Made by a program: the position numbers and the translations under genes | Notes under the pieces: model-generated | The model's input: the letters and a program-made list of their open reading frames with translations, nothing else | Database searches by the model: none | Told to the model about the DNA's origin: nothing | From: Patescibacteria group bacterium | GTDB lineage: Bacteria > Patescibacteriota > Microgenomatia > PFEM01 > JAHIFH01 | Direction of reading: 5' to 3' | NCBI GenBank assembly: GCA_035529375.1 | Contig: DATKWU010000004.1 | Coordinates: 1-59,331 of the forward strand | DNA length: 59,331 nt | Shown here: positions 1 through 59,331 of the stretch, in pieces | Layout of the letters: each line of letters begins with the position of its first letter | How positions within the stretch are numbered: the stretch's first letter is position 1

Positions 1-594
1 TTAAAAAAAAAGAAGCTTTGGCCCAAGAAAATTATTCTGCCAATTTTAGTTATCTATCTAATTGGGATTCTTTATTTAATTCTTCCCAGTTCTAAGATTC
101 CTGATTTAGAACCGGCTTTAAAATCAATTGAACCAGGGGACACGGTTCAGATTCCTGGGGTCTCCGCTTATTACACCAATCTTTCTCGCCGGGAAGCGAT
201 TGCTTTTTTTGAAAAAGCTTTTTCTCATTCTTCTTTTTTCAATTTGCCTTTAGTCACCTATCGTCTGAATCATCCACCGGAATATGCCCGCGAAACCATT
301 AAAGACACCCTTCAAACAAATTTTTACGAAGAATTGATTCATCCTTTAAGGGAATCTCTTTTTATTAGCGGCTGGATTCCGGGTGAAGACGAAGTCTATC
401 TTTCCAAAAGTATTAAACCGATTACTGATTTTACTATTGAGGGTCAGAATTTTACCGCCAAAATTACCCTTTTCCGGGTCGAGTCACCGATTTGGGCAAG
501 ATTGTTAATTTGGACAGGGATTATTCTGGTTGCTTCAGTTTTAGCCTGGTTTATTGTTAAAATCATTCGCTCACCATGGCTAAAAAGAAAATAA
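1..594 (+). CDS. Hypothetical membrane-anchored protein, 5'-truncated by window edge
   Basis: Frame of the 244..594 ORF is open back to base 1 (LKKKKLWPKKIILPILVIYLIGILYLILP...), giving an N-terminal TM helix; a second TM lies near the C-terminus; overlaps the next GT2 start. Confidence 0.75.
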   Translation, partial: LKKKKLWPKKIILPILVIYLIGILYLILPSSKIPDLEPALKSIEPGDTVQIPGVSAYYTNLSRREAIAFFEKAFSHSSFFNLPLVTYRLNHPPEYARETIKDTLQTNFYEELIHPLRESLFISGWIPGEDEVYLSKSIKPITDFTIEGQNFTAKITLFRVESPIWARLLIWTGIILVASVLAWFIVKIIRSPWLKRK

Positions 595-1457
595 TTTCGG
601 TTATCATTCTTTCCTGGAACACCAAAAAAATCCTAGAGAATTGTCTCCAGTCTCTTTTCAATTTCCAACCCGATCCTTATGAACTGGAAGTGATTGTGGT
701 TGATAATGCTTCGACTGATGGTTCACCAGCGATGATTAAAAAGAAATTCAGACAAGTCAAACTAATTGAGAACAAGGAGAATCTTGGCTTTACCAAGGGT
801 AATAACCAGGGAATGAAAAAAGCCAGAGGTGATTATCTGCTCATTCTTAATTCAGACACTTTGATTAAAGACAAGGCACCGGTCAAGATGGCGCGTTTCC
901 TGGAAAACAATGATCAAGTTGGTGTCGTTGGTTGCAAGCTTCTTAATTCTGATGGGACTAACCAACCCTCTTATGGCCCTTTTCCTCATCTAAGAATTGC
1001 CATGGTCATGCTTTTTGCCGAACATTGGCTGGGCGGTCACTTGGTTCGCCGGAGTGGGGAAAAGACAGTGGAAGCTGATTGGGTGATGGCGTCGGCTTTG
1101 ATGATTAGAAAAGAGGTCATTAAAAGAGTAGGGATGTTTGACGAAAAGATTTTTATGTACATGGAGGAAACAGAATGGTGTTATCGAATCAAAAAAGCCG
1201 GTTACCAAGTTATTTTTTATCCAGAGGCTAGGATTACTCATTTGGAACGAGCCAGTTCCGTCACCGGCCGGAAAGACCCGATCTTGAATATTTATCGAGG
1301 CTTAATCTATTTCTATAAGAAACATTATCCTGCTTGGCAGTTACCGGTTTTACGTTTGATGTTAAAATTAAAGGCAGGCGGAGCCCTCTTGCTTGGTTAT
1401 TTAATTAAGAAACAGTATCTTAAGGAAACTTATGGCGAAGCTTTTAAAATCGCTTAA
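576..1457 (+). CDS. Glycosyltransferase family 2 (GT2, WbbL/rhamnosyltransferase-like)
   Basis: ISVIILSWN, VIVVDNASTDGS, NLGF..GNNQG, LNSD, FMYMEETEWCYR motifs. Confidence 0.92.
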   Translation: MAKKKIISVIILSWNTKKILENCLQSLFNFQPDPYELEVIVVDNASTDGSPAMIKKKFRQVKLIENKENLGFTKGNNQGMKKARGDYLLILNSDTLIKDKAPVKMARFLENNDQVGVVGCKLLNSDGTNQPSYGPFPHLRIAMVMLFAEHWLGGHLVRRSGEKTVEADWVMASALMIRKEVIKRVGMFDEKIFMYMEETEWCYRIKKAGYQVIFYPEARITHLERASSVTGRKDPILNIYRGLIYFYKKHYPAWQLPVLRLMLKLKAGGALLLGYLIKKQYLKETYGEAFKIA

Positions 1458-2877
1458 AGAAACCAACTGGCTGTCCTTAGCGGTCATTGTTTTGTTTATC
1501 TTTATTCCTTTGTATCCCAAATTTCCTTTGGTCAATGTCCCGGGGACTTACGTGGCCATTAGGGTTGAAGACCTTTTGGTGATGGCGATTGTTTTATTCT
1601 GGTTGGCTTTGGAAATCAAGAATGGTTTTCCGGTGCTTCGGGACCGGGTCAGTCAGTTAATTCTCCTTTATCTGGCAATTGGCGGTCTGTCTTTTTTCAG
1701 CGCTCTTTTGATTACTAAAAACATTTCCTCTCATTTAGCCTTGCTTCATTGGTTCCGGCGTTTTGAGTACATGTCGCTTTTCTTTGTGGCCTATGCTTCG
1801 GTTAAAGAAATGAGAAACGTGGTTTCCTATGCTTGGGCGATTCTTCTGGCGACGATTGGGGTAGTGATCTATGGCTTGGGCCAAAAGTTTTTTGCCTGGC
1901 CCGTGGTCTCGACTATGAACGAAGAATTTTCCAAGGGTTTACTGCTCCAATTAAGTGAGTGGGCGAGGGTCAATTCCACTTTTGCGGGTCACTATGATTT
2001 AGCTGCCTATTTGGTGATGATTCTGGCTTTAACCATTGGTTTGATGGTTGGTCTGAAGAAAAAAGCCAGCAAGGTGGCCGTTGGCTTGGTTGGTTTTTTC
2101 AGTCTTTATCTTTTGGTTCTGACGGCTTCCCGAGTTTCTTTTATTGCCTATTTAATGGCGATGGTTCTCATTCTGATTAGCTTAAAGAAGTATTGGTGGG
2201 TGGGACCGGTGCTGGCGGTCAGTCTAATGTTGGTTTTTCTTTCGGCGGACTTTGTTCAACGTTACGCCACCACTTTTAACATTGATCTTTCCGCTCTTTC
2301 GACTCGGATTAAACTTTTTGAACAAGCCAAGGAAGAGGCAATTATCCAAACACCGGTGACTGAAGAAGAACCGAAAGGAACGGTAGCCCAGCGGCCCAAG
2401 CCTTCACCCAAAGCCAAAAAAGAAGCAGAAGAAGCGACAGTCACGGCTGAAGCCTGGAAGCCGACCACTGAGATGGCGGTTGAATATTCCAGCGGGATTC
2501 GTTTTAATGTTGAATGGCCCAGGTCCCTTAGAGCTTTTGCCAAAAATCCTTTGTTAGGGACGGGCTATTCTTCGGTGACTTTGGCCACGGATAATGACTA
2601 TTTGCGGATTTTGGCGGAAACCGGTCTGCTTGGTTTTCTTTCCTTTTGGTTGATCTTTTTAGAAATTGGTCGAAGGGTAATCTTGTTTTTCCAAAAAGAA
2701 AAGAAGACCTTTGCTAAGGCAATGGTCGTTGCTCTGGCCGGGGCGGCGATTGGTTTGTTTGCTAATGCGATTTTCATTGATGTTTTTGAAGCCTCCAAAG
2801 TCGCTTTTGTTTTCTGGCTCTTAATGGGCACTTTAATGGGTTTAATGGCTTTAAAGCCAGTCAAACTAAAAACATGA
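1432..2877 (+). CDS. O-antigen ligase/Wzy-like polymerase family membrane protein
   Basis: About 10-12 TM segments, RVNSTF, LTASRVS, NPLLGTG, DNDYLRILAETGLLG motifs; located in a glycan cluster. Confidence 0.8.
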   Translation: MAKLLKSLKETNWLSLAVIVLFIFIPLYPKFPLVNVPGTYVAIRVEDLLVMAIVLFWLALEIKNGFPVLRDRVSQLILLYLAIGGLSFFSALLITKNISSHLALLHWFRRFEYMSLFFVAYASVKEMRNVVSYAWAILLATIGVVIYGLGQKFFAWPVVSTMNEEFSKGLLLQLSEWARVNSTFAGHYDLAAYLVMILALTIGLMVGLKKKASKVAVGLVGFFSLYLLVLTASRVSFIAYLMAMVLILISLKKYWWVGPVLAVSLMLVFLSADFVQRYATTFNIDLSALSTRIKLFEQAKEEAIIQTPVTEEEPKGTVAQRPKPSPKAKKEAEEATVTAEAWKPTTEMAVEYSSGIRFNVEWPRSLRAFAKNPLLGTGYSSVTLATDNDYLRILAETGLLGFLSFWLIFLEIGRRVILFFQKEKKTFAKAMVVALAGAAIGLFANAIFIDVFEASKVAFVFWLLMGTLMGLMALKPVKLKT

Positions 2878-4346
2878 GAAAAATTATGACCCAGCCCTGG
2901 TTTCTCTTAGGCCTAATTTTACTTTTGGGTTTAGGTTTGCGCTTGTACAAAATCGACATTCCTTTGGCCGACCACCATTCCTGGCGGCAGGCCGATACCG
3001 CGGCCGTAGCCCGGAATTTTATTAAAGAAGGTTTTGATTTCTTTCATCCCCAAATTGACAATATGGCGCCGATTGCCAAAGAAATGGTTTTTAACCCCCA
3101 GCGCTATTTCTTGGTTGAACCGCCCATTTACCAAACCTTGGTGGCCGGGGTCTATGCTCTTTTTGGCGTCCAAGAAAAATTCGCCCGTTTAGTGACCATT
3201 GGTTTTTCTTTGGCCGCCATTGGTTTTCTTTATTTATTGGTCAAAAAATTAATTAATCAAAGGGTGGGTTTATTAGCCGCCTTTTTCATGGCGATTCTGC
3301 CTTACAGTGTTTATTATTCCCGGGTGGTTCTGCCGGATATGGAAATGCTTTTCACCTCGATGGCCATGCTCTATTGCTTCATTCTTTGGTTGGAGAAACA
3401 AACCTGGCAACGTTTTGCTTTGGCTGTCCTTTTTGCGGCCTGGGCTTTAACTCTAAAAATGTTTCCTTTGTTTTTAGGCATCCCTCTGTTTTATTTAGTC
3501 TGGCGTCGGTGGGGCTTCAATTTTATTCGCCAAAAGAAATTATATTTATTTCTCGCTCTGGCGCTTTTGCCTTTAATGGCCTGGCGGCTTTGGATTACCC
3601 AATTTCCAGAAGGGATTCCGGCCAATATCTGGTTATTCAATCTTTACGGGATTCGCTTTCGGCCGGCTTTTTTCCGTTGGATTTTTGCGGAAAGAATCGG
3701 CAAATTAATTCTGGGTTATTGGGGTCTGCCTTTGTTGGTTTTAGGTCTAATGCTTAAACCTAGCAAAAAAGAGGGCTGGTTTTTTTATTGGTGGCTGCTG
3801 GCTTTTCTGGCTTACGTCACCGTTTTTGCGACCGGCAATGTCACCCATGATTATTACCAGATTCCTTTTATCCCGATAGCCGCGGTTTTCTTGGCCAAAG
3901 GGACTGCTTGGCTCTTAAAAGCCTCTAAACAATCCTTTTCCAAGATGATTAGCTATCTTGTAATTGCCATCTGTATTCTTTTTATGTTTGGCTTTTCCTG
4001 GTATGAGATTGAAAGTTTTTATCTGATTCAAGGCGGCGTTGATTTGGCCGGTTTGGCGGTTGATGAACTTTTGCCTCAAAACGCCCTAATTTTGACCGGT
4101 GATTCCAATGACGCCACCCTTTTGTACAATACCAATCGCTATGGCTGGACCGGCGGTTATGCTTCTAATATTCCCAATGAAAAGGAAGCCTTTAACAAAG
4201 CCAGGGAAAGAGGGGCGGAATATTACGTCACCACCAAAGTCAACGAATTAAAAAACACTGAGTTTGGCCAATTTCTTAATGAATCGAAATTAATTAAAGA
4301 AACCGACCAATACGTTATCTTTGATATCCGACTTAATCGCCAATGA
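2874..4346 (+). CDS. GT-C fold membrane glycosyltransferase (ArnT/PMT-like, GT39/83)
   Basis: Multi-TM, WRQADTAAVARNF, EPPIYQ, YYSRVVLPD, HDYYQIP motifs. Confidence 0.8.
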   Translation: MRKIMTQPWFLLGLILLLGLGLRLYKIDIPLADHHSWRQADTAAVARNFIKEGFDFFHPQIDNMAPIAKEMVFNPQRYFLVEPPIYQTLVAGVYALFGVQEKFARLVTIGFSLAAIGFLYLLVKKLINQRVGLLAAFFMAILPYSVYYSRVVLPDMEMLFTSMAMLYCFILWLEKQTWQRFALAVLFAAWALTLKMFPLFLGIPLFYLVWRRWGFNFIRQKKLYLFLALALLPLMAWRLWITQFPEGIPANIWLFNLYGIRFRPAFFRWIFAERIGKLILGYWGLPLLVLGLMLKPSKKEGWFFYWWLLAFLAYVTVFATGNVTHDYYQIPFIPIAAVFLAKGTAWLLKASKQSFSKMISYLVIAICILFMFGFSWYEIESFYLIQGGVDLAGLAVDELLPQNALILTGDSNDATLLYNTNRYGWTGGYASNIPNEKEAFNKARERGAEYYVTTKVNELKNTEFGQFLNESKLIKETDQYVIFDIRLNRQ

Positions 4347-5548
4347 AAATTTTAATGCTCACTTCTTATCTGCCTTACCCGCCTTCCTCTGGCGGTCAGG
4401 TTCGCTCCTATAATTTAATTAAAAATCTAGCCAAGAAACACCAGATTTCTCTTTTTGCCTTAATCAAGGATGAAGCCGAAAGAAAACACGTCAAAGAATT
4501 AGAAAAGTTTTGTCATAAAGTCAGGATTTTTAGGAGGCCAGAACGCCCTTGGATGTTAACTAACATTCTGAAGACTGGTTTTGGTTTTTACCCCTTTTTG
4601 GTGGTTAGGAATTCTTCGGTTGAAGAAAAAAAAGCTTTGGCCGAAGAATTAGAAAAAGAAACCTATGATCTGATTCACGCTGAGAATTTTTACGTCATGC
4701 CCCATATTCCCAAAACCAAGATTCCCATTCTTTTAACCGAACAAACCATTTTTTACCAGGTCTACCGCCATTATGTCGCCACTTTACCCTGGTATCTTTT
4801 TTTCCTGAAAATCGTTTTAATCATTGATATTCTCAAACTAAAATATTGGGAGTCTTACTACTGGCGCCAGGCCAATTATTTGGCGGCGGTTTCTGAAGAC
4901 GATATCAATTACATTAAAAAAGTCATTCCTGGCAGAAAAGTTTTTCTCATTCCCAATGGGGTTGATTTTGAATTCTATAGTCAAAAAAAATATCCCAAAA
5001 ACAAACAGGCTACCCTTCTTTTTGGCGCCGCCGACTTTCACTGGATGCAGAACACAGAGGGCGCCAAACTTTTAATTGAAAAAGTCTGGCCAATTATCAA
5101 AGAAAAAAACCAAGCGGTTAAACTCTGGATTGTGGGCAAGATTGCGTCCGAAGCCTTGGCTTCATACGTGGGTAAGGAAAGAATTGTTATCCAGGAGATA
5201 AAGGACAGTCGGGAAGCTTACCAGCGCTCCTGGGTTTTAGTCGCGCCGATGCGCAGTGGCGGCGGCAGTCGGACCAAGTTTTTTGAAGCGATGGCTTCGG
5301 GTTTACCAATCGTCACCACCTCTGAAGGGGTTGAGGGCATCAAAGCCAAGGATAAAGAAGAGATTTTTGTTGAAAATGATTTGGGTCTTTTAGCGGAAAA
5401 GGTGCTGATGCTTTTAGAAGATAAGGATTTAGCCAAAAAGGTTGGTCAAAAGGCCAGGGAATTGGTTAAAGAGCAATACAGTTGGAATAAAAGTGCCCAA
5501 GCTTTAGACAAAGCTTACCAGGAGGTTGCCAGTGGCCAAAAAAATTGA
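4343..5548 (+). CDS. Glycosyltransferase family 4
   Basis: LPYPPSSGGQVRSYN, IPNGVD, KFFEAMASGLPIVTT. Confidence 0.9.
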   Translation: MKILMLTSYLPYPPSSGGQVRSYNLIKNLAKKHQISLFALIKDEAERKHVKELEKFCHKVRIFRRPERPWMLTNILKTGFGFYPFLVVRNSSVEEKKALAEELEKETYDLIHAENFYVMPHIPKTKIPILLTEQTIFYQVYRHYVATLPWYLFFLKIVLIIDILKLKYWESYYWRQANYLAAVSEDDINYIKKVIPGRKVFLIPNGVDFEFYSQKKYPKNKQATLLFGAADFHWMQNTEGAKLLIEKVWPIIKEKNQAVKLWIVGKIASEALASYVGKERIVIQEIKDSREAYQRSWVLVAPMRSGGGSRTKFFEAMASGLPIVTTSEGVEGIKAKDKEEIFVENDLGLLAEKVLMLLEDKDLAKKVGQKARELVKEQYSWNKSAQALDKAYQEVASGQKN

Positions 5549-6443
5549 TCTCTCGATTATCATTCTTAGCCATAATACTAAAGAACTCTTGGAAAAGTGT
5601 TTAATGGCGGTTGGTAAAGCCGAAGAAAACGATTATTCTTTTAAAACAATTGTGGTTGACAATGCTTCGACTGATGGCTCAGCCAAAATGGTGAAACAAG
5701 AATTTCCTGGGGTAGACTTAATGATCAGTAAAAAGAATCTTGGCTTTTCTGGGGGTAACAACCTAGGTTTAAAAAGGGCCGCCGGCAAGTTTACTCTGTT
5801 TCTAAACTCAGATACAGAAATCAAACCTGATTCCCTTATAAAAATGATTAAGTTTATGGGGAGCGATAACAAGATTGGGGCAATTACTCCCAAAGCCCTT
5901 TTAGTCTCTGGGGGTATGGATCCCGATTGTCATCGGGGTTTTCCCACTCCCTGGGCTTCGATTACTTATTTCTTAGGTTTGGAAAAATTCTTTCCCAAGA
6001 GCAGGTTTTTTGGTCAATACCATCAATTCTATCTTGATTTGGACAAAGCCCATGAAATTGATGCCGGTTTTGGCACCTTTATGTTTGTTCGGAGAAAGGC
6101 TTTAGAGGAAGTCGGCCGTTGGGATGAGTCCTATTTCTTTTACGGTGAAGATCTGGATTTGTTTTACCGAATCAAAAAAGCCGGTTGGAAGAACATGTTT
6201 TATCCGGAAGTCCTTTTAAAACATCACAAAGGCGCTAGTTCCGGTTTAAGAAAAGAATCAAGAGAAATTACCCAAGTGACTCGGGAAACAAGGATAAAAG
6301 TCGCCAAGGCTTCAACCCAGGCAATGGAAATCTTTTACAGAAAATTTTACAAGGATAAGTATCCTTTTTGGTTGACTTTCCTGGTAATTACTGCCATCAA
6401 ATTACTGGGTTTTTTAAGATTACTGCTTCATCGCTTTAAATGA
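5532..6443 (+). CDS. Glycosyltransferase family 2
   Basis: LSIIILSHN, VVDNASTDGS, LNSD, YGEDLDL; start placed at GTG 5532 after SD ggagg 5521-5525. Confidence 0.92.
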   Translation: MAKKIDLSIIILSHNTKELLEKCLMAVGKAEENDYSFKTIVVDNASTDGSAKMVKQEFPGVDLMISKKNLGFSGGNNLGLKRAAGKFTLFLNSDTEIKPDSLIKMIKFMGSDNKIGAITPKALLVSGGMDPDCHRGFPTPWASITYFLGLEKFFPKSRFFGQYHQFYLDLDKAHEIDAGFGTFMFVRRKALEEVGRWDESYFFYGEDLDLFYRIKKAGWKNMFYPEVLLKHHKGASSGLRKESREITQVTRETRIKVAKASTQAMEIFYRKFYKDKYPFWLTFLVITAIKLLGFLRLLLHRFK

Positions 6444-7576
6444 CTAAACCAATGAAAATCGTTATTGACGCTAGGATGTATGGGCTGGAACACGCGGGGA
6501 TTGGCCGTTATATTCTTAATTTAATCAATCAAATTGAAAAAATTGATGAAAAAAATGATTATTTTATCTTATTAAGAAAAAAATATTATCAAAAATTAGA
6601 ATTCAAAAACAAAAGGTTTCATAAAATCCTGGCTGATTGGCCTCATTACTCTTTTAAAGAACAATTTCTTTTACCAGGGATTTTAAGAAAGATTAAACCT
6701 GATCTCGTTCATTTTCCTCATTTCAATGTCCCCATTTTCTGGCAAGGGAAATATATTGTTACCATTCATGATTTAATCAAACACGAATCAAGAGGAAGGA
6801 AAACGACCACCAGATTATCTCTTTTTTACTGGCCCAAATATTGGGTTTACCAATTAATTGTTTTTCTGGCCATTAAAAGAGCGAAAAGAATTATTACCCC
6901 TAGTCAGTATTGGCAAAGAGAATTAGTTAAGAGATACAAAATCAAGCAAAACAAAATCGTGGTTACTTATGAAGGCGCCGGGGAGTTTGCCAACAAAAAA
7001 GCCAGTCTGAGTGGTGAAAAAGCTTTGAAAAAATATGGAATTACTAAACCTTTTATTATTTACACGGGTAGTCTTTACCCTCATAAAAACGTTTTCCGTT
7101 TAGTCCAAGCGGTTCAATTAATCAATAAAGAAAACAAAAACAATCTTTCTCTGGTGATTGCCAGTGCCAGAAATGTTTTTATGGAAAGGTTTAAAAAAGA
7201 AGTGGAAAAAACAAAAGGCTTAAACATGGTTATTCTGGCTGGTTTTGTGCCAGATGAAGAATTGATTGCTCTTTATCAAGAAGCCGAAGCTTTTGTCACT
7301 CCTTCACTCTTAGAAGGTTTTTGTTTGACTGGATTAGAAGCGATGGTGACTGGTTTGCCGGTGGTTTGTTCAAAAGCCAGTTGTTTACCAGAGATTTATG
7401 GTCAGGCCGCGGTTTATTTCAATCCTTTAGAAGTCAAAGATATGGCTGAAAGAATAGAAGAAGTAGTTGACAATAAGAAACTTCAACAAGAATTAAGCAA
7501 AAAGGGCTATCAACAAGTAAAAAAATATTCTTGGGAAAAGATGGCCAGGGAGACTTTAAGAGTTTACGAATCGTAA
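6440..7576 (+). CDS. Glycosyltransferase family 4 (mannosyltransferase-like)
   Basis: IDARMYG..HAGIGRY, HFPHFNVP, TIHDL, YTGSLYPHKN, EGFCLTGLEAM, KYSWEKMARETL. Confidence 0.92.
   Translation: MTKPMKIVIDARMYGLEHAGIGRYILNLINQIEKIDEKNDYFILLRKKYYQKLEFKNKRFHKILADWPHYSFKEQFLLPGILRKIKPDLVHFPHFNVPIFWQGKYIVTIHDLIKHESRGRKTTTRLSLFYWPKYWVYQLIVFLAIKRAKRIITPSQYWQRELVKRYKIKQNKIVVTYEGAGEFANKKASLSGEKALKKYGITKPFIIYTGSLYPHKNVFRLVQAVQLINKENKNNLSLVIASARNVFMERFKKEVEKTKGLNMVILAGFVPDEELIALYQEAEAFVTPSLLEGFCLTGLEAMVTGLPVVCSKASCLPEIYGQAAVYFNPLEVKDMAERIEEVVDNKKLQQELSKKGYQQVKKYSWEKMARETLRVYES
7515..7565 (+). repeat. Direct repeat copy 1: GT4 3' end (VKKYSWEKMARETLRV)
   Basis: 44/51 nt identical to 8284-8334; all 7 differences synonymous. 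Confidence 0.9.
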
Positions 7577-7623
7577 ATTTATCCAGAGAAACATTGCTTC
7601 CAAAAAACCAACTTTACTTTTCA

Positions 7624-7632
7624 TGCTATAAT
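7624..7632 (+). promoter_or_regulatory. Extended -10 promoter (TGcTATAAT) for the 7705 mini-gene
   Basis: tgctataat at 7624-7632; SD ggaggg upstream of ATG 7705. Confidence 0.65.
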
Positions 7633-7704
7633 TATAGGTAGAAATCCAAAGGGATGGCACTTTGTCAGACAAAAAATCCACGCAATTAGGATAGGAGGGT
7701 CGAG

Positions 7705-7899
7705 ATGTCAGGATATGACAAGAGTGATGCTGCGAAAGATACCGATTCGTCAAGCAGAGACGTTTCTCAAGCTTGGCACGACGCACGAGACGATGCTGTG
7801 GATAGCGGAGACCTTTCCCGCGGTGGTAGCACCCACTCCGATAGCGGAGACCGTGGTAGTGATGGGGAGAGCAGCGACCGCGGCTCAGACGACAAGTAG
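7705..7899 (+). CDS. 64-aa Asp/Ser/Gly-rich acidic orphan protein
   Basis: Own promoter, strong SD (aggataggagggtcgagATG), downstream terminator hairpin. Confidence 0.7.
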   Translation: MSGYDKSDAAKDTDSSSRDVSQAWHDARDDAVDSGDLSRGGSTHSDSGDRGSDGESSDRGSDDK

Positions 7900-7919
7900 T
7901 CGATCTTTGCTCCGGCAAA

Positions 7920-7961
7920 GGGCAGGAGTTTTTTCAGCCATCCCCTTTTTAACTCCTGCCC
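7920..7961 (+). terminator. Hairpin with 11-bp stem and 20-nt loop
   Basis: gggcaggagtt (7920-7930) / aactcctgccc (7951-7961). Confidence 0.75.
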
Positions 7962-7985
7962 CCATTTTTAAATCTTTTTAATAAA

Positions 7986-8345
7986 ATGACTCAAAAACAA
8001 GAAAAAGAACTAGTTAAAAAAGCTCGCCAAGGTAATAAAGAAGCCTTTACAGAATTAGCCCAAGAGGGCATCAGACTGGCAGTAAGTGTCGCCAAAAAAG
8101 AAGGCAAGGAAAAAGACTTCTTCAAATTAGCCAAAGCCGGTTTCTCTGGCTGGCTGATGGCTTTTGAAAAATATGATTTAAGCAAAGACTACAAACTCTC
8201 TACCTATTCCACCTGGTGGATCAGAGCCGCCATTAGAGAAGAACAAACAGGCGTCTCTATTCAAAAACAGGCGAAGAAAGAAAAAGTAAAAAAATACTCT
8301 TGGGAAAAGATGGCTAGAGAAACTCTGAGGGTTTGTAAAGAATGA
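7986..8345 (+). CDS. Sigma-70 region 1.2/2-only protein fused to a duplicated GT4 tail (possible remnant)
   Basis: EKYDLSKDYKLSTYSTWWIRAAI resembles sigma70 region 2.3-2.4 (KFSTYATWWIRQAI); no regions 3 or 4; last about 19 aa copy the GT4 C-terminus. Confidence 0.7.
   Translation: MTQKQEKELVKKARQGNKEAFTELAQEGIRLAVSVAKKEGKEKDFFKLAKAGFSGWLMAFEKYDLSKDYKLSTYSTWWIRAAIREEQTGVSIQKQAKKEKVKKYSWEKMARETLRVCKE
8284..8334 (+). repeat. Direct repeat copy 2: GT4 3' end
   Basis: See 7515-7565. Confidence 0.9.
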
Positions 8346-8374
8346 AACTAGAAATTTATCTAATAAAAGAAACA

Positions 8375-8428
8375 GAGCAGGTGAGTATGGTTTCGGCAAG
8401 AGCCAATTCCGGTGACTTCCACCTGCTC
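8375..8428. terminator. Large imperfect hairpin between convergent genes
   Basis: gagcaggtg (8375-8383) / cacctgctc (8420-8428) with inner stems. Confidence 0.6.
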
Positions 8429-8477
8429 GATAAGATCTGTCCTAGAAATCTAGAGAGAGTTTGCTTGTCAGCATTGA

Positions 8478-8753
8478 CTAGCCAAGTCGTTGGACAGCCT
8501 TTCGGATCTCTAGGTCAACATCCTCGACGCCCAGCGCCCTTAGGCCCTGTTTCAGCGCTTCGGCTGTTTCCGATAGGAACCGAGGTGGATTACATTCGAT
8601 TAGAGGAAGAGTGCTCAGTAGTTCAGCGATGCCGATCTGATTGGCAGTGGAAACGATGAGCGCTCTCCTCTGATCTTCAGGTAAGCCTTTAAGCACCTCT
8701 TTTGGGATGTAGTACTTAGCCCAACCTACCGCTACTAACACTTGTTCAGCCAT
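8478..8753 (-). CDS. 91-aa orphan protein
   Basis: Start reassigned to ATG 8753 (MAEQVLV) after SD gaggag; consensus promoter upstream. Confidence 0.7.
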   Translation of the reverse strand: MAEQVLVAVGWAKYYIPKEVLKGLPEDQRRALIVSTANQIGIAELLSTLPLIECNPPRFLSETAEALKQGLRALGVEDVDLEIRKAVQRLG

Positions 8754-8793
8754 CTCTTTCCTCCTCAATTCTCTTTCTCTAGGATTTTAAGTT

Positions 8794-8822
8794 ATTTTAA
8801 CAGAATAATAACAACGAGTCAA
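8794..8822 (-). promoter_or_regulatory. Sigma70 promoter TTGACT-17-TAAAAT
   Basis: Reverse complement of agtcaa 8817-8822 and atttta 8794-8799; 17-nt spacer. Confidence 0.7.
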
Positions 8823-8932
8823 ATATTATAGGATTTGAAAATTAATTTCCAGTGGGGTTTTGGATTTTTCTTTTGACCCAAAGCATTTGATTGTTGAAAC
8901 AATGGAGGAATGGTAAAATTAGAATTAGATTG

Positions 8933-10207
8933 ATGTTTATTGACAAACTTGAACTTCGACTCCGACGGGCGATAAAGTCAATCTTTCTTCGGCTGAAAGC
9001 CTATATCAAGCGTCTCCTTTTTCCTTTGTATCTTTTTCCTTTAAAACTGGTTACCTATTCCGCTTATTACTCGGTCAAGTTCCTGATTAAATTAGTTATT
9101 GCCCTTATTAAAATAATCATTGATGCTTTCATTTTTTCTTTTAAAAGCCTGAAGAATTTCTTGAAATCTCTTTTTGTTCTTGGTTTAGTTATTTACATGG
9201 TGGCTTCTCTTTTTGTGATTATGGATTACTTAAGAACCCAGTACGGCTATTACGGTAAGTTTTTATGTTCCTTTGGGGTTCAGGATAAGTTAAAGGGTTC
9301 GGTGGTCAGAGTCGTCGGCGGTTATTCTGAGGGATCCGGCTTTTTTATCACTGAAAACCAGATTCTAACTAACTTCCATGTTATTGCTGATGAACCCAGT
9401 CCTAAAGTAATCTTTCCTGACGGTAGTTTTATTACCCCGAATAGGATTCTTGGTGATAGAGACGCTGATTTGGCTCTTTTGTTTACCGAAGACCACTACC
9501 CGAATTTAGTTTTGCCTATTTTGAAAGATATTACCTTTCGTCAAGATGAACCACTAATAGCCACCGGTTATCCAATGGGAACGGAATTAAGCGGCAAAGC
9601 CACGGTTTTAAAGGGAAATTTTGTTGACTTTCGTAATCCCAAAAGCCAACGGGTCGGTTATATTCAAACTAATATCAGTTTAGTGGAAGGGATGAGCGGC
9701 GGACCTTTAACCGACCAGTGTGGACAGGTAGTCGGCATTAATACGATCGGCTTGGCTGGTTTATCTCTTTTTATTGATGCGGATCATGCCAGAATCATGG
9801 TTCCGCTCTTTACTGACCAGGAAATTACCAAGATAGAAGTTGATCCGTCGGCTTCTCCTGAGGAAGCGGTCAAGGCTTTTTATACCTATCTTAAAGCCAG
9901 GAAAATGAAAGAAGGCTTTGAGCTTTTAAGTCAGGAGTATCTCCAAAAGACCAATTTTGAAGAATGGACAAACAGATTTGTTGATATTCTAGATGTCAAT
10001 ATTTTTCTCTCGGAAAGATACGAAAATAGCGAAGACACGGTCTTTGTCAAATTTGGGACCAAAAACTGGGTTGATGGGGAAGTGGAAATTCATTATTATG
10101 AAGGCACTTGGCAAACAGTCCTGGAAGACGGTGTTTATAAAATGCTGAAAAGTAAAATAAAAGAAGTGGAAAATCCAGAATGGGATTGGTTTTATTCATC
10201 TGATTAA
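8933..10207 (+). CDS. Membrane-anchored trypsin-like serine protease (S1) with C-terminal alpha/beta (NTF2-like) domain
   Basis: Catalytic triad motifs LTNFHVI, DADLALL, GMSGGPL; N-terminal TM; ATG 8933 preferred over TTG 8891. Confidence 0.85.
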   Translation: MFIDKLELRLRRAIKSIFLRLKAYIKRLLFPLYLFPLKLVTYSAYYSVKFLIKLVIALIKIIIDAFIFSFKSLKNFLKSLFVLGLVIYMVASLFVIMDYLRTQYGYYGKFLCSFGVQDKLKGSVVRVVGGYSEGSGFFITENQILTNFHVIADEPSPKVIFPDGSFITPNRILGDRDADLALLFTEDHYPNLVLPILKDITFRQDEPLIATGYPMGTELSGKATVLKGNFVDFRNPKSQRVGYIQTNISLVEGMSGGPLTDQCGQVVGINTIGLAGLSLFIDADHARIMVPLFTDQEITKIEVDPSASPEEAVKAFYTYLKARKMKEGFELLSQEYLQKTNFEEWTNRFVDILDVNIFLSERYENSEDTVFVKFGTKNWVDGEVEIHYYEGTWQTVLEDGVYKMLKSKIKEVENPEWDWFYSSD

Positions 10208-10235
10208 AACTATAAGCTAGAGTGTAGGTAAAATA

Positions 10236-10270
10236 GACTATTGACACCAGAATAAATAGTCGGGTATAAT
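10236..10270 (+). promoter_or_regulatory. lexA promoter (TTGACA-18-TATAAT) overlapped by inverted repeat GACTATT-N12-AATAGTC
   Basis: ttgaca 10241-10246, tataat 10265-10270; IR arms 10236-10242 and 10255-10261; ATG 8 nt after the -10 (leaderless). Confidence 0.7.
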
Positions 10271-10278
10271 TTTAGCAA

Positions 10279-10917
10279 ATGAGACTAGCCATTACCAAAA
10301 GACAAAAAGAATTACTCTCGATCATTTACAAATTCATTAAAGAAACAGGTTATCCTCCAAATTTTGAAGAGATGAAAGATGCTCTAAACGTTGTCTCTAA
10401 TCAATCAGTAGTTGATCTTCTTGGCCATCTTGAAAGAAAAAAATTTATTAAGCGTGATGAAGGAACAGCCCGAAGCATCGCTATTTTACTGTTAGGATAC
10501 GAAGCTTTGGAAAGACCTCCACTAGTTCCTTTTTTAGGTATAACCAGTGCAGGAGCGCCTCTAGAAGCAATTGAGGTTTCTGGAGATTGGGAAGCTATAT
10601 CTTCAGAAGTAACTCAACTTAAAGATGAAGTTTTTCTTCTTAGAATCTCTGGTGATTCGATGATTAATGCGGGTATTGATGATGGAGACACAGTTTTAGT
10701 TAAGAGACAAAATGAATTCGTTTCTGGGGATATTGTCTTGGCTGATGTTGAAGGAGAATCAATGGTCAAGCGATTTATTTCCGACGACCAACCTCCATAC
10801 ATTTACCTTAGACCAGAAAATCCAAAATATGATGTTATTCCATTCACTGACAAGATGAAATTGAAAGGTAAAGTTGTTTCAGTTTTAAATAAAGCATACT
10901 GGAAACCAGCAGCTTAA
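10279..10917 (+). CDS. lexA: LexA-family repressor (wHTH + S24 peptidase)
   Basis: TKRQKELL..I..FI..GYPP wHTH, Ala-Gly cleavage site (SAGAP), GDSM and VKR catalytic Ser/Lys. Confidence 0.88.
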   Translation: MRLAITKRQKELLSIIYKFIKETGYPPNFEEMKDALNVVSNQSVVDLLGHLERKKFIKRDEGTARSIAILLLGYEALERPPLVPFLGITSAGAPLEAIEVSGDWEAISSEVTQLKDEVFLLRISGDSMINAGIDDGDTVLVKRQNEFVSGDIVLADVEGESMVKRFISDDQPPYIYLRPENPKYDVIPFTDKMKLKGKVVSVLNKAYWKPAA

Positions 10918-10926
10918 GGAGAATTT

Positions 10927-12879
10927 ATGCCAACAGTGAAACAAAACAAGACAAAAGTAGTAATTGACAAAATTTTTAAAGACCCAGGAATTCTTTATGG
11001 GCTGAAAGAGTTTGAAGAGATAGATTTGGTTAAAGTTCTAACGATTACCGAGGAAGAGAAAGGGGTTTATTATATTAAAGATCTCAAATCTGGAAAAAGA
11101 AAAGTTGTCTATGACGAAGAAAAACAGAAGGGCAAACCTGAAGAAATTATTCGGCAATTATGGCTTTACAAACTCCACACTACCTATAAGTATCCATTTG
11201 AACGAATAGATACAGAGAAGAGTATTCACTTCGGTCACGAAATTCACGCCAAAGCGGCTGATATTATTGTTTACAAGAAAGATAAAATTACACCCTTTAT
11301 TATTATTGAAGTTAAAAGCCCAACAGAAAAGAAAGGCATTGAACAACTCAAGAGTTATCTCTCTGCCGAGGGTTCAGAAATCGGAGTTTGGTCGAACGGA
11401 ATAGAAAAAGTAATCTTGTACAGACCCTATCCAAAGGAATTCGAGGATTCCTTAAGTGAAATTCCAGCCGCAGATCAGACAATTGATGATCTCTTTGAGA
11501 TTAAAAAAACCTGGAATGATTTAAACCCCAAATTTGATTTTGTCGAAATTGTTAAAAGAATTGAAGAACTGGCACTAGCTGGTTCTGGAGCTAATGTCTT
11601 TGAGGAGATATTTAAAATGATCTATGCCAAACTTTTTGATGAGAAGTTGGCTCTTGAACGCCGAAAAGACCAAGAAGTTCTTTTTAGAAAGTACCGTGAT
11701 CCGGAAAAAACCTATGAAATTATCAATCAACTCTTTAAAAATGCTGCCCGGCAATGGCCGGAAACCTTTGAGTCGTCTGAGCGGATTAAGCTTACGCCGG
11801 CAAGACTTAATATTTGTGTTCCTTTTTTAGAAAATGTTCGCTTTTTTGAATTAGGCCAGGGCGAATATGAGATTATCGATAGCGCTTTTGAATATCTCAT
11901 CACCGAGGTTTCAAAAGGTAAAAAAGGTCAATATTTTACTCCTAGGCACGTGATTAAGATGTGTGTGAAGATGCTTAATCCCAAAGATGATGAGTATGTT
12001 ATTGACCCCGCCTGTGGTTCTGGAGGATTCCTCCTTCACACAATGTATCAAGTATGGGATAGTTTGCCAACAGAATCAGCGAAGAAAGATTATGCAGGAA
12101 AATACCTTTTTGGAATTGATTTTGATGACAATATGCGACGAATTTCTCAGGCACTGATGTTAATTGCCGGTGATGGCAAACACAATATTTTTAAAAGAGA
12201 TTCACTTGATGCTCGGGATTGGCAGGGAGTTTATGCAGAAGAAGCCCGGGTAGCCTTAAAGCCGCTTTTAGCTAAATTTGACAACCCCTCAGATGATAAA
12301 GAAAACCAGCTTGCTTATAGCCATCTTAATTTTGATATTTTATTAACCAACCCTCCGTTTGCCGGTGAAAATCCGGAGCCAGGCTTGCTACGTCAGTATG
12401 ATTTAGCCAAAAAGGACGGCAAACTAAAGAAAAACGTTGAACGCCACATTCTTTTCATTGAAAGATCATTAGATGCGATTCGACCAGGGGGTCGTCTAGC
12501 GATAGTTCTACCTCAAGGAGTCTTAAATAACACCAATATGGAATATATTCGTCAGTGGATATTTGAGAAAGCTAGAATTTTAGCAGTAGTCGGCTTACAC
12601 GGTAATACTTTTAAACCTCACACGGGTACTAAAACAAGTGTTTTGTTTTTACAAAAATGGATCGAAGATGAAAAACAACCAAAGGATTACCCAATTTTCA
12701 TGGCGGTTTCCAAAAAATCGGGAAAAGACAATTCCGGGAATTATGTTTATAAAAAAGACGAAAAAGGAAACCTAGTCTATGATGGCCGAGGTCGCAAAGT
12801 TCTCGATCATGACCTCGACGAAATCGCCGAAAAGTTTATTAAATTCGCTAAAGAGCAAAAATTTAGTTTTTGGAGGTAA
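10927..12879 (+). CDS. Fused restriction endonuclease / N6-adenine methyltransferase (HsdR_N-like + N6_Mtase; Type IIB/IIG-like RM subunit)
   Basis: N-terminal ADIIVY...IIIEVK PD-(D/E)xK; GQYFTPR, DPACGSGGFL (motif I), NPPF (motif IV). Confidence 0.88.
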   Translation: MPTVKQNKTKVVIDKIFKDPGILYGLKEFEEIDLVKVLTITEEEKGVYYIKDLKSGKRKVVYDEEKQKGKPEEIIRQLWLYKLHTTYKYPFERIDTEKSIHFGHEIHAKAADIIVYKKDKITPFIIIEVKSPTEKKGIEQLKSYLSAEGSEIGVWSNGIEKVILYRPYPKEFEDSLSEIPAADQTIDDLFEIKKTWNDLNPKFDFVEIVKRIEELALAGSGANVFEEIFKMIYAKLFDEKLALERRKDQEVLFRKYRDPEKTYEIINQLFKNAARQWPETFESSERIKLTPARLNICVPFLENVRFFELGQGEYEIIDSAFEYLITEVSKGKKGQYFTPRHVIKMCVKMLNPKDDEYVIDPACGSGGFLLHTMYQVWDSLPTESAKKDYAGKYLFGIDFDDNMRRISQALMLIAGDGKHNIFKRDSLDARDWQGVYAEEARVALKPLLAKFDNPSDDKENQLAYSHLNFDILLTNPPFAGENPEPGLLRQYDLAKKDGKLKKNVERHILFIERSLDAIRPGGRLAIVLPQGVLNNTNMEYIRQWIFEKARILAVVGLHGNTFKPHTGTKTSVLFLQKWIEDEKQPKDYPIFMAVSKKSGKDNSGNYVYKKDEKGNLVYDGRGRKVLDHDLDEIAEKFIKFAKEQKFSFWR

Positions 12880-12881
12880 AA

Positions 12882-13589
12882 ATGAAACAAGATAATGATT
12901 TTCTTCAGCCGGTAATCTCCGTACTAGGACTTGCAATTTCCTTAATTATCGCAATCCTACCGCTTTTTAAGTTAGAGCCTTTAATCAAATTGTTTACTAA
13001 TAAAGATTTGGCTCAACCAGTCTCATTTTTAACTTTTATACTTGGTGTAGCCATTGTTTGGCAAATTATAGAATTTCATCCCTTTGTGTCGATTCCACTC
13101 GGAAATCTTAAGGACAGAGGCAGAGGATTCCCTGAATATTGGAAAGTGTTAGGGACAAATAACATAATTTGGTTGTTAGTATTTTCCTCGTTCTTTTTTG
13201 GATTTTTATTTCTTTTTGCACAAAGTTGGAGTGGCAATTTTGCATTAGGCCAAGCTATTTTTTATTTGCTTTTCTTTTTATCCTTGATTTCTATCTTTTC
13301 TATTCTATTCACACAGACAAGGCAAAAATATATGTGGAACGAACGTAGAAAGAACTTTCCTCAGACAGTTTTTGAGACACTAGAAAGAAATAGGTTAGTA
13401 AAACCGGGTATAGAGATCTACGAAAATGTTCAACTGGGAGCCCAAGAACTACAAGATATGGGTTTTAAAAACGTATTTCTTGCCAAAAAGATGACAGTTA
13501 AGACGATTTCGCAAGAGCCAGAAGTTATAAAGTTTATTATTTCTTCTGATGGTGAAGAAATTTTGAAAGTGATTAAGAAAGGAAAATAA
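12882..13589 (+). CDS. Hypothetical multi-TM (about 5) membrane protein inside the RM operon
   Basis: Hydrophobic helices in the N-terminal 145 aa, soluble C-terminus; start ATG 12882 after ggagg; stop overlaps the next start (taatg). Confidence 0.75.
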   Translation: MKQDNDFLQPVISVLGLAISLIIAILPLFKLEPLIKLFTNKDLAQPVSFLTFILGVAIVWQIIEFHPFVSIPLGNLKDRGRGFPEYWKVLGTNNIIWLLVFSSFFFGFLFLFAQSWSGNFALGQAIFYLLFFLSLISIFSILFTQTRQKYMWNERRKNFPQTVFETLERNRLVKPGIEIYENVQLGAQELQDMGFKNVFLAKKMTVKTISQEPEVIKFIISSDGEEILKVIKKGK

Positions 13590-14941
13590 TGGTTTTTTCA
13601 ATAATCAAAAAATCCCAACTCGAAGGTGCGAACCGATTGGATGCGGAATATTACCAGCCGGAGTATCTGGAAAAAATTAAAAAATTGCAATCTTCTACTG
13701 TCAGACTTGGAGATATCGCTTATATTACTGACGGTGAACATGGATCGCCTATTTTTGATGAAAAAAGCGGAATAAAATACTTCTCTGCCCAACATGTAAG
13801 AGACGGATTTATAGACGACACCAATGTCAACACAATTTCTAAAATTATTGATGAGAGAAATAAAAGATCACAGTTGAAAGAAGGAGATGTTTTATTGTCC
13901 ACCGTAGGTACAATTGGTTTTGCTGGTTTAGTAACAAAGGAATTTCTACCAGCTAATATTGACAGGCACGTCGCGCGGATTGTTTTAAAGGAAAAAACCT
14001 TAGAACCAGAGTTTTTAGTTGCCTTTTTAAATTCAAGATATGGGAAATTTCAATCGGTCCGCGAATCTACTGGGAATGTTCAGTTTAATTTGTTTATCGA
14101 TAAAATTAAAGATCTTAAAGTCCCTAAATCTAACAATCCCTACATTGCGCGGTTATTAAAAGATGCACTAAAAGAACTAGATAATACAGAGAATTTTTAT
14201 TCCCAAGCAGAAAATTTGCTTTTAGAAGAATTAGGGCTGAAGGATTTTGAAGTGGAGGATGATTTATCTTTTGTGGTTAATCTTTCCGAAGTAAAATCCG
14301 CTCATCGTGCCGATGCCGAATACTTCCAACCGAAATACGAAAAATTAATTGAAAAAATTAAAAATAAAAATGCAAAATTACTAGGGGAATTAGTTTCAAT
14401 AAAAAAAGGAATTGAACCAGGGAGCGAAGAATATCAAGAAGAAGGAAAATTATTTTTTCGAGTAAGCAGCCTCTCGAAATTCGGGTTTGAAGATAAAGAT
14501 CAAAAATACCTAACCGAAGATTTATATCAAAAACTTAAGGATGATTTTGAACCAAAAGTTGGGGAAATTTTATTAACTAAAGATGCAACACCAGGGATTG
14601 CCTATGCGTTAAAAGAGCCAATTGAGGGAATAACCGCAGGAGGAATTTTGCGATTGAAGTTAAAGGCAAAAATTGAGCAAGAATATTTGGCATTAGCTAT
14701 AAATTCAATTGTAGGTCAGATTCAGGTTGAAAGAGACACCGGTGGTTCAGTTATAGTCCATTGGAGACCAGATCAGGTTAGAGATTGCCTAATTCCTGTT
14801 CTCTCAAAATCAACCCAACAAAAAATTGCCAATTTAGTAAAAAAATCTCACCAAGCCCGCAAAAAATTAAAAGAACTTCTCGAAAAAGCAAAAAGAAAAG
14901 TTGAAGAGATAATTGAAAAAGGAGGTGAAAAAACTGCATGA
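13589..14941 (+). CDS. hsdS: Restriction-modification specificity subunit (HsdS-like, two TRDs)
   Basis: Duplicated RLDAEYYQP / RADAEYFQP motifs, GDVLLSTVGTIG, PEFLVAFLNS, coiled-coil spacers. Confidence 0.85.
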   Translation: MVFSIIKKSQLEGANRLDAEYYQPEYLEKIKKLQSSTVRLGDIAYITDGEHGSPIFDEKSGIKYFSAQHVRDGFIDDTNVNTISKIIDERNKRSQLKEGDVLLSTVGTIGFAGLVTKEFLPANIDRHVARIVLKEKTLEPEFLVAFLNSRYGKFQSVRESTGNVQFNLFIDKIKDLKVPKSNNPYIARLLKDALKELDNTENFYSQAENLLLEELGLKDFEVEDDLSFVVNLSEVKSAHRADAEYFQPKYEKLIEKIKNKNAKLLGELVSIKKGIEPGSEEYQEEGKLFFRVSSLSKFGFEDKDQKYLTEDLYQKLKDDFEPKVGEILLTKDATPGIAYALKEPIEGITAGGILRLKLKAKIEQEYLALAINSIVGQIQVERDTGGSVIVHWRPDQVRDCLIPVLSKSTQQKIANLVKKSHQARKKLKELLEKAKRKVEEIIEKGGEKTA

Positions 14942-15249
14942 TTTTGAAAGATAATTCAAATATAAAACTTCCAAGTTTCACGGGCGGTTCGTTTACAGAA
15001 ATGGATATCCACAGAACTGGAGCCCTTAATAACCTTATATTGGAAGGAATAGAAAAAATGGAAAATGGCGACTTAAAACTTGTTGTTCGAACTGAGAAAA
15101 CACAAAATAAGTTAAGTGATTCTATTAAATTTTTGAAAGAAAAACGAGGATTGAAAAATGCTCTTCATAAGTGGTTATCCGGTCAGATAGGAAAAACAAT
15201 AGATTCGATATACAGAAGTGAGTTTAGTTTTGAAAAAGACAGCGAGTAA
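14938..15249 (+). CDS. Hypothetical protein (103 aa)
   Basis: ATGA overlap with hsdS, SD aaaggaggtg. Confidence 0.65.
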   Translation: MILKDNSNIKLPSFTGGSFTEMDIHRTGALNNLILEGIEKMENGDLKLVVRTEKTQNKLSDSIKFLKEKRGLKNALHKWLSGQIGKTIDSIYRSEFSFEKDSE

Positions 15250-15577
15250 AAATGGCTAAAGCAAAGTTTAAGAAATTCAAACTACCAAAAACAGGTGATT
15301 TTCTTGCCTATAAGGTGGAAGTTTGGGCAAAAGAAGTATTACAATTTTCTTTCATAGGAAAGTTGACTGGCACAGAGCTTAAAATTTCGAAAGATAAGGG
15401 ATACGTAAAAACAGATACGGAAGCTCTTAAAAAACTCAGAATTTATAGTGTTAAAAAAGCGAGAGAAATTTATCAAGGAAATAGGTTTCGTATTGGGGAA
15501 GAATTTCAAGCATTTTACTTTCCTTCTTGGTGATTTTTTGAAACCTTTGAATTCTGGCAGTGAGTAAAAATGGCTAA
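15240..15577 (+). repeat. 20-nt direct repeat cag(c/t)gagtaaaaatggctaa spanning two consecutive start codons
   Basis: 15240-15259 vs 15558-15577, 19/20 identical. Confidence 0.85.
15252..15533 (+). CDS. Hypothetical basic protein (93 aa)
   Basis: ORF in operon orientation, flanked by a 20-nt direct repeat. Confidence 0.6.
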   Translation: MAKAKFKKFKLPKTGDFLAYKVEVWAKEVLQFSFIGKLTGTELKISKDKGYVKTDTEALKKLRIYSVKKAREIYQGNRFRIGEEFQAFYFPSW

Positions 15578-16343
15578 CTACCAACAAAGAAAAAGAAATC
15601 TCTACAACCCAAAATCAAAAATTCCCTTTCGGATTAGTCGGGGAAAAATTGATTTGTTTTTGGAATGCCCTCGTTGTTTTTATTTAGACAGGAGGTTAGG
15701 TTTGGGTCGGCCCAGCATGCCGGGGTGGGCTTTAAATTCGGCTGTTGATCAACTTTTAAAAAACGAATTTGATTTGTTAAGGAAAAACGGGGAAAGACAT
15801 CAATTAATGAAACATTACAAGATTGATGCCATTCCTTTTGCTCATCCTGACTTGCCCCTTTGGCGAGATGATGTTTATAAATTTGTTGGTGCTTCAGTTC
15901 TTCATCAACCCACTCATTTAGAAATCTGTGGGATTATTGATGATCTTTGGATTAATAGTCAGGAAGAATTAATTATTGTTGATTACAAATCAACCAGTAC
16001 TAGTCAAGAAATTTCCCTTGAAGATGAATATAAACAAGGTTTTAAAAAACAAATGGAAGTTTATCAATGGATCTTTAGGCAAAAAGGTTTTAAGGTTAAT
16101 CCGACCGGTTACTTTGTTTACGCTAACGCCGGTAGAAGTAGGCCTAAATTTGATGCCCGTTTAGAGTTTGAATTGCAAATAATTCCTCATAAAGGGGATG
16201 ATGCTTGGGTGGAACCGACGATTGTTGAAATTAAAAAATGTCTTGATTCCAGTAAAATCCCTGACTCCAACCCTGATTGTGAATTTTGTCAGTATCGGAA
16301 ACTAATTAAAAAAGAAGAAAAAGTTAAGAAAGGTGGTGGTTAA
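15570..16343 (+). CDS. PD-(D/E)xK nuclease, Cas4/RecB/AddB-like with predicted Fe-S cysteines
   Basis: CPRCFY, GIIDDLW, IVDYKS, QMEVYQW, CEFCQY. Confidence 0.85.
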   Translation: MANYQQRKRNLYNPKSKIPFRISRGKIDLFLECPRCFYLDRRLGLGRPSMPGWALNSAVDQLLKNEFDLLRKNGERHQLMKHYKIDAIPFAHPDLPLWRDDVYKFVGASVLHQPTHLEICGIIDDLWINSQEELIIVDYKSTSTSQEISLEDEYKQGFKKQMEVYQWIFRQKGFKVNPTGYFVYANAGRSRPKFDARLEFELQIIPHKGDDAWVEPTIVEIKKCLDSSKIPDSNPDCEFCQYRKLIKKEEKVKKGGG

Positions 16344-16345
16344 AA

Positions 16346-16516
16346 ATGACTGAGGAAGAAAGATTTAATCCAGAAGAAGGAAAGGTTTCAAAAGAAGAAA
16401 CTGCGGATTTGGCTTCTTCAATCACCAATCTTGAAAAACCAGAAATGACAGAGGCAGGTAAAGAAAGAGGCTGGGAGCGGATAGAAAGAGCGATCAGGAA
16501 GAAATTTGGAAGATAA
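16346..16516 (+). CDS. 56-aa Glu-rich protein (below ORF-track cutoff)
   Basis: MTEEERFNPEEGKVSKEETADLASSITNLEKPEMTEAGKERGWERIERAIRKKFGR; starts 2 nt after the nuclease stop, SD-like aggtggt. Confidence 0.6.
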   Translation: MTEEERFNPEEGKVSKEETADLASSITNLEKPEMTEAGKERGWERIERAIRKKFGR

Positions 16517-16592
16517 TTTATAAATAACACTTTAGAGGTGTTTTAGATAGGACACCTTGTGATTTTTTAGAAAAAGAGGATTTTTCGCCACT

Positions 16593-16607
16593 AAAATCCT
16601 GCCACTT
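16593..16607 (+). repeat. 15-nt direct repeat aaaatcctgccactt (copy 1)
   Basis: Exact second copy at 18849-18863; both precede similar extended -10 boxes. Confidence 0.85.
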
Positions 16608-16639
16608 CGAAATTTTCTTGAATTTGGTAGAATTAATAT

Positions 16640-17230
16640 ATGGTAAAAGTTAAAGTTTTAATTCAAGGATACGCAACAACTTTAAAGAAAGGCTGGATTG
16701 CTAGTTCAACTACAACATTGATTCAAGACGGGAAAACAAACATTGTTGTTGATCCAGGAATCAATAGAAAAAGACTCCTCAACGCTCTAAAAAAAGAAGG
16801 ATTAAAACCAGAAGACATTAATTATGTTTTTATGACTCACTTTCACCCCGACCATAACTACCTTGTCGGAATTTTTCCTAAAGCAAAGGCGTTGGATAAT
16901 GAACTGGTCTACGACAAAGATAGAGAGTATGAACATAAAAGGAAAATCCCAGGAACAAAGATAGAAATTCTTTTTACTTCAGGCCATGACCAATTCCATA
17001 GCTCTCTTGTTGTCCCAACCGAGAAAGGAATCATTGTTGTTGCTGGTGATGTCTGGTGGTGGAAAACAAGTCAAAAACAAAAAACAGATAAAGAATCTTT
17101 GCTTAAACATAAAGACATGTACGTTAAAGATAAAAAAGCTTTGCTAAAAAGCAGAAAAAAAATCTTAGAAGTTGCTGACTGGATTATTCCCGGACACGGA
17201 AAGATGTTTAAGAATCCACTAAAAAAATGA
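16640..17230 (+). CDS. Metallo-beta-lactamase-fold hydrolase
   Basis: THFHPDH (HxHxDH), GH, AGD, IIPGHG. Confidence 0.88.
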   Translation: MVKVKVLIQGYATTLKKGWIASSTTTLIQDGKTNIVVDPGINRKRLLNALKKEGLKPEDINYVFMTHFHPDHNYLVGIFPKAKALDNELVYDKDREYEHKRKIPGTKIEILFTSGHDQFHSSLVVPTEKGIIVVAGDVWWWKTSQKQKTDKESLLKHKDMYVKDKKALLKSRKKILEVADWIIPGHGKMFKNPLKK

Positions 17231-18153
17231 TTGGAGAGGGAAAAATAATTCTTCACCCCAAGCCTCCCTATGATTTAAATCAATATATTCAAACTTTAGG
17301 GGATTTTACTTCTGATGGCGTCAATCTTTTTAAAAAATCCGATCTTCTGGGCAAGGCTTTTTACCAGAGAGTAATTAGAGTCGGTGATCAATTCACTCTC
17401 ATTACCGCTTCTCAAAAAACACCTCCTGATAAACCCCAAATCACTGTTCAATACCAACCTAGAGTCAATCAAAAAGAATTAAAAAAGAAATTAACCTGGA
17501 TTTTTGGCTTAGATGAGAGTTTAAAAGGTTTTTATCAAAAAGCCAAAAAAGACCCGGTTCTTTCTGAAGCCGTCAAACAATTTTACGGTTTAATTCCTTT
17601 GAGAACAGCTACGGTTTACGAAATGGTGATTGCCGCTATTACCGAACAACAAATTTCTTTGGTAGTGGCTACTAAAATCCGTTCTCGTTTGGTCAAGAAA
17701 TTTGGCGAATCAATTAAAGTAAAAGGAAAAAAATATTATGCTTTTCCTTCTTCGGAGAGATTGGCTTCTGCGAAACCCAAAGACCTTCTTAAAATAGGCC
17801 TCAGTCGTCAAAAGGCTGATTATATTCTTGGTTTTTCTAAACTGGTGGCTTCAGGCGAATTTGAAGTTGAAGAATTGAAAAATAGGTCTGATCAAAAAGT
17901 CATCGAAGAATTAACTAAGATAAGAGGTTTAGGTCCTTGGACAGCTGAATATGTTTTAGCTAGAGGCTTAGGTAGGACTGATGTTTTCCCGGCTGATGAT
18001 TTAGGTGTTCGAACCGCTCTAGGAAGAATATATGGGGACGGTAAACTAGTCTCTCCTCAAAAAGCAAGAAAAATTCTAGCTAAATGGAAGCCTTATCGCC
18101 GTTATGCCACTTTTTATCTTCTTTGTGCCGGCAGACTTAATCCAATGATGTAA
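17227..18153 (+). CDS. alkA: DNA-3-methyladenine glycosylase II (AlkA family, HhH-GPD)
   Basis: AITEQQIS, GLSRQKADYI, LTKIRGLGPWTAEY, FPADDLGV, WKPYRRYA. Confidence 0.9.
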   Translation: MIGEGKIILHPKPPYDLNQYIQTLGDFTSDGVNLFKKSDLLGKAFYQRVIRVGDQFTLITASQKTPPDKPQITVQYQPRVNQKELKKKLTWIFGLDESLKGFYQKAKKDPVLSEAVKQFYGLIPLRTATVYEMVIAAITEQQISLVVATKIRSRLVKKFGESIKVKGKKYYAFPSSERLASAKPKDLLKIGLSRQKADYILGFSKLVASGEFEVEELKNRSDQKVIEELTKIRGLGPWTAEYVLARGLGRTDVFPADDLGVRTALGRIYGDGKLVSPQKARKILAKWKPYRRYATFYLLCAGRLNPMM

Positions 18154-18187
18154 TGAAAAATTTCTTCCTGAATTTGGTAAAATTGGG

Positions 18188-18841
18188 ATGATGAAGAAAA
18201 CTTCTTTCAAATCTACAACAGTAAAGGCTTACGACATAATTTCGAAGATTTTTAAAAAAGAAAGAACTCCAAATTTCTGGTTGGATGAGTTTAAGATTCT
18301 CATGGGGTTAATGGAAGCGAATAGTTTGAAAATAACTGGAAGTAAATTTTTAGACTTGGGTTGTGGCACAGGGAATGATGCCCATTTAGCGCTAGATAGA
18401 GGAATGAAATATGTTGGTGTGGATTTATCAAAGGGAATGCTTGATCTTGCTAGAAAAATGGTGAAAGGAGCGAAATTTCTTGAAATGGACGTTACCAATC
18501 TTAAGTTCGAAGATAATGAATTTGATATTGTCTGGGCCTCTGCAGTTTTACTCCATTTGAACTCTCTAGATTTAAACAAAGCTTTAAAAGAAATAAGGCG
18601 GGTATTGAAACCTGACCATTTTGCTTTTATTTCAATGGAAAAACGTCAGGAAGGAGATAGGCCGAAATCAATGAGGAGATCAATAAAAGAAGGGAAGTTA
18701 GTTAAAAGATTCTTCGCTTTGTACACGGAGTCAGAGTTTGGAAATATATTAGAGAAAGCAGGTTTTAATGTCGTGGAGACTAGTTTTAAAATTGAACCCA
18801 GTGGCCAAAAAGAGTGGCTAGGTTTCTTCGTAAGGAACTAA
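18188..18841 (+). CDS. Class I SAM-dependent methyltransferase
   Basis: FLDLGCGTG, GVDLSKGML, FDIVWASAVLLHL. Confidence 0.9.
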   Translation: MMKKTSFKSTTVKAYDIISKIFKKERTPNFWLDEFKILMGLMEANSLKITGSKFLDLGCGTGNDAHLALDRGMKYVGVDLSKGMLDLARKMVKGAKFLEMDVTNLKFEDNEFDIVWASAVLLHLNSLDLNKALKEIRRVLKPDHFAFISMEKRQEGDRPKSMRRSIKEGKLVKRFFALYTESEFGNILEKAGFNVVETSFKIEPSGQKEWLGFFVRN

Positions 18842-18848
18842 ACCCCCC

Positions 18849-18863
18849 AAAATCCTGCCACTT
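18849..18863 (+). repeat. 15-nt direct repeat aaaatcctgccactt (copy 2)
   Basis: See 16593-16607. Confidence 0.85.
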
Positions 18864-18890
18864 TCCCCTGAATCTGTTAAAATATATGGG

Positions 18891-19970
18891 ATGAGAGTCG
18901 CTCTTGTTTATGATCGGGTTAATAAAATTGGGGGAGCGGAAAGAGTTTTGGAAACTCTTCATCAAATTTGGCCTGAAGCTCCGCTTTACACCGCCGTTTT
19001 TTATCCTCAAACGGCCTCTTGGTCTAAAAAGTTTAGAGTTATCCCTTCTTTTTTAAATAAATTTCCTTTAGCCAGGAAACGCCATGAAGCTTATCCTTAT
19101 CTAATGCCTTTGGCTTTTGAATCTTTTGATTTTAGTGAATATGATCTGGTCATCTCGGTGACCAGTGAAGCGGCCAAAGGGATTATTACCCAACCCCAGA
19201 CTTTTCATCTTTGTTATTGTTTGACCCCAACCCGTTATCTTTGGAGTGGTTATGATGATTATTTTCAAAACAATTTCTTTCGTTTTTTAGCCAAACCAAT
19301 GGTCGCTTATCTCCGTTACTGGGATAAATTTGCTTGTCAAAGACCTGACTTTTATTTAGCCATTTCTCAAAACGTTCAAAAAAGAATTAAAAAATATTAT
19401 CAAAAGGATTCAGCAATTCTTTATCCACCCCTTGATATTGAAAAATGGTCTTTAGGTGAGGAAAAGGTTGGTGATTATTTCTTAGTTGTGGCCCGATTAG
19501 TTGGTTACAAGAAAGTTGATTTAGCGGTTAAGGCTTTTAATCAATTAGGTTTACCTTTAAAGATTATTGGGACTGGTAGTCAAATGGGTAGATTAAAAAG
19601 AATGGCTGGAAAAAACATTGAATTCCTGGGCCAGTTGACAGACAAAGAGCTTTTGGGCTACTATCAAAGGTGTCAAGCGCTGATCTTTCCGCAAGAGGAA
19701 GATTTTGGTATTGTACCTTTAGAAGCGCAAGCGTGTGGCAGGCCGGTTATCGCCTTTCGAGGCGGTGGAGCACTGGAAACAGTGATTGAGGGGAAGACCG
19801 GCTTGTTTTTTAACTCGCAAACGCCAGGTTCTTTAGTCAGGGCGATTAAGAAATTTGAAAAAAAGAGATTCAGTTCTCAAGCTTGTCGCCAGAACGCGGA
19901 GAGATTTAGTCAAGAGAATTTTAAAAAGGAAATTAAAGAGATTGTAGAAAAGAAATGGAAAAAGCAATAG
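18891..19970 (+). CDS. Glycosyltransferase family 4
   Basis: GGAERVL, YCLTPTRYLW, EDFGIVPLEAQACGRPVIA. Confidence 0.92.
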   Translation: MRVALVYDRVNKIGGAERVLETLHQIWPEAPLYTAVFYPQTASWSKKFRVIPSFLNKFPLARKRHEAYPYLMPLAFESFDFSEYDLVISVTSEAAKGIITQPQTFHLCYCLTPTRYLWSGYDDYFQNNFFRFLAKPMVAYLRYWDKFACQRPDFYLAISQNVQKRIKKYYQKDSAILYPPLDIEKWSLGEEKVGDYFLVVARLVGYKKVDLAVKAFNQLGLPLKIIGTGSQMGRLKRMAGKNIEFLGQLTDKELLGYYQRCQALIFPQEEDFGIVPLEAQACGRPVIAFRGGGALETVIEGKTGLFFNSQTPGSLVRAIKKFEKKRFSSQACRQNAERFSQENFKKEIKEIVEKKWKKQ

Positions 19971-21067
19971 AAAATCTCTATATTGTTATCCCTGCCGGTG
20001 GGGTCGGCACTCGTCTTTGGCCTAGATCGAGACAAGCCAACCCAAAACAGTTTCTCAAACTTTCAGGAGGTAAGAGTATTACTCAGGAAACAGTTGATCG
20101 ATTAGAGGGCTTCATTCCTTATGATCGGATCTTCGTGGTTGCTCATGATAATTACAAGCAAAAATTAGTTGAACAATTACCCAAGTTTTTACCCGAAAAT
20201 TTCATTTCCGAACCAGAAAGAAGAGGCACCAGTGCCGCCATTGGTTTGTCAGCCATGTTTATTAGAAGAAAAAATCCCCGGGGAATCGTCCATTTTTTGG
20301 TTAGTGATGATTATATTAAAGATATCGCTCGCTTTAGAAGAATGATTGAAGCGGCGGCCAAAGTCGCTGACGAAGAAAAAGCCTTGGTTGTTTATGGGGT
20401 CAAGCCAGCTTATCCGGCCACAGGTTATGGTTATATTAAAGTCAGAAAAAAAGTTAAAACAATTGGAGGTATTCCCATTTTTGAAGCCGAAAAATTTATT
20501 GAGAAACCCGATGAGAGTACCGCCAAGAAATTTATAGCGACCGGTAAATATTTCTGGCATTGTTCAGGTTTTACCTCTCGGTGTGATCTGCTTATTGCTG
20601 AGATGGAGAAGAGATGGCCTTCGGGGTTTAAACTACTGGCTAAAATTGATCAACTCGCCGGTTTACCGGCTGATGTAGAAGAAGGAGAAATCGCTAAAAT
20701 ATATCATCAGCTTGAGAATATCCCAATAGAGTACTCTATCTTAGAAAAAGCTGATAAGGTGATGATGGCCAGACAGGAAGACAGCTGGCGGGATATTGCT
20801 AACTGGAAAGTGATTTATGATATTTCTAAAAAAGATAGGGACGGTAATGTTATTATTGGGACTGGTAAAAAAGGCGAATTCATTGGTTTTGACGCTAAGA
20901 ATAATCTCATTCATTTTGATGACCAGCTTATAGCCGTCATCGGGGTGGAAGATTTGATTATTGTTGATACTGGTGATGCTGTTTTGATTTGCAAGCGGGA
21001 CCGAGCCGAAGACGTTAAAAAAATGGTTAATTTATTAAAAGAAAAAGGCAGGCAAGAGTATTTATAA
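19955..21067 (+). CDS. manC: Mannose-1-phosphate guanylyltransferase
   Basis: IPAGGVGTRLWPRSR..PKQFL, EPERRGTS, TGYGYI, FIEKPD, C-terminal beta-helix. Confidence 0.9.
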   Translation: MEKAIENLYIVIPAGGVGTRLWPRSRQANPKQFLKLSGGKSITQETVDRLEGFIPYDRIFVVAHDNYKQKLVEQLPKFLPENFISEPERRGTSAAIGLSAMFIRRKNPRGIVHFLVSDDYIKDIARFRRMIEAAAKVADEEKALVVYGVKPAYPATGYGYIKVRKKVKTIGGIPIFEAEKFIEKPDESTAKKFIATGKYFWHCSGFTSRCDLLIAEMEKRWPSGFKLLAKIDQLAGLPADVEEGEIAKIYHQLENIPIEYSILEKADKVMMARQEDSWRDIANWKVIYDISKKDRDGNVIIGTGKKGEFIGFDAKNNLIHFDDQLIAVIGVEDLIIVDTGDAVLICKRDRAEDVKKMVNLLKEKGRQEYL

Positions 21068-21071
21068 GAAG

Positions 21072-21710
21072 ATGTTATACGACTTTGTCAAACGAGGAAT
21101 TGATTTTATCATGGCGACTGCCTTGTTGATTTTCTTTTCTCCGTTACTAATTCTCATTGCCATCTTAATCAAACTAGATTCACAGGGGCCGGTTTTTGCG
21201 GATACACCGAGAAGAGTAGGTAAAAGTGGTAAACTTTTCCATATGTATAAATTTCGCTCGATGGTGACGGATGCCCACGAATTACTCCGGACTGACCCCA
21301 AGTTTCGCAATCTTTATAATCAATACAAAAGAAATAGTTACAAACTTAAAGGTGATCCCCGGATTACCCGGGTGGGACGCTTAATCAGGCGTTTTTCTTT
21401 AGACGAACTGCCCCAGATCCTTAATATTTTTAAAGGCGAGATGAGCTTGGTCGGTCCCCGGGCCTATTACCCTGATGAATTAAAACAGCAGCAAAAGGTC
21501 TACCCAAAGAGCCAAAAATATGTTAAACAATTATTAGGGGCCAGACCAGGAATTACCGGTTTCTGGCAAGTCCAGGGGAGAAGTGAGATTAATTTTGACA
21601 AACGAGTGGAGATGGACGCTTCTTATGTTAAGCGGCAGTCTCTTTTAGAAGACTTAACCATTATCTTAAAAACACCTTGGGCCATGCTTTCCGGCAAAGG
21701 AGCTTTATGA
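21072..21710 (+). CDS. Undecaprenyl-phosphate sugar phosphotransferase (Bac_transf, WcaJ/CpsE-like)
   Basis: KRGIDF, KFRSM, DPRITRVG, SLDELPQ, MSLVGPR, PGITGFWQV. Confidence 0.92.
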   Translation: MLYDFVKRGIDFIMATALLIFFSPLLILIAILIKLDSQGPVFADTPRRVGKSGKLFHMYKFRSMVTDAHELLRTDPKFRNLYNQYKRNSYKLKGDPRITRVGRLIRRFSLDELPQILNIFKGEMSLVGPRAYYPDELKQQQKVYPKSQKYVKQLLGARPGITGFWQVQGRSEINFDKRVEMDASYVKRQSLLEDLTIILKTPWAMLSGKGAL

Positions 21711-23734
21711 ACGATACTTTAAACAAAAAAATCGAATTAGAAGTCACCACTTCATCAGACAAAGAAGCAAAAGCAACGGTTGAACCTAAAACAGTTCAAC
21801 CAGAAGCAGAAGTAAAAACAGGTGAGATGAGTACAGGAAAAAAGCGGTTGGGTTTTAAATTCAAACTTCGTTTTTCCCGTAAAGCCCTTTTTCCGATAAT
21901 TGGAATTTTGGTTTTCTTAATTGTTTTTCTAACTGTTTTTCTGGCTTTGCCTCTTTGGCGAATCAAGGCTGATTTTTCCCCTTTAATGGCCAATGCCCAA
22001 AAAACCGCGGCCGCTGCTCAAACTCAAAACTTAAATCAGGCAGTGACGGGTATTCAAGAGACCAGTCAAGACTTAGATAAATTAGCCAAGGATTACCGCT
22101 GGCTGGTTTGGCTGAAATTTGTTCCCTTAGTCAGAGGTTATTATTTTGACGGAGAACGCTTAATCAAAGGCGGTCATTATCTCCTCGAAGCCGCTGATGT
22201 TGGCATTAAAGGCCTTCAACCTTATGCTGATATCTTAGGTTTGGAAGGTGAAGAGAAAAAGACGATGGAGGAGATGACGATTGAAGAAAGATTGTTATTG
22301 GTTTTGGATACGGTTGATAAACTCCAGCCAAGTTTAGAAGAGATTGGCGGTAAACTGGAATTGGCCAGAGAAGAAATTGACCAGATTGATGCCAATCGTT
22401 ATCCCCAGACTCTTTTTGGCAAAAATATCAGGGCCAATGTGGTAGCGATGATTAGCTCGATCGATGGCGCCGCCGAAATTATTCTGGAAGCTCGACCAGT
22501 AATCAGTTATCTCAAACCGCTTTTGGGTGTCCCTGAAGAAAAACGCTATCTTTTATTGTTCCAAAATGACGCCGAATTAAGACCAACCGGCGGTTTTCTG
22601 ACGGCCTATGCCATCATGTCAGTTAAAAACGGCCAGATAACCCCGGTCAGCTCTCATGATATTTATTCTCTTGATGCTCAATTAGGTAACCGGGTCGAGG
22701 CCCCGAAACCGATTCTTGATTACCATAAGAATGTTTTTTACTGGCATCTTCGGGATATGAACCTTTCGCCGGATTTTGCTGAGTCAATGGCCACCTTTTG
22801 GGAAAACTACCAAAAGGTCGGTGACAAGGATGTTGACGCCATTATTGCCGTTGATACTAAGGTTTTGGCTGATCTTTTAAGGATTCTTGGTCAAATCGGT
22901 GTTCCGGGCTGGGGAAATTTCTCGGCTGATATTGACGAGCGTTGTGATTGCCCCCAAGTCGTTTATGAACTGGAATTACAGGCTGATAAACCGATTAGTG
23001 ACTGGCGAGCCGAAAGAAAGGCCGTGATTGGTCCTTTGATGCACTCGATCTTATCCAACGCCATGGGTTCACCCCGGAAAAAATGGCCGGAATTCTTTAA
23101 TGTCGCTTTGTCAGCTATCCAGGAGAAACACCTTTTAGTCTATTTCTTTGATGAAGAGCTTCAGCAAGCGATGGAAGCTCTAAATGCCGCGGGTAGAATC
23201 AAGGAAACCGACAAAGATTATTTCCATCTTAATGACTGTAATTTTGCCGGGGCCAAATCAAACATGTTTATCAAACAAGCGGTTAGACAAGAGATTGAGG
23301 TGGCGGGCGACGGCACGGTCACCAAAACCGTCACCATTGATTACCGCAACCCGGCTCCAGCTTCAAACTGTAATCTTGAAGCCGGCGAACTCTGTCTTAA
23401 TGGTCTTTACCGAGATTGGGTTAGACTTTATGTCCCTCAAGGGAGTGAATTGATTGAAACGACCGGCGCGGAGATTGAAACCAAGGTTTATGATGATTTA
23501 GGCAAAACCGTTTTTGAAACCTTTTACGGCGACCAAGCGCCGCTAAGACCCGAAGGCACCAAACGATTGACCTTTAAATATAAACTGCCTTTTAAACTGG
23601 AAAAAGGTGATGATTACCAGCTTTTAATCCAAAAACAGCCCGGCACCTATAATCCCGAATACGAGATTACTCTTAATGGCCAGCAAGAGATTTTCGAACT
23701 GACCACTGATCGCCAGCTCCAATTAAGCCGCTAA
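21707..23734 (+). CDS. DUF4012-domain membrane-anchored protein
   Basis: LLFQNDAELRPTGGF, RDMNLSPDF; N-terminal TM; start ATG 21707 (ATGA overlap). Confidence 0.8.
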   Translation: MNDTLNKKIELEVTTSSDKEAKATVEPKTVQPEAEVKTGEMSTGKKRLGFKFKLRFSRKALFPIIGILVFLIVFLTVFLALPLWRIKADFSPLMANAQKTAAAAQTQNLNQAVTGIQETSQDLDKLAKDYRWLVWLKFVPLVRGYYFDGERLIKGGHYLLEAADVGIKGLQPYADILGLEGEEKKTMEEMTIEERLLLVLDTVDKLQPSLEEIGGKLELAREEIDQIDANRYPQTLFGKNIRANVVAMISSIDGAAEIILEARPVISYLKPLLGVPEEKRYLLLFQNDAELRPTGGFLTAYAIMSVKNGQITPVSSHDIYSLDAQLGNRVEAPKPILDYHKNVFYWHLRDMNLSPDFAESMATFWENYQKVGDKDVDAIIAVDTKVLADLLRILGQIGVPGWGNFSADIDERCDCPQVVYELELQADKPISDWRAERKAVIGPLMHSILSNAMGSPRKKWPEFFNVALSAIQEKHLLVYFFDEELQQAMEALNAAGRIKETDKDYFHLNDCNFAGAKSNMFIKQAVRQEIEVAGDGTVTKTVTIDYRNPAPASNCNLEAGELCLNGLYRDWVRLYVPQGSELIETTGAEIETKVYDDLGKTVFETFYGDQAPLRPEGTKRLTFKYKLPFKLEKGDDYQLLIQKQPGTYNPEYEITLNGQQEIFELTTDRQLQLSR

Positions 23735-23736
23735 TC

Positions 23737-24282
23737 ATGGGCAGAACCTACAAGACCGAAGGCATTATCCTCAAACGAATTAATTATGGTGAAGCCGATA
23801 AAATCCTGACCATTTACACCAAACATTACGGCAAGATCAGGGCCTTGGCCAAAGGCGTTAGGCGAGTGACCAGCCGTCGGAGCGGCAACGTTGAGCTTTT
23901 TAACCAGGCAATTCTTTTTCTTAACAAAGGCCGGAATTTTGATCTTCTGACCGAAGCCCAGGTCACGAAATCTTTTAAAGTCTGGCGAAGGGATCTTAAA
24001 AAAGTCGCTCTGGCCTATTACTTTGTCGAATTGGTCGATAAATTAACACCGGATGAACAGGCTAGTCAAGCCGTTTTCCAGCTTCTGAGTTATTATCTCA
24101 ACCAACTAGGCACGGCTAACCTGCCAGAGCTGACCAGGAGCTTTGAAGAAGCCCTTTTGAGAGAGCTGGGCTTTGGTGTTCCCCAGGAGCTCAAGCAAGA
24201 GCCTGGCAGCCTTAAGGATTACATTGAAACGATTACCGAGAAAAAGATCAACAGTCAAGAGATTGCCAAGGAAATTGATTGA
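23737..24282 (+). CDS. recO: DNA repair protein RecO
   Basis: YKTEGIILK..NYGEADKIL...GKIRALAKGVR. Confidence 0.92.
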   Translation: MGRTYKTEGIILKRINYGEADKILTIYTKHYGKIRALAKGVRRVTSRRSGNVELFNQAILFLNKGRNFDLLTEAQVTKSFKVWRRDLKKVALAYYFVELVDKLTPDEQASQAVFQLLSYYLNQLGTANLPELTRSFEEALLRELGFGVPQELKQEPGSLKDYIETITEKKINSQEIAKEID

Positions 24283-24316
24283 CTTCCTGGCTGAAAATAA
24301 GCTATATTGACGATAG

Positions 24317-25654
24317 ATGGCCGACTTAATGAATAAAATTGTTAGTCTTTGTAAAAGAAGGGGTTTTATCTATCCCGGTTCAGAAATCTATGGTGGTTTA
24401 GCTAATACCTGGGACTACGGACCTTTGGGAGTAGAATTAAAAAACAATCTCAAAAACAATTGGTGGCAGACTTTTATTCAAAAAAGAGAAGATCTTTTTG
24501 GTCTTGATGGTGGGATTCTCCTTAACCCGAAGATCTGGGAAACTTCAGGCCATACCACTGGTTTTATTGATGTTCTGGTTGAATGCAAGAGTTGCCATTG
24601 CCGTTTTCGGACTGATTCTCTTAAAGAAGCAACCAAATGCCCTGATTGCGGCGGTGAATTAACCAAACCTAAAAAATTTGTCCCGATGTTCAAGACTTTT
24701 ATTGGTCCGGTGGAAAAAGAAGCGATGTTGGCTTATCTTCGACCCGAAACCGCCCAAGCGATTTTCGTTAATTTCAAAAACATTATTGATTCTTTTCATC
24801 CCCAGTTACCTTTTGGGATTGGTCAGATTGGCAAAGCTTTTAGAAACGAGATTACTTTAGGTAATTTCATTTTCAGGAGTTTGGAGTTTGAACAAATGGA
24901 AATTGAATATTTTGTTCTCAAAAAAGACTGGGAAAAATCTTTTGAAGAATGGAAAAAATTAATGGAAAAATGGATGACTGACTTGGGCGTCGCCAAAAAG
25001 AATCTTCGTTGGCGGCCCCACGGCAAAGATGAACTTTCTCATTATTCAGAACGAACCGAAGACTTAGAATACAAATTTCCTTTTGGTTTTAAAGAGCTTT
25101 TTGGTTTGGCTTACCGAACCGATTTTGATCTTAAGCAACACGCTGAAGCCAGTGGGGTTGATTTGACTTATCAGGACCAGAAAACTAACAAGAAATTTTA
25201 TCCTCAGGTGGTCGAACCTTCTTTTGGTGTCGAACGAGCCCTTTTAGTCGCTTTGATTGACGCTTATCATGAAGAAAAGGATAAACAAGGTGTTCGAGTA
25301 CTTTTATCTCTCAATCCTCATCTTTCTCCCTATAAAGTAGCGGTTTTTCCCCTTTTAGCTAATAAGCCAGATTTGGTGAAAGAAGCGAAGAAGGTTTACA
25401 TGTTACTTCAACCTGATTTTGCTACCACCTGGGATGATCGTGGCAATATCGGTAAGCGCTATTATTCCCAAGATGAAATAGGGACGTTCCTTGGATGTAC
25501 AGTAGATTTTCAAACACTTGAAGATCAGACAGTAACTTTAAGAAACAGAGAGACGATGAAACAAATAAGAGTAAAAATCTCTGATTTAAAAAAGACAATT
25601 CAAAAAATACTTGAAGGCGAAGAGTTTTTGAAGTTTGGTAAGTTGGTCAAATAA
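24317..25654 (+). CDS. glyQS: Glycine--tRNA ligase (alpha2 type)
   Basis: LRPETAQ, GKAFRNEIT, EFEQMEIE, VVEPSFGVER, GNIGKRY..QDEIG. Confidence 0.96.
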   Translation: MADLMNKIVSLCKRRGFIYPGSEIYGGLANTWDYGPLGVELKNNLKNNWWQTFIQKREDLFGLDGGILLNPKIWETSGHTTGFIDVLVECKSCHCRFRTDSLKEATKCPDCGGELTKPKKFVPMFKTFIGPVEKEAMLAYLRPETAQAIFVNFKNIIDSFHPQLPFGIGQIGKAFRNEITLGNFIFRSLEFEQMEIEYFVLKKDWEKSFEEWKKLMEKWMTDLGVAKKNLRWRPHGKDELSHYSERTEDLEYKFPFGFKELFGLAYRTDFDLKQHAEASGVDLTYQDQKTNKKFYPQVVEPSFGVERALLVALIDAYHEEKDKQGVRVLLSLNPHLSPYKVAVFPLLANKPDLVKEAKKVYMLLQPDFATTWDDRGNIGKRYYSQDEIGTFLGCTVDFQTLEDQTVTLRNRETMKQIRVKISDLKKTIQKILEGEEFLKFGKLVK

Positions 25655-25794
25655 TTTCAGCTATTTCTCTATCAGTTTTGACGACATTTTTCGATATTCT
25701 ACTAAAATCAAAATCTAAGACTTTGCACATTTCTCTAAGGATATAAATAATGGGTTGACAAATTAATCAATTTATTTCAAGATAGATTAAGAAA

Positions 25795-26577
25795 ATGAAA
25801 AAGAATTATTTGATTATTGGCGGGGTCATTATTCTTATCTTAATAATCGTTGGCGGTTTTTGGTTTTGGCGGAGTCGCCAAGCCAAAGAACCAACGCCAA
25901 CCAAAGAACCAGAAGGGACGCTGATTGAAACCACTCTCGCAGAACGACCTTTTGTGATTCTGACTCCAACCGATGACGGTCATTGGTTGACGATTGATGT
26001 TTCTCGGATTAAAGACGCTGACAGTCTGGAATACGAACTCCTTTACAACACCGAAAGTGGGGCCACTCAAGGCAGTATTAACACCGTCAGTCTTAAAGGT
26101 GAAACTACTTATTCCAAGAAAATTCTTTTAGGTTCGGAATCAAGCGGAAGATATAAATATGATGAGGGAGTGACCCAAGGAACCTTAACCATCAGATTAA
26201 GAGGCGGTCCGGGAACAAGAAAACTGGTGACTGATTTCCATCTCCAACAAGGTGATGATGAATTAACTTCGATTGATGAAAAGTTTTCTTTAACCGGAAC
26301 TTTATCGCAAAATGATTTCTACGTGACGATGATGACCATTGGTTTGCCTGGTGAATTTGAAGGTGAAATTTTGGTGGGTCCTTATAGTGTTTTTACTTCA
26401 GGTACGGAAACGGTTAAGAATGGAGAGGTGAGTCTTAAACTACCTGATGAAGTAACTGGTGCCAAATTATCTGCCTGGACAGGGACAGAATGGCAGGAAA
26501 CAGAAGCAGAGGTCAAAGACAAAACCATTTCTGGAGAAATTGATTCTTTGGCCACTTTTATTGTTATGGCTGAATAG
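25795..26577 (+). CDS. Hypothetical single-TM exported protein
   Basis: Basic N-terminus + TM, Thr/Glu/Gly-rich beta-like ectodomain. Confidence 0.75.
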   Translation: MKKNYLIIGGVIILILIIVGGFWFWRSRQAKEPTPTKEPEGTLIETTLAERPFVILTPTDDGHWLTIDVSRIKDADSLEYELLYNTESGATQGSINTVSLKGETTYSKKILLGSESSGRYKYDEGVTQGTLTIRLRGGPGTRKLVTDFHLQQGDDELTSIDEKFSLTGTLSQNDFYVTMMTIGLPGEFEGEILVGPYSVFTSGTETVKNGEVSLKLPDEVTGAKLSAWTGTEWQETEAEVKDKTISGEIDSLATFIVMAE

Positions 26578-26644
26578 ATCTTCTCGTATCTTTCAATTTT
26601 GGGCGTGAAGCTTCGGGTTTTTTTCTGGTTGACAAATAGTATCG

Positions 26645-26690
26645 AAATAGACCAAAATGGAATAAATTGGTGACAAATGGATAAAACAGG
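26645..26690 (+). promoter_or_regulatory. Five 10-bp-phased repeats, putative MraZ operator
   Basis: aaatag/aaatgg/aattgg/aaatgg/aacagg at 26645, 26655, 26665, 26675, 26685, directly upstream of mraZ. Confidence 0.65.
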
Positions 26691-26699
26691 GGCAGGTCT

Positions 26700-27098
26700 A
26701 TGTTTTTAGGAGAATACAAACACAATTTAACCAAAGGCAATCGCTTAGCTTTGCCAAGCAAGATTAGAAATGAAATCGAAACCAGTGAAATTGTTTTGGC
26801 GAGAGGTTTTGAAGCTTGCGTTTTAGGCTATCAGAAATCGACCTGGGAAGAGATTTCAAAGGCAGAACTAGCCAAGCCAGTTTCCGAAATAGAGGCAAGA
26901 AAGATTAGACGCCAGCTCTTTTCAGGCGCCATTTTGATTGAAATTGATCAGCAAGGAAGAGTCGTGGTACCTAAAAATTTATTAAGCTATGCCAAGATCA
27001 AAAATGAAGCAATGGTGATTGGTGCCGGTGATCACTTTGAAATTTGGGACTCATTAACTTGGAAAAACTATAAGGAGGAAAATTATGGTTCGTCTTAA
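26700..27098 (+). CDS. mraZ: Division/cell-wall cluster regulator MraZ
   Basis: MFLGEYKHNL..GNRLALPSKIR, IDQQGRVVVP, IGAGDHFEIW. Confidence 0.95.
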   Translation: MFLGEYKHNLTKGNRLALPSKIRNEIETSEIVLARGFEACVLGYQKSTWEEISKAELAKPVSEIEARKIRRQLFSGAILIEIDQQGRVVVPKNLLSYAKIKNEAMVIGAGDHFEIWDSLTWKNYKEENYGSS

Positions 27099-27204
27099 TG
27101 GTAATCAAATGAGAAAAAAATTGGATAGGTCGATCCAAAGATATTATCAGAATAATCATTCAGAGACCAAGAAGAAAGCCCAGACGAATGGCAAGGTTTC
27201 ATAA
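27085..27204 (+). CDS. 39-aa basic micro-ORF bridging mraZ and rsmH
   Basis: SD taaggagg 6 nt before ATG 27085; MVRLNGNQMRKKLDRSIQRYYQNNHSETKKKAQTNGKVS; overlaps both neighbours. Confidence 0.5.
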   Translation: MVRLNGNQMRKKLDRSIQRYYQNNHSETKKKAQTNGKVS

Positions 27205-28108
27205 ACCGGTTCTTTTAAAAAAAGTTCTTGAATATTTAGAAGTTAAAGAAGGGGAGAAGTATCTTGATGCTACCGCCGGTGGCGGTGGGCATACCCAAGC
27301 AATTTTAAAATTAGGTGGAAAAATTTTAGCGATTGATTGTGATCCCGAAGCAGTTAAAGCCGCCAGGGTTTACCTGGCTTCAGCCTGCCCTCCAGGTAAA
27401 CACTACTTCTGGCGGCTGGTTTCGGGAAATTTCAAGGATCTTAAAGAGATCGCTAAAAAAGAGGGTTTCTCGGAGGTTGCCGGTATCCTCTTTGATTTAG
27501 GTGTTTCTAGTTACCAGCTAGAAACAGAAGAACGCGGCTTTTCGTTTCGAGACAACGGACCCTTAGATATGAGAATGGACCCGCGGCTAGGAGTGACAGC
27601 GGCTGATCTGATTAATGGTTTGAATAAAGGAGAATTAAATGAAATTTTTTCGAAATTTAGTCAGGAACACTATTCTCGACGCTTTGCTGAGGCTATTTGT
27701 CAGTCCCGTCGGTTAAGGCCGATTAGGACAACCGGCGAGCTGGTGGCGGTGATTGAAAAGGCTTTGCCAGGTAAAGCCAAGCGAAAAATGAAAATCCATC
27801 CAGCCACCCGAGTTTTTCAGGCTTTGAGAATCGTGGTTAATGACGAACTAAATAATTTGAAAGAGGCTTTGCCTCAAGCTCAAGATCTTTTAAAACCAAA
27901 AGGCAGGCTGGCGATAATCAGTTTTCATTCAGGCGAAGACAGAATCGTTAAACAGTTCTTTAAAGATAAAGAAAGTACTAGTCAATTAAGAATTATTACC
28001 AAGAAACCAATTAGACCAACTCTTGAGGAGATTAAGGAAAATCCTCGGAGTCGGAGCGCCAAACTAAGAGTGGCTGAAAAAAATAAAAATATAAATGAGA
28101 AAAATTAA
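27188..28108 (+). CDS. rsmH: 16S rRNA m4C1402 methyltransferase RsmH (MraW)
   Basis: HKPVLL, DATAGGGGH, DLGVSSYQL..RGFSF..GPLDMRMD, HPATRVFQALRI, NPRSRSAKLR. Confidence 0.97.
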   Translation: MARFHKPVLLKKVLEYLEVKEGEKYLDATAGGGGHTQAILKLGGKILAIDCDPEAVKAARVYLASACPPGKHYFWRLVSGNFKDLKEIAKKEGFSEVAGILFDLGVSSYQLETEERGFSFRDNGPLDMRMDPRLGVTAADLINGLNKGELNEIFSKFSQEHYSRRFAEAICQSRRLRPIRTTGELVAVIEKALPGKAKRKMKIHPATRVFQALRIVVNDELNNLKEALPQAQDLLKPKGRLAIISFHSGEDRIVKQFFKDKESTSQLRIITKKPIRPTLEEIKENPRSRSAKLRVAEKNKNINEKN

Positions 28109-28376
28109 CCTACCTGCTTTGATTATCATCCTTGTCATTGCCTTAGCCTTAGGTCAGTTGCTTCTGACTCATCGCTTGGCGACTGATGGGGAAATGGTTA
28201 AAGAATTTGAACTTAATGCCGCCAGGTTAGAAGATAAGAACGAGATCTTAAGACAAGAAATTACCCAATTAGGTTCTTTAAGAGAAGTAGCCCAAAAAGC
28301 CGAAAAACTTGGTTTTGTCCACAATTCTCATTTGCTCCATCTCACCCCAGAATTGCCAGTGGCAATGAATTACTAA
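28095..28376 (+). CDS. ftsL: Cell division protein FtsL-like
   Basis: TM + coiled coil, canonical position between rsmH and ftsI. Confidence 0.7.
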   Translation: MRKINLPALIIILVIALALGQLLLTHRLATDGEMVKEFELNAARLEDKNEILRQEITQLGSLREVAQKAEKLGFVHNSHLLHLTPELPVAMNY

Positions 28377-28377
28377 A

Positions 28378-30114
28378 ATGGAGGGTAAAGCCCGAATAAA
28401 CTTTCTTCTTGGTTGCTTTCTAGCCTTCGGTCTTTTGATTATCTTTCGTCTTTATTACTGGCAGATAGTGGCTGGTGATGACTTAGCGGCCGCGGCTGAA
28501 GGTCAATATCAGGTTTCTTTTGAAATCCCGGCCAAGCGGGGTCAAATCTTAGCCAGTGATGGTTTTCCTCTGGCCACCACCCAAGAGTCTTATCTCGTTT
28601 TTGCTTCTCTGGCTGATTTGGATAAAAGCCCAGCCGAAATTGCCAGTCAATTGGCCCCGATTTTGTTTGAGGAAGAAGCAGCCACCCCAGGCGGTGAATT
28701 AGATAGAGAAAAATCTTTGTTAGAGATGGAACAATTGATTAAGGAAAGATTGGGTCGGACTGATTTGAGTTGGGTGCCCCTGAAACATAAAGCGAGTCGA
28801 GAGGTTAAGGGCGAAGTCGAAGCCTTGCTGCTCAAAGGGATTGGTTTTGAAACCGAGCAGAAAAGGAGTTATCCCGAAGGTTCAAGTTCAGCTCATCTTC
28901 TGGGCTTTGTCGGTCAGGACATTAATGGCCGCGATAAGGGCTATTTTGGCTTGGAAGGTTATTACGATCTTGAAGTTAGGGGTAGATCGGGGATTGTTCA
29001 TCGGGAAAAAGATGCTGCCGGTCGGCCGATCTTGATGGGAGAGGCCAAAGATGAGGAACAATACCATGGCCGGGATTTGCTGACGACCATTGACCGGAGT
29101 GTCCAATACATTGTCGAAACCGAACTGGCCAAGGGAATCGAACATTATGGCGCCAAATCAGGTTCGGTGATTGTCATGGAACCAACCGGGGCGATTCTGG
29201 CGATGGCCGCTTATCCAGGTTATGATCCAGATAAATATGGGCAATATGATAAAGAACTTTTTCCCAATCCGACCGTCGCTTTTTCCTATGAACCAGGTTC
29301 TACTTTTAAAATTGCGGTGATGGCCGCGGCTCTTAACGAGGGCGTGGTTAAACCTGAGACCAAATGTGACCAATGTGCTGGCCCTCGGGTAATTGGTGAA
29401 TACGTGATTAAAACTTGGAATGAGGAATATCATCCTGACTGCACCATGGTTGATGTCATTAAATATTCAGATAACATCGGCATGGTTTTTGTTGGTGAAA
29501 AATTAGGGATTGATAAATTTACGGAATATCTTGCTAAATTTGGCTTAGGTCAAAAAACCGGCATCGATCTCGAGGATGAATTAACGCCAAACTTAAGGCC
29601 GAAAAAAGACTGGAGTTTCATTGATTTGGCCACCGCTTCCTTTGGCCAGGGAATTGCCTTGACGCCCATTCAGATGGCCAGAATTGGGGCGGTGATTGCC
29701 AATGATGGCAAGTTATTTCGTCCTTATCTGGTTAAAGAAATTGTTGGTGAAGATAAAAAAATTAAGATTGAACCCCAAATTCAAAGTGAAGTCATTAGTT
29801 CGGCGACAGCCAAAGTAATGACCGAGATGATGGTTAATGCCGTTGATAACGGTGAAGCCAAATGGGCCAAGCCAGTGGGTTACCGAATTGCCGGCAAAAC
29901 CGGGACCGCCCAGATTCCGGTGGCTGGCCATTATGATCAGGAAAAAACGATTGCTTCTTTTATCGGTTTTGCCCCAGCCGATGAACCTAGATTTGTGATG
30001 CTGGTGACTTTAAGAGAACCTCAATCTTCACCTTGGGGTTCAGAAACGGCCGCCCCGCTTTGGTTTAAGATTGCCCAAGAGTTATTTAGCTATTATGGGG
30101 TTCTTCCAGGATAG
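28378..30114 (+). CDS. ftsI: Class B penicillin-binding protein (FtsI/PBP3)
   Basis: RGQI, EPGSTFK (SxxK), SDN (SxN), KTGT. Confidence 0.93.
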   Translation: MEGKARINFLLGCFLAFGLLIIFRLYYWQIVAGDDLAAAAEGQYQVSFEIPAKRGQILASDGFPLATTQESYLVFASLADLDKSPAEIASQLAPILFEEEAATPGGELDREKSLLEMEQLIKERLGRTDLSWVPLKHKASREVKGEVEALLLKGIGFETEQKRSYPEGSSSAHLLGFVGQDINGRDKGYFGLEGYYDLEVRGRSGIVHREKDAAGRPILMGEAKDEEQYHGRDLLTTIDRSVQYIVETELAKGIEHYGAKSGSVIVMEPTGAILAMAAYPGYDPDKYGQYDKELFPNPTVAFSYEPGSTFKIAVMAAALNEGVVKPETKCDQCAGPRVIGEYVIKTWNEEYHPDCTMVDVIKYSDNIGMVFVGEKLGIDKFTEYLAKFGLGQKTGIDLEDELTPNLRPKKDWSFIDLATASFGQGIALTPIQMARIGAVIANDGKLFRPYLVKEIVGEDKKIKIEPQIQSEVISSATAKVMTEMMVNAVDNGEAKWAKPVGYRIAGKTGTAQIPVAGHYDQEKTIASFIGFAPADEPRFVMLVTLREPQSSPWGSETAAPLWFKIAQELFSYYGVLPG

Positions 30115-30128
30115 AGAAATTAAAGAAA

Positions 30129-30968
30129 TTAATTAAGGTGTGCTCCAGCTGTACAAGGTTCATCGTTAAGACAGATTTTTAGAGGCATTGCTTTTCCATA
30201 AATGGCTGGTTGTTCTTTAATTCTTCCCCAGAATTGATCACCAAAGTCATAATGCCAATGTTCCTCTTCATAATTAGTGAAACCAGCTGTTATCATAACA
30301 GAATAAAGAAGCCGACGGTTGGCTAATATTTCTTTTTCCTCTTCTGAAAAGGCAGTATCACCCTCTCTTAATTTTTCTTCATAAAAAGTTGTTCTTGCTT
30401 CTGAACCAAAATAATCAAAGGGGACTCCCATGTTAAGTGTCTTTCCATCCGGGCCAACGATCGTTAAATCAATTGCCCCGCCGGTGCTGTGAGGGGAAGG
30501 TTTTGTCGGATCATCTGAAGGCAGCGAAACATATTTTTGTGTCTCCTCTCTTAATTCTGCTTCGGTTAATCCCTTCATCTTTTTTCTCAAAACTTCAAGA
30601 TATTGATCAAAAAGCCTTTTTTGAACAGGTGCCGGTCGCCAAGCATCCCAGATTTCAAACTGACAACCTGTTGGTAAAAGAAGGGCGGCTCGATAGAGGG
30701 CCTGGGCAACACCCGTTCTTACCCACATTGTTTCAACGCTTCCAGGAATTTCCTGACGATAATATTGAGGAGCGAATCTAATAAATGGCCTAAGGCGTTT
30801 CTCTCTTGCTAAATTGGTTAAATCTTCGTTGGATTCTTGGATCTCAACCGTTTTCCAACCGGCGATTGATTTTCTTTTTCTCAAAACATCGCCTTCATGA
30901 ATAGGCACCACTAGTTGGACTCGTCGCTGATCAAGGGCTGACATCAATTTTTCTAATTCTTTTTGCAT
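30129..30968 (-). CDS. D-alanyl-D-alanine dipeptidase (VanX/DdpX, peptidase M15)
   Basis: WDAWRP, SPHSTGGAIDLT (SxHxxGxAxD), EEHWHY; start ATG 30968 lies 7 nt after TGtTATAAT (leaderless). Confidence 0.88.
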   Translation of the reverse strand: MQKELEKLMSALDQRRVQLVVPIHEGDVLRKRKSIAGWKTVEIQESNEDLTNLAREKRLRPFIRFAPQYYRQEIPGSVETMWVRTGVAQALYRAALLLPTGCQFEIWDAWRPAPVQKRLFDQYLEVLRKKMKGLTEAELREETQKYVSLPSDDPTKPSPHSTGGAIDLTIVGPDGKTLNMGVPFDYFGSEARTTFYEEKLREGDTAFSEEEKEILANRRLLYSVMITAGFTNYEEEHWHYDFGDQFWGRIKEQPAIYGKAMPLKICLNDEPCTAGAHLN

Positions 30969-31068
30969 CAGGAGAATTATAACACAGGCATGAAAGTAAC
31001 TTCTCTTTATCCAGCTAATCATGTAAAATAAAGGCAATAATTTGGTTTTAATAACCTTGGGGAGGAGA

Positions 31069-31836
31069 ATGATTATTCAGAAGAAAAAACTAATAGCCAA
31101 GATTAATCTTAGTTATTATCAATCAACCAAAGGCGAGGATTTAATTGTTTTACTTCATGGCTGGGGAGCTTCAAAAGAGAAATTATTGCCTTTAGGTAAG
31201 GCCTTAGAAAAACAGAATTGGCAGATTTTAATTCCTGATTTACCAGGCTTTGGCAAAACCAAACCACCATCCAAACCTTGGGGAGTAAATGAATATGCTC
31301 AGTTTGTTTTAGAAATAATTGCTGCCTTAGATGGAAAACAAAACATCTATCTTTTTGGTCATTCCTTTGGTGGCAGACTGGCCATAAAAATAGCTAGTCT
31401 TTACCCTCAGAAAATTAAAGGCATCATTCTTTGTGGTAGTGCCGGTCTCTCTCGGGCAAATTTTTTCAAGAGAACCTTTTTCTTAGTGATAGCCAAAATA
31501 GGTAAGGTAATTTTGCCCAAAAGTCATTCTTATCGCCGTCTAGTTTACAAATTAGCCAGAGAACACGATTACGAAAAAACCAAAGGAGTGATGAAACAAA
31601 CTTTTAGGTTAGTCATCGCTGAAGATTTAAAACCATTACTCTCTAAAATAAAACTTCCTACTTTGATTTGTTGGGGTTTGAAAGACAAAGAAACAAAATT
31701 TGCTGACGCCCAACTAATTAATTCTCGGATAAAAAATTCGCAATTAATTAGTTTTCCGGGTTTAGGCCATAAATTGCCTTATGAAGAACCGAGATTACTA
31801 GCTAAAAAAATTACTAAATGGAAGGAAGGGCAATGA
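31069..31836 (+). CDS. Alpha/beta hydrolase
   Basis: LHGWG, DLPGFG, GHSFGG nucleophile elbow, GH near C-terminus; ATG 31069 after SD ggagga. Confidence 0.9.
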   Translation: MIIQKKKLIAKINLSYYQSTKGEDLIVLLHGWGASKEKLLPLGKALEKQNWQILIPDLPGFGKTKPPSKPWGVNEYAQFVLEIIAALDGKQNIYLFGHSFGGRLAIKIASLYPQKIKGIILCGSAGLSRANFFKRTFFLVIAKIGKVILPKSHSYRRLVYKLAREHDYEKTKGVMKQTFRLVIAEDLKPLLSKIKLPTLICWGLKDKETKFADAQLINSRIKNSQLISFPGLGHKLPYEEPRLLAKKITKWKEGQ

Positions 31837-33446
31837 TTACTAAAACCATAATTTTAGGCCTTTGGTTAATATCTCTTTTGAAAAATACTTTGTTTCATAC
31901 CTATCTTTGGCAACTCAAAGAATATCGCTTTGATAGGCTAACTCCTCATCTTAAATTAAAAACAAGCCGAAGAATGTTTTTCTCACCGCTTTTTCTTATT
32001 AAGTGGCTTCTTCTGATTGTCTTTTTCATTATGCCAATAGAGTTAAGGAATTGGTTTCCTTTCCTTGTGGCCCTTATCTTTTTAATAGAGGCTCTTGATT
32101 TTTTAAGAAGAATCCTGATTCGTCAGATAGTCCGTCCGCAGTTCACTTTAAGAACAATAGAGATAGTTTCAAGCAGTCTTTTTTTAATTAGCCTCGCCAT
32201 TTGGCTGTTTGTTTCTCAGCTTAACCTCTGGACTTTTGCTTTTTGTTTATTGCTTTTTGAAAGATTGATGCCAATAGCGATTTTATTCCAAGTCTTTTTA
32301 ACAAAATTACCTGTTTCTCTTGCCCAAAAAAGAAAGGTCAAAATAGCCAAAGAGAAGCTAGAACAGCTGCCTAATCTGAAAATAGTTGGTGTTACCGGCA
32401 GTTACGGAAAAACCAGTACCAAAGATTTTATTGCTCAGATTTTGGCAAAAAAATATAAAGTTGCCAAAACTGAAGGAACCAATAATACCAAAATTGGTAT
32501 CAGCCAAAATATTATAGAGAAAATAAACCAAGACATTGAGATTTTTGTTGTTGAAATGGGCGCTTATAAAAAAGGAGAAATTACTGATCTTTGTCAACTG
32601 GTTCAGCCTCAGATTGCGGTTATTACTGGTATTAATGAACAGCATTTAGCCCTTTTTGGCAGCTTGAAGAATTTGATTGAGGCAAAATATGAGATAATCG
32701 GAAACCTTCCCAAAGACGGTATTGCGATTTTGAACGGCAATAATCGCTATTGTCTTGAGATGGCAAAAAAAGCCTCAAAAAGTTTTAAGACGATTTTATA
32801 TAAAAGAGGCAAGCCAAGAAAATTGCCTGGTTTTACCAACGTCATTTGGCTTGATTCAATCAGCGAAAAACAAGAGGGAACAGCCTTTAAAATAAATAGT
32901 GATGGTAAGTACTTAAGTTTAAAAACCAGTCTCAAAGGGGAATCTAATTTCGATAATTTTCTTGGAGCCATCGCGGTTGCCAAAGAATTAGGTTTAACAG
33001 ATATTCAGATTAAAGAAGCAGTTAGTCAACTTCAGTCTAATGATCGGGCAATGAAAAGTATCCAAGGAATCAAGAAGATGACGCTGATTGATGATACCTT
33101 TAGTAGTAATCCTAATGGATTTTTGGCTGCCATAAAAATCTTAGAAAAGGTTGAATCTCAAACTAAGGTAGTGATCACTCCCGGCATCATCGAACTTGGC
33201 TCGGCCAGTCCTCGGATTCATCAGGAAATCGGCCAAGCCTTAAGGGGAAAAGTTGATTTAGTTATTTTAACTAATGATAATTTCTTAGATGATTTCCAAA
33301 AAGGAATGGGTAGAGGCAAAACAAGGCTGATTGTCGAGAACAATCCTAAGAAAATTAAAGAGATTCTGGCCAAAGAATCGCCAAAGATTACTGTCTTACT
33401 TGAGGGTCGATTGCCAGTTAATCTAATCCAGGCTCTAAAACAATGA
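31833..33446 (+). CDS. murF: Mur ligase (MurF-like) with N-terminal membrane domain
   Basis: GVTGSYGKTSTK, VVEMGAY, LIDDTFSSNP; about 4-5 N-terminal TMs. Confidence 0.8.
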   Translation: MITKTIILGLWLISLLKNTLFHTYLWQLKEYRFDRLTPHLKLKTSRRMFFSPLFLIKWLLLIVFFIMPIELRNWFPFLVALIFLIEALDFLRRILIRQIVRPQFTLRTIEIVSSSLFLISLAIWLFVSQLNLWTFAFCLLLFERLMPIAILFQVFLTKLPVSLAQKRKVKIAKEKLEQLPNLKIVGVTGSYGKTSTKDFIAQILAKKYKVAKTEGTNNTKIGISQNIIEKINQDIEIFVVEMGAYKKGEITDLCQLVQPQIAVITGINEQHLALFGSLKNLIEAKYEIIGNLPKDGIAILNGNNRYCLEMAKKASKSFKTILYKRGKPRKLPGFTNVIWLDSISEKQEGTAFKINSDGKYLSLKTSLKGESNFDNFLGAIAVAKELGLTDIQIKEAVSQLQSNDRAMKSIQGIKKMTLIDDTFSSNPNGFLAAIKILEKVESQTKVVITPGIIELGSASPRIHQEIGQALRGKVDLVILTNDNFLDDFQKGMGRGKTRLIVENNPKKIKEILAKESPKITVLLEGRLPVNLIQALKQ

Positions 33447-34687
33447 TCAAGAAACCAATCGCTATTTCCCTTTCGCCAAATACAGAAAAACAAGACATTT
33501 CCCTTGCCGCTAAGATGCTGTTTTCTCCCGGACAGTGGCTAAAAGGTGAAAAGATAAAAGAACTAGAATCGTCATTTAAGGACTATTTTAAGGTGAAATA
33601 CGCTGTTAGTTTTAACAGTGGTCGTTCGGCAGAATATGCCCTTTTAAAGGCAATGGACTTAAAAAAGAATGATGAAGTTTTGATTCAGGCTTTTACTTGT
33701 GTTGTTGTTCCTAATCCGATTCTTTGGTTAAAAGCAAAACCGATTTATGTCGATTTTGAAAAAGATACTCTTAATATGAGCCCCAGGGATTTGAAAAAGA
33801 AAATCACCTCTAAATCTAAAATCGTCGTTGTTCAGCATACTTTTGGTAAGCCAGCCAAAATGGACGAGATCAAGAAGATTGCCAAAGATAAGAAACTCTT
33901 ATTAATCGAAGATTGTGCTCATTCTTTAGGAGCCAAATATAAAAATAAAAAATTAGGGACCGATGGTGAAGCTGCTTTTTTCAGCTTTGGCAGAGATAAA
34001 ATCATTTCTTCAGTTTTTGGCGGAATGGCCATTACCAATAATGATCGAATTGGAAAAAAGCTCTTAGAGATTCAAAAAAGTCTGAGTTTTCCTTCTCGAT
34101 TTTGGGTGGGTCAACAGCTTTTTCACCCTCTTGCCTTTGAGATAATTCTTCCTCTCTATAATTTATTTAGTTTAGGTAAGTTATTGCTCGTCGTTTTCCA
34201 GAAGCTTAATTTGCTCTCTCGAGCCGTCAGTGGGGAAGAAAAGATGAGTCGTCAACCAAGAAATTATCCTCGTAAATTAGCTAATGCCCAAGCGACTCTG
34301 GCTTTATCCCAGTTTCACAGATTAGCTAAATTTAATCAAAAAAGAAAGGAGATCGGAGAGATTTATCGCCAGGAATTAAAAGGGATTAAAACCTTAAAAC
34401 CAGTTTCTGGAGAAATCTTCATGCGTTATACTATTCTTAGTAAGCAGGCAAAAGCAATGATTAATGAGGCTAAGAAAAAAGGAATTCTTTTAGGTGATTG
34501 GTATCAAAATATTGTTGATCCTCAAGGAGTTAATTTCGAAAAAGCGGGCTACTCTTGGGGTAGTTGCCCTGTGGCTGAAGAAATCGCTTCTCAAGTAGTT
34601 AACCTGCCTACCTATCCCCGGATGGGAGAAAAAGAAGCGCGTCGGGTTATTAATTTAGTCAAAGCCTTTTTAAAGAAAAATGTCTAA
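33443..34687 (+). CDS. DegT/DnrJ/EryC1/StrS PLP-dependent aminotransferase
   Basis: FNSGRSA, VVQHTFG, IEDCAHSLG, FSFGRDK, NLPTYP. Confidence 0.9.
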   Translation: MIKKPIAISLSPNTEKQDISLAAKMLFSPGQWLKGEKIKELESSFKDYFKVKYAVSFNSGRSAEYALLKAMDLKKNDEVLIQAFTCVVVPNPILWLKAKPIYVDFEKDTLNMSPRDLKKKITSKSKIVVVQHTFGKPAKMDEIKKIAKDKKLLLIEDCAHSLGAKYKNKKLGTDGEAAFFSFGRDKIISSVFGGMAITNNDRIGKKLLEIQKSLSFPSRFWVGQQLFHPLAFEIILPLYNLFSLGKLLLVVFQKLNLLSRAVSGEEKMSRQPRNYPRKLANAQATLALSQFHRLAKFNQKRKEIGEIYRQELKGIKTLKPVSGEIFMRYTILSKQAKAMINEAKKKGILLGDWYQNIVDPQGVNFEKAGYSWGSCPVAEEIASQVVNLPTYPRMGEKEARRVINLVKAFLKKNV

Positions 34688-35699
34688 AATCATTAAGGAA
34701 ATCAATAATAAAGAAGATTGGGAAAGATTTGCTCTGAGTCAATCACCTAATATTTTTCTTCAGTCTTGGAATTGGGGTGAATTTCACCAGTCTTTAGGCA
34801 ATAAGGTTTTTCATTTGGGGCTTTTAAAAAATCAGGTAATCACCGGAACGGCTTTATTAGTCAAGGAAGAAGCGAAGAGAGGAACTTATTTAGCCTGTCC
34901 GGGTGGGCCATTATTGGCCGATTGGCAGGAAGATAATTTTAAACAAATTCTAAATCAAATGATAGAGTTGGGTCGGCAAGAAAAAGTCGTTTTCTTGAGG
35001 GTAAGACCTTCAATCCTTGATAATGAAAAAAATAGGACAATCTTTAAAAAATTGGGTTTTCAGGATGCACCGATGCATATGCACGCTGAAACCACTTGGC
35101 AATTAGATCTTAGTCCTTCGGAAGAGGAGCTTTTGGCGGGGATGCGAAAAAACACCCGCTACTATGTCCGCCGGGCCGTTAAAGATGGAGTGAAGGTTTT
35201 TCAGACTAAAGACCTAAAAGAGATTGAAACCCTCGATCGATTGCAAATGGAAGCCGTCAAGCGACACAAATTTATTCCCTTTCCAAAAGAGTTTTTAAGA
35301 AAACAGTTTCAAGCCTTTATCAAAGACGAACAAACAGCTCTCTTTTTGGCGGAATATAAAAAACAAATTCTCTCAATTGCCATGATTATTTTCTATGGGG
35401 ATATGGCGGTTTATCACTACGCTGGAACTTCCTCTCAATATCCCAAAATACCTTCTTCCTACTTGCTTCAATGGGAGGCTATTAAGGAGGCGAAAAAAAG
35501 AGGTTGTCGACTCTATAATTTTTGGGGGATTGCCCCCACCGATGATCCGAAACATCGCTTTGCTGGCGTCACCATCTTTAAAAAAGGCTTTGGCGGCGAG
35601 CGGGTTGATTATCTTCATGCTCAAGATTTTCCTTTGTCACCTTTATATCGAGTGACTTATTCATTTGAAACAATTCGTCGAAAAATAAGAAGACTTTAG
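34680..35699 (+). CDS. FemABX-family peptidoglycan bridge aminoacyl transferase
   Basis: FLQSWNWGEF, LDLSPSEEELLAGMRKNTRYYVRRA, YNFWGI, GVTIFKKGFGG. Confidence 0.9.
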   Translation: MSKIIKEINNKEDWERFALSQSPNIFLQSWNWGEFHQSLGNKVFHLGLLKNQVITGTALLVKEEAKRGTYLACPGGPLLADWQEDNFKQILNQMIELGRQEKVVFLRVRPSILDNEKNRTIFKKLGFQDAPMHMHAETTWQLDLSPSEEELLAGMRKNTRYYVRRAVKDGVKVFQTKDLKEIETLDRLQMEAVKRHKFIPFPKEFLRKQFQAFIKDEQTALFLAEYKKQILSIAMIIFYGDMAVYHYAGTSSQYPKIPSSYLLQWEAIKEAKKRGCRLYNFWGIAPTDDPKHRFAGVTIFKKGFGGERVDYLHAQDFPLSPLYRVTYSFETIRRKIRRL

Positions 35700-35743
35700 C
35701 AAAAGATATTCTGTCTTAGTGTTATAATCTAATTAGGTTCAAA

Positions 35744-36127
35744 ATGGAAAATGTTCGTTTTAGAGAAAGAATTGCGGTTAGACTCCTTCCGCCAGAGGCT
35801 AATTCCTTACCTGGCAGATATAAGATTTGTGCGGATGTTAGAGTGCCGGGCCAAAGACCGATCAACTCCTTAAGAAATGATGATAGGTTGAAAGTAGGCG
35901 AGATGGTCGCCAAAAGGATGTTAAAACTTTGTCCAAGCACGGGGCCGATTGCCATTACCGTTGATGGTGTCAAGAAGGATTACGTTAATGTTGGTGTTTA
36001 TACAGAAACTCTTTCAGATGTTCATGCCTTGAGAGACGCTGGAGAAGTCTATCCCTCTTTTGCTTGTGATATTTCTGATCCAGAAAAACCTAAATTTTTA
36101 CCTAATAAAGATTGGTTAAAAAAGTAA
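35744..36127 (+). CDS. Hypothetical protein (127 aa) inserted in the dcw cluster
   Basis: Own extended -10 (tgttataat) upstream; ends 1 nt before mraY. Confidence 0.65.
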   Translation: MENVRFRERIAVRLLPPEANSLPGRYKICADVRVPGQRPINSLRNDDRLKVGEMVAKRMLKLCPSTGPIAITVDGVKKDYVNVGVYTETLSDVHALRDAGEVYPSFACDISDPEKPKFLPNKDWLKK

Positions 36128-36128
36128 A

Positions 36129-37166
36129 ATGGCTTTATTTCTTGGTCTCTTGATTTTTTCTTTTGTGGTGACGAGTATTGTGATTGTTCCTTTTATTGGT
36201 TTTTTATATCGGCTTAAATTTACTCGGAAAGTTGAAGCGCCTAAAAACGGCAAAGTGCCCTTATTCGATAAAATGCATGATTGGAAAGCAGGGACACCCG
36301 TAGGCGGCGGTTTGTTGATTATCGGTTTGGTTAGCTTGTTGTACGCGATTCTTTTTCCTCTTCTTAGATATCTGGGTGTTTATGTTACCGCGGTTCATAC
36401 CTTAAGAGATGAACTCAATATTATTTTTTTTAGCTTTATTTCTTTTGGTTTATTAGGTTTTTACGATGATTTTGTTAAATTTTTTGGTAAGGCGAGAAAA
36501 GGAGTAATTGGTCGGAGTTTTGGTTTAAGTCGTTATGTTAAATTTTTCATTCAATTAACTCTGGCTTTGATAATTGCCTCAATGCTTTATTTTAACCTCA
36601 GAATAGACATTATTCACATCCCTTTGACTCATATTGTTTTTTATCTTGGCTGGTGGTACATTCCCTTCGCGGCTTTAGTCATCATTTCTTTTGTTAATGC
36701 CTATAATATTACTGATGGTCTTGATGGCTTAGCTGCTGGTTTATTAATGATTTGTCTTTTTGCCTTCTGGATTCTTTCAACCGCTGTTTTAGACACGACC
36801 CTATCGGTTTTCCTTTCTCTTTGGATTGGTGCTTTAATTGCTTTTCTTTATTTTAATATTTATCCAGCCAGAATCTGGCTAGGCGACAGCGGAGCACTTT
36901 CATTTGGGGCTACTTTAGCCGTAGTTGGTCTTCTAATTGGTAAAATTTTTGCCTTGGTGTTTATTGGTGGTTTCTTTGTTGGTGAAGCAGCCTCAAGCTT
37001 AATCCAAATTATTTCCCTGCGGGTTTTTAAACGCCGCGTTTTTAAAATTGCTCCTTTTCATCTTTGGCTTCAGGCTCGAGGTTGGGAGGAACCGAAAATC
37101 GTATCCAGGGCTTGGTTAGCTGGTCTAATGCTAGCCATTATTGGTATCTGGCTGGCCATCATCTAG
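36129..37166 (+). CDS. mraY: Phospho-N-acetylmuramoyl-pentapeptide transferase
   Basis: KAGTPVGGG, GFYDD, NAYNITDGLDGL, FNIYPARIWLGDSG, APFH. Confidence 0.95.
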   Translation: MALFLGLLIFSFVVTSIVIVPFIGFLYRLKFTRKVEAPKNGKVPLFDKMHDWKAGTPVGGGLLIIGLVSLLYAILFPLLRYLGVYVTAVHTLRDELNIIFFSFISFGLLGFYDDFVKFFGKARKGVIGRSFGLSRYVKFFIQLTLALIIASMLYFNLRIDIIHIPLTHIVFYLGWWYIPFAALVIISFVNAYNITDGLDGLAAGLLMICLFAFWILSTAVLDTTLSVFLSLWIGALIAFLYFNIYPARIWLGDSGALSFGATLAVVGLLIGKIFALVFIGGFFVGEAASSLIQIISLRVFKRRVFKIAPFHLWLQARGWEEPKIVSRAWLAGLMLAIIGIWLAII

Positions 37167-37175
37167 TTTTTTGAC

Positions 37176-38288
37176 ATGAGAAGGCTTAAACAAAACAAAA
37201 TTTCCCTAAAATTATCTCATCAAAAAGCAGACTGGCTTCTAATTCTTTTAGTTTTAGGCTTGACAGTTTTTGGCTTGATTATGATTGCCAATGCTTCCGT
37301 GGTTGAAGCCTATCGTGATTTTGGCGACAAGCTCTACTACTTCAAACTTCAGCTCCAATGGGCAGGCCTAGGTTTAATCGGTTTTATCTTGGCCAGCTTT
37401 TTTAATTACCGAAGGTTAAAATCTTTGGCCGTTCCCTTATTGATTGTTAGTTTAATTAGCCTAGGATTGGTTTTAGTTCCGGGTTTAGGGACAAAGATTA
37501 TGGGCGCCCAAAGATGGTTGGCGATCGGGGCTTTTCGCTTCCAACCAGCTGAGCTTGCCAAATTAGCTTTTGTCTTTTATCTGGCGGCCTTTATGAGTCA
37601 GAAGAAAAGTCCTTGGCCTTTTTTAATTCTTTTAACTCTTTTAATTGGTTTAGTGATTCTTGAACCTGATTTGGGGACGGCCGTGATTATTGCCGCCACT
37701 GGCTTGGTGGTTTACTTTGCTTCTGGAGCACCCCTTCTCTGGTTAGGTCTTTTAGGCATCTTAGGTTTCTTATCAGGTTTGGGTTTAATTTTTTCTTCTC
37801 CTTATCGAAAAGAACGGGTTTTAACTTTTCTTGATCCTAGCCGCGATCCGCTAGGGGCTTCCTACCATATTCGCCAAATTCTTTTAGCCCTTGGTTCAGG
37901 TGGCTTATTTGGTTTAGGCCTTGGTCAGTCACGCCAGAAATATGAATATCTGCCGGCGGCGGCCACCGATTCGATTTTTGCGATTATGGCTGAAGAAATT
38001 GGTTTCATCGGCGCCTTAGTAATTATTTTTGTCTTTCTGCTTCTAATTTGGCGGGGATTCAAAATTGCCAAGGAAGCCCCGGATAAATTTGGTACTCTTT
38101 TGGCCACCGGTATTATTTCCTGGATTGGTTTTCAAACCTTAATCAATCTCTCAGCCATTGTCGCTCTTGTTCCTCTGACCGGCGTCCCTCTGCCTTTCAT
38201 TTCCTATGGGGGTTCCTCGCTGATTCTAATTATGACGGCCAGCGGGATTTTAGTAAATATTTCTAAGCAAAAAGTGGTCGAGAAATAA
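37176..38288 (+). CDS. ftsW: SEDS peptidoglycan polymerase FtsW
   Basis: GAQRW, FQPAELAK, EPDLGT, GLGQSRQKY.YLP..TDSIF, LPFISYGGSS. Confidence 0.95.
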   Translation: MRRLKQNKISLKLSHQKADWLLILLVLGLTVFGLIMIANASVVEAYRDFGDKLYYFKLQLQWAGLGLIGFILASFFNYRRLKSLAVPLLIVSLISLGLVLVPGLGTKIMGAQRWLAIGAFRFQPAELAKLAFVFYLAAFMSQKKSPWPFLILLTLLIGLVILEPDLGTAVIIAATGLVVYFASGAPLLWLGLLGILGFLSGLGLIFSSPYRKERVLTFLDPSRDPLGASYHIRQILLALGSGGLFGLGLGQSRQKYEYLPAAATDSIFAIMAEEIGFIGALVIIFVFLLLIWRGFKIAKEAPDKFGTLLATGIISWIGFQTLINLSAIVALVPLTGVPLPFISYGGSSLILIMTASGILVNISKQKVVEK

Positions 38289-38319
38289 ATTTGTTTTTAA
38301 TAAATAAATCTTTAAAAGA

Positions 38320-39654
38320 ATGACGGAATATCCAGAAAAACAACCAGCCATCGACGAAATTTGGCATTCCCAATTTGAAAAAAATGGAATGGTTGAAGCA
38401 TATGAATATTTAGAAGGTTATAAGAACCATAGAGAAGAGCAAAAAAGGCTTTTTTTATCAGGTGAAGTTCGCAATCCCATTCTTGATTATCCTCGACTTG
38501 ACCCAGATGATTTAAAAGGAAGAGAAGAGGCATTATTAAGTTTGAAAGAAGAAATTTTGGCTAAAGAGGAGAATGAAATTGTTGGGCAGGCATATAGATG
38601 GAAAATAAATGAAAGCGTAGCTAAATTAAGAATGCTTCAGGCTTCGATTAGCGGAGATATGAGAAGATTTAAACGCTATTCAGAGTTTATTTATGGCAAG
38701 CCGTCCTATGAGATTTTTGTTTTTACTGTCCAATCTCTTCGGACAAAAATAAACGAATATCGAAACTCAGATAATCGACCACTTAGTCGGGCAGCAAGAG
38801 AGTTGGATGAAGTTCTGCCCCAGGAAACAGAGAGAGCGGGTTTTGTTTCTTTGCCATCAGAGGGAACTATCAGTCTTGCAGAAAGAGAAACAGCGAAAGC
38901 AATAGGAGATCTTGTCCATCTTCCTGAAGTTGAAGGCGAATTAGGGGTTGACGAAATTAAAGATATCTTTCAGAAAGCTTTGGATTCTTTAAATTTAGAT
39001 GAATGGGAGGTTGTTACTGATATTAGTGGTAAACCTGGTGCCAGTGTTGATCAGGAAGAGAAAAAAATAAAAATTCCAGAATCAAAAAAGTTACTCTTCA
39101 AAGAAGTCCAGTCCCTTTTGGTTCATGAGATTGGCACTCATGTCGCTAGGAGAGAAAAAGGAGAAAGAAGCAGATTAAGGTTGTTAGGGCCAGGCTTGGA
39201 TAGATATGAGCGGGGAGAAGAGGGAATAGCAACAATGCGAAGCCAGATTGTTAGTGGCCAAATAGAAGACTTTTCCGGCTTAACAGGACATTTAGCTATT
39301 AGTCTTGCCTACGGATTAGATGGCAAGCCTAGAGATTTTCGAGATGTTTATGAAATTATGCAGAAATATTATTTCTTTGATAGATTGGTGAAAGGTAAAA
39401 ATATTCAAAAAGCAAAAGAAGAAGCTCAGAGATTAGCCTGGAACAAAGGAATAAGAACTTTCAGAGGTACAGATTACACTACTCCTGGAGTTTGTTTTAC
39501 TAAGGACATCATCTATAGAGAAGGTAATATTGGCGTTTGGGAATTAATTGGAAAAAAACCAAACGAATTTAGAAGAATCACCGTGGGGAAATATGATCCC
39601 ACTAATCCACGCCATCTTTATATTTTAGATCAATTAGGAATTTCTGAATCTTAA
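38320..39654 (+). CDS. DUF1704 / tyrosine-carboxypeptidase (MATCAP)-like gluzincin metalloprotease
   Basis: VHEIGTH (HExxxH) followed by EEGIA; RTFRG, KDIIYREG. Confidence 0.75.
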   Translation: MTEYPEKQPAIDEIWHSQFEKNGMVEAYEYLEGYKNHREEQKRLFLSGEVRNPILDYPRLDPDDLKGREEALLSLKEEILAKEENEIVGQAYRWKINESVAKLRMLQASISGDMRRFKRYSEFIYGKPSYEIFVFTVQSLRTKINEYRNSDNRPLSRAARELDEVLPQETERAGFVSLPSEGTISLAERETAKAIGDLVHLPEVEGELGVDEIKDIFQKALDSLNLDEWEVVTDISGKPGASVDQEEKKIKIPESKKLLFKEVQSLLVHEIGTHVARREKGERSRLRLLGPGLDRYERGEEGIATMRSQIVSGQIEDFSGLTGHLAISLAYGLDGKPRDFRDVYEIMQKYYFFDRLVKGKNIQKAKEEAQRLAWNKGIRTFRGTDYTTPGVCFTKDIIYREGNIGVWELIGKKPNEFRRITVGKYDPTNPRHLYILDQLGISES

Positions 39655-39689
39655 ATTGATTCTTCAGATATAGAAGAGCAGTTAAATGG

Positions 39690-40034
39690 TTAAAAGAATT
39701 TTCCCTTTTTACGAATCAGTTTGTTTAAGCCTTTTTTGAATATCCTTGCTAAAGTTGATTTTTCCTGAGTGAAAATTGATCTACCATCACCCATCAGTTT
39801 TGACCAACAAGAAAGAATAATCCATTCACCCTTTTCATTCTGTTTAGCGACAACCTCAATTCTTTGCTGACCATAATTTTTAAAAAACTTTTTTGAACCA
39901 GGCGTTTTTCCAGGCAGACTGCCATCAGGATGTTGGAAAGTATACCAGGCATCACCTTGGGTAATCTTTCGATTGTAAAGGCGGTTAATGGCGTGATTCG
40001 TAAAAATAGCGTTCAAATAACGTTTTTTCATCAT
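39690..40034 (-). CDS. DUF4258-like (RelE/BrnT-fold) small protein
   Basis: IFTNHAINRL..R.I, VVAK..KGEWIILSCW pattern. Confidence 0.65.
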   Translation of the reverse strand: MMKKRYLNAIFTNHAINRLYNRKITQGDAWYTFQHPDGSLPGKTPGSKKFFKNYGQQRIEVVAKQNEKGEWIILSCWSKLMGDGRSIFTQEKSTLARIFKKGLNKLIRKKGKFF

Positions 40035-40083
40035 GCTTAATGCTATAATTCATTATAGACTATATAATAGAGAATTTTAATTA

Positions 40084-41205
40084 ATGAAAAAGAAAATCGT
40101 GATTACCGGCGGCCACGTTACTCCGGCTTTGGCCGTTATTGATGAATTAGAAAAAAAACCTTACCAAATTTATTATTTTGGCCGTCGCTATACTTCTGAA
40201 GCCCATAAAGCCTTGCCCATGGAAGCGGTTTTATTAAGAGAAAAAGAGATTACCTATATCCCTATTACCGCCGGTAAAATCCAGCGCTATTTTGATCAAT
40301 ATACTTTTTTTTCTTATTTAAAAATTCCTCTGGGCTTTTTTCAAGCTTTGGGTTATTTAATCAGAATCAAACCAAACTTAATCATCTCTTTTGGCGGTTA
40401 CGTCAGTGTTCCTGTGGTTTTAGCCGGTTGGTTGTTAAAAATCTCAATTCTGACTCATGAACAAACCGCCAGCTATGGTTTGGCTAGTCGCTTTAATAGT
40501 TATTTTGCCAAGAAAATTGCTGTTTCTTGGCCGATCAGCCAAAAATATTTTCCTAAAAAGAAAGTCATTTTGACCGGTAACCCAATTAGGAAAGAAGTTC
40601 TTCAGACTAATAAAAAAATCTGGCAGGTTTTTGATTTTGACGAAAAATTACCTTTAATTTTTATTACCGGTGGCAATCAGGGTTCTCGAATAATTAATCA
40701 AACCGTCAGTCAATTAATTAATCAGTTAGTTAAGAAATATAATCTTTTTCACCACCTTGGTCCGGTAGGTAGCCAAGGGATTCTTAAAGAGTTGGAAAAG
40801 AGAAGACAAAAGATGCCTTCTCAATTAAGAAATCGTTATCATTTTAAAAAATATCTCGACAGCCAGGAGATGGGTACCTTTTTAAACAAGGCTGATTTAA
40901 TTATTTCTCGGTCTGGGGCCAATACGGTCACGGAACTCGCGGCTTTGGGAAAACCAGCTTTATTCATTCCTCTGCCTTTCGCGGCGACTGATGAACAAAC
41001 GAAAAATGCTCAGCTTTTGGTTACGGCCGGGACAGCGGAGGTTCTACCTCAGGAAAAGTTAAGTCCTAAAAGATTATGGCAATTAATAGAAAAGATGATG
41101 ACTCATCTTGATGATTATCAAAAGAAATCTTCTCAAGCTAAAAAGTTAGTTAAGCTTGATGCTTCCAAAGAAATTGTCAGGTTGGCTGAGAAAATCATCC
41201 AGTGA
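40084..41205 (+). CDS. murG: Lipid II GlcNAc transferase MurG
   Basis: ITGGHVTPA, SFGGYVS, HEQT, TGNPIR, GGNQGS, SRSGANT. Confidence 0.95.
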   Translation: MKKKIVITGGHVTPALAVIDELEKKPYQIYYFGRRYTSEAHKALPMEAVLLREKEITYIPITAGKIQRYFDQYTFFSYLKIPLGFFQALGYLIRIKPNLIISFGGYVSVPVVLAGWLLKISILTHEQTASYGLASRFNSYFAKKIAVSWPISQKYFPKKKVILTGNPIRKEVLQTNKKIWQVFDFDEKLPLIFITGGNQGSRIINQTVSQLINQLVKKYNLFHHLGPVGSQGILKELEKRRQKMPSQLRNRYHFKKYLDSQEMGTFLNKADLIISRSGANTVTELAALGKPALFIPLPFAATDEQTKNAQLLVTAGTAEVLPQEKLSPKRLWQLIEKMMTHLDDYQKKSSQAKKLVKLDASKEIVRLAEKIIQ

Positions 41206-41927
41206 AAATAAAAAAGACAATCATTAAACTCCTGAAATTCTTGCTTATTTTTTTAGGGATAACTTCGTTTATTGTTGGTCTCTTTTTGGTTCTGAAAAGT
41301 GATTTTTTTAAAGTAAATCAGGTAGTTTGTTTTGAGAATCAAAATGCTTGTCAATCAGATTTATGGTTTCAGATCAACGGTTTGGTTTTAGGCAAAAATA
41401 TTGTTTTGCTTTCACCCCAAAAAGTTGAGGAAGAGATTAAGGGAAAATTGACAGAAATTGATGAGATTAAGATGGAGAAACACCTGCCGAATAAATTAGT
41501 TATTCATCTGAGTAAAAGAAGACCTTTGGCAATTATTGAAACCGATAGTCATTATTATCAGGTTGATTACCAGGGTTTTGTCTTGGCTGAGCTTCAACAG
41601 CCAACTGATTTACCCCTGATTACCAGCAGCGAATCAGCGATAATCGTTGATAACCATCAGTTCAAATCAACCGCAGTGATTAGCAGTCTTAATTGTCTTT
41701 ATCAGTTACTGATGAAGAATATTGAGGTCCGTCGTCTTGAGATTAATCTTTTTGAAGACTTAACTCTTTTTCTCAAAAAAGGCCCAGAAGTCTTAATTTC
41801 TTCTAAAAAAGGAATTGGTCAACAAGTTGACTCTTTACAATCAATTTTAGGGCGGGCTAAAATAGAGGGTAAACAAATTAAGGTGATTGATTTACGCTTT
41901 GATAAGCCAGTCGTTACCTTTATCTGA
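41202..41927 (+). CDS. ftsQ: Cell division protein FtsQ/DivIB
   Basis: TM + POTRA (KHLPNKLVI), IDLRFDKPVV; position between murG and ftsA. Confidence 0.85.
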   Translation: MKIKKTIIKLLKFLLIFLGITSFIVGLFLVLKSDFFKVNQVVCFENQNACQSDLWFQINGLVLGKNIVLLSPQKVEEEIKGKLTEIDEIKMEKHLPNKLVIHLSKRRPLAIIETDSHYYQVDYQGFVLAELQQPTDLPLITSSESAIIVDNHQFKSTAVISSLNCLYQLLMKNIEVRRLEINLFEDLTLFLKKGPEVLISSKKGIGQQVDSLQSILGRAKIEGKQIKVIDLRFDKPVVTFI

Positions 41928-41930
41928 CTT

Positions 41931-43247
41931 ATGGCTAAACAAAGAATTATTGCTGGAATTGATGTTGGCTCCTCGAAGATAGCCACCATTATCGGTTCAG
42001 TTGGAGAAGAAGAAAAACAAATAAAAGTTATTGGTGCTTCGAGCATTCCCTCACGCGGTATTAGAAAAGGCCAAATTGTTAATATCGAAGAAGCGGCTGA
42101 AGCAGTGATTGAGTCAGTCGAAGCGGCTGAGAGAATGGCTGGTTATAGTTTAACCAGAGCCGTGGTTTCGGTGAGCGGGCCTCATCTTACTTCTCAAAAC
42201 TCAAGAGGGGTTGTCGCCGTGGCCGAGCCTGAAGGAGAAATTAATGGTGATGACGTTCTTCGGGTTATTGAAGCCGCTAAAGCTATTTCCTTGCCTTCTT
42301 CAAGAGAAGTGATCCATGTCGTTCCCCGCTATTTTACGGTTGACGGTCAGGATGGTATCAGAGACCCGGTCGGAATGTCTGGTGTGAGGTTGGAAGTCGA
42401 AACCCACATTGTGACTGGTTCAACCACGGCCATGAGGAACTTGGCTAAATGTGTTTCCGAAGTTGGCGCCGACGTCCAGAATTTGGTGGCCGCTGGCTTG
42501 GCTTCAGCCGAAGCGATTTTAACGGAGACAGAAATGGAATTAGGGGTGGTTTTGGTTGATATTGGCGGGGGAGTCACTGACGTTGTTGTTTTTATTGAGG
42601 GCGCACCATTTTACACGGTGGTTCTACCCATTGGCGCCAAAAACGTGACCAATGATTTAGCCATTGGCCTAAGGCTTTCACTTGAATCAGCCGAGAAGAT
42701 CAAAACCTTTTTTTCAGAGAAAGAGAATTGGCCTAAAATGAAAAAGGTCAAGTTAGAAAAAGAGAAAAGGGAAAAAGAGGCGGAGAAGGATGAAGACGAG
42801 CTTGATCTAAAAGATTTAGGGATTGTCGAGGAAGTAAAAAAAGTTTCTAAAAAGACTTTAAGCGAGGGAATTATTAGACCAAGACTTAACGAAATCTTTA
42901 CGATGGTTGGTTTAGAACTGAAGAAAAGCGGGGTAATTGGTTTAACCCCGGCCGGGATTGTCATTACCGGTGGCGGTGCCTTAACCATCGGTATTAAAGA
43001 AGCGGCTAAGCGTAATTTATCAATGCCAATTAGGATTGGCGTCCCTCAAGGAATCGGTGGTTTAATCGATGAAGCCGAAAAAACCGAGTTTGCCACTGGC
43101 GTGGGTTTGCTCCATTATGGGGCTAAAAGTGATGTTAGGAGTACGAGCAGCTTTTCTTTGTTGAAAATCGGTAAAAAGTTAGAAAAAATTCCCTTAAGGG
43201 GAGTGGTGGGTAAAGCCACTAATTTAATAAAACAATTTCTGCCCTAG
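41931..43247 (+). CDS. ftsA: Cell division protein FtsA
   Basis: GIDVGSSKI, GIRKGQIVNIE, VDIGGG, ITGGGA. Confidence 0.96.
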   Translation: MAKQRIIAGIDVGSSKIATIIGSVGEEEKQIKVIGASSIPSRGIRKGQIVNIEEAAEAVIESVEAAERMAGYSLTRAVVSVSGPHLTSQNSRGVVAVAEPEGEINGDDVLRVIEAAKAISLPSSREVIHVVPRYFTVDGQDGIRDPVGMSGVRLEVETHIVTGSTTAMRNLAKCVSEVGADVQNLVAAGLASAEAILTETEMELGVVLVDIGGGVTDVVVFIEGAPFYTVVLPIGAKNVTNDLAIGLRLSLESAEKIKTFFSEKENWPKMKKVKLEKEKREKEAEKDEDELDLKDLGIVEEVKKVSKKTLSEGIIRPRLNEIFTMVGLELKKSGVIGLTPAGIVITGGGALTIGIKEAAKRNLSMPIRIGVPQGIGGLIDEAEKTEFATGVGLLHYGAKSDVRSTSSFSLLKIGKKLEKIPLRGVVGKATNLIKQFLP

Positions 43248-43319
43248 ACAATTGTGCTATTATAGTTAAAGAGATTATAGAAAAAATTTCTTCCTGTTTT
43301 TCCTGCCCAGAGATAAACA

Positions 43320-44474
43320 ATGGCGCTTGTTAAACCAGATACAGCCAGCTTTGCCAGAATTAAAGTTTTAGGGATTGGTGGTGGTGGTGGTAATGCCATC
43401 AATACCATGATTGAGGAGGAATCAATCAGAGGGGTTGAATTTATTGCCATTAACACCGATGCCCAAGCCCTTCTCGTTAACAAAGCCGAAACGAAAATCC
43501 AGATTGGGGAAAAGCTTACTCGGGGTTTAGGAGCCGGCGGTGATCCCGAATCCGGTCGTCAGGCGGCTGAAGAATCAAGAGAAAAACTAAAAGAATACAT
43601 GGCCGATACGGACATGGTTTTTATCGCCGGAGGGGAAGGTGGCGGAACCTGCACTGGCGCAACGCCGGTCATTGCCGAGATCGCCAGAGAATTAGGGGCT
43701 TTAACGATTGCTGTCGTCACCAAACCCTTTACTTTTGAAGGCACCAGAAGAATGGTCATTGCCGAAGACGGCATTGAGAATCTCAAAGACAAAGTTGATA
43801 CTTTAATTGTCATTCCCAATCAAAGAATTATGGAAGTGATTGACCAAAAAGTCACCTTAGTCGAAGCCTTTAAGGTAGTTGATGGGGTTCTAGGTCAAGG
43901 AGTTCAGGGTATCTCTGACATTATCACCGTTCCCGGATTAATCAACGTTGATTTTGCTGATGTTAAAGCGATTATGGGAGATGCCGGTTCTTCTTTACTG
44001 GGAATCGGAACAGGAGTGGGCGAAAATCGAGCCCAGGCCGCGGCTCGGGGTGCCATTTCCTCCCGTCTCTTAGATGTTTCGATTGAGGGAGCTAAGGGTA
44101 TTCTTTTCAATGTTACTGGCGGCAAGGATTTGACCATGTCTGAGGTTGATGAAGCCGCGAAAATCATTTCCACCGCGGCGGATGCTGATGCGAATATTAT
44201 CTTCGGCGCCGTGATTGATGATAATATGGTCGACCAGATTAAGATTATTGTCATTGCCACTGGTTTTGACGAAGCCAGACTTCGTCTCGCCAAACTAGCC
44301 AGATTAAGATCTCCTAGAACCGAACCTAGAGGGATTATCAGTGAAAAACCAGAACCAGGAGAAGAAATAAGAGAACCAGAGGAAGAAGAACCGGAAAGAA
44401 AAGAGAAAGCAGAAGAAGAGGAAGAAGACTATTCTGAATTTGATATTCCTGCTTTCTTGAGGCAGGGAAGGTAA
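43320..44474 (+). CDS. ftsZ: Cell division protein FtsZ
   Basis: GIGGGGGNA, NTDAQAL, GGGTCTG tubulin motif, INVDFADV, C-terminal DIPAFLR. Confidence 0.98.
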   Translation: MALVKPDTASFARIKVLGIGGGGGNAINTMIEEESIRGVEFIAINTDAQALLVNKAETKIQIGEKLTRGLGAGGDPESGRQAAEESREKLKEYMADTDMVFIAGGEGGGTCTGATPVIAEIARELGALTIAVVTKPFTFEGTRRMVIAEDGIENLKDKVDTLIVIPNQRIMEVIDQKVTLVEAFKVVDGVLGQGVQGISDIITVPGLINVDFADVKAIMGDAGSSLLGIGTGVGENRAQAAARGAISSRLLDVSIEGAKGILFNVTGGKDLTMSEVDEAAKIISTAADADANIIFGAVIDDNMVDQIKIIVIATGFDEARLRLAKLARLRSPRTEPRGIISEKPEPGEEIREPEEEEPERKEKAEEEEEDYSEFDIPAFLRQGR

Positions 44475-44516
44475 ACCCCTTGTGGTTCAAAAAATTATTT
44501 GTTAGAATAAACCCTA

Positions 44517-44570
44517 ATGGAAAAATTAATTAATAAGATTAAAAAGTTTATCGGTATTATTAGTAAATAG
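44517..44570 (+). CDS. Putative ileS leader peptide (17 aa, 5 Ile)
   Basis: MEKLINKIKKFIGIISK; ATG 8 nt after TGtTAGAAT (44500-44508), i.e. leaderless; followed by hairpin and terminator. Confidence 0.6.
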   Translation: MEKLINKIKKFIGIISK

Positions 44571-44597
44571 GAGCTGTGGTAAAAGCCATGGCTTCTG

Positions 44598-44628
44598 AAG
44601 TCGTCCTTAAAAACAAGGACGATTTTTT
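44598..44628 (+). terminator. Rho-independent terminator (attenuator) upstream of ileS
   Basis: tcgtcctt-aaaaac-aaggacga followed by T6, 13 nt before the ileS ATG. Confidence 0.75.
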
Positions 44629-44641
44629 GTAGAATAAGATT

Positions 44642-47605
44642 ATGAAGAAAAAGAAACCATTTTTTAAACCTGTTTCCTCAAGAGTCAATTTTGTCGAGCT
44701 GGAAAAAAAGATTCTGAAATGGTGGTATCAATCTGGTTTGGTGGAAAAATATCTTCAACGCAATCGTCAGTCTAAAAAACGCTTTTCTTTTTTAGATGGT
44801 CCGATTACGGCCAATAATCCTATGGGTGTTCATCATGCCTGGGGCAGAACCTACAAAGATTTATGGCAGCGGTTTTTTAATATGAGAGGCTATAAACAGC
44901 GTTTCCAGAATGGTTTTGATTGTCAAGGTCTTTGGGTTGAGGTAGAGGTGGAAAAGGAACTTGGTTTTAAGAATAAAAAAGATATTGAGGATTATGGTAT
45001 TGCTAAGTTTGTTGAGAAATGTAAAGCCAGAGTTAATCAATATGCCAAAGTTCAAACCGATCAATCTAAGCGCTTAGGTTTTTTCATGGATTGGGATAAT
45101 TCCTATTACACGATGAGCGATGAGAATAATTACATGATTTGGGCTTTTCTGAAAAAGTGCTGGCAGGACGGCAATCTTTATAAAGGTTGGGATACAGTCA
45201 CTTGGTGTCCCCGTTGCGGCACGGCCATTAGTGAACATGAAATTCTCACTGAAGAATATCAAGAATTAACCCATACCGCCATTTATCTACGTTTTCCAAT
45301 TGTTGGCCGAAAAAATGAATATCTTTTAGTCTGGACCACCACGCCCTGGACAATTCCCGCTAATGCTTTGATTGCCGCCAATCCAGAGATAATTTATGCT
45401 CAGGTTGAATTTGAAAAAAAGAAATATTGGCTGGCGGCTAGTTTGGTACCTAGAGTTTTTGGCAAAAATGTGAAGATCATTAAAAAAGTTAAGGGAAAAG
45501 AATTAATAGAAAAAGAAAAGATAAAACATTACCAGGCGCCTTTTGAAGATTTACCAATGATTAAGAAAATGAGGAAGAAGCCTTATTTCTATTCTCTGGT
45601 TTTATCAGAAGAATTAGTTAATGAAGCTGAAGGAACAGGTTTAGTTCATATCTCACCCGGAACCGGAACCGAAGACTATCGCTTTGTAGTCAAGGATTTG
45701 GGCTGGCGGGAAATTGTTTTTCCGGCTGTTGACGAAGCTGGCCGCTACATCCAAGGTTACGATTGGCTAGAAGGTAAGAGCGCTAAAGAAAAACCAAATC
45801 TAATCATTGATTATCTCAAAAAAGAAAAGAACGATTTCTTTTTTAAGACCGAAGAATACACTCATCGTTATCCTGTTTGTTGGCGTTGTAAAAGCGAATT
45901 GATCTGGCGCTTAGTTGAAGAGTGGTATATTGCCATGGATGATAATAATCAGAAAAAGGCCAAGAATTACCGTCAGCAAATGATTAAAGTGGCGAAGAAG
46001 GTTGAATGGTTGCCTTCTTTTGGTCTTGATCGAGAGTTGGATTGGTTGCGAAATATGGAAGACTGGATGATTTCTAAGAAAAGATATTGGGGATTAGCCT
46101 TACCGGTTTGGGAATGCGATTGTGGCCACTTTGAGGTCGTTGGTTCTAAAGAAGAATTGAAGAAAAAAGCGGTTAAAGGTTGGGAGAAGTTTACTGGCCA
46201 CACGCCTCATCGGCCTTGGATTGATGAAGTTAAAATTCAGTGTCCGAAATGTAATAAGGAGATGAATCGGGTAGCTGATGTCGGCAATCCCTGGCTTGAT
46301 GCTGGTATTGTTTCTTTTTCGACTTTAGTTGATCCTCAAACTAAGAAAGTAAGCTATTTGACTGATAAAAAATATTGGCGAGAATGGTTTCCGGCTGATT
46401 TTATTACCGAATCCTTTCCCGGCCAATTTAAAAACTGGTTTTACTCAGTCATTGCCATGGCTACGGTTTTAGAAAACAGAAAACCCTACAAAGCGGTTTT
46501 AGGCTACGCCACGCTTTTGGCTGAAAATGGTCAGCCAATGCATAAATCTTCTGGCAATATGATTGAATTTGACGAAGCGGCCGAAAAAATTGGAGTTGAC
46601 GTCATGCGTTGGATTTACACTCGTCAAAATCCGGCCAATAATCTTTTGTTTGGTTATCATCTGGCTGATGAAACCAGACGCCGCTTTCACCTTATCCTTT
46701 GGAACGTTTTTAACTTTCTTATTACCTATGCCAATCTCGATCGCTGGCAGCCAAGAAAAGAATTATCTTCAAAACCAACCAAGCTCGATTTATGGATTTT
46801 AACCAGACTTGATGAGGTGATTATCAAAGTCACCAGAAAGATGGAGGCTTATGATGTCAGTAAAGCGACCCAGATAATTGAGGACTTTGTTCAGGATCTA
46901 TCAACCTGGTATCTACGTCGTTCTCGGGGACGAGTTGGTCCCACCGTTCAAGATAAAAAGGACAGAGATTTAACTTACAGTGTTCTTTATACGGTTTTAT
47001 TAACCTTGACCAAGGTTTTAGCTCCGCTGACACCCTATTTAGCTGAAGAAATTTATCAAACCCTAGTTAATGGCGGTCGGTTAAACGTTAAAGATTCAGT
47101 TCATTTGGCTGATTGGCCAGAGGTCAGAACAAAAGAAGTTTTAGATAAAAAACTCTTGGTCCAAATGGAACAGGTGAGAAAAATCTGCGAATTGGGTCAC
47201 GCAATTCGCAAAGAAGAAAAGATCAAAGTCAGACAGCCGCTGCAATTAATTAAGGTTGCCACAAAAGCAAAAATAGATTTAGATGACGAGTTAACCCAAT
47301 TAATTTTAGAGGAACTCAATCTTAAACAAGTCAGCTGGCAAGTAGAAACTAAACAAAAAGATGAGATTGAGGTTAAATTGGAAACTAAAATTACTCCTAA
47401 ACTCAAAGCTGAAGGCGAGTTAAGAGAAATGATTCGGTGTGTCCAAGAATTAAGAAAAGAAGCAGGTTGTCAATTAGATGAAAAGATAATCGTTACTTTA
47501 CCTAAACTGCCCAAAGAAAAGAAAATGCTTGATTATTTTAAGCAAGCGACTTTAGCCAAAGAAGTAAAAAAAGGTGAAAAGATAATTCTTAGCAGGCAAA
47601 AATGA
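44642..47605 (+). CDS. ileS: Isoleucine--tRNA ligase (type 2, GVHH signature)
   Basis: FLDGPITAN, GVHH (HIGH variant), GFDCQGL, WTTTPWT, GTGLVH, DWMISKKRYWG, PMHKS (KMSKS variant). Confidence 0.97.
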   Translation: MKKKKPFFKPVSSRVNFVELEKKILKWWYQSGLVEKYLQRNRQSKKRFSFLDGPITANNPMGVHHAWGRTYKDLWQRFFNMRGYKQRFQNGFDCQGLWVEVEVEKELGFKNKKDIEDYGIAKFVEKCKARVNQYAKVQTDQSKRLGFFMDWDNSYYTMSDENNYMIWAFLKKCWQDGNLYKGWDTVTWCPRCGTAISEHEILTEEYQELTHTAIYLRFPIVGRKNEYLLVWTTTPWTIPANALIAANPEIIYAQVEFEKKKYWLAASLVPRVFGKNVKIIKKVKGKELIEKEKIKHYQAPFEDLPMIKKMRKKPYFYSLVLSEELVNEAEGTGLVHISPGTGTEDYRFVVKDLGWREIVFPAVDEAGRYIQGYDWLEGKSAKEKPNLIIDYLKKEKNDFFFKTEEYTHRYPVCWRCKSELIWRLVEEWYIAMDDNNQKKAKNYRQQMIKVAKKVEWLPSFGLDRELDWLRNMEDWMISKKRYWGLALPVWECDCGHFEVVGSKEELKKKAVKGWEKFTGHTPHRPWIDEVKIQCPKCNKEMNRVADVGNPWLDAGIVSFSTLVDPQTKKVSYLTDKKYWREWFPADFITESFPGQFKNWFYSVIAMATVLENRKPYKAVLGYATLLAENGQPMHKSSGNMIEFDEAAEKIGVDVMRWIYTRQNPANNLLFGYHLADETRRRFHLILWNVFNFLITYANLDRWQPRKELSSKPTKLDLWILTRLDEVIIKVTRKMEAYDVSKATQIIEDFVQDLSTWYLRRSRGRVGPTVQDKKDRDLTYSVLYTVLLTLTKVLAPLTPYLAEEIYQTLVNGGRLNVKDSVHLADWPEVRTKEVLDKKLLVQMEQVRKICELGHAIRKEEKIKVRQPLQLIKVATKAKIDLDDELTQLILEELNLKQVSWQVETKQKDEIEVKLETKITPKLKAEGELREMIRCVQELRKEAGCQLDEKIIVTLPKLPKEKKMLDYFKQATLAKEVKKGEKIILSRQK

Positions 47606-48681
47606 ACAAGCGTTTCTTTGAGTTTGATTGGGCTTTGCTTTTTATAATTTTGATTTTATTAACAATCGGTCTAGTAACGATTAGTAGTCTAGATAGAAAT
47701 CTTTTTTTCCAACAATTTTTCCACTTTCTAATTGGTTTACTCTTTTTTATTCTCTTCAGCAAGATTGACTATCATCTCTACCAGCGCTATAAATGGTGGC
47801 TTTTTATTGGTGCCCTAGTTTTTCTTTCCTCAACCTTTGTTTTTGGCGCCGTGACTCGAGGCTCAATCCGTTGGATAAGAATCTTTGGTCTCACTCTCCA
47901 ACCTTCAGAGTTAATCAAGCCTTTGCTGGTTGTCTTTTTTGCTTCTCTGTTTTTTGAACTCAAAAAACTTTCTTTGACTAATTTGCTTAAAGCTGGTGGC
48001 CTGATTATGATACCTGTTTTGCTGATTTTTCTTCAGCCTGATCTCAGTAGTAGTTTGGTTGTTTTGACCGCTTGGCTAGGAATTGTTTTAGCTACAGGGA
48101 TTTCCTGGAAAATTGTTGTTAGTTCCTTTGTCTTTTTCTTAGCTGGCCTACCGATTAGCTGGCGCCTCTTAAAACCCTATCAACAACAACGAATTTTTAG
48201 TTTTTTGAATCCCTTGGCTGATCCCTTGGGCGCTGGCTATAATTTAATTCAATCAGTGGTGGCGGTTGGTTCCGGCCAGCTTTTAGGCAGGGGACTAGGC
48301 AAGGGGACCCAAGCCCAACTAATGTTTTTACCAGAAAGACACAGTGATTTCATCTTTGCCACCATTGCCGAAGAATTTGGTTTTTTAGGCAGTTTTTTCC
48401 TGATTGTTTTAATTGGTTTTTTGTTTTGGCGACTCCTTGAGATTGCTCGTTCAACGCGTGATGGCTTAGGTTTCCTTATTTCTTTAGGCATCTTTACTCT
48501 TTTGGTTAGCCAAACCTTAATCAATATTGGCATGAACCTAGGTTTATTGCCGATTACCGGTGTTACCCTGCCTTTGGTTTCCTATGGAGGCAGTTCTCTG
48601 GTTGCCAGCCTGATCAGCTTAGGAATCATCAATAATATTGCTATCCAGAAAAAAAGAAACCAGGCCCTTGAAATTAAGTAG
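47602..48681 (+). CDS. rodA: SEDS protein RodA
   Basis: GSIRW, LQPSELIK, LQPDLSS, GKGTQAQL.FLPERHSDF, LPLVSYGGSS. Confidence 0.9.
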   Translation: MNKRFFEFDWALLFIILILLTIGLVTISSLDRNLFFQQFFHFLIGLLFFILFSKIDYHLYQRYKWWLFIGALVFLSSTFVFGAVTRGSIRWIRIFGLTLQPSELIKPLLVVFFASLFFELKKLSLTNLLKAGGLIMIPVLLIFLQPDLSSSLVVLTAWLGIVLATGISWKIVVSSFVFFLAGLPISWRLLKPYQQQRIFSFLNPLADPLGAGYNLIQSVVAVGSGQLLGRGLGKGTQAQLMFLPERHSDFIFATIAEEFGFLGSFFLIVLIGFLFWRLLEIARSTRDGLGFLISLGIFTLLVSQTLINIGMNLGLLPITGVTLPLVSYGGSSLVASLISLGIINNIAIQKKRNQALEIK

Positions 48682-48704
48682 GAGTTGAATTAAAATTAGA
48701 AGTC

Positions 48705-49037
48705 ATGAAATATGCTGTTATCGAGATAAATAATCGCCAACACAAAGTCACTGAAGGTGAAGAATTGGCGGTTGACAAACTTGAAGGTAAAAAAGGAGAA
48801 AAATTAACTTTTGATAAGGTCTTGCTTTTAATTGATGAGAAAAAAAGGTTTATAGGCCAGCCTCTAGTCAAGGGAGCTAAAGTGACAGCCGAAATCATTG
48901 AGCAATTCAAAGACAAAAAGATTAGAGTGGCCACCTACAAAGCTAAATCAAGATACAGAAAAGTAAAAGGTCACCGATCTCAACTAACTAAAATAAAGAT
49001 AAACAAGATTAGTCTTTCTAAATCTTCTTCAAAATAA
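48705..49037 (+). CDS. rplU: 50S ribosomal protein L21
   Basis: MKYAVIE...QHKV.EG, KSRYRKVKGHRS.LT.IKI. Confidence 0.97.
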   Translation: MKYAVIEINNRQHKVTEGEELAVDKLEGKKGEKLTFDKVLLLIDEKKRFIGQPLVKGAKVTAEIIEQFKDKKIRVATYKAKSRYRKVKGHRSQLTKIKINKISLSKSSSK

Positions 49038-49048
49038 AAACCTCATAT

Positions 49049-49077
49049 TTGACGCTATAGGATTATTGTGGTATCCT
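49049..49077 (+). promoter_or_regulatory. Sigma70 promoter TTGACG-17-TATCCT
   Basis: ttgacg 49049-49054, tatcct 49072-49077. Confidence 0.6.
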
Positions 49078-49117
49078 CTTTGACAAGAATCATTACGCAT
49101 GAGAAGAGGAGGTCGAA

Positions 49118-49366
49118 GTGAGAGAAGGAGAATTTGAAGGGAGGCGCCAAGATCTAATAGTTATCCCTACCCAAGAAAGCGTGGCCTCAGGGATGCTATA
49201 CGGTTGTCTAACAAGCGCCAACTTTCGAGAGAAGAGAGGCCTTGTCATTCGAGCTGATGAGCTCGAAGTGACAATCCGGGTTCCGGAAGGCCAGGAATAC
49301 GAAGAAGTTAAGGCATGGGTCAAGAAGAAAGGTAGTGAGCGCAGTCTCATCATTCGGATCACCTAA
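49118..49366 (+). CDS. 82-aa orphan protein
   Basis: GTG start after SD gaggagg; own promoter and terminator. Confidence 0.7.
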   Translation: MREGEFEGRRQDLIVIPTQESVASGMLYGCLTSANFREKRGLVIRADELEVTIRVPEGQEYEEVKAWVKKKGSERSLIIRIT

Positions 49367-49382
49367 TCCATCTTCTTGGCCG

Positions 49383-49420
49383 AAACTGGCTCTTGTTATT
49401 CATAGGCACGAGCCAGTTTT
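49383..49420 (+). terminator. Terminator hairpin, 10-bp stem, 17-nt loop
   Basis: aaactggctc / gagccagttt followed by a T-rich tract. Confidence 0.75.
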
Positions 49421-49583
49421 CTTTTCCCCAAATAAAAACTCGCCTCTAATTAAAAGCTACTTTTAACTTTAAGCGAGTTTACTAGCACATTTTTCTCCTA
49501 CAACGCTTAGAGAAAGAATCGAAAAATTTCAATCCTTTCTGAAAAGGTTGTAGGATTTGAAATGAAAGAAAGAGGAGGGGGTT

Positions 49584-49603
49584 AGTAGTCATCGTTGACT
49601 ACT
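49584..49603 (-). terminator. Hairpin at the 3' end of the Arg-rich gene
   Basis: agtagtca-tcgt-tgactact. Confidence 0.6.
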
Positions 49604-49615
49604 GCTTCCCGATTT

Positions 49616-49876
49616 CTAGTAGGAGTGCCTTAGTTGGCGTAATACCTGTTCGTCTCTATCTCTTGCTTTTCTTGGCCTTCCTGTTTGTCTTCTTCGTCCT
49701 TTCTTCGTTGTTTCCTTTTCTGCTACCCTTTTCAGAGCCATTTTGTGGGCCCGTTGCATGTGTGCGTGGAGTACCCTCGGCGTACCTGTTGGTCTGCAAG
49801 AGTTGGATCGCCTTTCCGAGGCAATCCTCTTGCTTCTGCTCCTATTATATCTCGAACCAGATCTTGGTCTTGCCAT
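49616..49876 (-). CDS. 86-aa Arg/Lys-rich basic orphan protein
   Basis: 21 Arg + 7 Lys; purine-rich SD region (aaaggaagggga) before ATG; downstream hairpin. Confidence 0.6.
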   Translation of the reverse strand: MARPRSGSRYNRSRSKRIASERRSNSCRPTGTPRVLHAHMQRAHKMALKRVAEKETTKKGRRRQTGRPRKARDRDEQVLRQLRHSY

Positions 49877-49969
49877 TTCCCCTTCCTTTCTTCCTTCCTG
49901 TTATGTGCGAGATTTCTATTTTTGTTTATATCAAATTATGGGACTAAAAAGCAAGTACATTTTATAGGA

Positions 49970-49998
49970 TTGATTTGAACCCCTTTTTTTGCTATATT
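49970..49998 (+). promoter_or_regulatory. Sigma70 promoter TTGATT-17-TATATT with TG extension
   Basis: ttgatt 49970-49975; tgctatatt 49990-49998. Confidence 0.6.
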
Positions 49999-50036
49999 TC
50001 CTAACTAAGAGAGGGAGTAAAGTCAAGGAGGGAAGA

Positions 50037-50390
50037 GTGGGTAGTCAAGAGGTCTTCAAGGACTCTTTCTGTAAGAGTCGTCAAGTGGCTGAGGAAATCA
50101 TGTCAGACTTTGCCGCGAGGGCATTCGACTATAAGGGAGCAGAGCTTGTAGTCAAGTTTGAGATGAGGATGAGAATGAGGATGGATTTGGCCATTCGAAG
50201 GGTATCTACGCAGTCTGAGAAGTTGGGATATCTTTTTGGCTATATCAAGGCCGTGAATGGTCTCTTTGAGATAGCGAATAAGAGGCCGAACGCTAACGCG
50301 AACGAGTTGTCTGAAGAATTCAGGAACCTTTTAGCTGTAGCTCAAATACAGCTTCCTGAATATTCATTTTCGGATTCCTTTCTGGAATAG
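50037..50390 (+). CDS. 117-aa helical orphan protein
   Basis: Start reassigned to GTG 50037 after SD aaggagg. Confidence 0.7.
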   Translation: MGSQEVFKDSFCKSRQVAEEIMSDFAARAFDYKGAELVVKFEMRMRMRMDLAIRRVSTQSEKLGYLFGYIKAVNGLFEIANKRPNANANELSEEFRNLLAVAQIQLPEYSFSDSFLE

Positions 50391-50474
50391 AAGCATTTAC
50401 TCCCTCTCTCATCCTCTCTTATTCTTCGTGTAAATATTGACAAGTGTGAAAAAATTTGTTACTTTGATTAGACA

Positions 50475-50723
50475 ATGGCAAAAACTAAAGCTGGTGGCAG
50501 TAAAGCGAGTCAACTATCACCCCGGCCTGGTAAAAGGTTAGGAGTGAAAATTTTTGGTGGCCAGGCAGTCAAGGCTGGTAATATTATTATTCGCCAGCGA
50601 GGAACTAAGTTCCATCCTGGTTCTGGTGTGGGGATTGGCCGAGATCATACCCTTTTTGCTCTTAAAGACGGCATGGTTGAATTTATTAAAAGACAAGGCA
50701 GAAAACTAATCACTGTTTCTTAA
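50475..50723 (+). CDS. rpmA: 50S ribosomal protein L27
   Basis: [47 protein letters not shown]. Confidence 0.97.
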
Positions 50724-50728
50724 AAAAA

Positions 50729-51559
50729 ATGGCTAAACAGATTGTTGATATTAATATAAACGAGCTTCAATCAAACCCCCTTCAGCCGCGAGGTGTGGTT
50801 ACTCCCGAGTCCTTAGTTGATTTAATTGAGTCGATTAAGGAACATGGTATTCTTGAACCTTTGGTGATTGCCAAAACTCCGGCTGGCTATCAAATTATTG
50901 CTGGTGAACGTCGCTGGCGGGCGGCTAAATCGGCTGGTTTGGCGACAGTGCCGGTCATCATTAAAGAAACCTCGCCTCGGGGAATGTTAGAAATGGCTTT
51001 GGTGGAAAATGTTCAGCGGGAAGATTTGAATGCTCTTGATCGGGCCAAAGCTTTTATTAGGCTAATTGAAGAGTTTGGTTTAACCAACAAAGAAATATCT
51101 AAGAGAATTAGTAAAAGCTCTGCTTACATTTCCAATTCGATCAAATTGCTTTCTTTACCTGATGCTCTCAAGGATGGTCTTTTGTCTGGTTTGATTACTG
51201 AAGGTCATGCTCGGGCTTTATCCTCAATTGACGATACTAAATTAATGATTGAGGCCTACAAAATTATTCTTCGTGAATCTGGTTCAGTCCGGAGAGCTGA
51301 AGAAGTGGCTCGGCGAATTAAGAAAAAAGGTAAACAGCCTTCTAAAACAAAGACGGCGGAGAGACCTCTAATCGTTTCTGAAGAGACAGATAAAGTTCAG
51401 GAAGATCTTCATCGGGCTCTTGGTGGTGAAGAAGATGTCCATGTCAAGTTAACTCGTTCTCGCGCCCAAACCAAACTCTACATTGTTCTCAAAGGCAACA
51501 CGAAAAAGACAGAAGATAAACTTCAGAAGATTTACCGCGGGATTACCAAAGCAAACTAA
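50729..51559 (+). CDS. parB: ParB/Spo0J partition protein
   Basis: NPLQPR, SIKEHGILEPL, IIAGERRWRAA, ALVENVQREDLN, HTH. Confidence 0.95.
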   Translation: MAKQIVDININELQSNPLQPRGVVTPESLVDLIESIKEHGILEPLVIAKTPAGYQIIAGERRWRAAKSAGLATVPVIIKETSPRGMLEMALVENVQREDLNALDRAKAFIRLIEEFGLTNKEISKRISKSSAYISNSIKLLSLPDALKDGLLSGLITEGHARALSSIDDTKLMIEAYKIILRESGSVRRAEEVARRIKKKGKQPSKTKTAERPLIVSEETDKVQEDLHRALGGEEDVHVKLTRSRAQTKLYIVLKGNTKKTEDKLQKIYRGITKAN

Positions 51560-52113
51560 TAGTCAACCCTTCTAATAATTCCAACTCTGTCAACCGGCCA
51601 GTAACGAAGCCAAACTTTACCGACAATATTCTTTTCTGGAACCGTCCCCCAATCTCGAGAGTCTGAACTGTAGGGCCGATTATCACCAGAAACAAAGTAT
51701 TGATTTTCATCAAGAGTAATACTTTGACCTGATTGCCAGAAGTGACCAGCGCTGGTGCAAAGATTTTCAGGTAAATACTCTTCTTCTAAAATCTGGCCAT
51801 TGACAAGAATATGACAATTTTCTACCTTAATGCTGTCTCCGGGCAGACCAGTAATTCTTTTAATGTAATCATATTTTTCATTCCCTGGAGCCTTAAAAAC
51901 AATTATATCACCCCTTTTGGGTTCGCTTAATTGATAAGTGATTTTATCAGTTAAAAGATATTCTTGATCCTGAAAATTAGGATACATAGAATTACCTCTG
52001 ACTTGATGGGGTTGAAAAAGAAAGAGATACATCAAAACGAAGATTGCCAGAGCAATTACAAAAGTTTCAACGATATCGAGAAAGAAGCCACCAATCTTCC
52101 TGAAAAAAACCAT
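51556..52113 (-). CDS. lepB: Signal peptidase I
   Basis: GNSMYPN, YIKRITGLPGD, GDNRPYSSDSRDWG; start 52113 or 52122. Confidence 0.95.
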   Translation of the reverse strand: MVFFRKIGGFFLDIVETFVIALAIFVLMYLFLFQPHQVRGNSMYPNFQDQEYLLTDKITYQLSEPKRGDIIVFKAPGNEKYDYIKRITGLPGDSIKVENCHILVNGQILEEEYLPENLCTSAGHFWQSGQSITLDENQYFVSGDNRPYSSDSRDWGTVPEKNIVGKVWLRYWPVDRVGIIRRVDY

Positions 52114-52178
52114 ATGAAACAATATTATTCTTCTTTAAATTGTCTGTAAAGCCTGAATTTGCTAAAATCAAGAGTGAT

Positions 52179-52252
52179 GGGTGATTAGCTCAGTTGGTTA
52201 GAGCGCTTCGTTCACATCGAAGAGGTCGCAGGTTCGAATCCTGCATCACCCA
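52179..52252 (+). tRNA. tRNA-Val (anticodon CAC), CCA not encoded
   Basis: Acceptor gggtgat/atcaccc, D-arm tagctcagttggttagagc, anticodon arm cttcg-ttCACat-cgaag, T-arm gcaggttcgaatcctgc; discriminator A followed by CTA. Confidence 0.95.
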
Positions 52253-52294
52253 CTAATTTATTTCTCTAGTTAATAATTAATTATGGAAGGAAGG

Positions 52295-52470
52295 GGGGGG
52301 AAAGATCTGGGAGGGAGGAGAAGGTTCTGTGTGGTGATGAACGTCAGGATTTGATTCGCACCCAAGACCAAGCACCGGGGGCACAGGACCAAACAAGAGT
52401 CCCGTTCCTCCTTGCGATGAACAGCAAGGAAACGAACCTCCTCACACGGACCCTCCCAGATTTCAAACTA
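52295..52470 (-). ncRNA. Candidate structured ncRNA (or micro-ORF mRNA), unassigned family
   Basis: 11-bp end pairing 52305-52315/52451-52461, internal stems, no long ORF; minus-strand promoter TTGACT-18-TACAAT at 52579-52550. Confidence 0.4.
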
Positions 52471-52594
52471 TCTTATAGGCAACCTCCTTTCGCATCGAGC
52501 CAAAGGAACCGCTTTGATTCCTGGAGATTGACTAGTTGTCAAGGATTTCATTGTAGCAAATGGAAATTAGAGAAGTCAAGGCAGAAACTCTAGA

Positions 52595-52644
52595 GGGGAC
52601 ATCATGGGCTGTTCTGGCGGCTGAAAGTGCCACATTTTGTCCCC
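52595..52644 (-). repeat. 3' structured repeat of cassette A (terminator-like)
   Basis: ggggaca...tgtcccc outer stem with internal tgttctggcggc and tgccac; similar copy at 53220-53267. Confidence 0.8.
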
Positions 52645-52664
52645 CCTTTTTTGTTTGCCTATTC

Positions 52665-53096
52665 CTAAGTACCCGTGTAGAGGGCATAGCTATTCTTTGC
52701 CATGATGATAGTACCCATCCCTACCGAGAGACTCAGGATGAAGCCAGTTGAGTATGTTGGAAGGAAAGCAGCGATGACAACCCCAGAGACAAAACCCAGG
52801 ATTATCAGTATGATCGAGATGGCGGCCAAGATGAGGACTAGGAGACAGCCTTCTTCTTCATGCTTTCCAGTGTCCAGGTAGATCATTAGGGTCCAGACCA
52901 GATAGCCTAGAGGGATATGCACCCCCCAGAACATTCCGATCCGGAACGTTCTCTCCTGCCATTCTCCAAGGGCAGCTGAACCCGCGAAGAGAGCGAGGAG
53001 AAGAAAGATGATAGAGCAGAAGACCATCGAGATGCGCCATTCCCATCTATGCGATTCTACTATCCGAAGCTGTTCATGCAGACTCCATTTGCTCAT
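52665..53096 (-). CDS. 4-TM orphan membrane protein, paralog 1
   Basis: SD aggagg; motif FxxGxxxGxxxPxGxxV shared with paralogs 2 and 3. Confidence 0.8.
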   Translation of the reverse strand: MSKWSLHEQLRIVESHRWEWRISMVFCSIIFLLLALFAGSAALGEWQERTFRIGMFWGVHIPLGYLVWTLMIYLDTGKHEEEGCLLVLILAAISIILIILGFVSGVVIAAFLPTYSTGFILSLSVGMGTIIMAKNSYALYTGT

Positions 53097-53115
53097 CCTA
53101 CCTTCCTCCTATCTC

Positions 53116-53175
53116 AATGTGCCACCAGAACAAATTAAGTATATTTAAAAAAGACTTCTAAGTCAATATTATGGG
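53116..53175 (-). repeat. 60-bp promoter/leader repeat, copy A (TTGACT-17-TATACT + leader)
   Basis: 57/60 identical to 54237-54296. Confidence 0.92.
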
Positions 53176-53219
53176 AATATAGATTAAGAATTTATTAATA
53201 TTAATTTGAAGTGTTAGAA

Positions 53220-53267
53220 GGGGACATTGCGTTGTTTTGGTGGCGAGAGCTGCCACGCTTTGTCCCC
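53220..53267 (-). repeat. 3' structured repeat of cassette B
   Basis: ggggaca...tgtcccc with internal ttgttttggtggc and tgccac. Confidence 0.8.
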
Positions 53268-53284
53268 TCCTTGTTTGTTGGCTG

Positions 53285-53695
53285 TCAGCCTTTATTGAGA
53301 ACATTAGAAAACTCAATGATCATTAAACCTCCTGCGATACTGACGGCGTACCCCCAAAGCATTATTCTTGGGGCTACCAGTATTAGGACGAAGCCAATCG
53401 GTATACCAGCTATGATCATTCCCAGGCTGCCGAAACAGACAAAACAGCCAAGGAACCAGCGAAAGGTGTTGTCTGGGTTTTTTATCGGTGCTATCGCATT
53501 GAATATGATATAGACAAATCTTCCCGCTGGAGAGATTGTTCCGACCATTACACCGGCCAGGAACAAGTTACTCATACCTTCTTGTATCTCCTTTGGTATT
53601 CCTAAAAATAAAAGGAGAGTTACAAGAACGACAACAAAGCAGTAATAGATTCTCTTGGCCCTTCTCTCTAGTCTATCTACATCTTCTTTTTTCAT
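53285..53695 (-). CDS. 4-TM orphan membrane protein, paralog 2
   Basis: Start reassigned to ATG 53695 (MKKEDV) after ggaga; shared motif. Confidence 0.8.
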   Translation of the reverse strand: MKKEDVDRLERRAKRIYYCFVVVLVTLLLFLGIPKEIQEGMSNLFLAGVMVGTISPAGRFVYIIFNAIAPIKNPDNTFRWFLGCFVCFGSLGMIIAGIPIGFVLILVAPRIMLWGYAVSIAGGLMIIEFSNVLNKG

Positions 53696-53723
53696 GGTCT
53701 TCTCCGATCTCAAAACATCATGT

Positions 53724-54194
53724 CTAGTCTTCCTTACATTTATGAGGGTCATCCTGAGAGAGCTGATATAAGCTATAGCTACCCCTTGCCATTTCGATGA
53801 TCCCTACCCCTAGTGAGAGGGTAAAGATATAGCCAATAAGGCTCATTTTTGATTGAAACAAAAGAGGTAGGCCGATTCCAAAGATTGGTCCTAGAGCTAT
53901 TATAATTATCCCAACTATGAGAATAAGGAATGGGTCTGAAACCTTCCCTCTTAGGAATAGGGCTATGTTACAGACCAGAAAGCCGGTGGGAGTGACTAAC
54001 CCCACTAGCATTCCCCCTAGAAATGAACTTTCTTGCAGGCATTCGGGGTAGTTAGCCATAAATGTGAGGAAAGCGACTAGAAGGAACAGGACAGAATAGA
54101 AGACAACTACAATGTTTTGCTCCTGTTTTTCATCCCTCATCTCTCTTTTGAGGATCCGATAGCGATCTTTCAATTTCAGATTCTTGACGGACAT
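53724..54194 (-). CDS. 4-TM orphan membrane protein, paralog 3
   Basis: SD taaggag; shared motif; C-terminal MARGSYSLY matches MAKNSYALY of paralog 1. Confidence 0.8.
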   Translation of the reverse strand: MSVKNLKLKDRYRILKREMRDEKQEQNIVVVFYSVLFLLVAFLTFMANYPECLQESSFLGGMLVGLVTPTGFLVCNIALFLRGKVSDPFLILIVGIIIIALGPIFGIGLPLLFQSKMSLIGYIFTLSLGVGIIEMARGSYSLYQLSQDDPHKCKED

Positions 54195-54236
54195 CGGTTT
54201 CTCTCCTTATTGTCAGGTATCAGGTATTAACAAGTG

Positions 54237-54296
54237 AATGTGCCACCAAAACAAACTAAGTATATTTAAAAGAGACTTCTAAGTCAATATTATGGG
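54237..54296 (-). repeat. 60-bp promoter/leader repeat, copy B
   Basis: See 53116-53175. Confidence 0.92.
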
Positions 54297-54385
54297 TAAT
54301 ATTTGATTTGTTAAATATGGCTCTATTTGATAAAATTTAAACAGGTACGGATATAGTTTAGATGGACAGAGGGCAGGAGGAAAGA

Positions 54386-54610
54386 ATGAGAGGCGAGGGT
54401 AGTTCAGAGTTGGCAACGCGTATATTTCTATCATTCATGGTATTTGTGGGTTTCGGGATAGCAGGTTTTGGGATTGTAAAGAGCTACAATCTAGTAGGAA
54501 GCTCTGCTATCATTATCCTCGTCATTGCCATGATCATGGCTTTCTTGATTGCCTACAAGGTCTTAGATCCAGGTCTTGCTAGGAGAATCAAGGAAGCTAA
54601 GAAACGCTAG
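54386..54610 (+). CDS. 74-aa two-TM orphan membrane protein
   Basis: ATG 54386 after SD ggagg; promoter TTGTTA-17-TAAAAT (54308-54336); hairpin 54632-54689 downstream. Confidence 0.7.
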   Translation: MRGEGSSELATRIFLSFMVFVGFGIAGFGIVKSYNLVGSSAIIILVIAMIMAFLIAYKVLDPGLARRIKEAKKR

Positions 54611-54697
54611 AAAGGCACATTAACATGCTTCAAGGGGGGAGTCAATGTCAATGTAGATATTGACTGCATGTATAAACTCAAACCCCCTTTCCGCTTT

Positions 54698-55072
54698 TTA
54701 TTCTATTTCATAAGATTGGAGAAGATAGTCTTGAATAATGCGAAGATTTTCTTCTATTTCAGTTGGAGGAAGAGTAAATTTCTTCCAAATTTCTAAATGT
54801 TTTTCTAGAAGTGAAAGATTAAGAATTAACTGATAAGTTTTAATTTGAGCCTTTTTATTTTTACCATTTTCAAATTAGTTTGAACCTTTTGAAGTTTTGA
54901 TATTCGCCCAAACATTTACCACCATCAAAGCAATCAAGATTGAAAGCAAGGCAATGAGAACCTGTCTGAATTCAATATTATTGTAGAGAAAATCAGAATG
55001 AATAAAATAGAGTATTCCATTAAGAATAAGAGCAACCCCAATAGCAAAAAACTTTAAAACAATTATATTCAT
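54698..55072 (-). pseudogene. 124-codon membrane-protein ORF interrupted by one in-frame TAA (54875-54877)
   Basis: The 65-aa ORF continues in the same frame for 58 more sense codons (FENGKNKKAQIKTYQLILNLSLLEKHLEIWKKF...SYEIE) to TAA 54698-54700. Confidence 0.6.
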
Positions 55073-55167
55073 TTAAATGAGCGGGTTTTTATTTTGAAGA
55101 ACAAAATATTGATCAAAACTGTCTTCCCGCTCAAGAACTGTTCTAATACAATATTTCTATTCATTTC

Positions 55168-55277
55168 TTGACAACTTGTGAAAAGGGTGCTACGGTAAGT
55201 TTAATGGGGTAAGTTTACTAAAACTCCACACGTCCGTTAAGGGGAAGTTTTTTGGTCCGCTGAAAGGCGGATTTTTT
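55168..55277 (+). promoter_or_regulatory. Promoter (TTGACA-17-TACGGT) and structured 5' leader with internal terminator
   Basis: ggtaagttta x2 (55194, 55208); stem 55220-55251; terminator tccgc-tgaaag-gcgga-T6 (55256-55277) before the SD of 55311. Confidence 0.55.
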
Positions 55278-55310
55278 ATTGGAATTTTTAAAGAAAGGAG
55301 GTGAAAAAGA

Positions 55311-55857
55311 ATGAAAAAAATATTTTTTGTTTTAATGAGTCTGGTCTTAGTATTTGGATTAGCTGGTGTCGTTAGAGCTGAAGTAAACCCTGTAACACCC
55401 AGCACGAACGATATTAATCGTACAAATGAATGGGCTCATGTTGATCAGCTCAGTATGGGCGTAGGAGAAACGGATTTACAATTCATCAGTACAAGGAACT
55501 TTTATAGTTGTTTCGAATATCGAACTGACGGTGATACCAGTCAGGTGATCGCAGAAAACGGTGGAGTAAACTACAACACTAACATTACTGATGGTTTGTA
55601 TCCTTACTACTGCCAGAATAACAACAGTAGTACCCATACTATCAATGCTAACGAATATGTTGAAATCCGTATGGTATTTGGAGCAGAGACAGATGAGCGT
55701 TTTGACTGGACAAGATTTGATGTACTGACAGTTCCGACAAAAGCAGATGTTTTAATGGACAGTGGCGTTCCGGGGGGATGGTTTAGAAGATGCCCCTGGT
55801 TTACAAAAGCCATTTAATCCTAAATCTAAGGCAGGTGATCACGCTGGGATGAAGTAG
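55311..55857 (+). pseudogene. Secreted protein with +1 frameshift in a G6 run (55772-55777)
   Basis: Signal peptide MKKIFF..VRA; removing one G gives the tail GVPGDGLEDAPGLQKPFNPKSKAGDHAGMK* ending at 55857, instead of the track's 168-aa form ending at 55817. Confidence 0.6.
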
Positions 55858-56052
55858 TTCAAACTGAATCCCACAAGCAACACTCTAATGACATAATAAA
55901 ATTTATGTCAGAGGTTGTTTTGTTACATTTGTTCACTAATCCCCCCCCTGCCTAGGATTAATCTAAGTGAAATTATTAAGGTTTTTCAAACAACGGTGAT
56001 AGTTGAACAGGCAAGAGAAAGGTTAAAACTTATTAAAATATTTCTCAAGTAA

Positions 56053-57302
56053 TCATTTGTCCAATTTAATGGCTTCATATTTATCTAATAGAACAGATAA
56101 TAAATTGCTCTTACCCTCCACAATAGCTTGAAGGTCTTTAAGCGTTAAAACAATAATCACAATGTTATCTTGATGGAATTCTTTAAGTATAGTAAGCTCA
56201 GCGTCTTTCTTATCTTTTTCGACGTCTTTTGAGCTTCCCGTTATCCCCCTTTTCGTTACCAAAATACCACAATTGCAATAGGAAAAGTGGACATTAGCAA
56301 TAAAATTTTTAACTTCTTGGACACCGACTTTTTCTGTAAACCAATTTTTACACTCAACTAATATAAATTTACCTAAAACATCATAGATTGGGTCATACTT
56401 TACTGAATTGCGAATTATTAAATCTAACTGAGCGTCTTGGGTTCTTTGATTAGTCCTTACATCGAAACCCTCAATCCCGCTAAATAAATACGCTGCTAAT
56501 TTTTCTAGAGCTTTACCTTTTTTAACTTTACTTAAGGATTTTTTATTAGCTTCCTCTAATAATTTTCTTGAAAATGAAGTGTTTATATCAAACAGTTGTC
56601 TATCGATGTCTCTTGTCTTTGAAACACTTTCATCTAATTTAAATTCCAAAACGAAACGCTCAGGATAAAAAAGGTCAGTGGGACTCGCGCTTTTAGTTAA
56701 GTCGTCTATTTTTTTTGCCAGAGCTTCTATCTCTTCATGGGGGGGATTTGGAATTCGTTCCTTAAAACAATATATCCTGGCCTATTTTTGTAATGTTGTT
56801 TGTCATCAATAATATCTTCCGTAATCGCTAGTTGAAAGTGCCTTTTAGCTTTAGTTAATCTTCCTAAAGTTAAATTAATAAGCCCTATTTGATGCAAGGG
56901 GGCGCCCTTATGAAGTCTTTTATTCAACTTTGTTTGTAGGGTGATTAAAAGTCTATAGAGGGTTTGATAAAAATCTTCAGATAATGTGCTAAAACCTATT
57001 TGTAATAAATCAAAACCAACATCTGTCCATGGACCTTCTGCAAATTCTCTTATTTTGTCTGGAGATTTATCAGCTAGTTTAGTTAGAAATTCTTCAAAAC
57101 GACCCTTAAGGCCTTCGTAAAAATGATAATTACCTCGGACATCCACCGCCAACAGCTTTCTCGCCTGCTGGTAAGCGCGCATGTCTTCAATTGGAAAGCA
57201 ATCTAAAAAGCCAACTACTTTATCATGGAAAGACGAAGGAGGAAGAGTGTACTCCACTCCGGTAATTTTATTTTTAACTTTTTTACTCCCAGTCCCATCC
57301 AT
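56053..57302 (-). pseudogene. Helical/TPR-like domain + Mrr-like restriction endonuclease, split by a frameshift in a C7 (G7 on +) run at 56739-56745
   Basis: Adding one C joins the 191-aa ORF to the open frame PHEEIEALAKKIDD...FVLEFKLDE, continuous with the 198-aa ORF (QLDLII...ILVECKNW Mrr/PD-(D/E)xK motif); about 416 aa fused. Confidence 0.7.
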
Positions 57303-57430
57303 TTTTTTGAATTTTGTAAGTTGATATTGCAGACAACAAGGGTTAGATTAAGAACAATTTAGCTCCCTTATTAGGACTCGAATTGAGGGTAATTATATCA
57401 TTAATCAATAAATGGTACAATATCGGCGAA

Positions 57431-58393
57431 GTGAAATTAGGAGACTTAACAGTCATAATTCCAAGTTATAATGGAAGTGAATTATTAGATATTTGTTTGA
57501 CTTCGTTATATAAGCAAGAAATAGTTCCCAATGAAATAATTGTAATAAATAATGGCTCAGAGGATGAAACAGAGAGTTTCTTGAAAAAAAAATATCCCGA
57601 GGTGCGGATAATATCTTTTTCTGAGAATCAAGGATTTGCAGAGGCGGTGAATATGGGCATTAAAAATGCGAAATTTGAAAAAATTTTCATTCTTAATAAT
57701 GATACGAAATTGGATAAAGAATGCTTAAAGTATTTATTAAGAGATTTAGAAAAAGATTACAGATTAGATGCCGTTGCTCCATTGATTTTCCTGTCAAATA
57801 ATAAAGTTGATTCTTCTGGGAGTTTTATTAACGAATTAGGCCAAGCCTTTCATGATAGGGGAAGAGTTAAAAAAAATCAGAATAAAGAAATTTTTTTAAT
57901 TACCGCTGCAGCTGTCCTAATTCGAAAAAACATTTTTAAAAAGGTTGGAATGTTTGAAGAGAAATTTTTTGCTTATGGTGAAGATGTTGATTGGTCTTTT
58001 AGAGCTCAATTAGCTGGATGTAGTTTTATATGTGATCAAAGAGCAGTTGTTTATCACGAACATAAAGCTACTAGTTCGAGAAATCCTCAGTTTCTCGAAT
58101 ATTTACAGTTTAGAAATGCTTATCTTTTTATCTTAAGATGTTTTCCATTAAAGACTTTACTTAAAAGAGGTAGGCTTTTTGGAATATTTTTAACAAATAT
58201 CAATACATTTTTTTATTTATTGTTTAAAGGTTTTATTTTAGAAGCCATAAAAGCAGAACTTTGGCTAATACTTAACTTGCCCTGGATTTTAAGAGAGAGG
58301 CTAAAAATTCAAAAAAATAGAAAAGTTAATCTTGAATATATAGATAATAATCTAAAACCTAAAGAAATAAGATTACTTAAACTTTTAAAATGA
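57431..58393 (+). CDS. Glycosyltransferase family 2
   Basis: TVIIPSYNG, IVINNGSED, LNND, FAYGEDVDW; GTG 57431 follows TGgTACAAT. Confidence 0.9.
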   Translation: MKLGDLTVIIPSYNGSELLDICLTSLYKQEIVPNEIIVINNGSEDETESFLKKKYPEVRIISFSENQGFAEAVNMGIKNAKFEKIFILNNDTKLDKECLKYLLRDLEKDYRLDAVAPLIFLSNNKVDSSGSFINELGQAFHDRGRVKKNQNKEIFLITAAAVLIRKNIFKKVGMFEEKFFAYGEDVDWSFRAQLAGCSFICDQRAVVYHEHKATSSRNPQFLEYLQFRNAYLFILRCFPLKTLLKRGRLFGIFLTNINTFFYLLFKGFILEAIKAELWLILNLPWILRERLKIQKNRKVNLEYIDNNLKPKEIRLLKLLK

Positions 58394-59199
58394 AGAAAAT
58401 TTTTATAATAATTGTTAGCTATAACGGAGGAAATAAACTTGTAAAAACTCTTAATTTTGTTAAAAAAATTATTGAAAAAGATAAGAATGTAAGCTTAATA
58501 GTTGTAGATAACGCTTCTAGAGATGGTTCGATTAAAGAAATTAAAAAAATTATTCGATCTTTTAAATTAATTCGCAATAGAAAAAATCTAGGATTTGCTA
58601 GGGCCAATAATCAGGGAATGAAACAGGCGATTAAAGACGGAGCTGATAAAATTTTACTGTTAAACCAAGATGCCTATTTAAGAAATAAAGATTTTTTATC
58701 TCTAATTAAAAATCAAAATGATATTTCGAGTCCGATAATCAAGTTTAAAAGAAATAGTGAGTTTATTTATGATCTAGGGGGAAAGCTTAATAGGGTTATT
58801 ATGCGACCTTATCATATTGAGAAATTTAAAAGACAGAACAAAAATTACGAAGTTGATTATGTTTCTGGATGTTGCATGTTAATTGATGTTTCGGTCCTTA
58901 AAAAGATTGGTTATCTTGAAGAAGATTTCTTTCTTTATTTTGAGGATGTTGATTTTTGTTTGAGGGCTTCAAAAGCAGGATTTAAAATAGGTGTAGAATT
59001 AAACGCTGAAGTTCTACACGATTTTGATGAAAAAGAGCAAAAGTCTATAAAATCAATTTATTATTTAATTAAGAGCAATTTACTTTTTATCAATAAATGG
59101 GCAAAGTTCCCAAATAAAACAATGGCTTATTTTTATTGGTTTTTTATAAGTTCCAAGATGTTATTTAGAAAACTAGTTTATAATATTGTTAAACTATGA
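58390..59199 (+). CDS. Glycosyltransferase family 2
   Basis: IIIVSYNG, VVDNASRDGS, LLNQD, FLYFEDVDFC. Confidence 0.9.
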   Translation: MKKIFIIIVSYNGGNKLVKTLNFVKKIIEKDKNVSLIVVDNASRDGSIKEIKKIIRSFKLIRNRKNLGFARANNQGMKQAIKDGADKILLLNQDAYLRNKDFLSLIKNQNDISSPIIKFKRNSEFIYDLGGKLNRVIMRPYHIEKFKRQNKNYEVDYVSGCCMLIDVSVLKKIGYLEEDFFLYFEDVDFCLRASKAGFKIGVELNAEVLHDFDEKEQKSIKSIYYLIKSNLLFINKWAKFPNKTMAYFYWFFISSKMLFRKLVYNIVKL

Positions 59200-59331
59200 T
59201 CTCATCAGTTATTCTTACCAAAAACGAAGAAGAAAATATTGAAGAATGTATAAAGTCTCTTAATTGGTGTGATGAAGTAATTGTTATTGATAATTATTCT
59301 GAGGATAAGACTCGGGAGGTTGCAAAGAAAT
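59196..59331 (+). CDS. Glycosyltransferase family 2, 3'-truncated by window edge
   Basis: MISSVILTKNEEENIEECIKSLNWCDEVIVIDNYSEDKT; ATGA overlap. Confidence 0.85.
   Translation, partial: MISSVILTKNEEENIEECIKSLNWCDEVIVIDNYSEDKTREVAKK

Follow-up and report, generated by a model that had tools for sequence, protein, structure and literature searches.

Do the first transcribed bases of small orphan genes pair with the region just past the stop codon, and do such messages form a system shared by a whole lineage? We address this question in an ultra-small (CPR) bacterium, using a window of 59,331 nucleotides (the whole stretch of DNA analysed) and an 843-kb genome. A first-pass annotation of the window had claimed end-to-end complementarity in seven units, here U1 to U7.

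Candidate units in the window

The four main complementarities listed by the first-pass annotation are all present, with the positions and sequences given there. In U5, AGAGAGGGAGTAAA (50008-50021) is the exact reverse complement of 50396-50409 (14/14). In U7, 54242-54254 (GCCACCAAAACAA) matches 53232-53244 at 13/13. In U6, 53121-53132 and 52610-52621 form 11 Watson-Crick pairs and one GU pair, a match that can be extended to 13 pairs (53121-53133/52609-52621; 11 Watson-Crick and two GU). In U1, the two blocks agree at 8/8. When Rfam covariance models were run on the whole window, tRNA-Val alone reached the gathering score, and the units matched no family. Features are collected in Table 1.

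Table 1. Units, promoters, pairing arms and hairpins in the window (positions counted from its first letter)
Feature	Position	Strand	Remarks
U1 5' block gggatggc	7651..7658	+	8/8 with gccatccc at 7937-7944, in terminator loop; chance level
U2 orphan CDS	8478..8753	-	claimed 7-nt end complementarities at chance level
U3 unit	49042..49439	+	CDS 49118-49366; 8-nt end match including one GU, chance level
U4 small basic ORF	49616..49876	-	fast-evolving, with indels
U5 promoter TTGATT-17-TATATT	49970..49998	+	conserved in sister species
U5 5' arm AGAGAGGGAGUAAA	50008..50021	+	purine-rich leader, just 5' of SD
U5 CDS	50037..50390	+	117-aa orphan, known in this genus alone
U5 3' arm UUUACUCCCUCUCU and second pyrimidine tract	50396..50425	+	arm at 50396-50409
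U6 3' hairpin	52590..52650	-	3' arm GCCGCCAGAACAG (52609-52621) in loop
U6 CDS	52665..53096	-	143-aa 4-TM protein; orthologues 65-87% identical
U6 5' arm UUGUUCUGGUGGC	53121..53133	-	invariant G at 53131 = predicted +1
U6 promoter TTGACT-17-TATACT	53138..53166	-	within duplicated block 53116-53175
U7 3' hairpin	53217..53270	-	outer stem GGGGACA/UGUCCCC; 3' arm GCCACCAAAACAA (53232-53244) in loop
U7b CDS	53285..53695	-	136 aa; divergent paralogue, second gene in U7 unit
U7a CDS	53724..54194	-	156 aa; 4-TM protein of U6/U7 family
U7 5' arm, RNA UUGUUUUGGUGGC	54242..54254	-	invariant G at 54252 = predicted +1, 7 nt past -10
U7 promoter TTGACT-17-TATACT	54259..54287	-	within 60-nt block 54237-54296

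End complementarity across the genome

Exact inverted repeats of at least 13 nt, with arms 100-1500 nt apart, number 55 in this genome and 48-75 in five Markov-3 simulations, which is no excess. We also compared the 5' 80 nt with the 3' 90 nt of 319 transcription units against a cross-pairing null. The mean longest Watson-Crick run is 6.62 (null, 6.51), and the bulk of units equals the null. Runs of at least 7 occur in 151 units (142 expected) and runs of at least 8 in 61 (52 expected). The excess is confined to the tail, with two runs of at least 13 against 0.22 expected, and the top two of the 319 units are U5 and U7. A promoter-anchored test covered 100 units and set the 20 nt starting 6 nt past the -10 box against the 3' 90 nt. 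Its top three are U5 (14), U6 (12 with GU) and U7 (12); Watson-Crick runs of at least 12 are observed twice against 0.05 expected, and the rest follows the null.

Complementarity is above chance in U5, U6 and U7: three of the seven claimed units, from two independent families. Because both unbiased scans rank these three at the top, they are real outliers and the others are background. The U1 match, offered as a signal, is background, since 61 of the 319 units have a run that long. The weaker cases put forward at U2 (8478-8753), U3 (49118) and U4 (49616) are background too: for U2, runs of at least 7 are found in 151 of 319 units; for U4, pairing between the SD and the 3' pyrimidine tract is no higher than background.

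Set against controls, the recurrent architecture described by the first-pass annotation thus survives as a tail excess at U5, U6 and U7, but not in the bulk of units. Its broader proposal of a lineage-wide system of end-paired mRNAs falls: U1-U4 lie at background and bulk complementarity equals the cross-pair null, therefore there is no such system. Genome enrichment is limited to three units, and the promoter/arm module of U6/U7 was not found in 400 class-level representative genomes.

These numbers also bear on the reading in which all matches reflect chance and the shared ancestry of duplicated promoter and terminator modules, without function. Inverted-repeat counts equal to simulation, unit-level complementarity equal to its null and four of seven claimed cases at chance level all speak for it. 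We nonetheless consider it quite unlikely: U5, U6 and U7 are the top three in two unbiased scans, where the expected counts are 0.05-0.22, and duplication could not create the compensatory double changes described below.

Covarying end complementarity in the U6/U7 family

The end complementarity of U6 and U7 is conserved, and it covaries. Both units encode members of a rare family of proteins (136-163 aa, four to five predicted helices), whose members were gathered by profile searches and their DNA then retrieved. The resulting arm table holds nine units from at least six distinct sequence lineages, in assemblies and metagenome contigs; the U6 orthologues, at 65-87% identity, come from related assemblies and metagenome contigs. 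Within the window, the 60-nt block that carries the U7 promoter is 95% identical to the U6 promoter block.

All nine units have in common the same conserved promoter, a 5' block of 11-13 nt and the complement of this block in the apical loop of a 3' hairpin. The 5' block starts at an invariant G, 7-8 nt past the -10 box, and by this spacing the G is the predicted +1. In an alignment of 13 pairs across the nine units, 94% of 117 cells pair, and shifting the register by 1-3 columns lowers this to 29-56%. Positions 1-2 are frequently mismatched, and pairing is almost invariant from the predicted +1 G onward. Within the core (positions 3-13), the cells that are not Watson-Crick are sense-strand G.U, plus one terminal C.U.

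Compensatory changes on both sides occur at 4 of the 13 pairs: G-C at position 2 in family member L052B, C-G at position 4 in L053, C-G at position 5 in L054, and C-G at position 6 in four units. Seven cells carry double changes and the covariation score is 0.282 (shuffled, 0.192 +/- 0.021); each value is reached by 0 of 500 shuffles, a statistic that ignores phylogeny, the nine sequences amounting to about 3-4 independent double substitutions. Within the one genome, U6 and U7 have different bases at position 6 of the 5' and of the 3' arm, and each arm fits its own partner. Duplex energies are -17.5 to -21.4 kcal/mol for arms of the same unit, against a cross-unit mean of -16.1. The hairpin stems covary as well (GGGGACA/UGUCCCC, GGGGGCA/UGCCCCC, GAGGAGACA/UGUCUCCUC and GGCAGGCGUG/CACGCCUGCC), and the CARAAC part of the 3' arm is locally unpaired. 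This covariation supports a predicted cis pairing of the 5' end with the 3' loop, at about -19 kcal/mol. For this family, pairing of the start of the message with the region past the stop codon, as claimed, is supported, at the predicted +1 and with compensatory changes in the nine units.

The geometry of such pairing is not simple. In nested RNAfold predictions for the full U6 and U7 transcripts, the long-range helix has a probability of at most 0.02; the pairing therefore needs a pseudoknot with the hairpin stem, or an opened local structure. A local GUGGC segment offers positions 9-13 of the 3' arm a second partner, so that only positions 3-8 are uniquely explained by the 5' end. The hairpins are without a good U-tract on the sense side. 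Since the T-run sits on the opposite strand (after the U6 hairpin when this is read in that direction), a role as sense terminator is uncertain. The 5' arms end at least 27 nt before the AUG and leave the SD uncovered.

Purine leader and pyrimidine trailer in U5

In U5, the protein is 52-53% identical to its sister-species homologue, and the arms and their flanks are conserved in place while the coding sequence between them diverges. RNAfold gives the 14-bp helix a probability of about 0.98 if the start site lies at or before 50008, and the helix is gone with a start site at 50012. The minimum free energy (MFE) of the transcript has a z of -2.9. In the MFE structure the SD is paired, with a partner that is not conserved in the sister species. 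The sister-species homologue keeps a 12-bp core and its transcript also folds end to end; the register shifts, and the specific 12-bp register has a probability of 0.07. Between the U5 3' arm and the rpmA promoter there is no hairpin and no terminator to separate U5 from rpmA.

Both arms are low-complexity purine/pyrimidine tracts, which match more easily and slip in register, a point in favor of the chance reading. The end pairing advanced for U5 gains some support from its 14/14 match, its top scan rank and its retention in the sister species, but the covariation among homologues found in the U6/U7 family (four pairs, 0 of 500 shuffles) has no counterpart here: the arms are invariant in the single homologue compared. 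Retained in the sister species and predicted by RNAfold, 5'-3' pairing in U5 is plausible. It could be an icaR-like contact between the 5' and 3' ends near the SD, or an effect of composition.

A proposed explanation

We favor, with a probability of roughly 0.65, a joint reading: U6 and U7 carry a conserved end-pairing module, U5 has a similar closure, the matches in U1-U4 are chance, and no genome-wide system exists. The U6/U7 module would consist of a strongly conserved sigma70-type promoter, one or two genes for 4-TM membrane proteins, and a G+C-rich 3' hairpin. The predicted first 11 nt of the mRNA, from the invariant G, are GUUYUGGUGGC, and the large apical loop of the hairpin would display the exact complement of this 5' end. 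The 5' terminus of the sense transcript may then pair with the loop over 11-13 bp (about -19 kcal/mol). With the hairpin stem kept closed, this would be a pseudoknot-type contact that ties both ends of the message together. We infer, by analogy throughout, that burial of the 5' end is the most likely function of the helix: it would reduce RNase attack that depends on the 5' end and could set mRNA lifetime or translation competence, as in hbs.

A bolder version of this model is tentative, and we hold it to be improbable. Here, U6/U7 would be a "self-closing" CPR mRNA, related to type I toxin control but lacking an antitoxin or built in a new style, and U5 would have converged on it independently. 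The first paired base would be the exact start of transcription, with the triphosphorylated 5' nucleotide buried in the pseudoknot with the 3' hairpin loop. If true, the message would be topologically closed and would resist decay that depends on either its 5' or its 3' end. Processing would open it, or else a competing RNA, for which the conserved downstream Px transcript and an antisense RNA are candidates; production of a potentially harmful membrane protein would then be turned on.

Alternative explanations

Classical type I toxin-antitoxin control is closely related to this version, and we regard it as very unlikely. In such a system, 5'-3' fold-back would keep the mRNA of a toxic membrane protein inert until its 3' end is processed, and an antisense RNA would control it. 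The cargo is indeed a membrane protein, and hok- and aapA-type mRNAs are characterized by long-distance 5'-3' interactions (PMC8594479). A weak opposite-strand promoter at 53144-53172 (9/12), together with the T-run hairpin, could give an RNA of about 95 nt antisense to the U7 3' end, and the SD is paired in the U5 MFE structure. However, the proteins are of 136-163 aa with 4 TM helices rather than peptides of fewer than 60 aa, in agreement with the earlier remark that the cargo is not of typical type I toxin size. In addition, the U6/U7 arm stops short of the SD, a conserved overlapping antisense promoter was looked for and not found, and the sister species does not retain 3'-end sequestration of the U5 SD.

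The arms may act in DNA rather than RNA, as crossover sites at which a site-specific recombinase flips the gene against a fixed promoter (an inverton). They are inverted repeats of 11-14 bp, one between promoter and SD and the other past the stop codon; identical crossover cores are needed, so recombination would also select for covariation within units. A sister-species MAG has a scaffold gap of 100 N between the U5 arms, a possible sign of an invertible or variable segment. Against this, the 7 other contigs of this strain all align colinearly at about 100% identity, four other sister-species assemblies read through U5 in the same orientation, and the gene is in the "on" orientation in 9 of 9 family units. 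Among the precomputed Pfam matches of genes called within +/-6 kb, none is to a recombinase family. The core mismatches (sense-strand G.U, bar the terminal C.U) and the place of the 3' arm in the loop of a covarying hairpin are in keeping with RNA logic. We judge inversion highly improbable.

To the units as IR-bounded or integron-like mobile cassettes, with the repeats as their ends, we give almost no credence. The orphan units do show mobility in evolution: compared with the sister species, which also lacks the U7+X2 segment, U3 is an indel of 398 bp with a 10-bp direct repeat on its flanks (AAATAAAAAC, at 49032-49041 and 49430-49439), and two genera have nothing in the rplU-rpmA gap, where another carries different ORFs. 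But the U3 boundaries are those direct repeats, at the rplU stop codon, and not the arms, the U7 indel appears, on approximate mapping, to end near the duplicated 60-nt promoter blocks and not at the arms, the U5 arms and flanks stay in situ despite a diverged coding sequence, and the arms are repeated nowhere else in the genome. The position of the U7 indel end suggests unequal homologous recombination. Both DNA-level readings are disfavored because the mapped indel boundaries miss the repeats (approximately so for U7) and all assemblies are colinear, none inverted; the first-pass suggestion of mobile cassettes is accordingly set aside.

Comparison with known systems

Several known systems resemble these units in part. 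Invertons share the short inverted repeats that bracket a segment beside a fixed promoter; they differ in that here the precomputed Pfam matches within +/-6 kb include no recombinase family, all assemblies agree in orientation, the mismatches are wobble-type and the 3' repeat sits in the loop of a covarying hairpin. Type I toxin mRNAs that fold back 5' to 3', such as hok (fbi/tac) and Helicobacter pylori aapA1 (T1TAdb PMC8594479, PMC5416894), share end-to-end pairing, a membrane-protein cargo and a compact, free-standing unit that has a promoter and a 3' stem-loop of its own. Cargo size (136-163 aa in the U6/U7 family versus fewer than 60 aa) and a free SD in U6/U7 set the two apart.

For U5, the best analogue is probably icaR of Staphylococcus aureus, in which a pyrimidine-rich (UCCCC) motif of the 3' UTR pairs with the purine-rich SD region (Ruiz de los Mozos et al. 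2013, PMC3868564): in U5, a 3' UCCCUCUCU tract is predicted to pair with the AGAGAGGGAG leader adjoining the SD. The icaR 3' UTR is about 390 nt long, with proven RNase III cleavage and translation block, whereas the U5 3' arm starts 5 nt past the stop codon and the SD is not reproducibly covered.

[quoted passage not shown] Its size and energy match those of the U6/U7 helix (11-13 bp, about -19 kcal/mol). The layout differs. In hbs, the duplex joins a segment just upstream of the terminator to one within a long structured leader; the U6/U7 duplex would instead run from the predicted +1 and engage the apical loop of the 3' hairpin. The support differs too, with compensatory mutants in hbs and natural covariation alone in U6/U7. 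By this comparison, the hbs and icaR interactions between 5' and 3' UTRs appear to be the closest known cases to the U6/U7 pairing.

Complementary gene ends and chance

The window is the entire contig C4 of an 843-kb genome (19 contigs, ~39% G+C). The first-pass annotation had proposed a "closed-end" layout for at least four of its stand-alone orphan gene units, with three weaker cases: the first transcribed bases would be complementary to the region just past the stop codon. The four complementarities it listed are all present where it placed them (see table), and the units carry the promoter-like sites and Shine-Dalgarno (SD) sequences it described. Overall, the observation is partly confirmed and its interpretation partly supported: a small set of units stands apart from a genome that otherwise behaves as chance predicts.

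Features of the orphan gene units and their surroundings (window coordinates unless a relative's sequence, L036 to L055, is named)
Feature	Coordinates	Strand	Remark
U1 blocks	7651-7658 / 7937-7944	+	8/8 complementary
U5 arms	50008-50021 / 50396-50409	+	14/14 complementary
U6 arms	53121-53132 / 52610-52621	-	11 WC + 1 GU; lengthens to 13 pairs with 2 GU
U7 arms	54242-54254 / 53232-53244	-	13/13 complementary
U2 CDS	8478-8753	-	
U3 CDS	49118-49366	+	
U4	49616-49876	-	
U5 CDS	50037-50390	+	
U6 CDS	52665-53096	-	paralogous 4-TM protein
U7a CDS	53724-54194	-	paralogous 4-TM protein
U7b CDS	53285-53695	-	paralogous 4-TM protein
Promoter/leader blocks, U6; U7	53116-53175; 54237-54296		60 nt each
3' hairpins of U6; U7	52590-52650; 53217-53275		read on +
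Second-promoter region	52290-52579	-	
Second-promoter region, relatives	L043:1414-1700; L047 ~3505-3790; L055 ~548-810 and ~822-969		
X2	54386-54610		small TM gene
X5; stretch after it	54875-55072; 54696-54875	-	65-aa ORF; non-coding
Direct repeat	7512-7565; 8281-8334		54 nt, 85% identical
U3 insertion	49042-49439		
Scaffold gap, sister species	L036:7613-7712 = L040:3613-3712		100 N, contig CAZZHA010000015.1

Genes were called with a home-made periodic Markov model and RBS-guided fill-in, compared with existing gene calls, and merged into transcription units; the genome-wide unit tests rest on these heuristic calls. For each unit, the 80 nt 5' of the start codon were compared with the 90 nt 3' of the stop codon, and the null set each 5' region against the 3' regions of other units. 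Across 319 units, the longest Watson-Crick (WC) run averages 6.62 nt (null, 6.51), and the distributions are alike: 151 units have runs of at least 7 (142 expected) and 61 have runs of at least 8 (52 expected). Matches of 7-8 nt between gene ends thus arise by chance in 20-50% of units. Only the tail is in excess, with runs of at least 13 in two units, U5 and U7, against 0.22 expected. RNAduplex energies over the whole 80 x 90-nt windows do not discriminate, the own and cross distributions being identical.

A further test, over 100 units, anchored a 20-nt 5' window 6 nt past the -10 box of the best promoter. U5 (14), U6 (12 with GU), and U7 (12) led the genome; WC runs of at least 12 number 2 against 0.05 expected, and the remainder fits the null. 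The whole genome shows no excess of exact inverted repeats (11-17 nt, arms separated by 100-1500 nt) over third-order Markov simulations. Both arms are non-coding in 4 of the 55 inverted repeats of at least 13 nt, and the two longest of these 4 are pairs from the first-pass annotation.

U5 and the paralogous pair U6/U7 are therefore genuine outliers, and U1 (8/8), U2, U3, and U4 are ordinary background, since the null tests give such runs at the expected rates. Closed ends are not general to orphan or other genes of this genome, and the idea of a lineage-wide system of end-paired mRNAs finds no footing in tests whose bulk equals the null and whose excess is confined to U5, U6, and U7.

The U6/U7 family

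U6 encodes one protein and U7 two (U7a and U7b). A single-sequence homologue search with U7a, like one with U5, returned self matches alone, and the 60 to 100 relatives searched for these two held no homologue. Seven further contigs carry U7a; being 99.99-100% identical to the window, they are uninformative on variation. A U6 orthologue lies on a sister-species contig located via its signal peptidase gene, and more members were found by a four-sequence profile, after which the DNA of these matches was fetched. U6, U7, L047, L043, L050, L052A, L052B, L053, and L054 make up the resulting set of nine complete units, in which at least six distinct sequence lineages are represented.

Eight of the nine share a promoter-leader block, CCCATARTATTGACTTAGRAGYCTTTTTTAAATATAMT ... 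GUUYUGGUGGCACAUU, which is ~83% identical on average, while the proteins are merely 20-87% identical. Between U6 and U7, identity is 95% for the 60-nt blocks and ~35% for the proteins; in other assemblies the block holds ~83% identity while the proteins drop to 20-30%. An exact 30-mer of the promoter module has no match among metagenome contigs, and the module is absent from 400 class representative genomes. Fourteen viral-contig matches proved unrelated, having neither -10 box nor arm, and a reading of GUGGCAC as a sigma54 -24 element was rejected, as no TTGC lies at the proper spacing. The opposite strand of the block is also promoter-like (TTTAAA-17-TATTAT); there the U7 copy aims at X2 and the U6 copy at the U7 3' hairpin.

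Searches of Pfam and PHROGs with ten orphan proteins gave nothing but a Sigma70_r2 fragment in ORF 7986-8345. The AlphaFold model of the U6 family (pLDDT 79, four to five helices) has no Foldseek match in the PDB (best E 0.54). U6, U7a, U7b, and U4 receive low scores or none from a coding model that was trained on long genes of the genome (window 52665-54194 for the first three) and are G+C-richer than the genome (44-48% vs 39%); this suggests atypical codon usage, or a foreign or young origin.

Covariation of the two ends

A G+C-rich hairpin ends all nine units, and its stem covaries (GGGGACA/UGUCCCC, GGGGGCA/UGCCCCC, GAGGAGACA/UGUCUCCUC, GGCAGGCGUG/CACGCCUGCC). The complement of the 5' block sits in the 20-25-nt apical region of this hairpin. 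In A3, our gap-free alignment of both arms over 13 pairs, 94% of 117 cells are paired and 4 of the 13 pairs have both partners altered: at position 6, five units have U-A and four have C-G, and single units depart at position 4 (C-G, L053), position 5 (C-G, L054), and position 2 (G-C, L052B). These double changes occupy seven cells, a count reached by 0 of 500 shuffles; the covariation score, drawn from nine sequences, is 0.282 against 0.192 +/- 0.021 (0/500 reach it). When the register is shifted by 1-3 columns, pairing falls to 29-56% and no more than one double change is seen. Within the 11-bp core (positions 3-13), the only non-WC cells are five G.U, read on the sense strand, and one terminal C.U. 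The covariation check on homologues thus bears out the first-pass proposal for this family.

U6 and U7 lie in one genome behind near-identical promoters; position 6 differs between them in both arms, each arm fitting its own partner, which speaks against a shared DNA-binding protein as the cause. Paired with its own 3' loop, the 11-nt 5' end has a duplex energy of -17.5 to -21.4 kcal/mol; the cross-unit mean is -16.1.

From an invariant G onward, pairing is near-invariant. This G lies 7-8 nt past the -10 hexamer, the canonical distance for a start site; in 4 of 9 units the two positions before it are mismatched, and in L052B a G one base earlier holds the 7-nt position, and pairs there. Given this onset and the upstream mismatches, we take the first paired base as the inferred transcript start. 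Because contact with the loop of a closed hairpin makes a pseudoknot, nested folding of full U6/U7 transcripts misses the helix (P <= 0.02), as expected, and lends no separate thermodynamic support. From the 3' hairpins, RNAalifold recovered no more than the outer stem plus an inner hairpin of 5 bp, the longer members having been misaligned by MAFFT.

On the strand opposite U6/U7, T-rich runs follow the 3' hairpins, e.g., CCTTTTTTGTTTG; relatives keep this feature as an A/C-rich tract preceding the hairpin. The hairpins may also end antisense or tRNA-Val read-through transcription.

Past the U6-type unit lies a second conserved promoter (TTGACTT-N-TACAAT). It drives a ~250-nt G+C-rich non-coding region whose long-range closing stem, CUGGGAGG/CCUCCCAG, covaries in L055 (CCUGGGGGAGG/CCUCUCCCCCAGG), where there are two tandem copies. 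With no match in Rfam, the region is a candidate structured RNA. Pairing between the conserved downstream transcript Px and the 5' arm was rejected: the complementarity is not kept in L043.

U5, a plausible second case

In predicted folding, the 14-bp helix of U5 has P ~0.98 if the transcript starts at or before 50008, and is lost with a start at 50012. In the minimum free energy structure, 50376-50383 is the partner of the SD, and the transcript has more structure than its shuffles (z = -2.9). Relatives outside the genus were not found: a single-sequence search gave self matches only, and a profile search of 400 class genomes was nil. The sister species has a homologue, on metagenome contig L041 and in three more assemblies, with 52-53% protein identity. 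These homologues retain a 12-bp core, AGAGAGGGAGTA/TACTCCCTCTCT, plus one G.U; their ends are again predicted to pair, in a slipped purine/pyrimidine-tract register and with a different SD partner. The arms show no covariation across this comparison, and the 3' arm belongs to a longer conserved stretch; U5, which adjoins U6/U7, is therefore a plausible rather than proven second case.

In comparison with L041, identity of the U5 coding DNA is 53-75% in most 40-nt windows, and that of U4, which has many indels, 30-72%. For their promoters and flanks it is 80-93%, and for nearby housekeeping genes mostly 85-100% (window 49616-50390). The orphan coding regions thus diverge much faster than all their surroundings. 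An oddity is a 100-N scaffold gap between the U5 arms in the sister-species MAG, which four other assemblies bridge.

Gain and loss of orphan units

The alternative that the units are mobile cassettes bounded by inverted repeats is disfavoured: mapped indel boundaries lie away from the repeats, and the genome holds no further copy of arms or flanks. Strain and sister-species assemblies are all colinear, and precomputed Pfam matches of genes within +/-6 kb include no recombinase family. The orphan units are nonetheless evolutionarily variable. U3, with its promoter, 82-aa ORF, and large-loop terminator, forms a 398-bp indel against the sister species and sits exactly at the rplU stop codon, which its flanking 10-bp direct repeat, AAATAAAAAC, overlaps. 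Two related genera have nothing between rplU and rpmA, and a third has three unrelated ORFs there, which marks the gap as an orphan-gene hotspot. The sister species lacks the U7+X2 segment, whose ends, mapped approximately, appear near the duplicated 60-nt promoter blocks; such a position would fit unequal homologous recombination.

The direct repeat near U1 is a duplicated glycosyltransferase (GT) 3' end flanking a 769-bp insert. One ORF of this insert is U1, which is acidic, of low complexity, and 64 aa long; the other, of 119 aa, has no more than a Sigma70 region-2 fragment, joined to the duplicated GT tail. The U1 unit has no match in 30 relatives. Taken together, X5 and the non-coding DNA that follows it correspond to the C-terminal portion of a contig-truncated sister-species gene of 248 aa (L043:2-748), and X5 is probably a truncated remnant.

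Function and comparison with known systems

On the sense strand, sequence comparison establishes that the predicted 5' terminus and the 3'-hairpin loop are complementary and that this match is conserved and covaries; the two mRNA ends would pair in cis. What stands of the original claim is thus one rare gene family, U6/U7, with real and probably functional 5'-3' pairing, along with plausible pairing in U5; U1-U4 remain at background. Because base-paired 5' termini slow 5'-end-dependent decay, the function we prefer for U6/U7 pairing is that it would shield the 5' end and govern mRNA lifetime or competence for translation.

To our knowledge, only a handful of cases of cis 5'/3'-UTR pairing in bacterial mRNAs have been dissected experimentally (hbs, icaR, type I toxins). 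U6/U7 adds an example with natural covariation, from a CPR lineage that is uncultured and has a reduced genome. It is geometrically unusual in that the predicted +1 nucleotide would pair into the apical loop of the 3' hairpin, and it is tied to an undescribed 4-TM family in which conservation is far higher for promoter and leader than for the protein. The short helix makes the idea directly testable, with a bearing on how mRNA lifetime is controlled with minimal RNase sets.

[quoted passage not shown] For U5, the best analogue is icaR of S. aureus (PMC3868564). Interactions between 5' and 3' regions occur in type I toxin mRNAs too (PMC8594479); in contrast to these, the U6/U7 proteins are too large, the SD is uncovered, and no antitoxin RNA is evident. 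The U6/U7 pairing is a new variant within the known long-range interactions of bacterial mRNAs, rather than a lineage-wide system or a cassette boundary.

Follow-up and report, generated by a model that had tools for sequence, protein, structure and literature searches.

A leaderless isoleucine-rich reading frame coupled to a covarying hairpin and a terminator before ileS: a candidate isoleucine-tRNA sensor in a Patescibacteria group bacterium

The ftsZ-ileS gap and its two predicted promoters

The window, a stretch of 59,331 nucleotides from a Patescibacteria group bacterium, carries ftsZ followed by the isoleucyl-tRNA synthetase gene ileS, an arrangement common to many relatives, and 167 nt separate the ftsZ stop (44474) from the ileS ATG (44642). 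The identity of IleS is supported by a score of 660 bits against TIGR00392 (cut-off 621), with MupA/MupB-type models as the runners-up. Within the gap lies an ordered unit (Table 1), specifically a -10 box, a leaderless open reading frame (uORF), a hairpin located at the stop codon (hairpin 1, H1) and an intrinsic terminator. RNAfold predicts two abutting hairpins in this region, at -35.8 kcal/mol (z = -4.96 against 200 shuffles).

Table 1. Features between ftsZ and ileS, with the two flanking genes; positions are those of the window
Feature	Position	Strand	Basis
ftsZ	43320-44474	+	upstream neighbour; Pfam Tubulin and FtsZ_C domains
P1, extended -10 box TGTTAGAAT (TGtTAGAAT)	44500-44508, hexamer 44503-44508	+	sequence
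Leader ORF MEKLINKIKKFIGIISK, 17 codons, UAG stop at 44568-44570	44517-44570	+	sequence and homologous ORFs
Ile-Ile pair, ATT ATT	44556-44561	+	invariant in homologous leaders
Hairpin 1 (H1), 12 bp, loop AAAA, about -17 kcal/mol	44569-44596	+	RNAfold, covariation
Intrinsic terminator	44597-44628	+	RNAfold; T6 run at 44623-44628
P2, -10-like box TAGAAT	44630-44635	+	sequence; 6 nt before the ileS ATG
ileS, isoleucyl-tRNA synthetase, 987 aa	44642-47605	+	TIGR00392 equivalog, Pfam tRNA-synt_1 and Anticodon_1

The P1 hexamer ends 8 nt before the uORF ATG (44517), from which we infer that P1 yields a leaderless mRNA. In the encoded peptide MEKLINKIKKFIGIISK, isoleucine makes up 5 of 17 residues and 3 of the last 6. 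The two ATT codons of the Ile pair start 13 and 10 nt before the first base pair of H1, and an additional Ile codon, ATC, is found at 44550-44552. H1 itself begins at the A of UAG, the second base of the stop codon. In the terminator, the core stem is formed by 44601-44608 and 44615-44622 (UCGUCCUU/AAGGACGA) around the loop AAAAAC, and GAAG at 44597-44600 is able to lengthen this stem onto the U run; the hairpin as folded by RNAfold covers 44597-44626.

Much of this anatomy had been described in an initial annotation made from the letters of the window. The box TGtTAGAAT, the ATG 8 nt on and the Ile-rich ORF of 17 residues are all present where that annotation placed them, and the terminator with T6 that it saw between the leader ORF and ileS is confirmed, with its core stem at 44601-44622 and T6 at 44623-44628. 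The hairpin that it drew at 44572-44593 exists but is larger, with 12 bp at 44569-44596. Its statement that no T-box fits in the 167-nt gap agrees with our search of 44300-44800, in which Rfam covariance models gave no T-box match down to E = 10. In the same region, at E <= 10, none of the Rfam amino-acid leader families (His_leader, Leu_leader, Thr_leader, Trp_leader, Phe_leader and others) matched, nor did any relevant small-RNA family, and cmscan returned only chance-level matches, such as snoRNAs and PyrR (18.5 bits). The initial annotation did not include the -10-like box TAGAAT at 44630-44635, before ileS.

This second box, P2, pairs with TTAAAA at 17-nt spacing in a consensus scan and lies 2 nt past the U run, with its -35 region inside the terminator loop. 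Of 121 AT-rich relatives, 80 have a similar hexamer 4-10 nt upstream of the ileS start codon, as compared with 11 in control windows, and ileS very probably has its own leaderless transcript from P2, independent of the leader. In the window, a Shine-Dalgarno sequence is missing from most genes, and TAnAAT precedes the ATG of several by 6-9 nt; across the genome, 163 of 648 long ORFs carry such a hexamer 4-10 nt before the ATG, compared with 67 when the windows are shifted as a control. This enrichment suggests that leaderless transcription is a normal mode of expression here, both for the uORF (from P1) and for ileS (from P2). Given the conserved TAGAAT before its ATG, the sequence does not bear out a reliance of ileS on the attenuated promoter. 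Because this predicted promoter follows the terminator, read-through would not be needed for ileS expression, and the leader could do no more than adjust the level that P2 already provides. An RNA that reads through the terminator would carry the ileS AUG in its interior, with no Shine-Dalgarno sequence ahead of it.

Conservation of the leader and cognate leaders in the same genome

To find homologous leaders, we searched 41 related genomes with the IleS protein and then read the upstream regions. Leaders were identified in G000-G003, G006, G008, G011, G014, G037 and G041, as well as in metagenome loci. Genomes G001, G002 and G003 belong to the same family, G006, G008, G011 and G014 to other families of the order, and G037 to another family of the class; G041 was added by a terminator pattern search over 401 genomes of the class, and the start of its frame is uncertain and may run in from ftsZ. 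Among 78 metagenome loci with close IleS relatives, 13 carry the unit in 11 distinct sequences, of which 8 were left after excluding three that repeat genome leaders. The unit is present in a total of 17-18 distinct sequences, always before ileS and with ORFs of 12-19 codons, and it extends over several families of Microgenomates type and over two IleS lineages that are deeply divergent. The initial annotation had made its proposal depend on whether an Ile-rich uORF and a terminator recur upstream of ileS in relatives, and they do. In a scan of named genomes with an IleS alignment, all of the relatives found were <= 59% identical (Woesebacteria, Roizmanbacteria, Collierbacteria, Daviesbacteria, Chloroflexi and others) and none had the leader. 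This absence suggests that the element is confined to a limited group of Microgenomates-type lineages.

Neither the upstream gene nor the IleS lineage has to be kept for the leader to be present. It is retained next to an upstream gene other than ftsZ in L004 and L029, and with an IleS that is only 39-41% identical in L027 and L029; judging by these loci, the leader is tied to isoleucine and not to one gene lineage. The leader peptides have diverged almost wholly (MEKLINKIKKFIGIISK, MRYFVERFSKDIIII, MKTEFNNKKIIIK, MRKLISGSKPLVQEIIISP, MMTKSYQYIIIN, MRKFNSSTIIIIS), such that MRYFVERFSKDIIII, MKTEFNNKKIIIK and MEKLINKIKKFIGIISK have essentially the Ile run alone in common, and the closest family shares the pattern M-E-K/Q-L-I-x-K-I-K. 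Isoleucine accounts for 27% of residues in the homologous leaders, compared with 8% in the proteome, and is encoded by ATT 42 times, by ATC 9 times and by ATA twice. The Ile-rich composition by itself would be only mildly unusual (5/17 in the window's leader, with 8% Ile in the proteome); it is conservation in the 17-18 related sequences that puts the unit far beyond chance. Of 17 homologous leaders, 15 have a -10 box (TAnAAT) 6-9 nt upstream of the uORF start codon, and thus the uORF is most likely leaderless, as had been proposed from the window alone.

In all of the leaders, one Ile codon starts 12-14 nt and another 9-11 nt ahead of H1, counted to its first base pair. L136 and L139 have a TAA stop followed by three extra bases; measured from the stop, their Ile pair is displaced by one codon. 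The stop of L131 is mutated, and the frame ends 9 nt inside H1, with the Ile-to-H1 spacing unchanged. This pattern points to selection on the spacing to the hairpin and not on the end of the peptide. We considered a programmed frameshift or read-through of the leader stop and rejected it: on inspection, AUUAUUAUU contains no slippery X XXY YYZ site, and the frames past UAG are not conserved (L001-L003 versus L004). A second small ORF across the terminator, starting with the ATG at 44587 (MASEVVLKNKDDFL), was also discarded, its start codon being lost in L002 (ATA).

The sequence of H1 is unrelated between lineages, and its position is the same. In an unbiased MAFFT alignment, 5 pairs are altered on both sides; the covariation score is 0.25, against 0.154 in shuffles (0 of 500 reach 0.25) and <= 0.13 in slid controls. 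The presence of G·U pairs assigns the structure to the sense RNA. H1 is found only together with the uORF and is missing from terminator-only loci: the 36 nt before the terminator fold with about -17.5 kcal/mol at leader loci and with about -2.0 kcal/mol at ten terminator-only loci. When the upstream flanks of 30 terminators in this genome are compared, none has a more stable hairpin than H1. Double hairpins are not this genome's general style of termination, as the upstream flanks average -4.8 kcal/mol and ileS is the extreme. Mimicry of the tRNA-Ile anticodon arm, similar to that of the ThrRS operator, was likewise set aside, as the loop sequence varies in both hairpins and never includes GAU.

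The terminator, which in the window has a GC-containing stem of 8-12 bp followed by U6, is present in all homologues, at a distance of 0-5 nt from H1. Its motif, TCGTCC..GGRCGATTTTT, has a single occurrence in this genome and hence is not a genome-wide repeat. Of the 401 genomes of the class, 15 contain it; the organism's own order, with 23 sampled genomes, accounts for 10 of these. In the inspected loci, it is located upstream of ileS, with or without the leader, with three class-level exceptions, namely G329 and G283, where the context is unrelated, and G248. The terminator is kept without the leader in G004, G010, G012, G017 and G022.

We also looked across the genome for short ORFs that have a run of one residue close to the C-terminus and are followed by a terminator. 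This identified a Leu-rich leader, MKFLFSLLDLNLLLLEK, before leuS (C16:6049, minus strand), a Phe-rich leader, MQVPTITQTAFFKFFFT, before tRNA-Phe(GAA) and pheS (C2:938), and a His-rich leader, MTSLSLHHHCQNRE, also given as M(SEM)TSLSLHHHCQNRE, before tRNA-His(GUG) and hisS (C18:40101); the genes were confirmed by Pfam, ARAGORN and Rfam. No Val leader was found before valS and no Tyr leader before tyrS in this genome. The leuS, pheS and hisS leaders are all leaderless, and at each locus another -10 box stands immediately before the synthetase ATG, past the terminator or the tRNA. The order at leuS and hisS is a -10 box, the ORF that starts 7-9 nt further on, a structured segment from the stop codon onwards and a terminator.

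Folding of the leaders and the proposed mechanism

To assess how a ribosome would influence these structures, we folded the leaders with the ribosome masked, using the usual modelled footprint, which reaches from 15 nt before to 12 nt past the first A-site base; a thermodynamic model of this kind takes no account of kinetics or proteins. As a positive control for the antiterminator test we used the leuS and hisS leaders, and both switch. Specifically, they form the terminator without a ribosome or with a ribosome at the stop, and an antiterminator when the modelled ribosome sits on the Leu or His codons. The segment just past the stop codon is the 5' arm of this antiterminator and pairs with the 5' arm of the terminator. 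The pheS leader showed no switch in the same test.

Partition-function folding of 17 ileS leaders revealed no base-pairing antiterminator. The pairing probability of the terminator was 0.8-0.97 with the ribosome on the first Ile codon, the last Ile codon or the stop. The stretch that is available before synthesis of the terminator's 3' arm, made up of the H1 3' arm, the spacer and the terminator 5' arm (2b:3), was no more structured than shuffles (mean z +0.16), and pairing of the terminator 5' arm with the H1 5' arm (2a:3) was no better than in shuffles (mean z +0.34). A 7-bp AUGGCUU/AAGUCGU pairing in the window's leader was rejected as weak (-4 kcal/mol) and not conserved. An earlier attempt to find an antiterminator by eye in the window had failed, and the folding of 17 leaders indicates that this reflects a property of the whole family. 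What does respond to the modelled ribosome is H1, which is complete when the A site holds the Ile codon 13 nt upstream, is shortened by two or three pairs when it holds the one 10 nt upstream, and is gone once the ribosome reaches the stop. With the Ile codons outside H1, a stalled ribosome in the model preserves the hairpin rather than disrupting it.

The initial annotation had proposed that ileS is controlled by attenuation that senses Ile-tRNA. The conserved Ile-rich uORF, the hairpin, the terminator and the sibling leaders favour this idea, but the classical antiterminator is absent from all 17 leaders and ileS keeps P2. We consider the unit at 44500-44628 to be a cis-acting Ile-tRNA sensor before ileS and an attenuator of non-classical design, with a probability of roughly 0.6, because an Ile-specific frame, a covarying hairpin coupled to it, a nearby terminator, the cognate synthetase gene and the sibling leaders all coincide here. 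That the element is a ribosome-based isoleucine sensor is very probable.

In the mechanism that we propose, P1 would make a leaderless RNA and a ribosome would translate the 17-codon frame from the 5' AUG; we presume translation of the leader and a terminator that is leaky in one of its states, both from the sequence. A ribosome awaiting Ile-tRNA on the invariant Ile pair would have its leading edge at the foot of H1, which would stay folded, while a non-starved ribosome would advance two to four codons to the stop, unwind H1 and cover its 5' arm. The position of the ribosome would in this way become a folded or a melted H1 at the time when RNA polymerase arrives at the terminator, 0-5 nt past H1. 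A shortage of charged tRNA-Ile would let more P1 transcripts through the terminator, and these would supplement the basal ileS mRNA from P2. Such a rise in read-through is the most likely output, its direction being assumed from physiology and from analogy with leuS and hisS. Because H1 occupies the place that the antiterminator has in leuS and hisS, we infer by analogy that folded H1 favours read-through and that melted H1 permits termination.

As there is no base-pairing antiterminator, the link between H1 and the terminator would have to be other than textbook 2:3 pairing, and a steric coupling is the likeliest. One tentative form of such a coupling is a mechanical 'distance switch' that needs no antiterminator. 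Under starvation, H1 would fold before a ribosome parked 10 and 13 nt upstream and remove about 28 nt from the path of the RNA, so that the foot of the terminator, 0-5 nt on, would be held against the ribosome; the terminator then could not close in the exit channel of the polymerase, owing to a clash with the ribosome and H1, and read-through would follow. In replete cells, a ribosome at the stop would unwind H1 and free 15-25 nt of slack, and the terminator would form. This design may exist because a stable stem cannot be made from Ile codons (AUU/AUC/AUA) alone.

Other readings of the unit must be weighed against this proposal. The same sensor could have another or even the opposite output, in that H1 strengthens the terminator or the unit shields or occludes P2. 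Variants of this idea, which we judge unlikely, include a compound double-hairpin terminator (tandem hairpins terminate better, according to data cited in a passage of PMC8355165), promoter occlusion, and a hand-over of the polymerase from the terminator to P2. An output through P2 would fit the close packing of P2, which lies 2 nt past the U run with its -35 region in the terminator loop, the terminator-then-promoter layout that is seen also at leuS, pheS and hisS, and a read-through RNA without a Shine-Dalgarno sequence before ileS. However, the leuS and hisS leaders have the same P2 layout, and their antiterminators predict more read-through on stalling; by analogy, the tandem layout at these genes, with their classical attenuators, argues that read-through is functional in this organism. 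In its simple version, the opposite output would also give less IleRS when Ile-tRNA is scarce, contrary to every known control of an aminoacyl-tRNA synthetase. Slightly less probable again is an independent small gene, which would produce a stable RNA of about 112 nt as the message for a peptide of 13-19 residues or as a small RNA, with constitutive termination and with ileS expressed from P2 only. A promoter, an ORF and a terminator do make a complete transcription unit, the terminator is folded in all modelled states, ileS has its own predicted promoter, and the M-E-K/Q-L-I-x-K-I-K peptides of the closest family resemble one another. Across families, however, the peptide is not conserved except for the Ile pair, and the spacing is kept relative to the hairpin and not within the peptide (L131, L136). 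Moreover, the unit is always found before ileS, even with another upstream gene or another IleS lineage, and cognate Leu, Phe and His versions lie before the matching synthetases.

The initial annotation had itself named a simpler possibility, in which the terminator merely ends the ftsZ transcript and ileS has its own start site downstream. The second part of this stands, as ileS has a -10 box of its own (80/121 relatives versus 11 in control windows), and the ftsZ transcript must indeed end at, or read through, the terminator at 44597-44628. As an account of the whole unit, in which the hairpins terminate and stabilise ftsZ mRNA and the Ile-rich ORF is an accident of A+T-rich DNA, an ordinary gene end could also draw on the five genomes in which the terminator is found without the leader (G004, G010, G012, G017, G022) and on the abundance of ATT in AT-rich DNA. 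This account is contradicted by the conservation, the spacing, the covariation and the coupling of H1 to the uORF, and we regard it as very improbable: the uORF and H1 are conserved without an ftsZ neighbour (L004, L029), the codons around the Ile pair change and the pair itself does not, and H1 is missing from terminator-only loci.

Relation to known systems

Classical attenuators, pheM included, are based on mutually exclusive 1:2, 2:3 and 3:4 pairings. The closest described counterparts of the ileS leader are the E. coli pheM/pheST attenuator and, together with it, the ilvL and ivbL leaders. Like E. coli pheM/pheST, the ileS leader consists of a short ORF with cognate codons followed by an intrinsic terminator, is located before a synthetase gene and has the level of the charged cognate tRNA as its presumed signal; the Phe leader of this genome (C2:938) is the direct counterpart of pheM. 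Unlike pheM/pheST, the ileS leader has neither a 2:3 pairing nor a Shine-Dalgarno sequence and is predicted to begin right at the RNA's 5' end, ileS keeps its own predicted promoter past the terminator, and the lineage is CPR. The ileS leader also resembles enterobacterial ilvL (ilvGMEDA) and ivbL (ilvBN), where Ile codons, along with Val and Leu codons, sense charged tRNA and control a terminator. Those leaders control biosynthetic operons, and their Ile codons are mixed with GC-containing Val, Leu and Ala codons, which themselves form region 1 of a 1:2 stem. In contrast, the codons of the ileS leader are purely AUU/AUC/AUA and lie outside the stems, 10 and 13 nt before a separate hairpin. 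The leuS and hisS leaders share their layout with the ileS leader, whereas the post-stop segment of the latter pairs with its own partner and only abuts the terminator.

The statements on ileS in PMC1262725, PMC7583486 and PMC2494555 describe the gene as T-box controlled, with a Firmicutes type and, according to PMC1262725, a translational variant in Actinobacteria; pheST is mentioned in the same paper. The ileS T-box and the leader described here have the same gene and the same presumed signal, charged versus uncharged tRNA-Ile, and the Firmicutes type also shares the terminator as output. In contrast to the leader, the T-box binds tRNA directly and has no ORF. A more distant CPR relative (L170) has a sub-threshold T-box match before ileS (46.9 bits, E = 1e-7), and the leader and T-box solutions both appear to occur within the CPR radiation.

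We found no paper linking Patescibacteria and leader-peptide attenuation in the literature searched; Lopatovskaya et al. (2010) is said to be a comparative study of attenuation in aminoacyl-tRNA synthetase operons and may list other ileS attenuators. The sensor is of the known leader-peptide type, and what sets it apart is the lack of an antiterminator, the leaderless start and the second, predicted promoter. As a compact, putatively Ile-responsive part of about 130 nt, the element may be of use in synthetic biology. CPR/Patescibacteria are generally thought to import amino acids, and to our knowledge almost nothing is known about gene regulation in them. Our results suggest that a Microgenomates-type group monitors charged tRNA-Ile, and also charged Leu, Phe and His tRNAs, by means of leaderless mini-ORFs placed before the matching synthetase and tRNA genes. 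They further suggest that the Ile version has a conserved architecture that is incompatible with textbook hairpin competition; if the link between H1 and the terminator is steric, this would be a new principle of communication between ribosome and polymerase.

Conserved sequence at the ileS terminator and natural variants of the Ile leader

We compared the leader in the window with loci read in related genomes. The ileS terminator keeps its primary sequence, and not only its structure, across families, including at loci that are free of a leader; within the genome carrying the window (G000) this sequence occurs only once. The sequence may be kept as part of P2 (the putative promoter with a −10-like TAGAAT just before ileS), as a site for a protein or as a pause signal. 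One of the loci with the conserved terminator, L026, belongs to G004, a genome of the same family as G000 that has another IleS lineage (42% identical). Here TGCTAGAAT is followed by about 20 nt, the conserved terminator and then TACAAT-ileS, an arrangement that, judged from sequence, looks like a remnant left after the uORF and hairpin 1 (the hairpin at the uORF stop codon) were lost by deletion.

Two further cases alter the leader's reading frame. Compared with L143, the leader of L131 (both metagenome loci) carries a natural TAG to CAG change, which displaces the end of the frame 9 nt downstream, into hairpin 1; the distance from the Ile codons to the hairpin stays the same. In the related genome G041 (locus L112), the frame ending ...EIQIIIK* is open over 65 codons, ATG, GTG and TTG are all absent nearby, and the open frame includes a PAFL motif like that of the FtsZ tail. 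The Ile sensor may be translated there as an extension of ftsZ, or the assembly may contain a frameshift.

T-box-like loci, tRNA-Ile and IleS type

At some loci of other CPR relatives and at many Chloroflexi loci, ileS is preceded by a GGUGGUACC box and a terminator that are T-box-like in appearance. A match to the Rfam T-box model was obtained for L170 alone (46.9 bits, E = 1e-7), with a score under the gathering score; the other CPR loci with the box gave no Rfam T-box match at E ≤ 0.01, and these could be short or divergent T-boxes.

G000 has tRNA-Ile species with anticodons UAU (which reads AUA) and GAU, and nearly all Ile codons of the leaders are AUU or AUC, decoded by tRNA-Ile(GAU). The IleS encoded in the window matches the NCBIfam ileS equivalog first; the MupA/MupB models come next, far under their cut-offs. 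These latter models describe the mupirocin-resistant, eukaryote-like IleS type. A second IleS lineage, 35-42% identical, is found in relatives of the same order.

Coordinates of leaders, terminators and associated genes
Feature	Location	Strand	Basis
Terminator AAUCGUCCUU..AAGGRCGAUUUUUU, then GTAnAAT	window 44601-44635; also L005, L008, L010, L026, L028
ileS	window 44642-47605
GGUGGUACC box and terminator before ileS	L034, L041, L050, L066, L162, L166, L170, L189 (other CPR relatives)
GGUGGUACC box and terminator before ileS	many Chloroflexi loci within L057-L110
tRNA-Ile(UAU)	G000 C7, 2345-2418	minus
Leu-rich leaderless leader before leuS	G000 C16, about 5926-6065 (L207), outside the window	minus	sequence, folding
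Phe leader, terminator and tRNA-Phe(GAA) before pheS	G000 C2, 938-1175 (L208)
tRNA-Phe(GAA)	G000 C2, 1077-1150
His leader, terminator and tRNA-His(GUG) before hisS	G000 C18, 40092-40352 (L209)
tRNA-His(GUG)	G000 C18, 40238-40310
Terminator and upstream hairpin	G000 C5, about 68560-68600	plus

Leaders for other amino acids in the same genome

Upstream of leuS lies a leaderless leader, MKFLFSLLDLNLLLLEK, in which Leu makes up 8 of 17 residues. The 5′ arm and loop of its terminator pair with the post-stop segment CUUGGUUUGGGAG, and ribosome-masked folding, with a ribosome placed at chosen codons, switches the terminator to an antiterminator. An additional leader-type unit may be present on contig C5, where a terminator lies beside an unusually stable upstream hairpin (−15.2 kcal/mol).

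Two leaders are associated with tRNA genes. The His leader, M(SEM)TSLSLHHHCQNRE, whose first ATG is adjoined by a consensus promoter (TTGACA-17-TAAAAT), is followed by a switchable terminator, the tRNA-His gene, TGTTATGAT and hisS. The order at the Phe locus is a Phe-rich leader, MQVPTITQTAFFKFFFT, a terminator, the tRNA-Phe gene, TGTTAGAAT and pheS; the Phe attenuator would govern both the tRNA-Phe gene and pheS.

Follow-up and report, generated by a model that had tools for sequence, protein, structure and literature searches.

Conserved complementary flanks around an orphan gene between rplU and rpmA in a Patescibacteria group bacterium

To our knowledge, pairing between the 5′ and 3′ untranslated regions (UTRs) of bacterial mRNAs has been documented in a handful of cases, hbs and icaR among them. 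The stems that flank rRNA operons, which are at least 20 bp long and are cut by RNase III, form a comparable structure around stable RNA. In Bacillus subtilis, fully complementary stretches of 14 nt in the 5′ UTR of the hbs mRNA and just upstream of its terminator pair in vivo and restrain cleavage by RNase Y, and compensatory mutants prove the pairing (Braun, Durand and Condon 2017, PMC5737220). In the icaR mRNA of Staphylococcus aureus, a UCCCCUG motif in the 3′ UTR pairs with the Shine-Dalgarno (SD) region, blocks initiation, and makes an RNase III substrate (Ruiz de los Mozos et al. 2013, PMC3868564). According to a preprint, anti-SD-like sequences located several hundred nucleotides downstream in B. 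subtilis pair with the ribosome-binding site (RBS), promote decay, and block translation (Gill et al. 2025, PMC12697547).

Here, we describe a perfect inverted repeat of 14 bp that brackets a single orphan gene, gene C, in a 59,331-nt stretch of DNA (referred to as the window) from an 844-kb, 95%-complete assembly of the CPR/Patescibacteria type. The complementarity of the flanks of gene C is real and conserved, and it is almost certainly functional. They are most likely a natural example of 5′/3′ mRNA end pairing in bacteria, a type that is already known, with two unusual traits: the lack of a terminator and a tandem anti-SD tail that gives two registers.

Layout of the gene C locus

Gene C is located in a 1.4-kb island between rplU (48705-49037) and rpmA (50475-50723). 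Two other genera of this family and six further families of the order lack the island, and their rpmA follows rplU within about 50 nt. Three self-contained small units make up the island, built around genes A, B, and C, and the gene C unit is the only one without a terminator. By window position, the features of the island are the following.

49118-49366, plus strand: gene A, 82 amino acids (aa), served by its own promoter and by a terminator at 49383-49426
49616-49876, minus strand: gene B, 86 aa, very basic, divergent from gene C, with a reading frame conserved in three species
49970-49998, plus strand: predicted promoter of gene C, with a −35 element TTGATT (49970-49975), a 17-nt spacer, and an extended −10 element TGcTATATT (49990-49998)
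50008-50021, plus strand: left arm P1, AGAGAGGGAGTAAA, a purine-rich, SD-like stretch at the 5′ terminus of the predicted mRNA
50025-50032, plus strand: SD sequence of gene C, AAGGAGGG, 4 nt 5′ of the GTG start
50037-50390, plus strand: gene C, a 117-aa orphan, with a GTG start at 50037 and a TAG stop at 50388-50390
50394-50427, plus strand: G-free tract of 34 nt (41% C) that spans Y1 and Y2 and has no local structure
50396-50409, plus strand: right arm Y1, TTTACTCCCTCTCT, anti-SD-like, beginning 5 nt past the stop of gene C
50413-50421, plus strand: pyrimidine motif Y2, CCTCTCTTA, which repeats part of Y1 in tandem (10-nt period)
50437-50465, plus strand: rpmA promoter (TTGACA, 17 nt, TACTTT), at the right edge of the inserted island

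The two arms of the repeat, AGAGAGGGAGTAAA (50008-50021) and TTTACTCCCTCTCT (50396-50409), are 100% complementary and lie 374 nt apart. A preliminary description of the window had given these arm coordinates together with the spacing to the promoter and to the stop, and every detail proved correct. The promoter matches the consensus at 9 of 12 positions, and the TGc just 5′ of the −10 hexamer TATATT (49993-49998) makes it an extended −10 promoter. From this promoter, transcription is predicted to start at approximately 50003 to 50008. The left arm lies 9 nt from the −10 element, and its end is 4 nt from the SD sequence AAGGAGGG, which is complementary to the 3′ end of the 16S rRNA (...CACCTCCTTTCT). 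Judged by the same rRNA end, P1 is SD-like and both Y1 and Y2 are anti-SD-like; CTCCCTCTCT of Y1 and CCTCTCTT of Y2 resemble the 16S tail CCTCCTTTCT. Y2 is an alternative partner for P1, over 8 to 9 bp.

As the preliminary description had also stated, no conventional terminator follows gene C. An intrinsic terminator (a GC-rich hairpin with a U tract) was absent between 50390 and 50475, and in local folds of the three species that carry the locus (see below), the Y1/Y2 tail had neither a local pairing partner nor a terminator. The 34-nt G-free tract is suggestive of a Rho loading site; G-free C-rich tracts are frequent, with 79 in the genome. Genes for Rho, RNase III, and RNase Y are all present in the genome, and the RNase J C-terminal domain was not found there. 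A search of the region against Rfam gave no match at the gathering thresholds and only noise at E values of up to 5. We also considered an antisense open reading frame (ORF) that begins at the right arm and rejected it, as its start codon changes from ATG to GTG to GTA across the three species.

The products of genes A, B, and C have no match in Pfam, PHROGs, PADLOC, or NCBIfam. For gene C, this agrees with its earlier designation as an orphan, and we found just two further homologues. None was present in 60 relatives (0/60) or in 23 genomes of the order, and a search with the single protein returned only its own cluster. The locus of a sister species (L015; the same species is represented by L018 and L019) was recovered by a metagenome scan with the leader pattern, and that of a third species (L016) was recovered by a profile search of 1.84 billion representatives, in which two further matches were false positives (repeat proteins). 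A second search, based on a word index, found nothing beyond the species of L015, and pattern scans of contigs returned no hit for Y1-Y2 and a leader pattern only in G001, a genome of the same genus. In G001 (L006, G001:C15, 1345-1444), gene C is replaced by exactly 100 N, from inside the left arm to just past Y2, and three other contigs of the same species assemble through the gene C region. Contigs identical to that of the window occur in the metagenomes JGI 3300031565 and 3300031566.

The gene C protein is 52% and 32% identical to that of the window in the two other species. Compared with the sister species, dN/dS is 0.43 with a dN of 0.36, and over both species dN ranges from 0.36 to 0.74. 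For the flanking rpmA and parB, dN is 0.01 to 0.05 and dS is 0.16 to 0.5 in the sister species and 0.9 to 1.2 in the third species; the nonsynonymous rate of gene C is 10 to 40 times higher than that of its neighbors. Gene C is a real gene, under purifying selection yet fast-evolving. The dS of gene C relative to the sister species (0.85) is also above that of rpmA and parB (0.16 to 0.5). High dN and dS inside conserved regulatory flanks suggest old alleles or diversifying selection. The AF2 model of the protein has four helices (pLDDT, 88), which predicts a four-helix bundle, and fold searches gave no significant match in PDB or BFVD.

Conservation and predicted pairing of the arms

The noncoding flanks of gene C consist of invariant islands split by variable bases. 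The islands are the −10 block (TTTTTTGCTATATTTC, identical across the three species), P1, the SD sequence, Y1, Y2, and the rpmA promoter; the cores of P1 (AAGAGAGGGAGTA), Y1 (TTACTCCCTCTCT), and Y2 (CCTCTCTT) are unchanged in all three species. The 12-nt core of the arms is invariant despite a near-saturated synonymous divergence (dS of ∼1). The preliminary description had raised the prospect of homologous flanks that stay complementary with different sequence: complementarity of the ends is indeed kept in both homologous loci, and it is kept by the same core sequence, not by a different one. The predicted helices are as follows.

Window species: 14 Watson-Crick pairs, duplex energy of −23.9 kcal/mol
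Sister species (L015): 12 Watson-Crick pairs and one G·U, −22.9 kcal/mol
Third species (L016): 14 Watson-Crick pairs and one G·U, −23.9 kcal/mol

Four changes are found at the edges of the arms: two A-to-G changes on the purine arm, one C-to-T change, and one T-to-C change. Both A-to-G changes produce a G·U pair in the sense RNA only, the C-to-T change adds an A-U pair, and the T-to-C change, in L015, breaks one pair. This pattern is compatible with RNA pairing and is too thin for proof: as the 12-nt core has no compensatory substitution among just three species, covariation cannot separate RNA pairing from other constraints on the arms.

In minimum-free-energy and centroid folds of the predicted transcripts, the purine leader closes onto the pyrimidine tail (z of −2.8 for the window and −6.0 for L015). 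For transcripts ending after Y2, the partition function gives pairing probabilities between the left core and the tail of 0.99, 0.91, and 1.00 in the three species. The predicted fold of L015 favors a shifted register, and the probability of the window helix drops to 0.02 once 300 nt of rpmA is appended. RNAduplex finds an alternative register in all three species, in which P1 pairs with Y2 and the SD sequence pairs with Y1 (−25 to −26 kcal/mol); it is about as stable as P1:Y1 alone. The strongest helix falls on an SD-like element that precedes the real SD sequence by 12 nt, and the register that covers the true SD sequence does so through SD:Y1, which alone amounts to −11.5 to −15 kcal/mol.

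We see an even chance that the arms are the two halves of an RNA duplex between the 5′ leader and the 3′ tail, of the hbs or icaR kind, which replaces a terminator hairpin. Our data show the complementarity with its placement and three-species conservation, the predicted stability, the lack of a local terminator, and the genes for Rho, RNase III, and RNase Y; the transcription start, the pairing in the cell, the point at which the RNA ends, and the sign of any effect are inferred. Transcription would begin a few nucleotides 5′ of P1, cross the 117 codons, and meet no terminator hairpin. Once transcribed, Y1 would form a panhandle by pairing with the 12 to 15 nt at the start of the message, at about −23 to −24 kcal/mol. 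This helix would serve as a substitute for the terminator hairpin, halting 3′-exonucleases at about 50410 and protecting the 3′ end after Rho-dependent or read-through transcription, and the 5′ end and leader would be buried from RNase Y-type attack. Transcription itself would be ended by Rho on the 34-nt G-free C-rich tail or would continue into rpmA; without a terminator, the RNA may simply run on into rpmA-parB. The register that combines P1:Y2 and SD:Y1 would hide the RBS, which may limit translation of the finished transcript.

Invariant arms that do not covary would also fit a binding site on DNA or nascent RNA, a reading that we consider unlikely and that nevertheless survives best among the alternatives. 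Here, the 12- to 14-bp motif would occur once at the start of gene C and twice, inverted and in tandem, before the rpmA promoter; its binder would be the product of gene B or gene C, and the complementarity would be a by-product. The 10-nt tandem period of Y1 and Y2 is what sites facing the same side of the helix typically show, P1 occupies a classic operator position (about +1 to +14 of the promoter), and gene B encodes, divergently, a small, very basic, and conserved protein. However, neither candidate binder has a recognizable DNA-binding fold, as the gene C bundle is unmatched and the AF2 model of gene B has low confidence (pLDDT, 67). The spacing of the arms (390, 405, and 365 bp in the three species) is not phase conserved, the exact motif occurs nowhere else in the genome, and the edge changes are transitions that are tolerated as G·U in RNA. 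In addition, the same rpmA promoter operates in genera that lack the island, where these motifs are absent.

A very unlikely reading assigns separate functions to the arms, with the left arm as a standby ribosome-binding or translation-enhancer site, the right tract as a Rho loading or insulator site that shields the rpmA promoter, and the match between them due only to their SD-like and anti-SD-like character. A duplex of P1 with the 3′ terminus of the 16S rRNA would indeed have about −10 to −11 kcal/mol, and the G-free tract (41% C) occurs in a genome that carries Rho; against this, G-free C-rich tracts are as common as stated above. Since the other genes of the island and an insertion at the same site in another genus (see below) end in terminators just before the next promoter, some insulator is expected at gene C as well. 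What separate functions leave unexplained is the invariant complementary part of the arms that is not SD-like (GTA/TAC; GTAAA/TTTAC in the window) and the constant duplex energy across species.

Chance, the surrounding island, and other repeats

The genome contains 15 perfect inverted repeats that are 14 bp or longer and have arms no more than 1 kb apart, compared with a mean of 8.6 (range, 5 to 13) in first-order Markov simulations. Gene C is the only one of 874 gene calls with 12 or more complementary bases between the 60 nt upstream and the 60 nt downstream, and the longest complementarity among noncognate flank pairs (n = 8,740) is 13; the gene calls behind these genome-wide flank statistics are crude. 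The repeat is remarkable by its placement and conservation, not by its existence alone.

These figures bear on the possibility that the repeat arose by chance, or is a relic of the terminal repeats of a small mobile element, and has no present function. A genome is expected to hold about nine perfect repeats of this length and spacing, the finding was drawn from a scan of very many windows, and gene C sits in an inserted island. We still give this reading a very small chance: arms placed exactly at the predicted +1 and at the stop are expected only ∼0.03 times per genome, and the arms are invariant over a dS of ∼1 while adjacent bases vary. The motif is also single copy, with neither a target-site duplication nor a transposase. 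A miniature inverted-repeat transposable element (MITE), an insertion sequence (IS), or another dispersed repeat was rejected, as the locus is single copy, the exact 12-mer occurs only at the two arms, no direct repeat lies outside the arms, and there is no transposase.

The preliminary description had regarded gene C as the cleanest case of a "closed-end" layout. End pairing at gene C itself is supported in part. As a general property of the genome, the layout was rejected: cognate flanks are no more complementary than noncognate ones, and neither perfect matches nor duplex energies tell the two apart. A few accessory cassettes of this window do share the layout. Mild enrichment is seen for inverted repeats of 13 nt or more that join neighboring intergenic regions (5 observed versus 1.8 expected), and four of the five fall in this window, one of them in the pair of cassettes described next. 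Two accessory cassettes that encode membrane proteins, 2 to 4 kb from gene C, have arms at 52610-52621/53121-53132 and at 53232-53244/54242-54254, with 12 to 13 nt of complementarity between start and end. They resemble gene C in that the complementarity joins the mRNA start to the region after the stop, around orphan genes. They differ from it in their unrelated sequence and gene family and in having covariation support, of which gene C has none: a C-G pair of one sister cassette corresponds to U-A in the other, a compensatory change.

Two further perfect inverted repeats in the window link neighboring intergenic regions, one of 14 nt (TCAGGAAGAAATTT; 16494-16507/18158-18171) and one of 13 nt (TTTTGAAACCTTT; 15536-15548/16381-16393). 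In these repeats between 15.5 and 18.2 kb, one arm is inside a small ORF, a layout unlike that of gene C, and they may have arisen by chance.

The spacer between rplU and rpmA (window 49038-50425; L005, L007, and L008) is an insertion hotspot. It measures about 50 nt in most relatives, and this genus carries there an island of orphan units of 1.0 to 1.4 kb. Another genus of the same family (G002, L008) has three unrelated ORFs and a strong terminator at the same site, just before the rpmA promoter. The motif of this promoter, TTGACAnnnGTGAAAA, is conserved throughout the order (L005-L014) and stands directly after rplU in genera without the island. The rpmA leader comprises only a few nucleotides and has no SD sequence, and L27 may be translated from a nearly leaderless mRNA.

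Within the island, the gene A unit is bounded by a 10-bp direct repeat, AAATAAAAAC, at 49032-49041 and 49430-49439. The sister species lacks the unit and has a single copy-like site in its place. The flanking repeats together with this absence are what an insertion, or a deletion between the repeats, would leave behind.

The gene B unit has a long structured 3′ UTR and a terminator. A 190-nt noncoding stretch 3′ of gene B (49428-49620, minus strand) is ∼90% identical in the sister species. Its predicted folding is very strong (z of −7.1 on the minus strand and −5.4 on the plus strand), with three hairpins, the last of which is a terminator followed by UUUUUAUUU. The stretch has no match in Rfam and might act as a structured 3′ UTR or as a small RNA. 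An anti-SD-like tract in the gene B 3′ UTR, CCCCCUCCUCUUUCUUUC (49555-49580, minus strand), is complementary to the long, purine-rich leader and SD sequence of the same gene (49877-49900, minus strand). The duplex of tract and leader amounts to −25.6 kcal/mol, about 2 standard deviations better than that of shuffled tails, and a similar anti-SD-like tract is found in the gene B 3′ UTR of the sister species. Genes B and C may share a design principle. A likeness between the N terminus of the gene B protein and L27 was dropped, as it is not conserved in the sister species.

The least probable reading takes the arms as recombination sites of an invertible segment (50022-50395; an inverton) whose flipping would uncouple gene C from its promoter as a phase-variable on/off switch. 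In its favor, a perfect inverted repeat does enclose a promoterless SD sequence and gene with the promoter just outside, and the scaffold gap in G001 starts inside the left arm and spans gene C. Against it, all seven of seven independent assemblies from the three species have one orientation (assembly-level evidence), and the gap ends ∼18 nt beyond the right arm, whereas inversion predicts the inner edge of that arm. G001 was co-assembled with SPAdes, and a hypervariable gene is by itself enough to explain a gap in such an assembly. The island and the DNA within about 9 kb of it contain no gene for a recombinase. Recombinase domains were absent from the island and from the ORFs between 52.3 and 59.2 kb, and the upstream genes are ileS, ftsW, and rplU.

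Comparison with known end-paired RNAs

A broader proposal can be made, which we regard as unlikely: accessory genes newly acquired by these CPR bacteria would share a terminator-less "closed-loop" expression module. In such a module, the mRNA start would pair with a tandem anti-SD-like tail; the tail would define and protect both RNA ends, insulate the next promoter (here, that of the essential, nearly leaderless rpmA), and toggle between SD-open and SD-closed states, confining translation to the nascent transcript. If true, the module would amount to a general design by which orphan genes are fitted safely into core operons. The gene C locus is of interest in its own right as a conserved natural case in an uncultivated lineage with reduced genomes, and it shows that a foreign, fast-evolving gene is tolerated 48 nt ahead of the promoter of an essential ribosomal protein. 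Its lack of a terminator and its two registers would extend the known design space of 5′-3′ UTR pairing, and its ∼60 nt of flanks constitute a compact element for studying the effects of a helix on mRNA ends, stability, and translation.

Of the described systems, hbs is the closest and shares with gene C a 14-nt complementarity between the 5′ UTR upstream of the SD sequence and the 3′ UTR in a short monocistronic mRNA. The duplex energies are similar (−19 kcal/mol for hbs and approximately −24 kcal/mol for gene C), and RNase Y, which acts on the hbs mRNA, has a gene in this genome. The 3′ arm of hbs is just upstream of a normal terminator, whereas gene C has no terminator; unlike hbs, gene C also carries its 5′ arm right at the start of the predicted message and has, on the 3′ side, a second tandem motif that gives an alternative register. 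Pairing is proven by compensatory mutants in hbs and is predicted at gene C.

A resemblance to the rRNA operon stems is that the flanks on both sides of a gene pair across a long loop and set where the released RNA ends. The predicted helix at gene C is shorter, at 12 to 15 bp, and surrounds a protein-coding mRNA, whose cleavage is hypothetical.

With icaR, gene C shares a 3′-UTR motif, C-rich and anti-SD-like, with complementarity to the purine-rich leader of the same mRNA, and the gene for RNase III, which cuts the icaR duplex, is present in this genome. The pairing in icaR hits the SD region, whereas the best helix at gene C is upstream of the SD sequence, which is covered only by the weaker SD:Y1 pairing. 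The 3′ UTRs also differ in length, with ∼45 nt at gene C and ∼390 nt in icaR. The sequences described by Gill et al. are similar in being pyrimidine-rich, anti-SD-like, and located several hundred nucleotides downstream, with the ability to pair with the RBS region. Those sequences, however, are depleted by selection, whereas two anti-SD-like motifs are positively conserved at the gene C locus, and a selected role for them is therefore implied.

Follow-up and report, generated by a model that had tools for sequence, protein, structure and literature searches.

The locus between tRNA-Val and three orphan membrane-protein genes

The window analyzed here is a stretch of 59,331 nucleotides from a Patescibacteria group bacterium and represents contig C4 of the genome G000 (0.84 Mb, 19 contigs, 95% complete), whose LepB protein is 92% identical to LepB of 'Microgenomates group bacterium RBG_19FT_COMBO_39_10', which marks it as a CPR bacterium. 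Behind rpmA, parB, lepB and a tRNA-Val gene follows a gap of about 400 nt (52254-52664) that is free of genes, and then three genes for orphan membrane proteins. The GC content of the stretch in question is 0.49-0.53, compared to about 0.34-0.42 on the lepB side. The features of the candidate minus-strand element in this gap, in the following termed the unit, are listed in Table 1.

Table 1. Genes around the gap and features of the unit, in window coordinates.
Feature	Position	Strand	Remarks
rpmA, parB		+	first in the local gene order
lepB	51556-52122	-	
tRNA-Val(CAC)	52179-52253	+	convergent neighbour; context, outside the unit
C/U-rich, G-free 3' tail CUUUCCCCCCCCUUCCUUCC	52285-52304	-	likely transcript end
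Basal helix, 3' strand: GAACCUUCUC, CU, CCCUCCCAGAU	52303-52328	-	
Apical module, type A	52329-52433	-	hairpins CCUUGC-8 nt-GCAAGG and ACGGGAC...GUCCUGU
Type A hairpins in plus-strand coordinates	52410-52429; about 52384-52406		
Basal helix, 5' strand: AUCUGGGAGGG, 7-nt bulge UCCGUGU, GAGGAGGUUC	52434-52464	-	outer helix in all copies
Perfect Shine-Dalgarno-like tract GAAAGGAGGU	52482-52491	-	no usable start codon at 5-10 nt
Leader hairpin GGAAUC-loop-GGUUCC	52505-52521	-	
Predicted transcript start and TTGACAACTAGTCAA box (small 5' palindrome or hairpin)	52528-52546	-	start inferred from sequence
Sigma70-type promoter TTGACT-18 nt-TGcTACAAT (extended -10)	52550-52579	-	points at tRNA-Val; 10/12 matches
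Three orphan membrane-protein genes (143-156 aa)	52665-54194	-	upstream of the unit

All motifs listed by an earlier sequence-only reading, which had flagged the stretch as a candidate structured RNA, were found in the sequence. On the plus strand, these are the end pairing of ATCTGGGAGGG (52305-52315) with CCCTCCCAGAT (52451-52461), which gives the exact position of the pairing noted, a further pairing of AGGTTC at 52322 with GAACCT at 52434, the hairpin formed by CCTTGC (52410), 8 nt and GCAAGG (52424), two GATGAAC motifs at 52336 and 52416, and the near-tandem pair CAAGACCAAGCA at 52363 and CAGGACCAAACA at 52384. The four minus-strand GGAGG motifs correspond to CCTCC on the plus strand at 52407, 52437, 52452, and 52483, and the proposed minus-strand promoter is present as TTGACT-18-TACAAT with a TG extension.

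Both arms and the unit as a whole are single-copy in G000, and a MITE or repeated palindromic element was rejected for this reason. An island att repeat of the tRNA-Val 3' end was not found within the window. For the three membrane proteins, neither Pfam nor PADLOC gave a match over the cut-off. Their genes form three orphan units on the same strand, with the same promoter style (TTGACT as -35 region) and with G-rich/C-rich 3' hairpins; in the gene nearest to the unit, GUUCUGGUGGC near the start pairs with GCCGCCAGAAC in the 3' hairpin. On the other side, lepB is apparently leaderless, since 7-9 nt separate the end of a conserved TTTACA-17-TAnnAT promoter from the ATG and no Shine-Dalgarno (SD) sequence is present (window 52113-52150, minus strand; contig L046, 2964-2992; contig L053, 2466-2494). 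The unit is unlikely to be the leader of lepB, since lepB has kept this promoter of its own in G000, L046, and L053 and since the adjacency of lepB and tRNA-Val survives in lineages without the unit.

Copies of the unit in close relatives

Homologs were recovered by anchoring on lepB and the neighbouring membrane-protein gene. The homolog search proposed by the sequence-only reading thereby gave four additional, distinct sequences of the same locus, which belong to two species-level lineages within a single genus. The copies are those of G000 (L054 is identical), L019 (= L055), L041/L042, L043, and the partial L045, of which L041, L042, and L043 represent the RBG_19FT lineage. As in G000, tRNA-Val lies on one side of them and an orphan membrane-protein gene on the other. 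G000 and L019, which were obtained from sister samples, are 99% identical in lepB and 95% identical in the membrane-protein gene at the DNA level. A DNA search of 40 relatives gave no match beyond G000, a scan of a genome contig collection for an invariant 18-mer only chance matches in unrelated phyla, and a pattern scan of viral contigs as well as blastn against phages and plasmids no relative of the unit.

Promoter, leader and Shine-Dalgarno-like tract

The promoter is the best-kept segment of the unit, with 35 of 35 positions identical in L019 and 33 of 35 in L041-L043, compared to about 80% identity in the leader and 73-77% in the 3' hairpin of the next gene. By our estimate its conservation is only marginally above the rate of the lepB side (P about 0.02-0.09). 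Together with the promoter of the neighbouring cassette it is the best of the region, and its spacer is 2 nt shorter in all relatives. Among the copies, the TTGACAAC box at the predicted transcript start is kept and the stretch GAAAGGAGGUUGCCUAUA is invariant (alignments A3 and A4). A TTGACAAYT box just past the -10 region recurs in L019 and, in other genera, in units 1 and 2 of L046 and units 2 and 3 of L053; a promoter followed by a TTGACA box gave no comparable copy elsewhere in G000. The stem of the leader hairpin is identical in G000, L019, and L041-L043, and the loop varies in both length and sequence (AAAGC, GGAAGC, or AUUAAGAGC).

The SD-like tract is invariant in all five copies and is complementary to ACCUCCUUUC in the 3' end of the 16S rRNA of G000 itself (C5:28411; tail ...GGAUCACCUCCUUUCU). 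Behind it, a TTG follows at 0 nt, and the codons at a distance of 5-10 nt are all non-starts. MFE folding of G000 and L041 predicts that the tract pairs with the upstream tract CAAUCUCC. This masking pyrimidine tract varies between copies (window 52520-52546 compared to L019), being CAAUCUCC in G000 and L041 and AUCUCUUU in L019, and is complementary to GAAAGGAGG throughout. The 3' tail is an alternative predicted partner, so that tail and upstream tract could be mutually exclusive partners of the SD-like tract in two alternative folds. RNAalifold on alignment A4 retained the basal helix and added an outer helix of the SD-like tract with the 3' tail, in which several G.U pairs favour the minus strand. 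Since tracts of purines and pyrimidines readily pair with one another, the statistical case for this outer helix is not compelling.

The basal helix and its folding energy

The basal helix is bipartite. The 11-bp end pairing is extended by a second helix of 10 bp (plus-strand positions 52318-52327 with 52434-52443), which has a G.U pair on the minus strand that corresponds to an A.C mismatch on the plus strand. Both parts are kept in five of five copies, even where the interior is replaced, and the bulge between the 5' strands, (A)UYCGNGU of 7-8 nt, is conserved as well. One outer A.C mismatch of the G000 helix is a G-C pair in the relatives. In every copy a pyrimidine tail follows the helix, more U-rich in the relatives than in G000. 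A terminator consensus scan made no call; the helix is strong, the loop very large, and the tail C/U-mixed (UUU, C8, UU, CC, UU, CC).

With respect to the closed-end architecture suggested by the sequence-only reading, a long-range 5'/3' helix within one predicted transcript is kept in 5/5 copies, but it does not involve the first transcript bases: pairing starts about 50-80 nt past the predicted start, and a complement of the predicted 5' end was not found in the 3' part of the unit.

The fold of 52290-52480 has an energy of -69.1 kcal/mol on the minus strand (z -2.85) and of -67.5 kcal/mol on the plus strand (z -2.56), and that of the predicted full transcript -91.2 kcal/mol (z -2.40); across all tests the z-scores are modest (-2.4 to -3.1). 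The strand preference is marginal in G000 (-91.2 vs. -90.0 kcal/mol), L019 folds better on the plus strand (-46.0 vs. -40.6), and 10 of the 11 units from this and the sister genera favour the promoter strand, with G.U pairs and lower MFE. In an intergenic-only sliding fold of G000, the unit ranks 46th of 1436 windows, and a genome-wide excess of purine-first hairpins was not seen (12 vs. 17). An 11-bp perfect inverted repeat alone is unremarkable, as the window contains 11 such pairs within 200 nt and shuffled sequences contain 1-12. It is conservation that sets the feature apart from chance, with helix, promoter, and leader shared by four other distinct sequences.

Two unrelated versions of the interior

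The interior, enclosed by GAGGAGG on one side and the 3' helix strand on the other, exists in two unrelated versions. Type A (85-115 nt) is present in G000, L041, L042, and L045, and type B (42-57 nt) in L019 and L043. The hairpins measure 163, 134, 104, and 93 nt, all with the basal helix. L043 and L042 are 98.3% identical over 4 kb, and their differences lie mostly inside the interior. As each lineage contains types A and B, both alleles exist in both species-level lineages. Among the source samples, JGI 3300031565 and 3300031566 yielded type A and type B contigs.

Constraint, drift and coding potential

For G000 and L041, we compared the 28 pairs of the predicted consensus structure, which belong to the basal helix, both inner hairpins of type A, and a 4-bp stem that is doubtful. 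This gave five two-sided and two one-sided changes. Three of the double changes lie in the inner hairpins of type A and keep the pairing (C-G to U-A, C-G to G-C, and U.G to G.U/A-U). The other two fall into the doubtful 4-bp stem, which is broken in G000. A ratio of 5:2 would be opposite to what is expected from independent substitutions; this covariation is anecdotal, because it is drawn from four distinct full sequences and one partial sequence. Leader, arms, and trailer are 78-85% identical, and the four-fold-degenerate sites of lepB 85%. As these parts diverge at the rate of synonymous sites in lepB, neutral drift could account for most of the unit.

Compared to L041/L042, a break in divergence is located at 52254-53100: identity at four-fold sites is 85% in lepB and 41-49% in the adjacent gene for the 143-aa membrane protein. 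This protein shows 72-73% amino-acid identity between G000 and the RBG_19FT lineage, and its four-fold sites are saturated. The unit lies on the boundary between the two divergence regimes, with the break about at the unit, and identity alone is therefore no proof of constraint.

A reading frame conserved across the copies was not found. The 27-codon TTG micro-ORF proposed by the sequence-only reading did not hold up, as it is missing from type B and changes mostly non-synonymously between G000 and L041, at the compensatory positions of RNA stems. The sequence GGGAGG, 6-nt spacer, GUG is present in all four full copies, the GUG lying within the conserved 7-8-nt bulge. The encoded peptides would have 33, 31, 13, and 44 amino acids and share only 'MRR', which corresponds to the helix strand. 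The unit has no translated similarity to the neighbouring cassette proteins. The features of the sequence, their conservation, the compensatory changes, and the lack of a conserved ORF were observed directly in the copies.

Concerning a possible antisense function, no complementary target was found in the G000 genome or among the neighbours, and RNAduplex energies with the neighbouring mRNAs were within the range of shuffled sequences. A type I toxin-antitoxin system was rejected, as there is no conserved ORF and the complementarity to neighbouring mRNAs is not above background.

The tRNA-Val slot in other lineages

In four further lineages of the family, L047-L049 (= G002), L050/L052, L053, and L046, the same slot is a gene-poor, strongly folded stretch of 0.45-1.2 kb. 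Its GC content is above that of the flanks in L047, L050, and L046, but not in L053. Where the upstream part is covered (L047, L046, L053), one to three promoters are aimed at tRNA-Val. The closing helices of these units have a purine-rich 5' and a pyrimidine-rich 3' strand and are followed by pyrimidine tails. One to three gene-less units in tandem are located at L050:1-420, L053:1142-2365, L046:1739-2859, and L047:623-1157; some of the sister-genus helices are near-perfect purine/pyrimidine duplexes of 25-30 bp (e.g., L046 2261-2358), and within one unit the gene caller placed a 67-aa ORF (L046 2459-2662). With 36% column identity the units of other genera are unalignable with that of G000, and they are therefore considered as its positional and architectural analogues.

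Ordinary genes occupy the slot in L066, which belongs to the same family (LepB 77%), and in L067/L068, L016, L017, and G005. Since its contents differ between lineages, the tRNA-Val slot is a variable island. Contigs break at or beside tRNA-Val in G001 (L011/L044), G004 (L012), G003 (L015), and L045, which suggests strain heterogeneity in the sequence that follows. In L016, a more distant relative, the 3' half of tRNA-Val is present a second time, about 1.6 kb from the gene and in the same orientation (113-164 and 1746-1820), the signature of an element integrated at tRNA-Val.

A further hairpin element of G000, beside rho (C5:19142-19300), consists of a promoter-like site and, behind it, a tandem of two long perfect hairpins, of which the second has a U-rich tail. 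About 130 nt of this stretch lack an ORF of at least 70 aa, and a 77-aa frame starting past the promoter-like site overlaps the stretch. Judged from its sequence, this element is possibly another gene-less small transcript. Another long hairpin, on C13, represents the 5' UTR of a gene.

Known RNA families and the SRP pathway

The Rfam check suggested by the sequence-only reading, in which both strands of the window, of L013, and of L046 were run with the gathering score and with E<=10 as thresholds, returned only tRNA and noise, and no family matches the stretch. RNase P RNA and tmRNA are located on contig C9, away from the unit. The 6S-like rod that had been considered was rejected, as RF00013 has no match in the window at E<=10 or in the whole genome and as a conserved rod with a central bubble is irreconcilable with unrelated interiors within one species: the inner 112 nt are replaced by unrelated 42-57 nt in close relatives. 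SRP RNA (RF00169, RF01854) was rejected as well, since neither model matched and neither strand carries a GNAR-loop domain IV motif.

As a side result, SRP RNA matched neither model anywhere in G000, and the Ffh M domain (PF02978) and the SRP54 GTPase domain (PF00448) had no match in this genome, i.e., Ffh and FtsY were undetected. In six frames of G000, no GxxGxGKTT...DTAGR signature was present. Within the class, RF00169 was found in 0 of 26 genomes and PF00448 exceeded the Pfam cut-off in 0 of 41 (G000 and 40 relatives), some of which are rated 100% complete; of the 14 control genomes, all or nearly all match. A literature search found no paper addressing an undetectable SRP pathway in this class. 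Since no Ffh/SRP54 domain is detectable in G000, an SRP RNA would be partnerless.

A possible gene-less RNA and the alternatives

Since the copies share a promoter but no reading frame, a new sRNA or RNA-only closed-end member, as had been proposed from the sequence, is the reading that fits best. The minus strand would then encode a structured RNA that stands alone, contains no gene, and has protected ends, and that belongs to the closed-end class as an sRNA-like member specific to this lineage; we give this reading a probability of about 0.45. That the unit is transcribed, where its RNA begins and ends, how stable the RNA is, how transcription stops, and whether it acts in trans are all inferred from sequence. 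The conserved extended -10 promoter (52579-52550) would fire toward tRNA-Val and produce an RNA of about 260 nt, reaching roughly from 52546 to 52285. In this RNA a short 5' palindrome, the leader hairpin, and the masked SD-like tract would be followed by one long hairpin of irregular shape, with two closing helices of 11-13 and 10 bp. Purine-rich, SD-like sequence (GGGAGG, GAGGAGG) forms the 5' side of these helices, and pyrimidine-rich, CCUCC-like sequence forms their 3' side and the tail, so that nearly the whole molecule would be double-stranded with both ends tucked in. Such a closed rod might shield the RNA from RNase J, which degrades 5' to 3', and from 3' exonucleases, and the hairpin with its G-free C/U tail might act as an intrinsic or Rho-assisted terminator some 30-50 nt short of the tRNA-Val 3' end. 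As G000 encodes RNase J as well as Rho, end protection and tail-assisted termination are plausible. The basal rod would confer stability and termination, and the apical 40-115 nt would be a swappable module with two old alleles, most likely the part that bears specificity.

Alternatively, the unit might be the relic of a gene cassette which lost its ORF and kept promoter, SD sequence, and terminator hairpin, being now either functionless or a terminator or insulator of convergent transcription. We consider this the main rival, less likely than the gene-less RNA, though it accounts for a good part of the data. The unit directly follows three orphan units on the same strand that have the same promoter style and similar 3' hairpins, its perfect SD sequence has no proper start codon behind it, and no two copies have the same frames. 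Strains that are otherwise nearly identical differ by large indels and a replaced interior, most segments diverge at the synonymous rate of lepB, and the slot itself is variable, with ordinary genes in L066, L067, L016, L017, and G005 and contig breaks in G001 and G004. However, compensatory double changes in two interior hairpins are unexpected in dead sequence, the promoter is better kept than its surroundings, and there is no translated similarity to the proteins of the neighbouring cassettes. A plain terminator needs neither conserved interior hairpins nor a conserved 75-nt leader, and a streamlined genome of 0.84 Mb usually deletes dead DNA.

A reading from the plus strand, in which the hairpin serves as 3' trailer or terminator of tRNA-Val, possibly bidirectional, or as a processed RNA like E. 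coli 3'ETS-leuZ, appears improbable. tRNA-Val has no hairpin of its own before 52303, and its transcript must therefore run into the unit. As an inverted repeat, the unit can fold on either strand (plus strand: -67.5 kcal/mol, z -2.56), and in L019 the plus-strand fold is even the better one. But the U-rich run expected after the helix is weak in G000 (AUUUCAAACUAUCUU) and missing in L041 (CCCCAAUAAACA), the consensus G.U pairs become A.C on the plus strand, and 10 of 11 units fold better on the minus strand. Lineages with other genes after tRNA-Val have no such hairpin, and the conserved minus-strand promoter and leader would be left unexplained.

Slightly less probable still is a tiny, fast-evolving peptide, or a leader whose translation itself matters, initiated at the GUG of the bulge ('MRR...') behind the SD sequence GGGAGG at a spacing of 6 nt. 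The presence of this arrangement in all four full copies speaks for such a peptide; the products of 33, 31, 13, and 44 aa are, however, unrelated past three residues, the SD sequence is buried in the 11-13-bp helix, and the conserved 'codons' are a helix strand. A divergent housekeeping RNA (6S or SRP RNA), for which the lack of matches to RF00013, RF00169, and RF01854 anywhere in G000 and the rod-like shape seen in the sequence-only reading could be cited, is effectively refuted by the replaced or shortened interior between 98%-identical strains, the lack of a match even at E<=10 and of a GNAR-loop/AGCA domain IV motif, and the missing unit in L066 and other relatives.

Going beyond the reading as a gene-less structured RNA, the unit could be the first representative of a 'closed-rod' RNA family with modular design, located in accessory islands of Microgenomates. 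Such RNAs would combine a rod and a masked SD sequence with an exchangeable apical module for specificity, maintained as an old balanced polymorphism with types A and B present side by side in sister samples and in both species, and would act in self/non-self, phage, or host interaction. The units in the slot of the sister genera would then be diverged relatives. We regard this extension as speculative and rather improbable.

In compact CPR genomes, a conserved, gene-free unit of 300-400 nt with its own promoter is unlikely to be idle. To our knowledge, almost no regulatory RNAs of CPR bacteria are known experimentally. If transcribed, the unit would represent a new lineage-specific RNA family and a natural RNA in which both ends and every ribosome-binding-like tract are masked, and it would extend the 'closed-end' design from the neighbouring mRNAs to an RNA without an ORF. 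The exchange of two ancient apical alleles between strains of about 98-99% identity points to a hot spot of recombination or selection, and population metagenomics could follow this apical-allele site. If the unit is a relic, it documents the decay of an orphan cassette at a tRNA-linked variable slot.

Comparison with known systems

The unit resembles 6S RNA in its size range and, in G000, in the overall impression of a rod, but differs from it by the lack of a model match, by an interior that varies within a species, and by the absence of a central bubble shared by the copies. With long or bidirectional terminators between convergent genes it has in common a GC-rich helix with a purine-rich upstream and a pyrimidine-rich downstream flank. 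Unlike such terminators, the stem encloses 40-115 nt with conserved sub-hairpins, a canonical U-tract is missing, and a promoter of its own and a conserved 75-nt leader lie ahead of the hairpin.

The STAB-SD of B. thuringiensis cry3A is a 5' stabilizer of mRNA (Agaisse and Lereclus, 1996; reviewed in PMC4113751). Similarly, the unit has a 5' SD-like tract GAAAGGAGG that does not direct initiation and is fully complementary to the 16S rRNA 3' end. In contrast to STAB-SD, this tract is predicted to be paired, which would hinder binding of the 30S subunit, and there is no downstream coding sequence to protect. In the B. subtilis hbs mRNA, a long-range interaction of 5' and 3' UTR modulates RNase Y cleavage of a translated mRNA (Braun, Durand and Condon, 2017; PMC5737220). 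The unit shares with hbs the long-range 5'/3' helix, a host with RNase J, and the involvement of a strong SD sequence, but differs in that no ORF lies between the paired parts and that the first transcript bases are uninvolved, the pairing starting about 50-80 nt downstream.

The 'closed-end' orphan units of the window belong to the same array as the unit and have the same orientation. In its workings, the unit would come closest to an ordinary bacterial sRNA gene joined with the 5'/3' pairing principle of hbs mRNA, and its STAB-SD-like tract would be a masked one. Compared to bacterial sRNA genes, the unit differs in that no target, chaperone site, or seed region was identified, in that it is almost wholly double-stranded with an apical part of two unrelated alleles, and in that its transcript is predicted. 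In its architecture it is nevertheless like these genes, which encode RNAs of 50-300 nt: it has a stand-alone promoter, no conserved ORF, a structured body, a terminal hairpin with a pyrimidine tail, a GC content above that of the AT-rich surroundings, and a narrow lineage distribution. The unit matches no described RNA family and is lineage-restricted, and its apical dimorphism is the one unusual trait.
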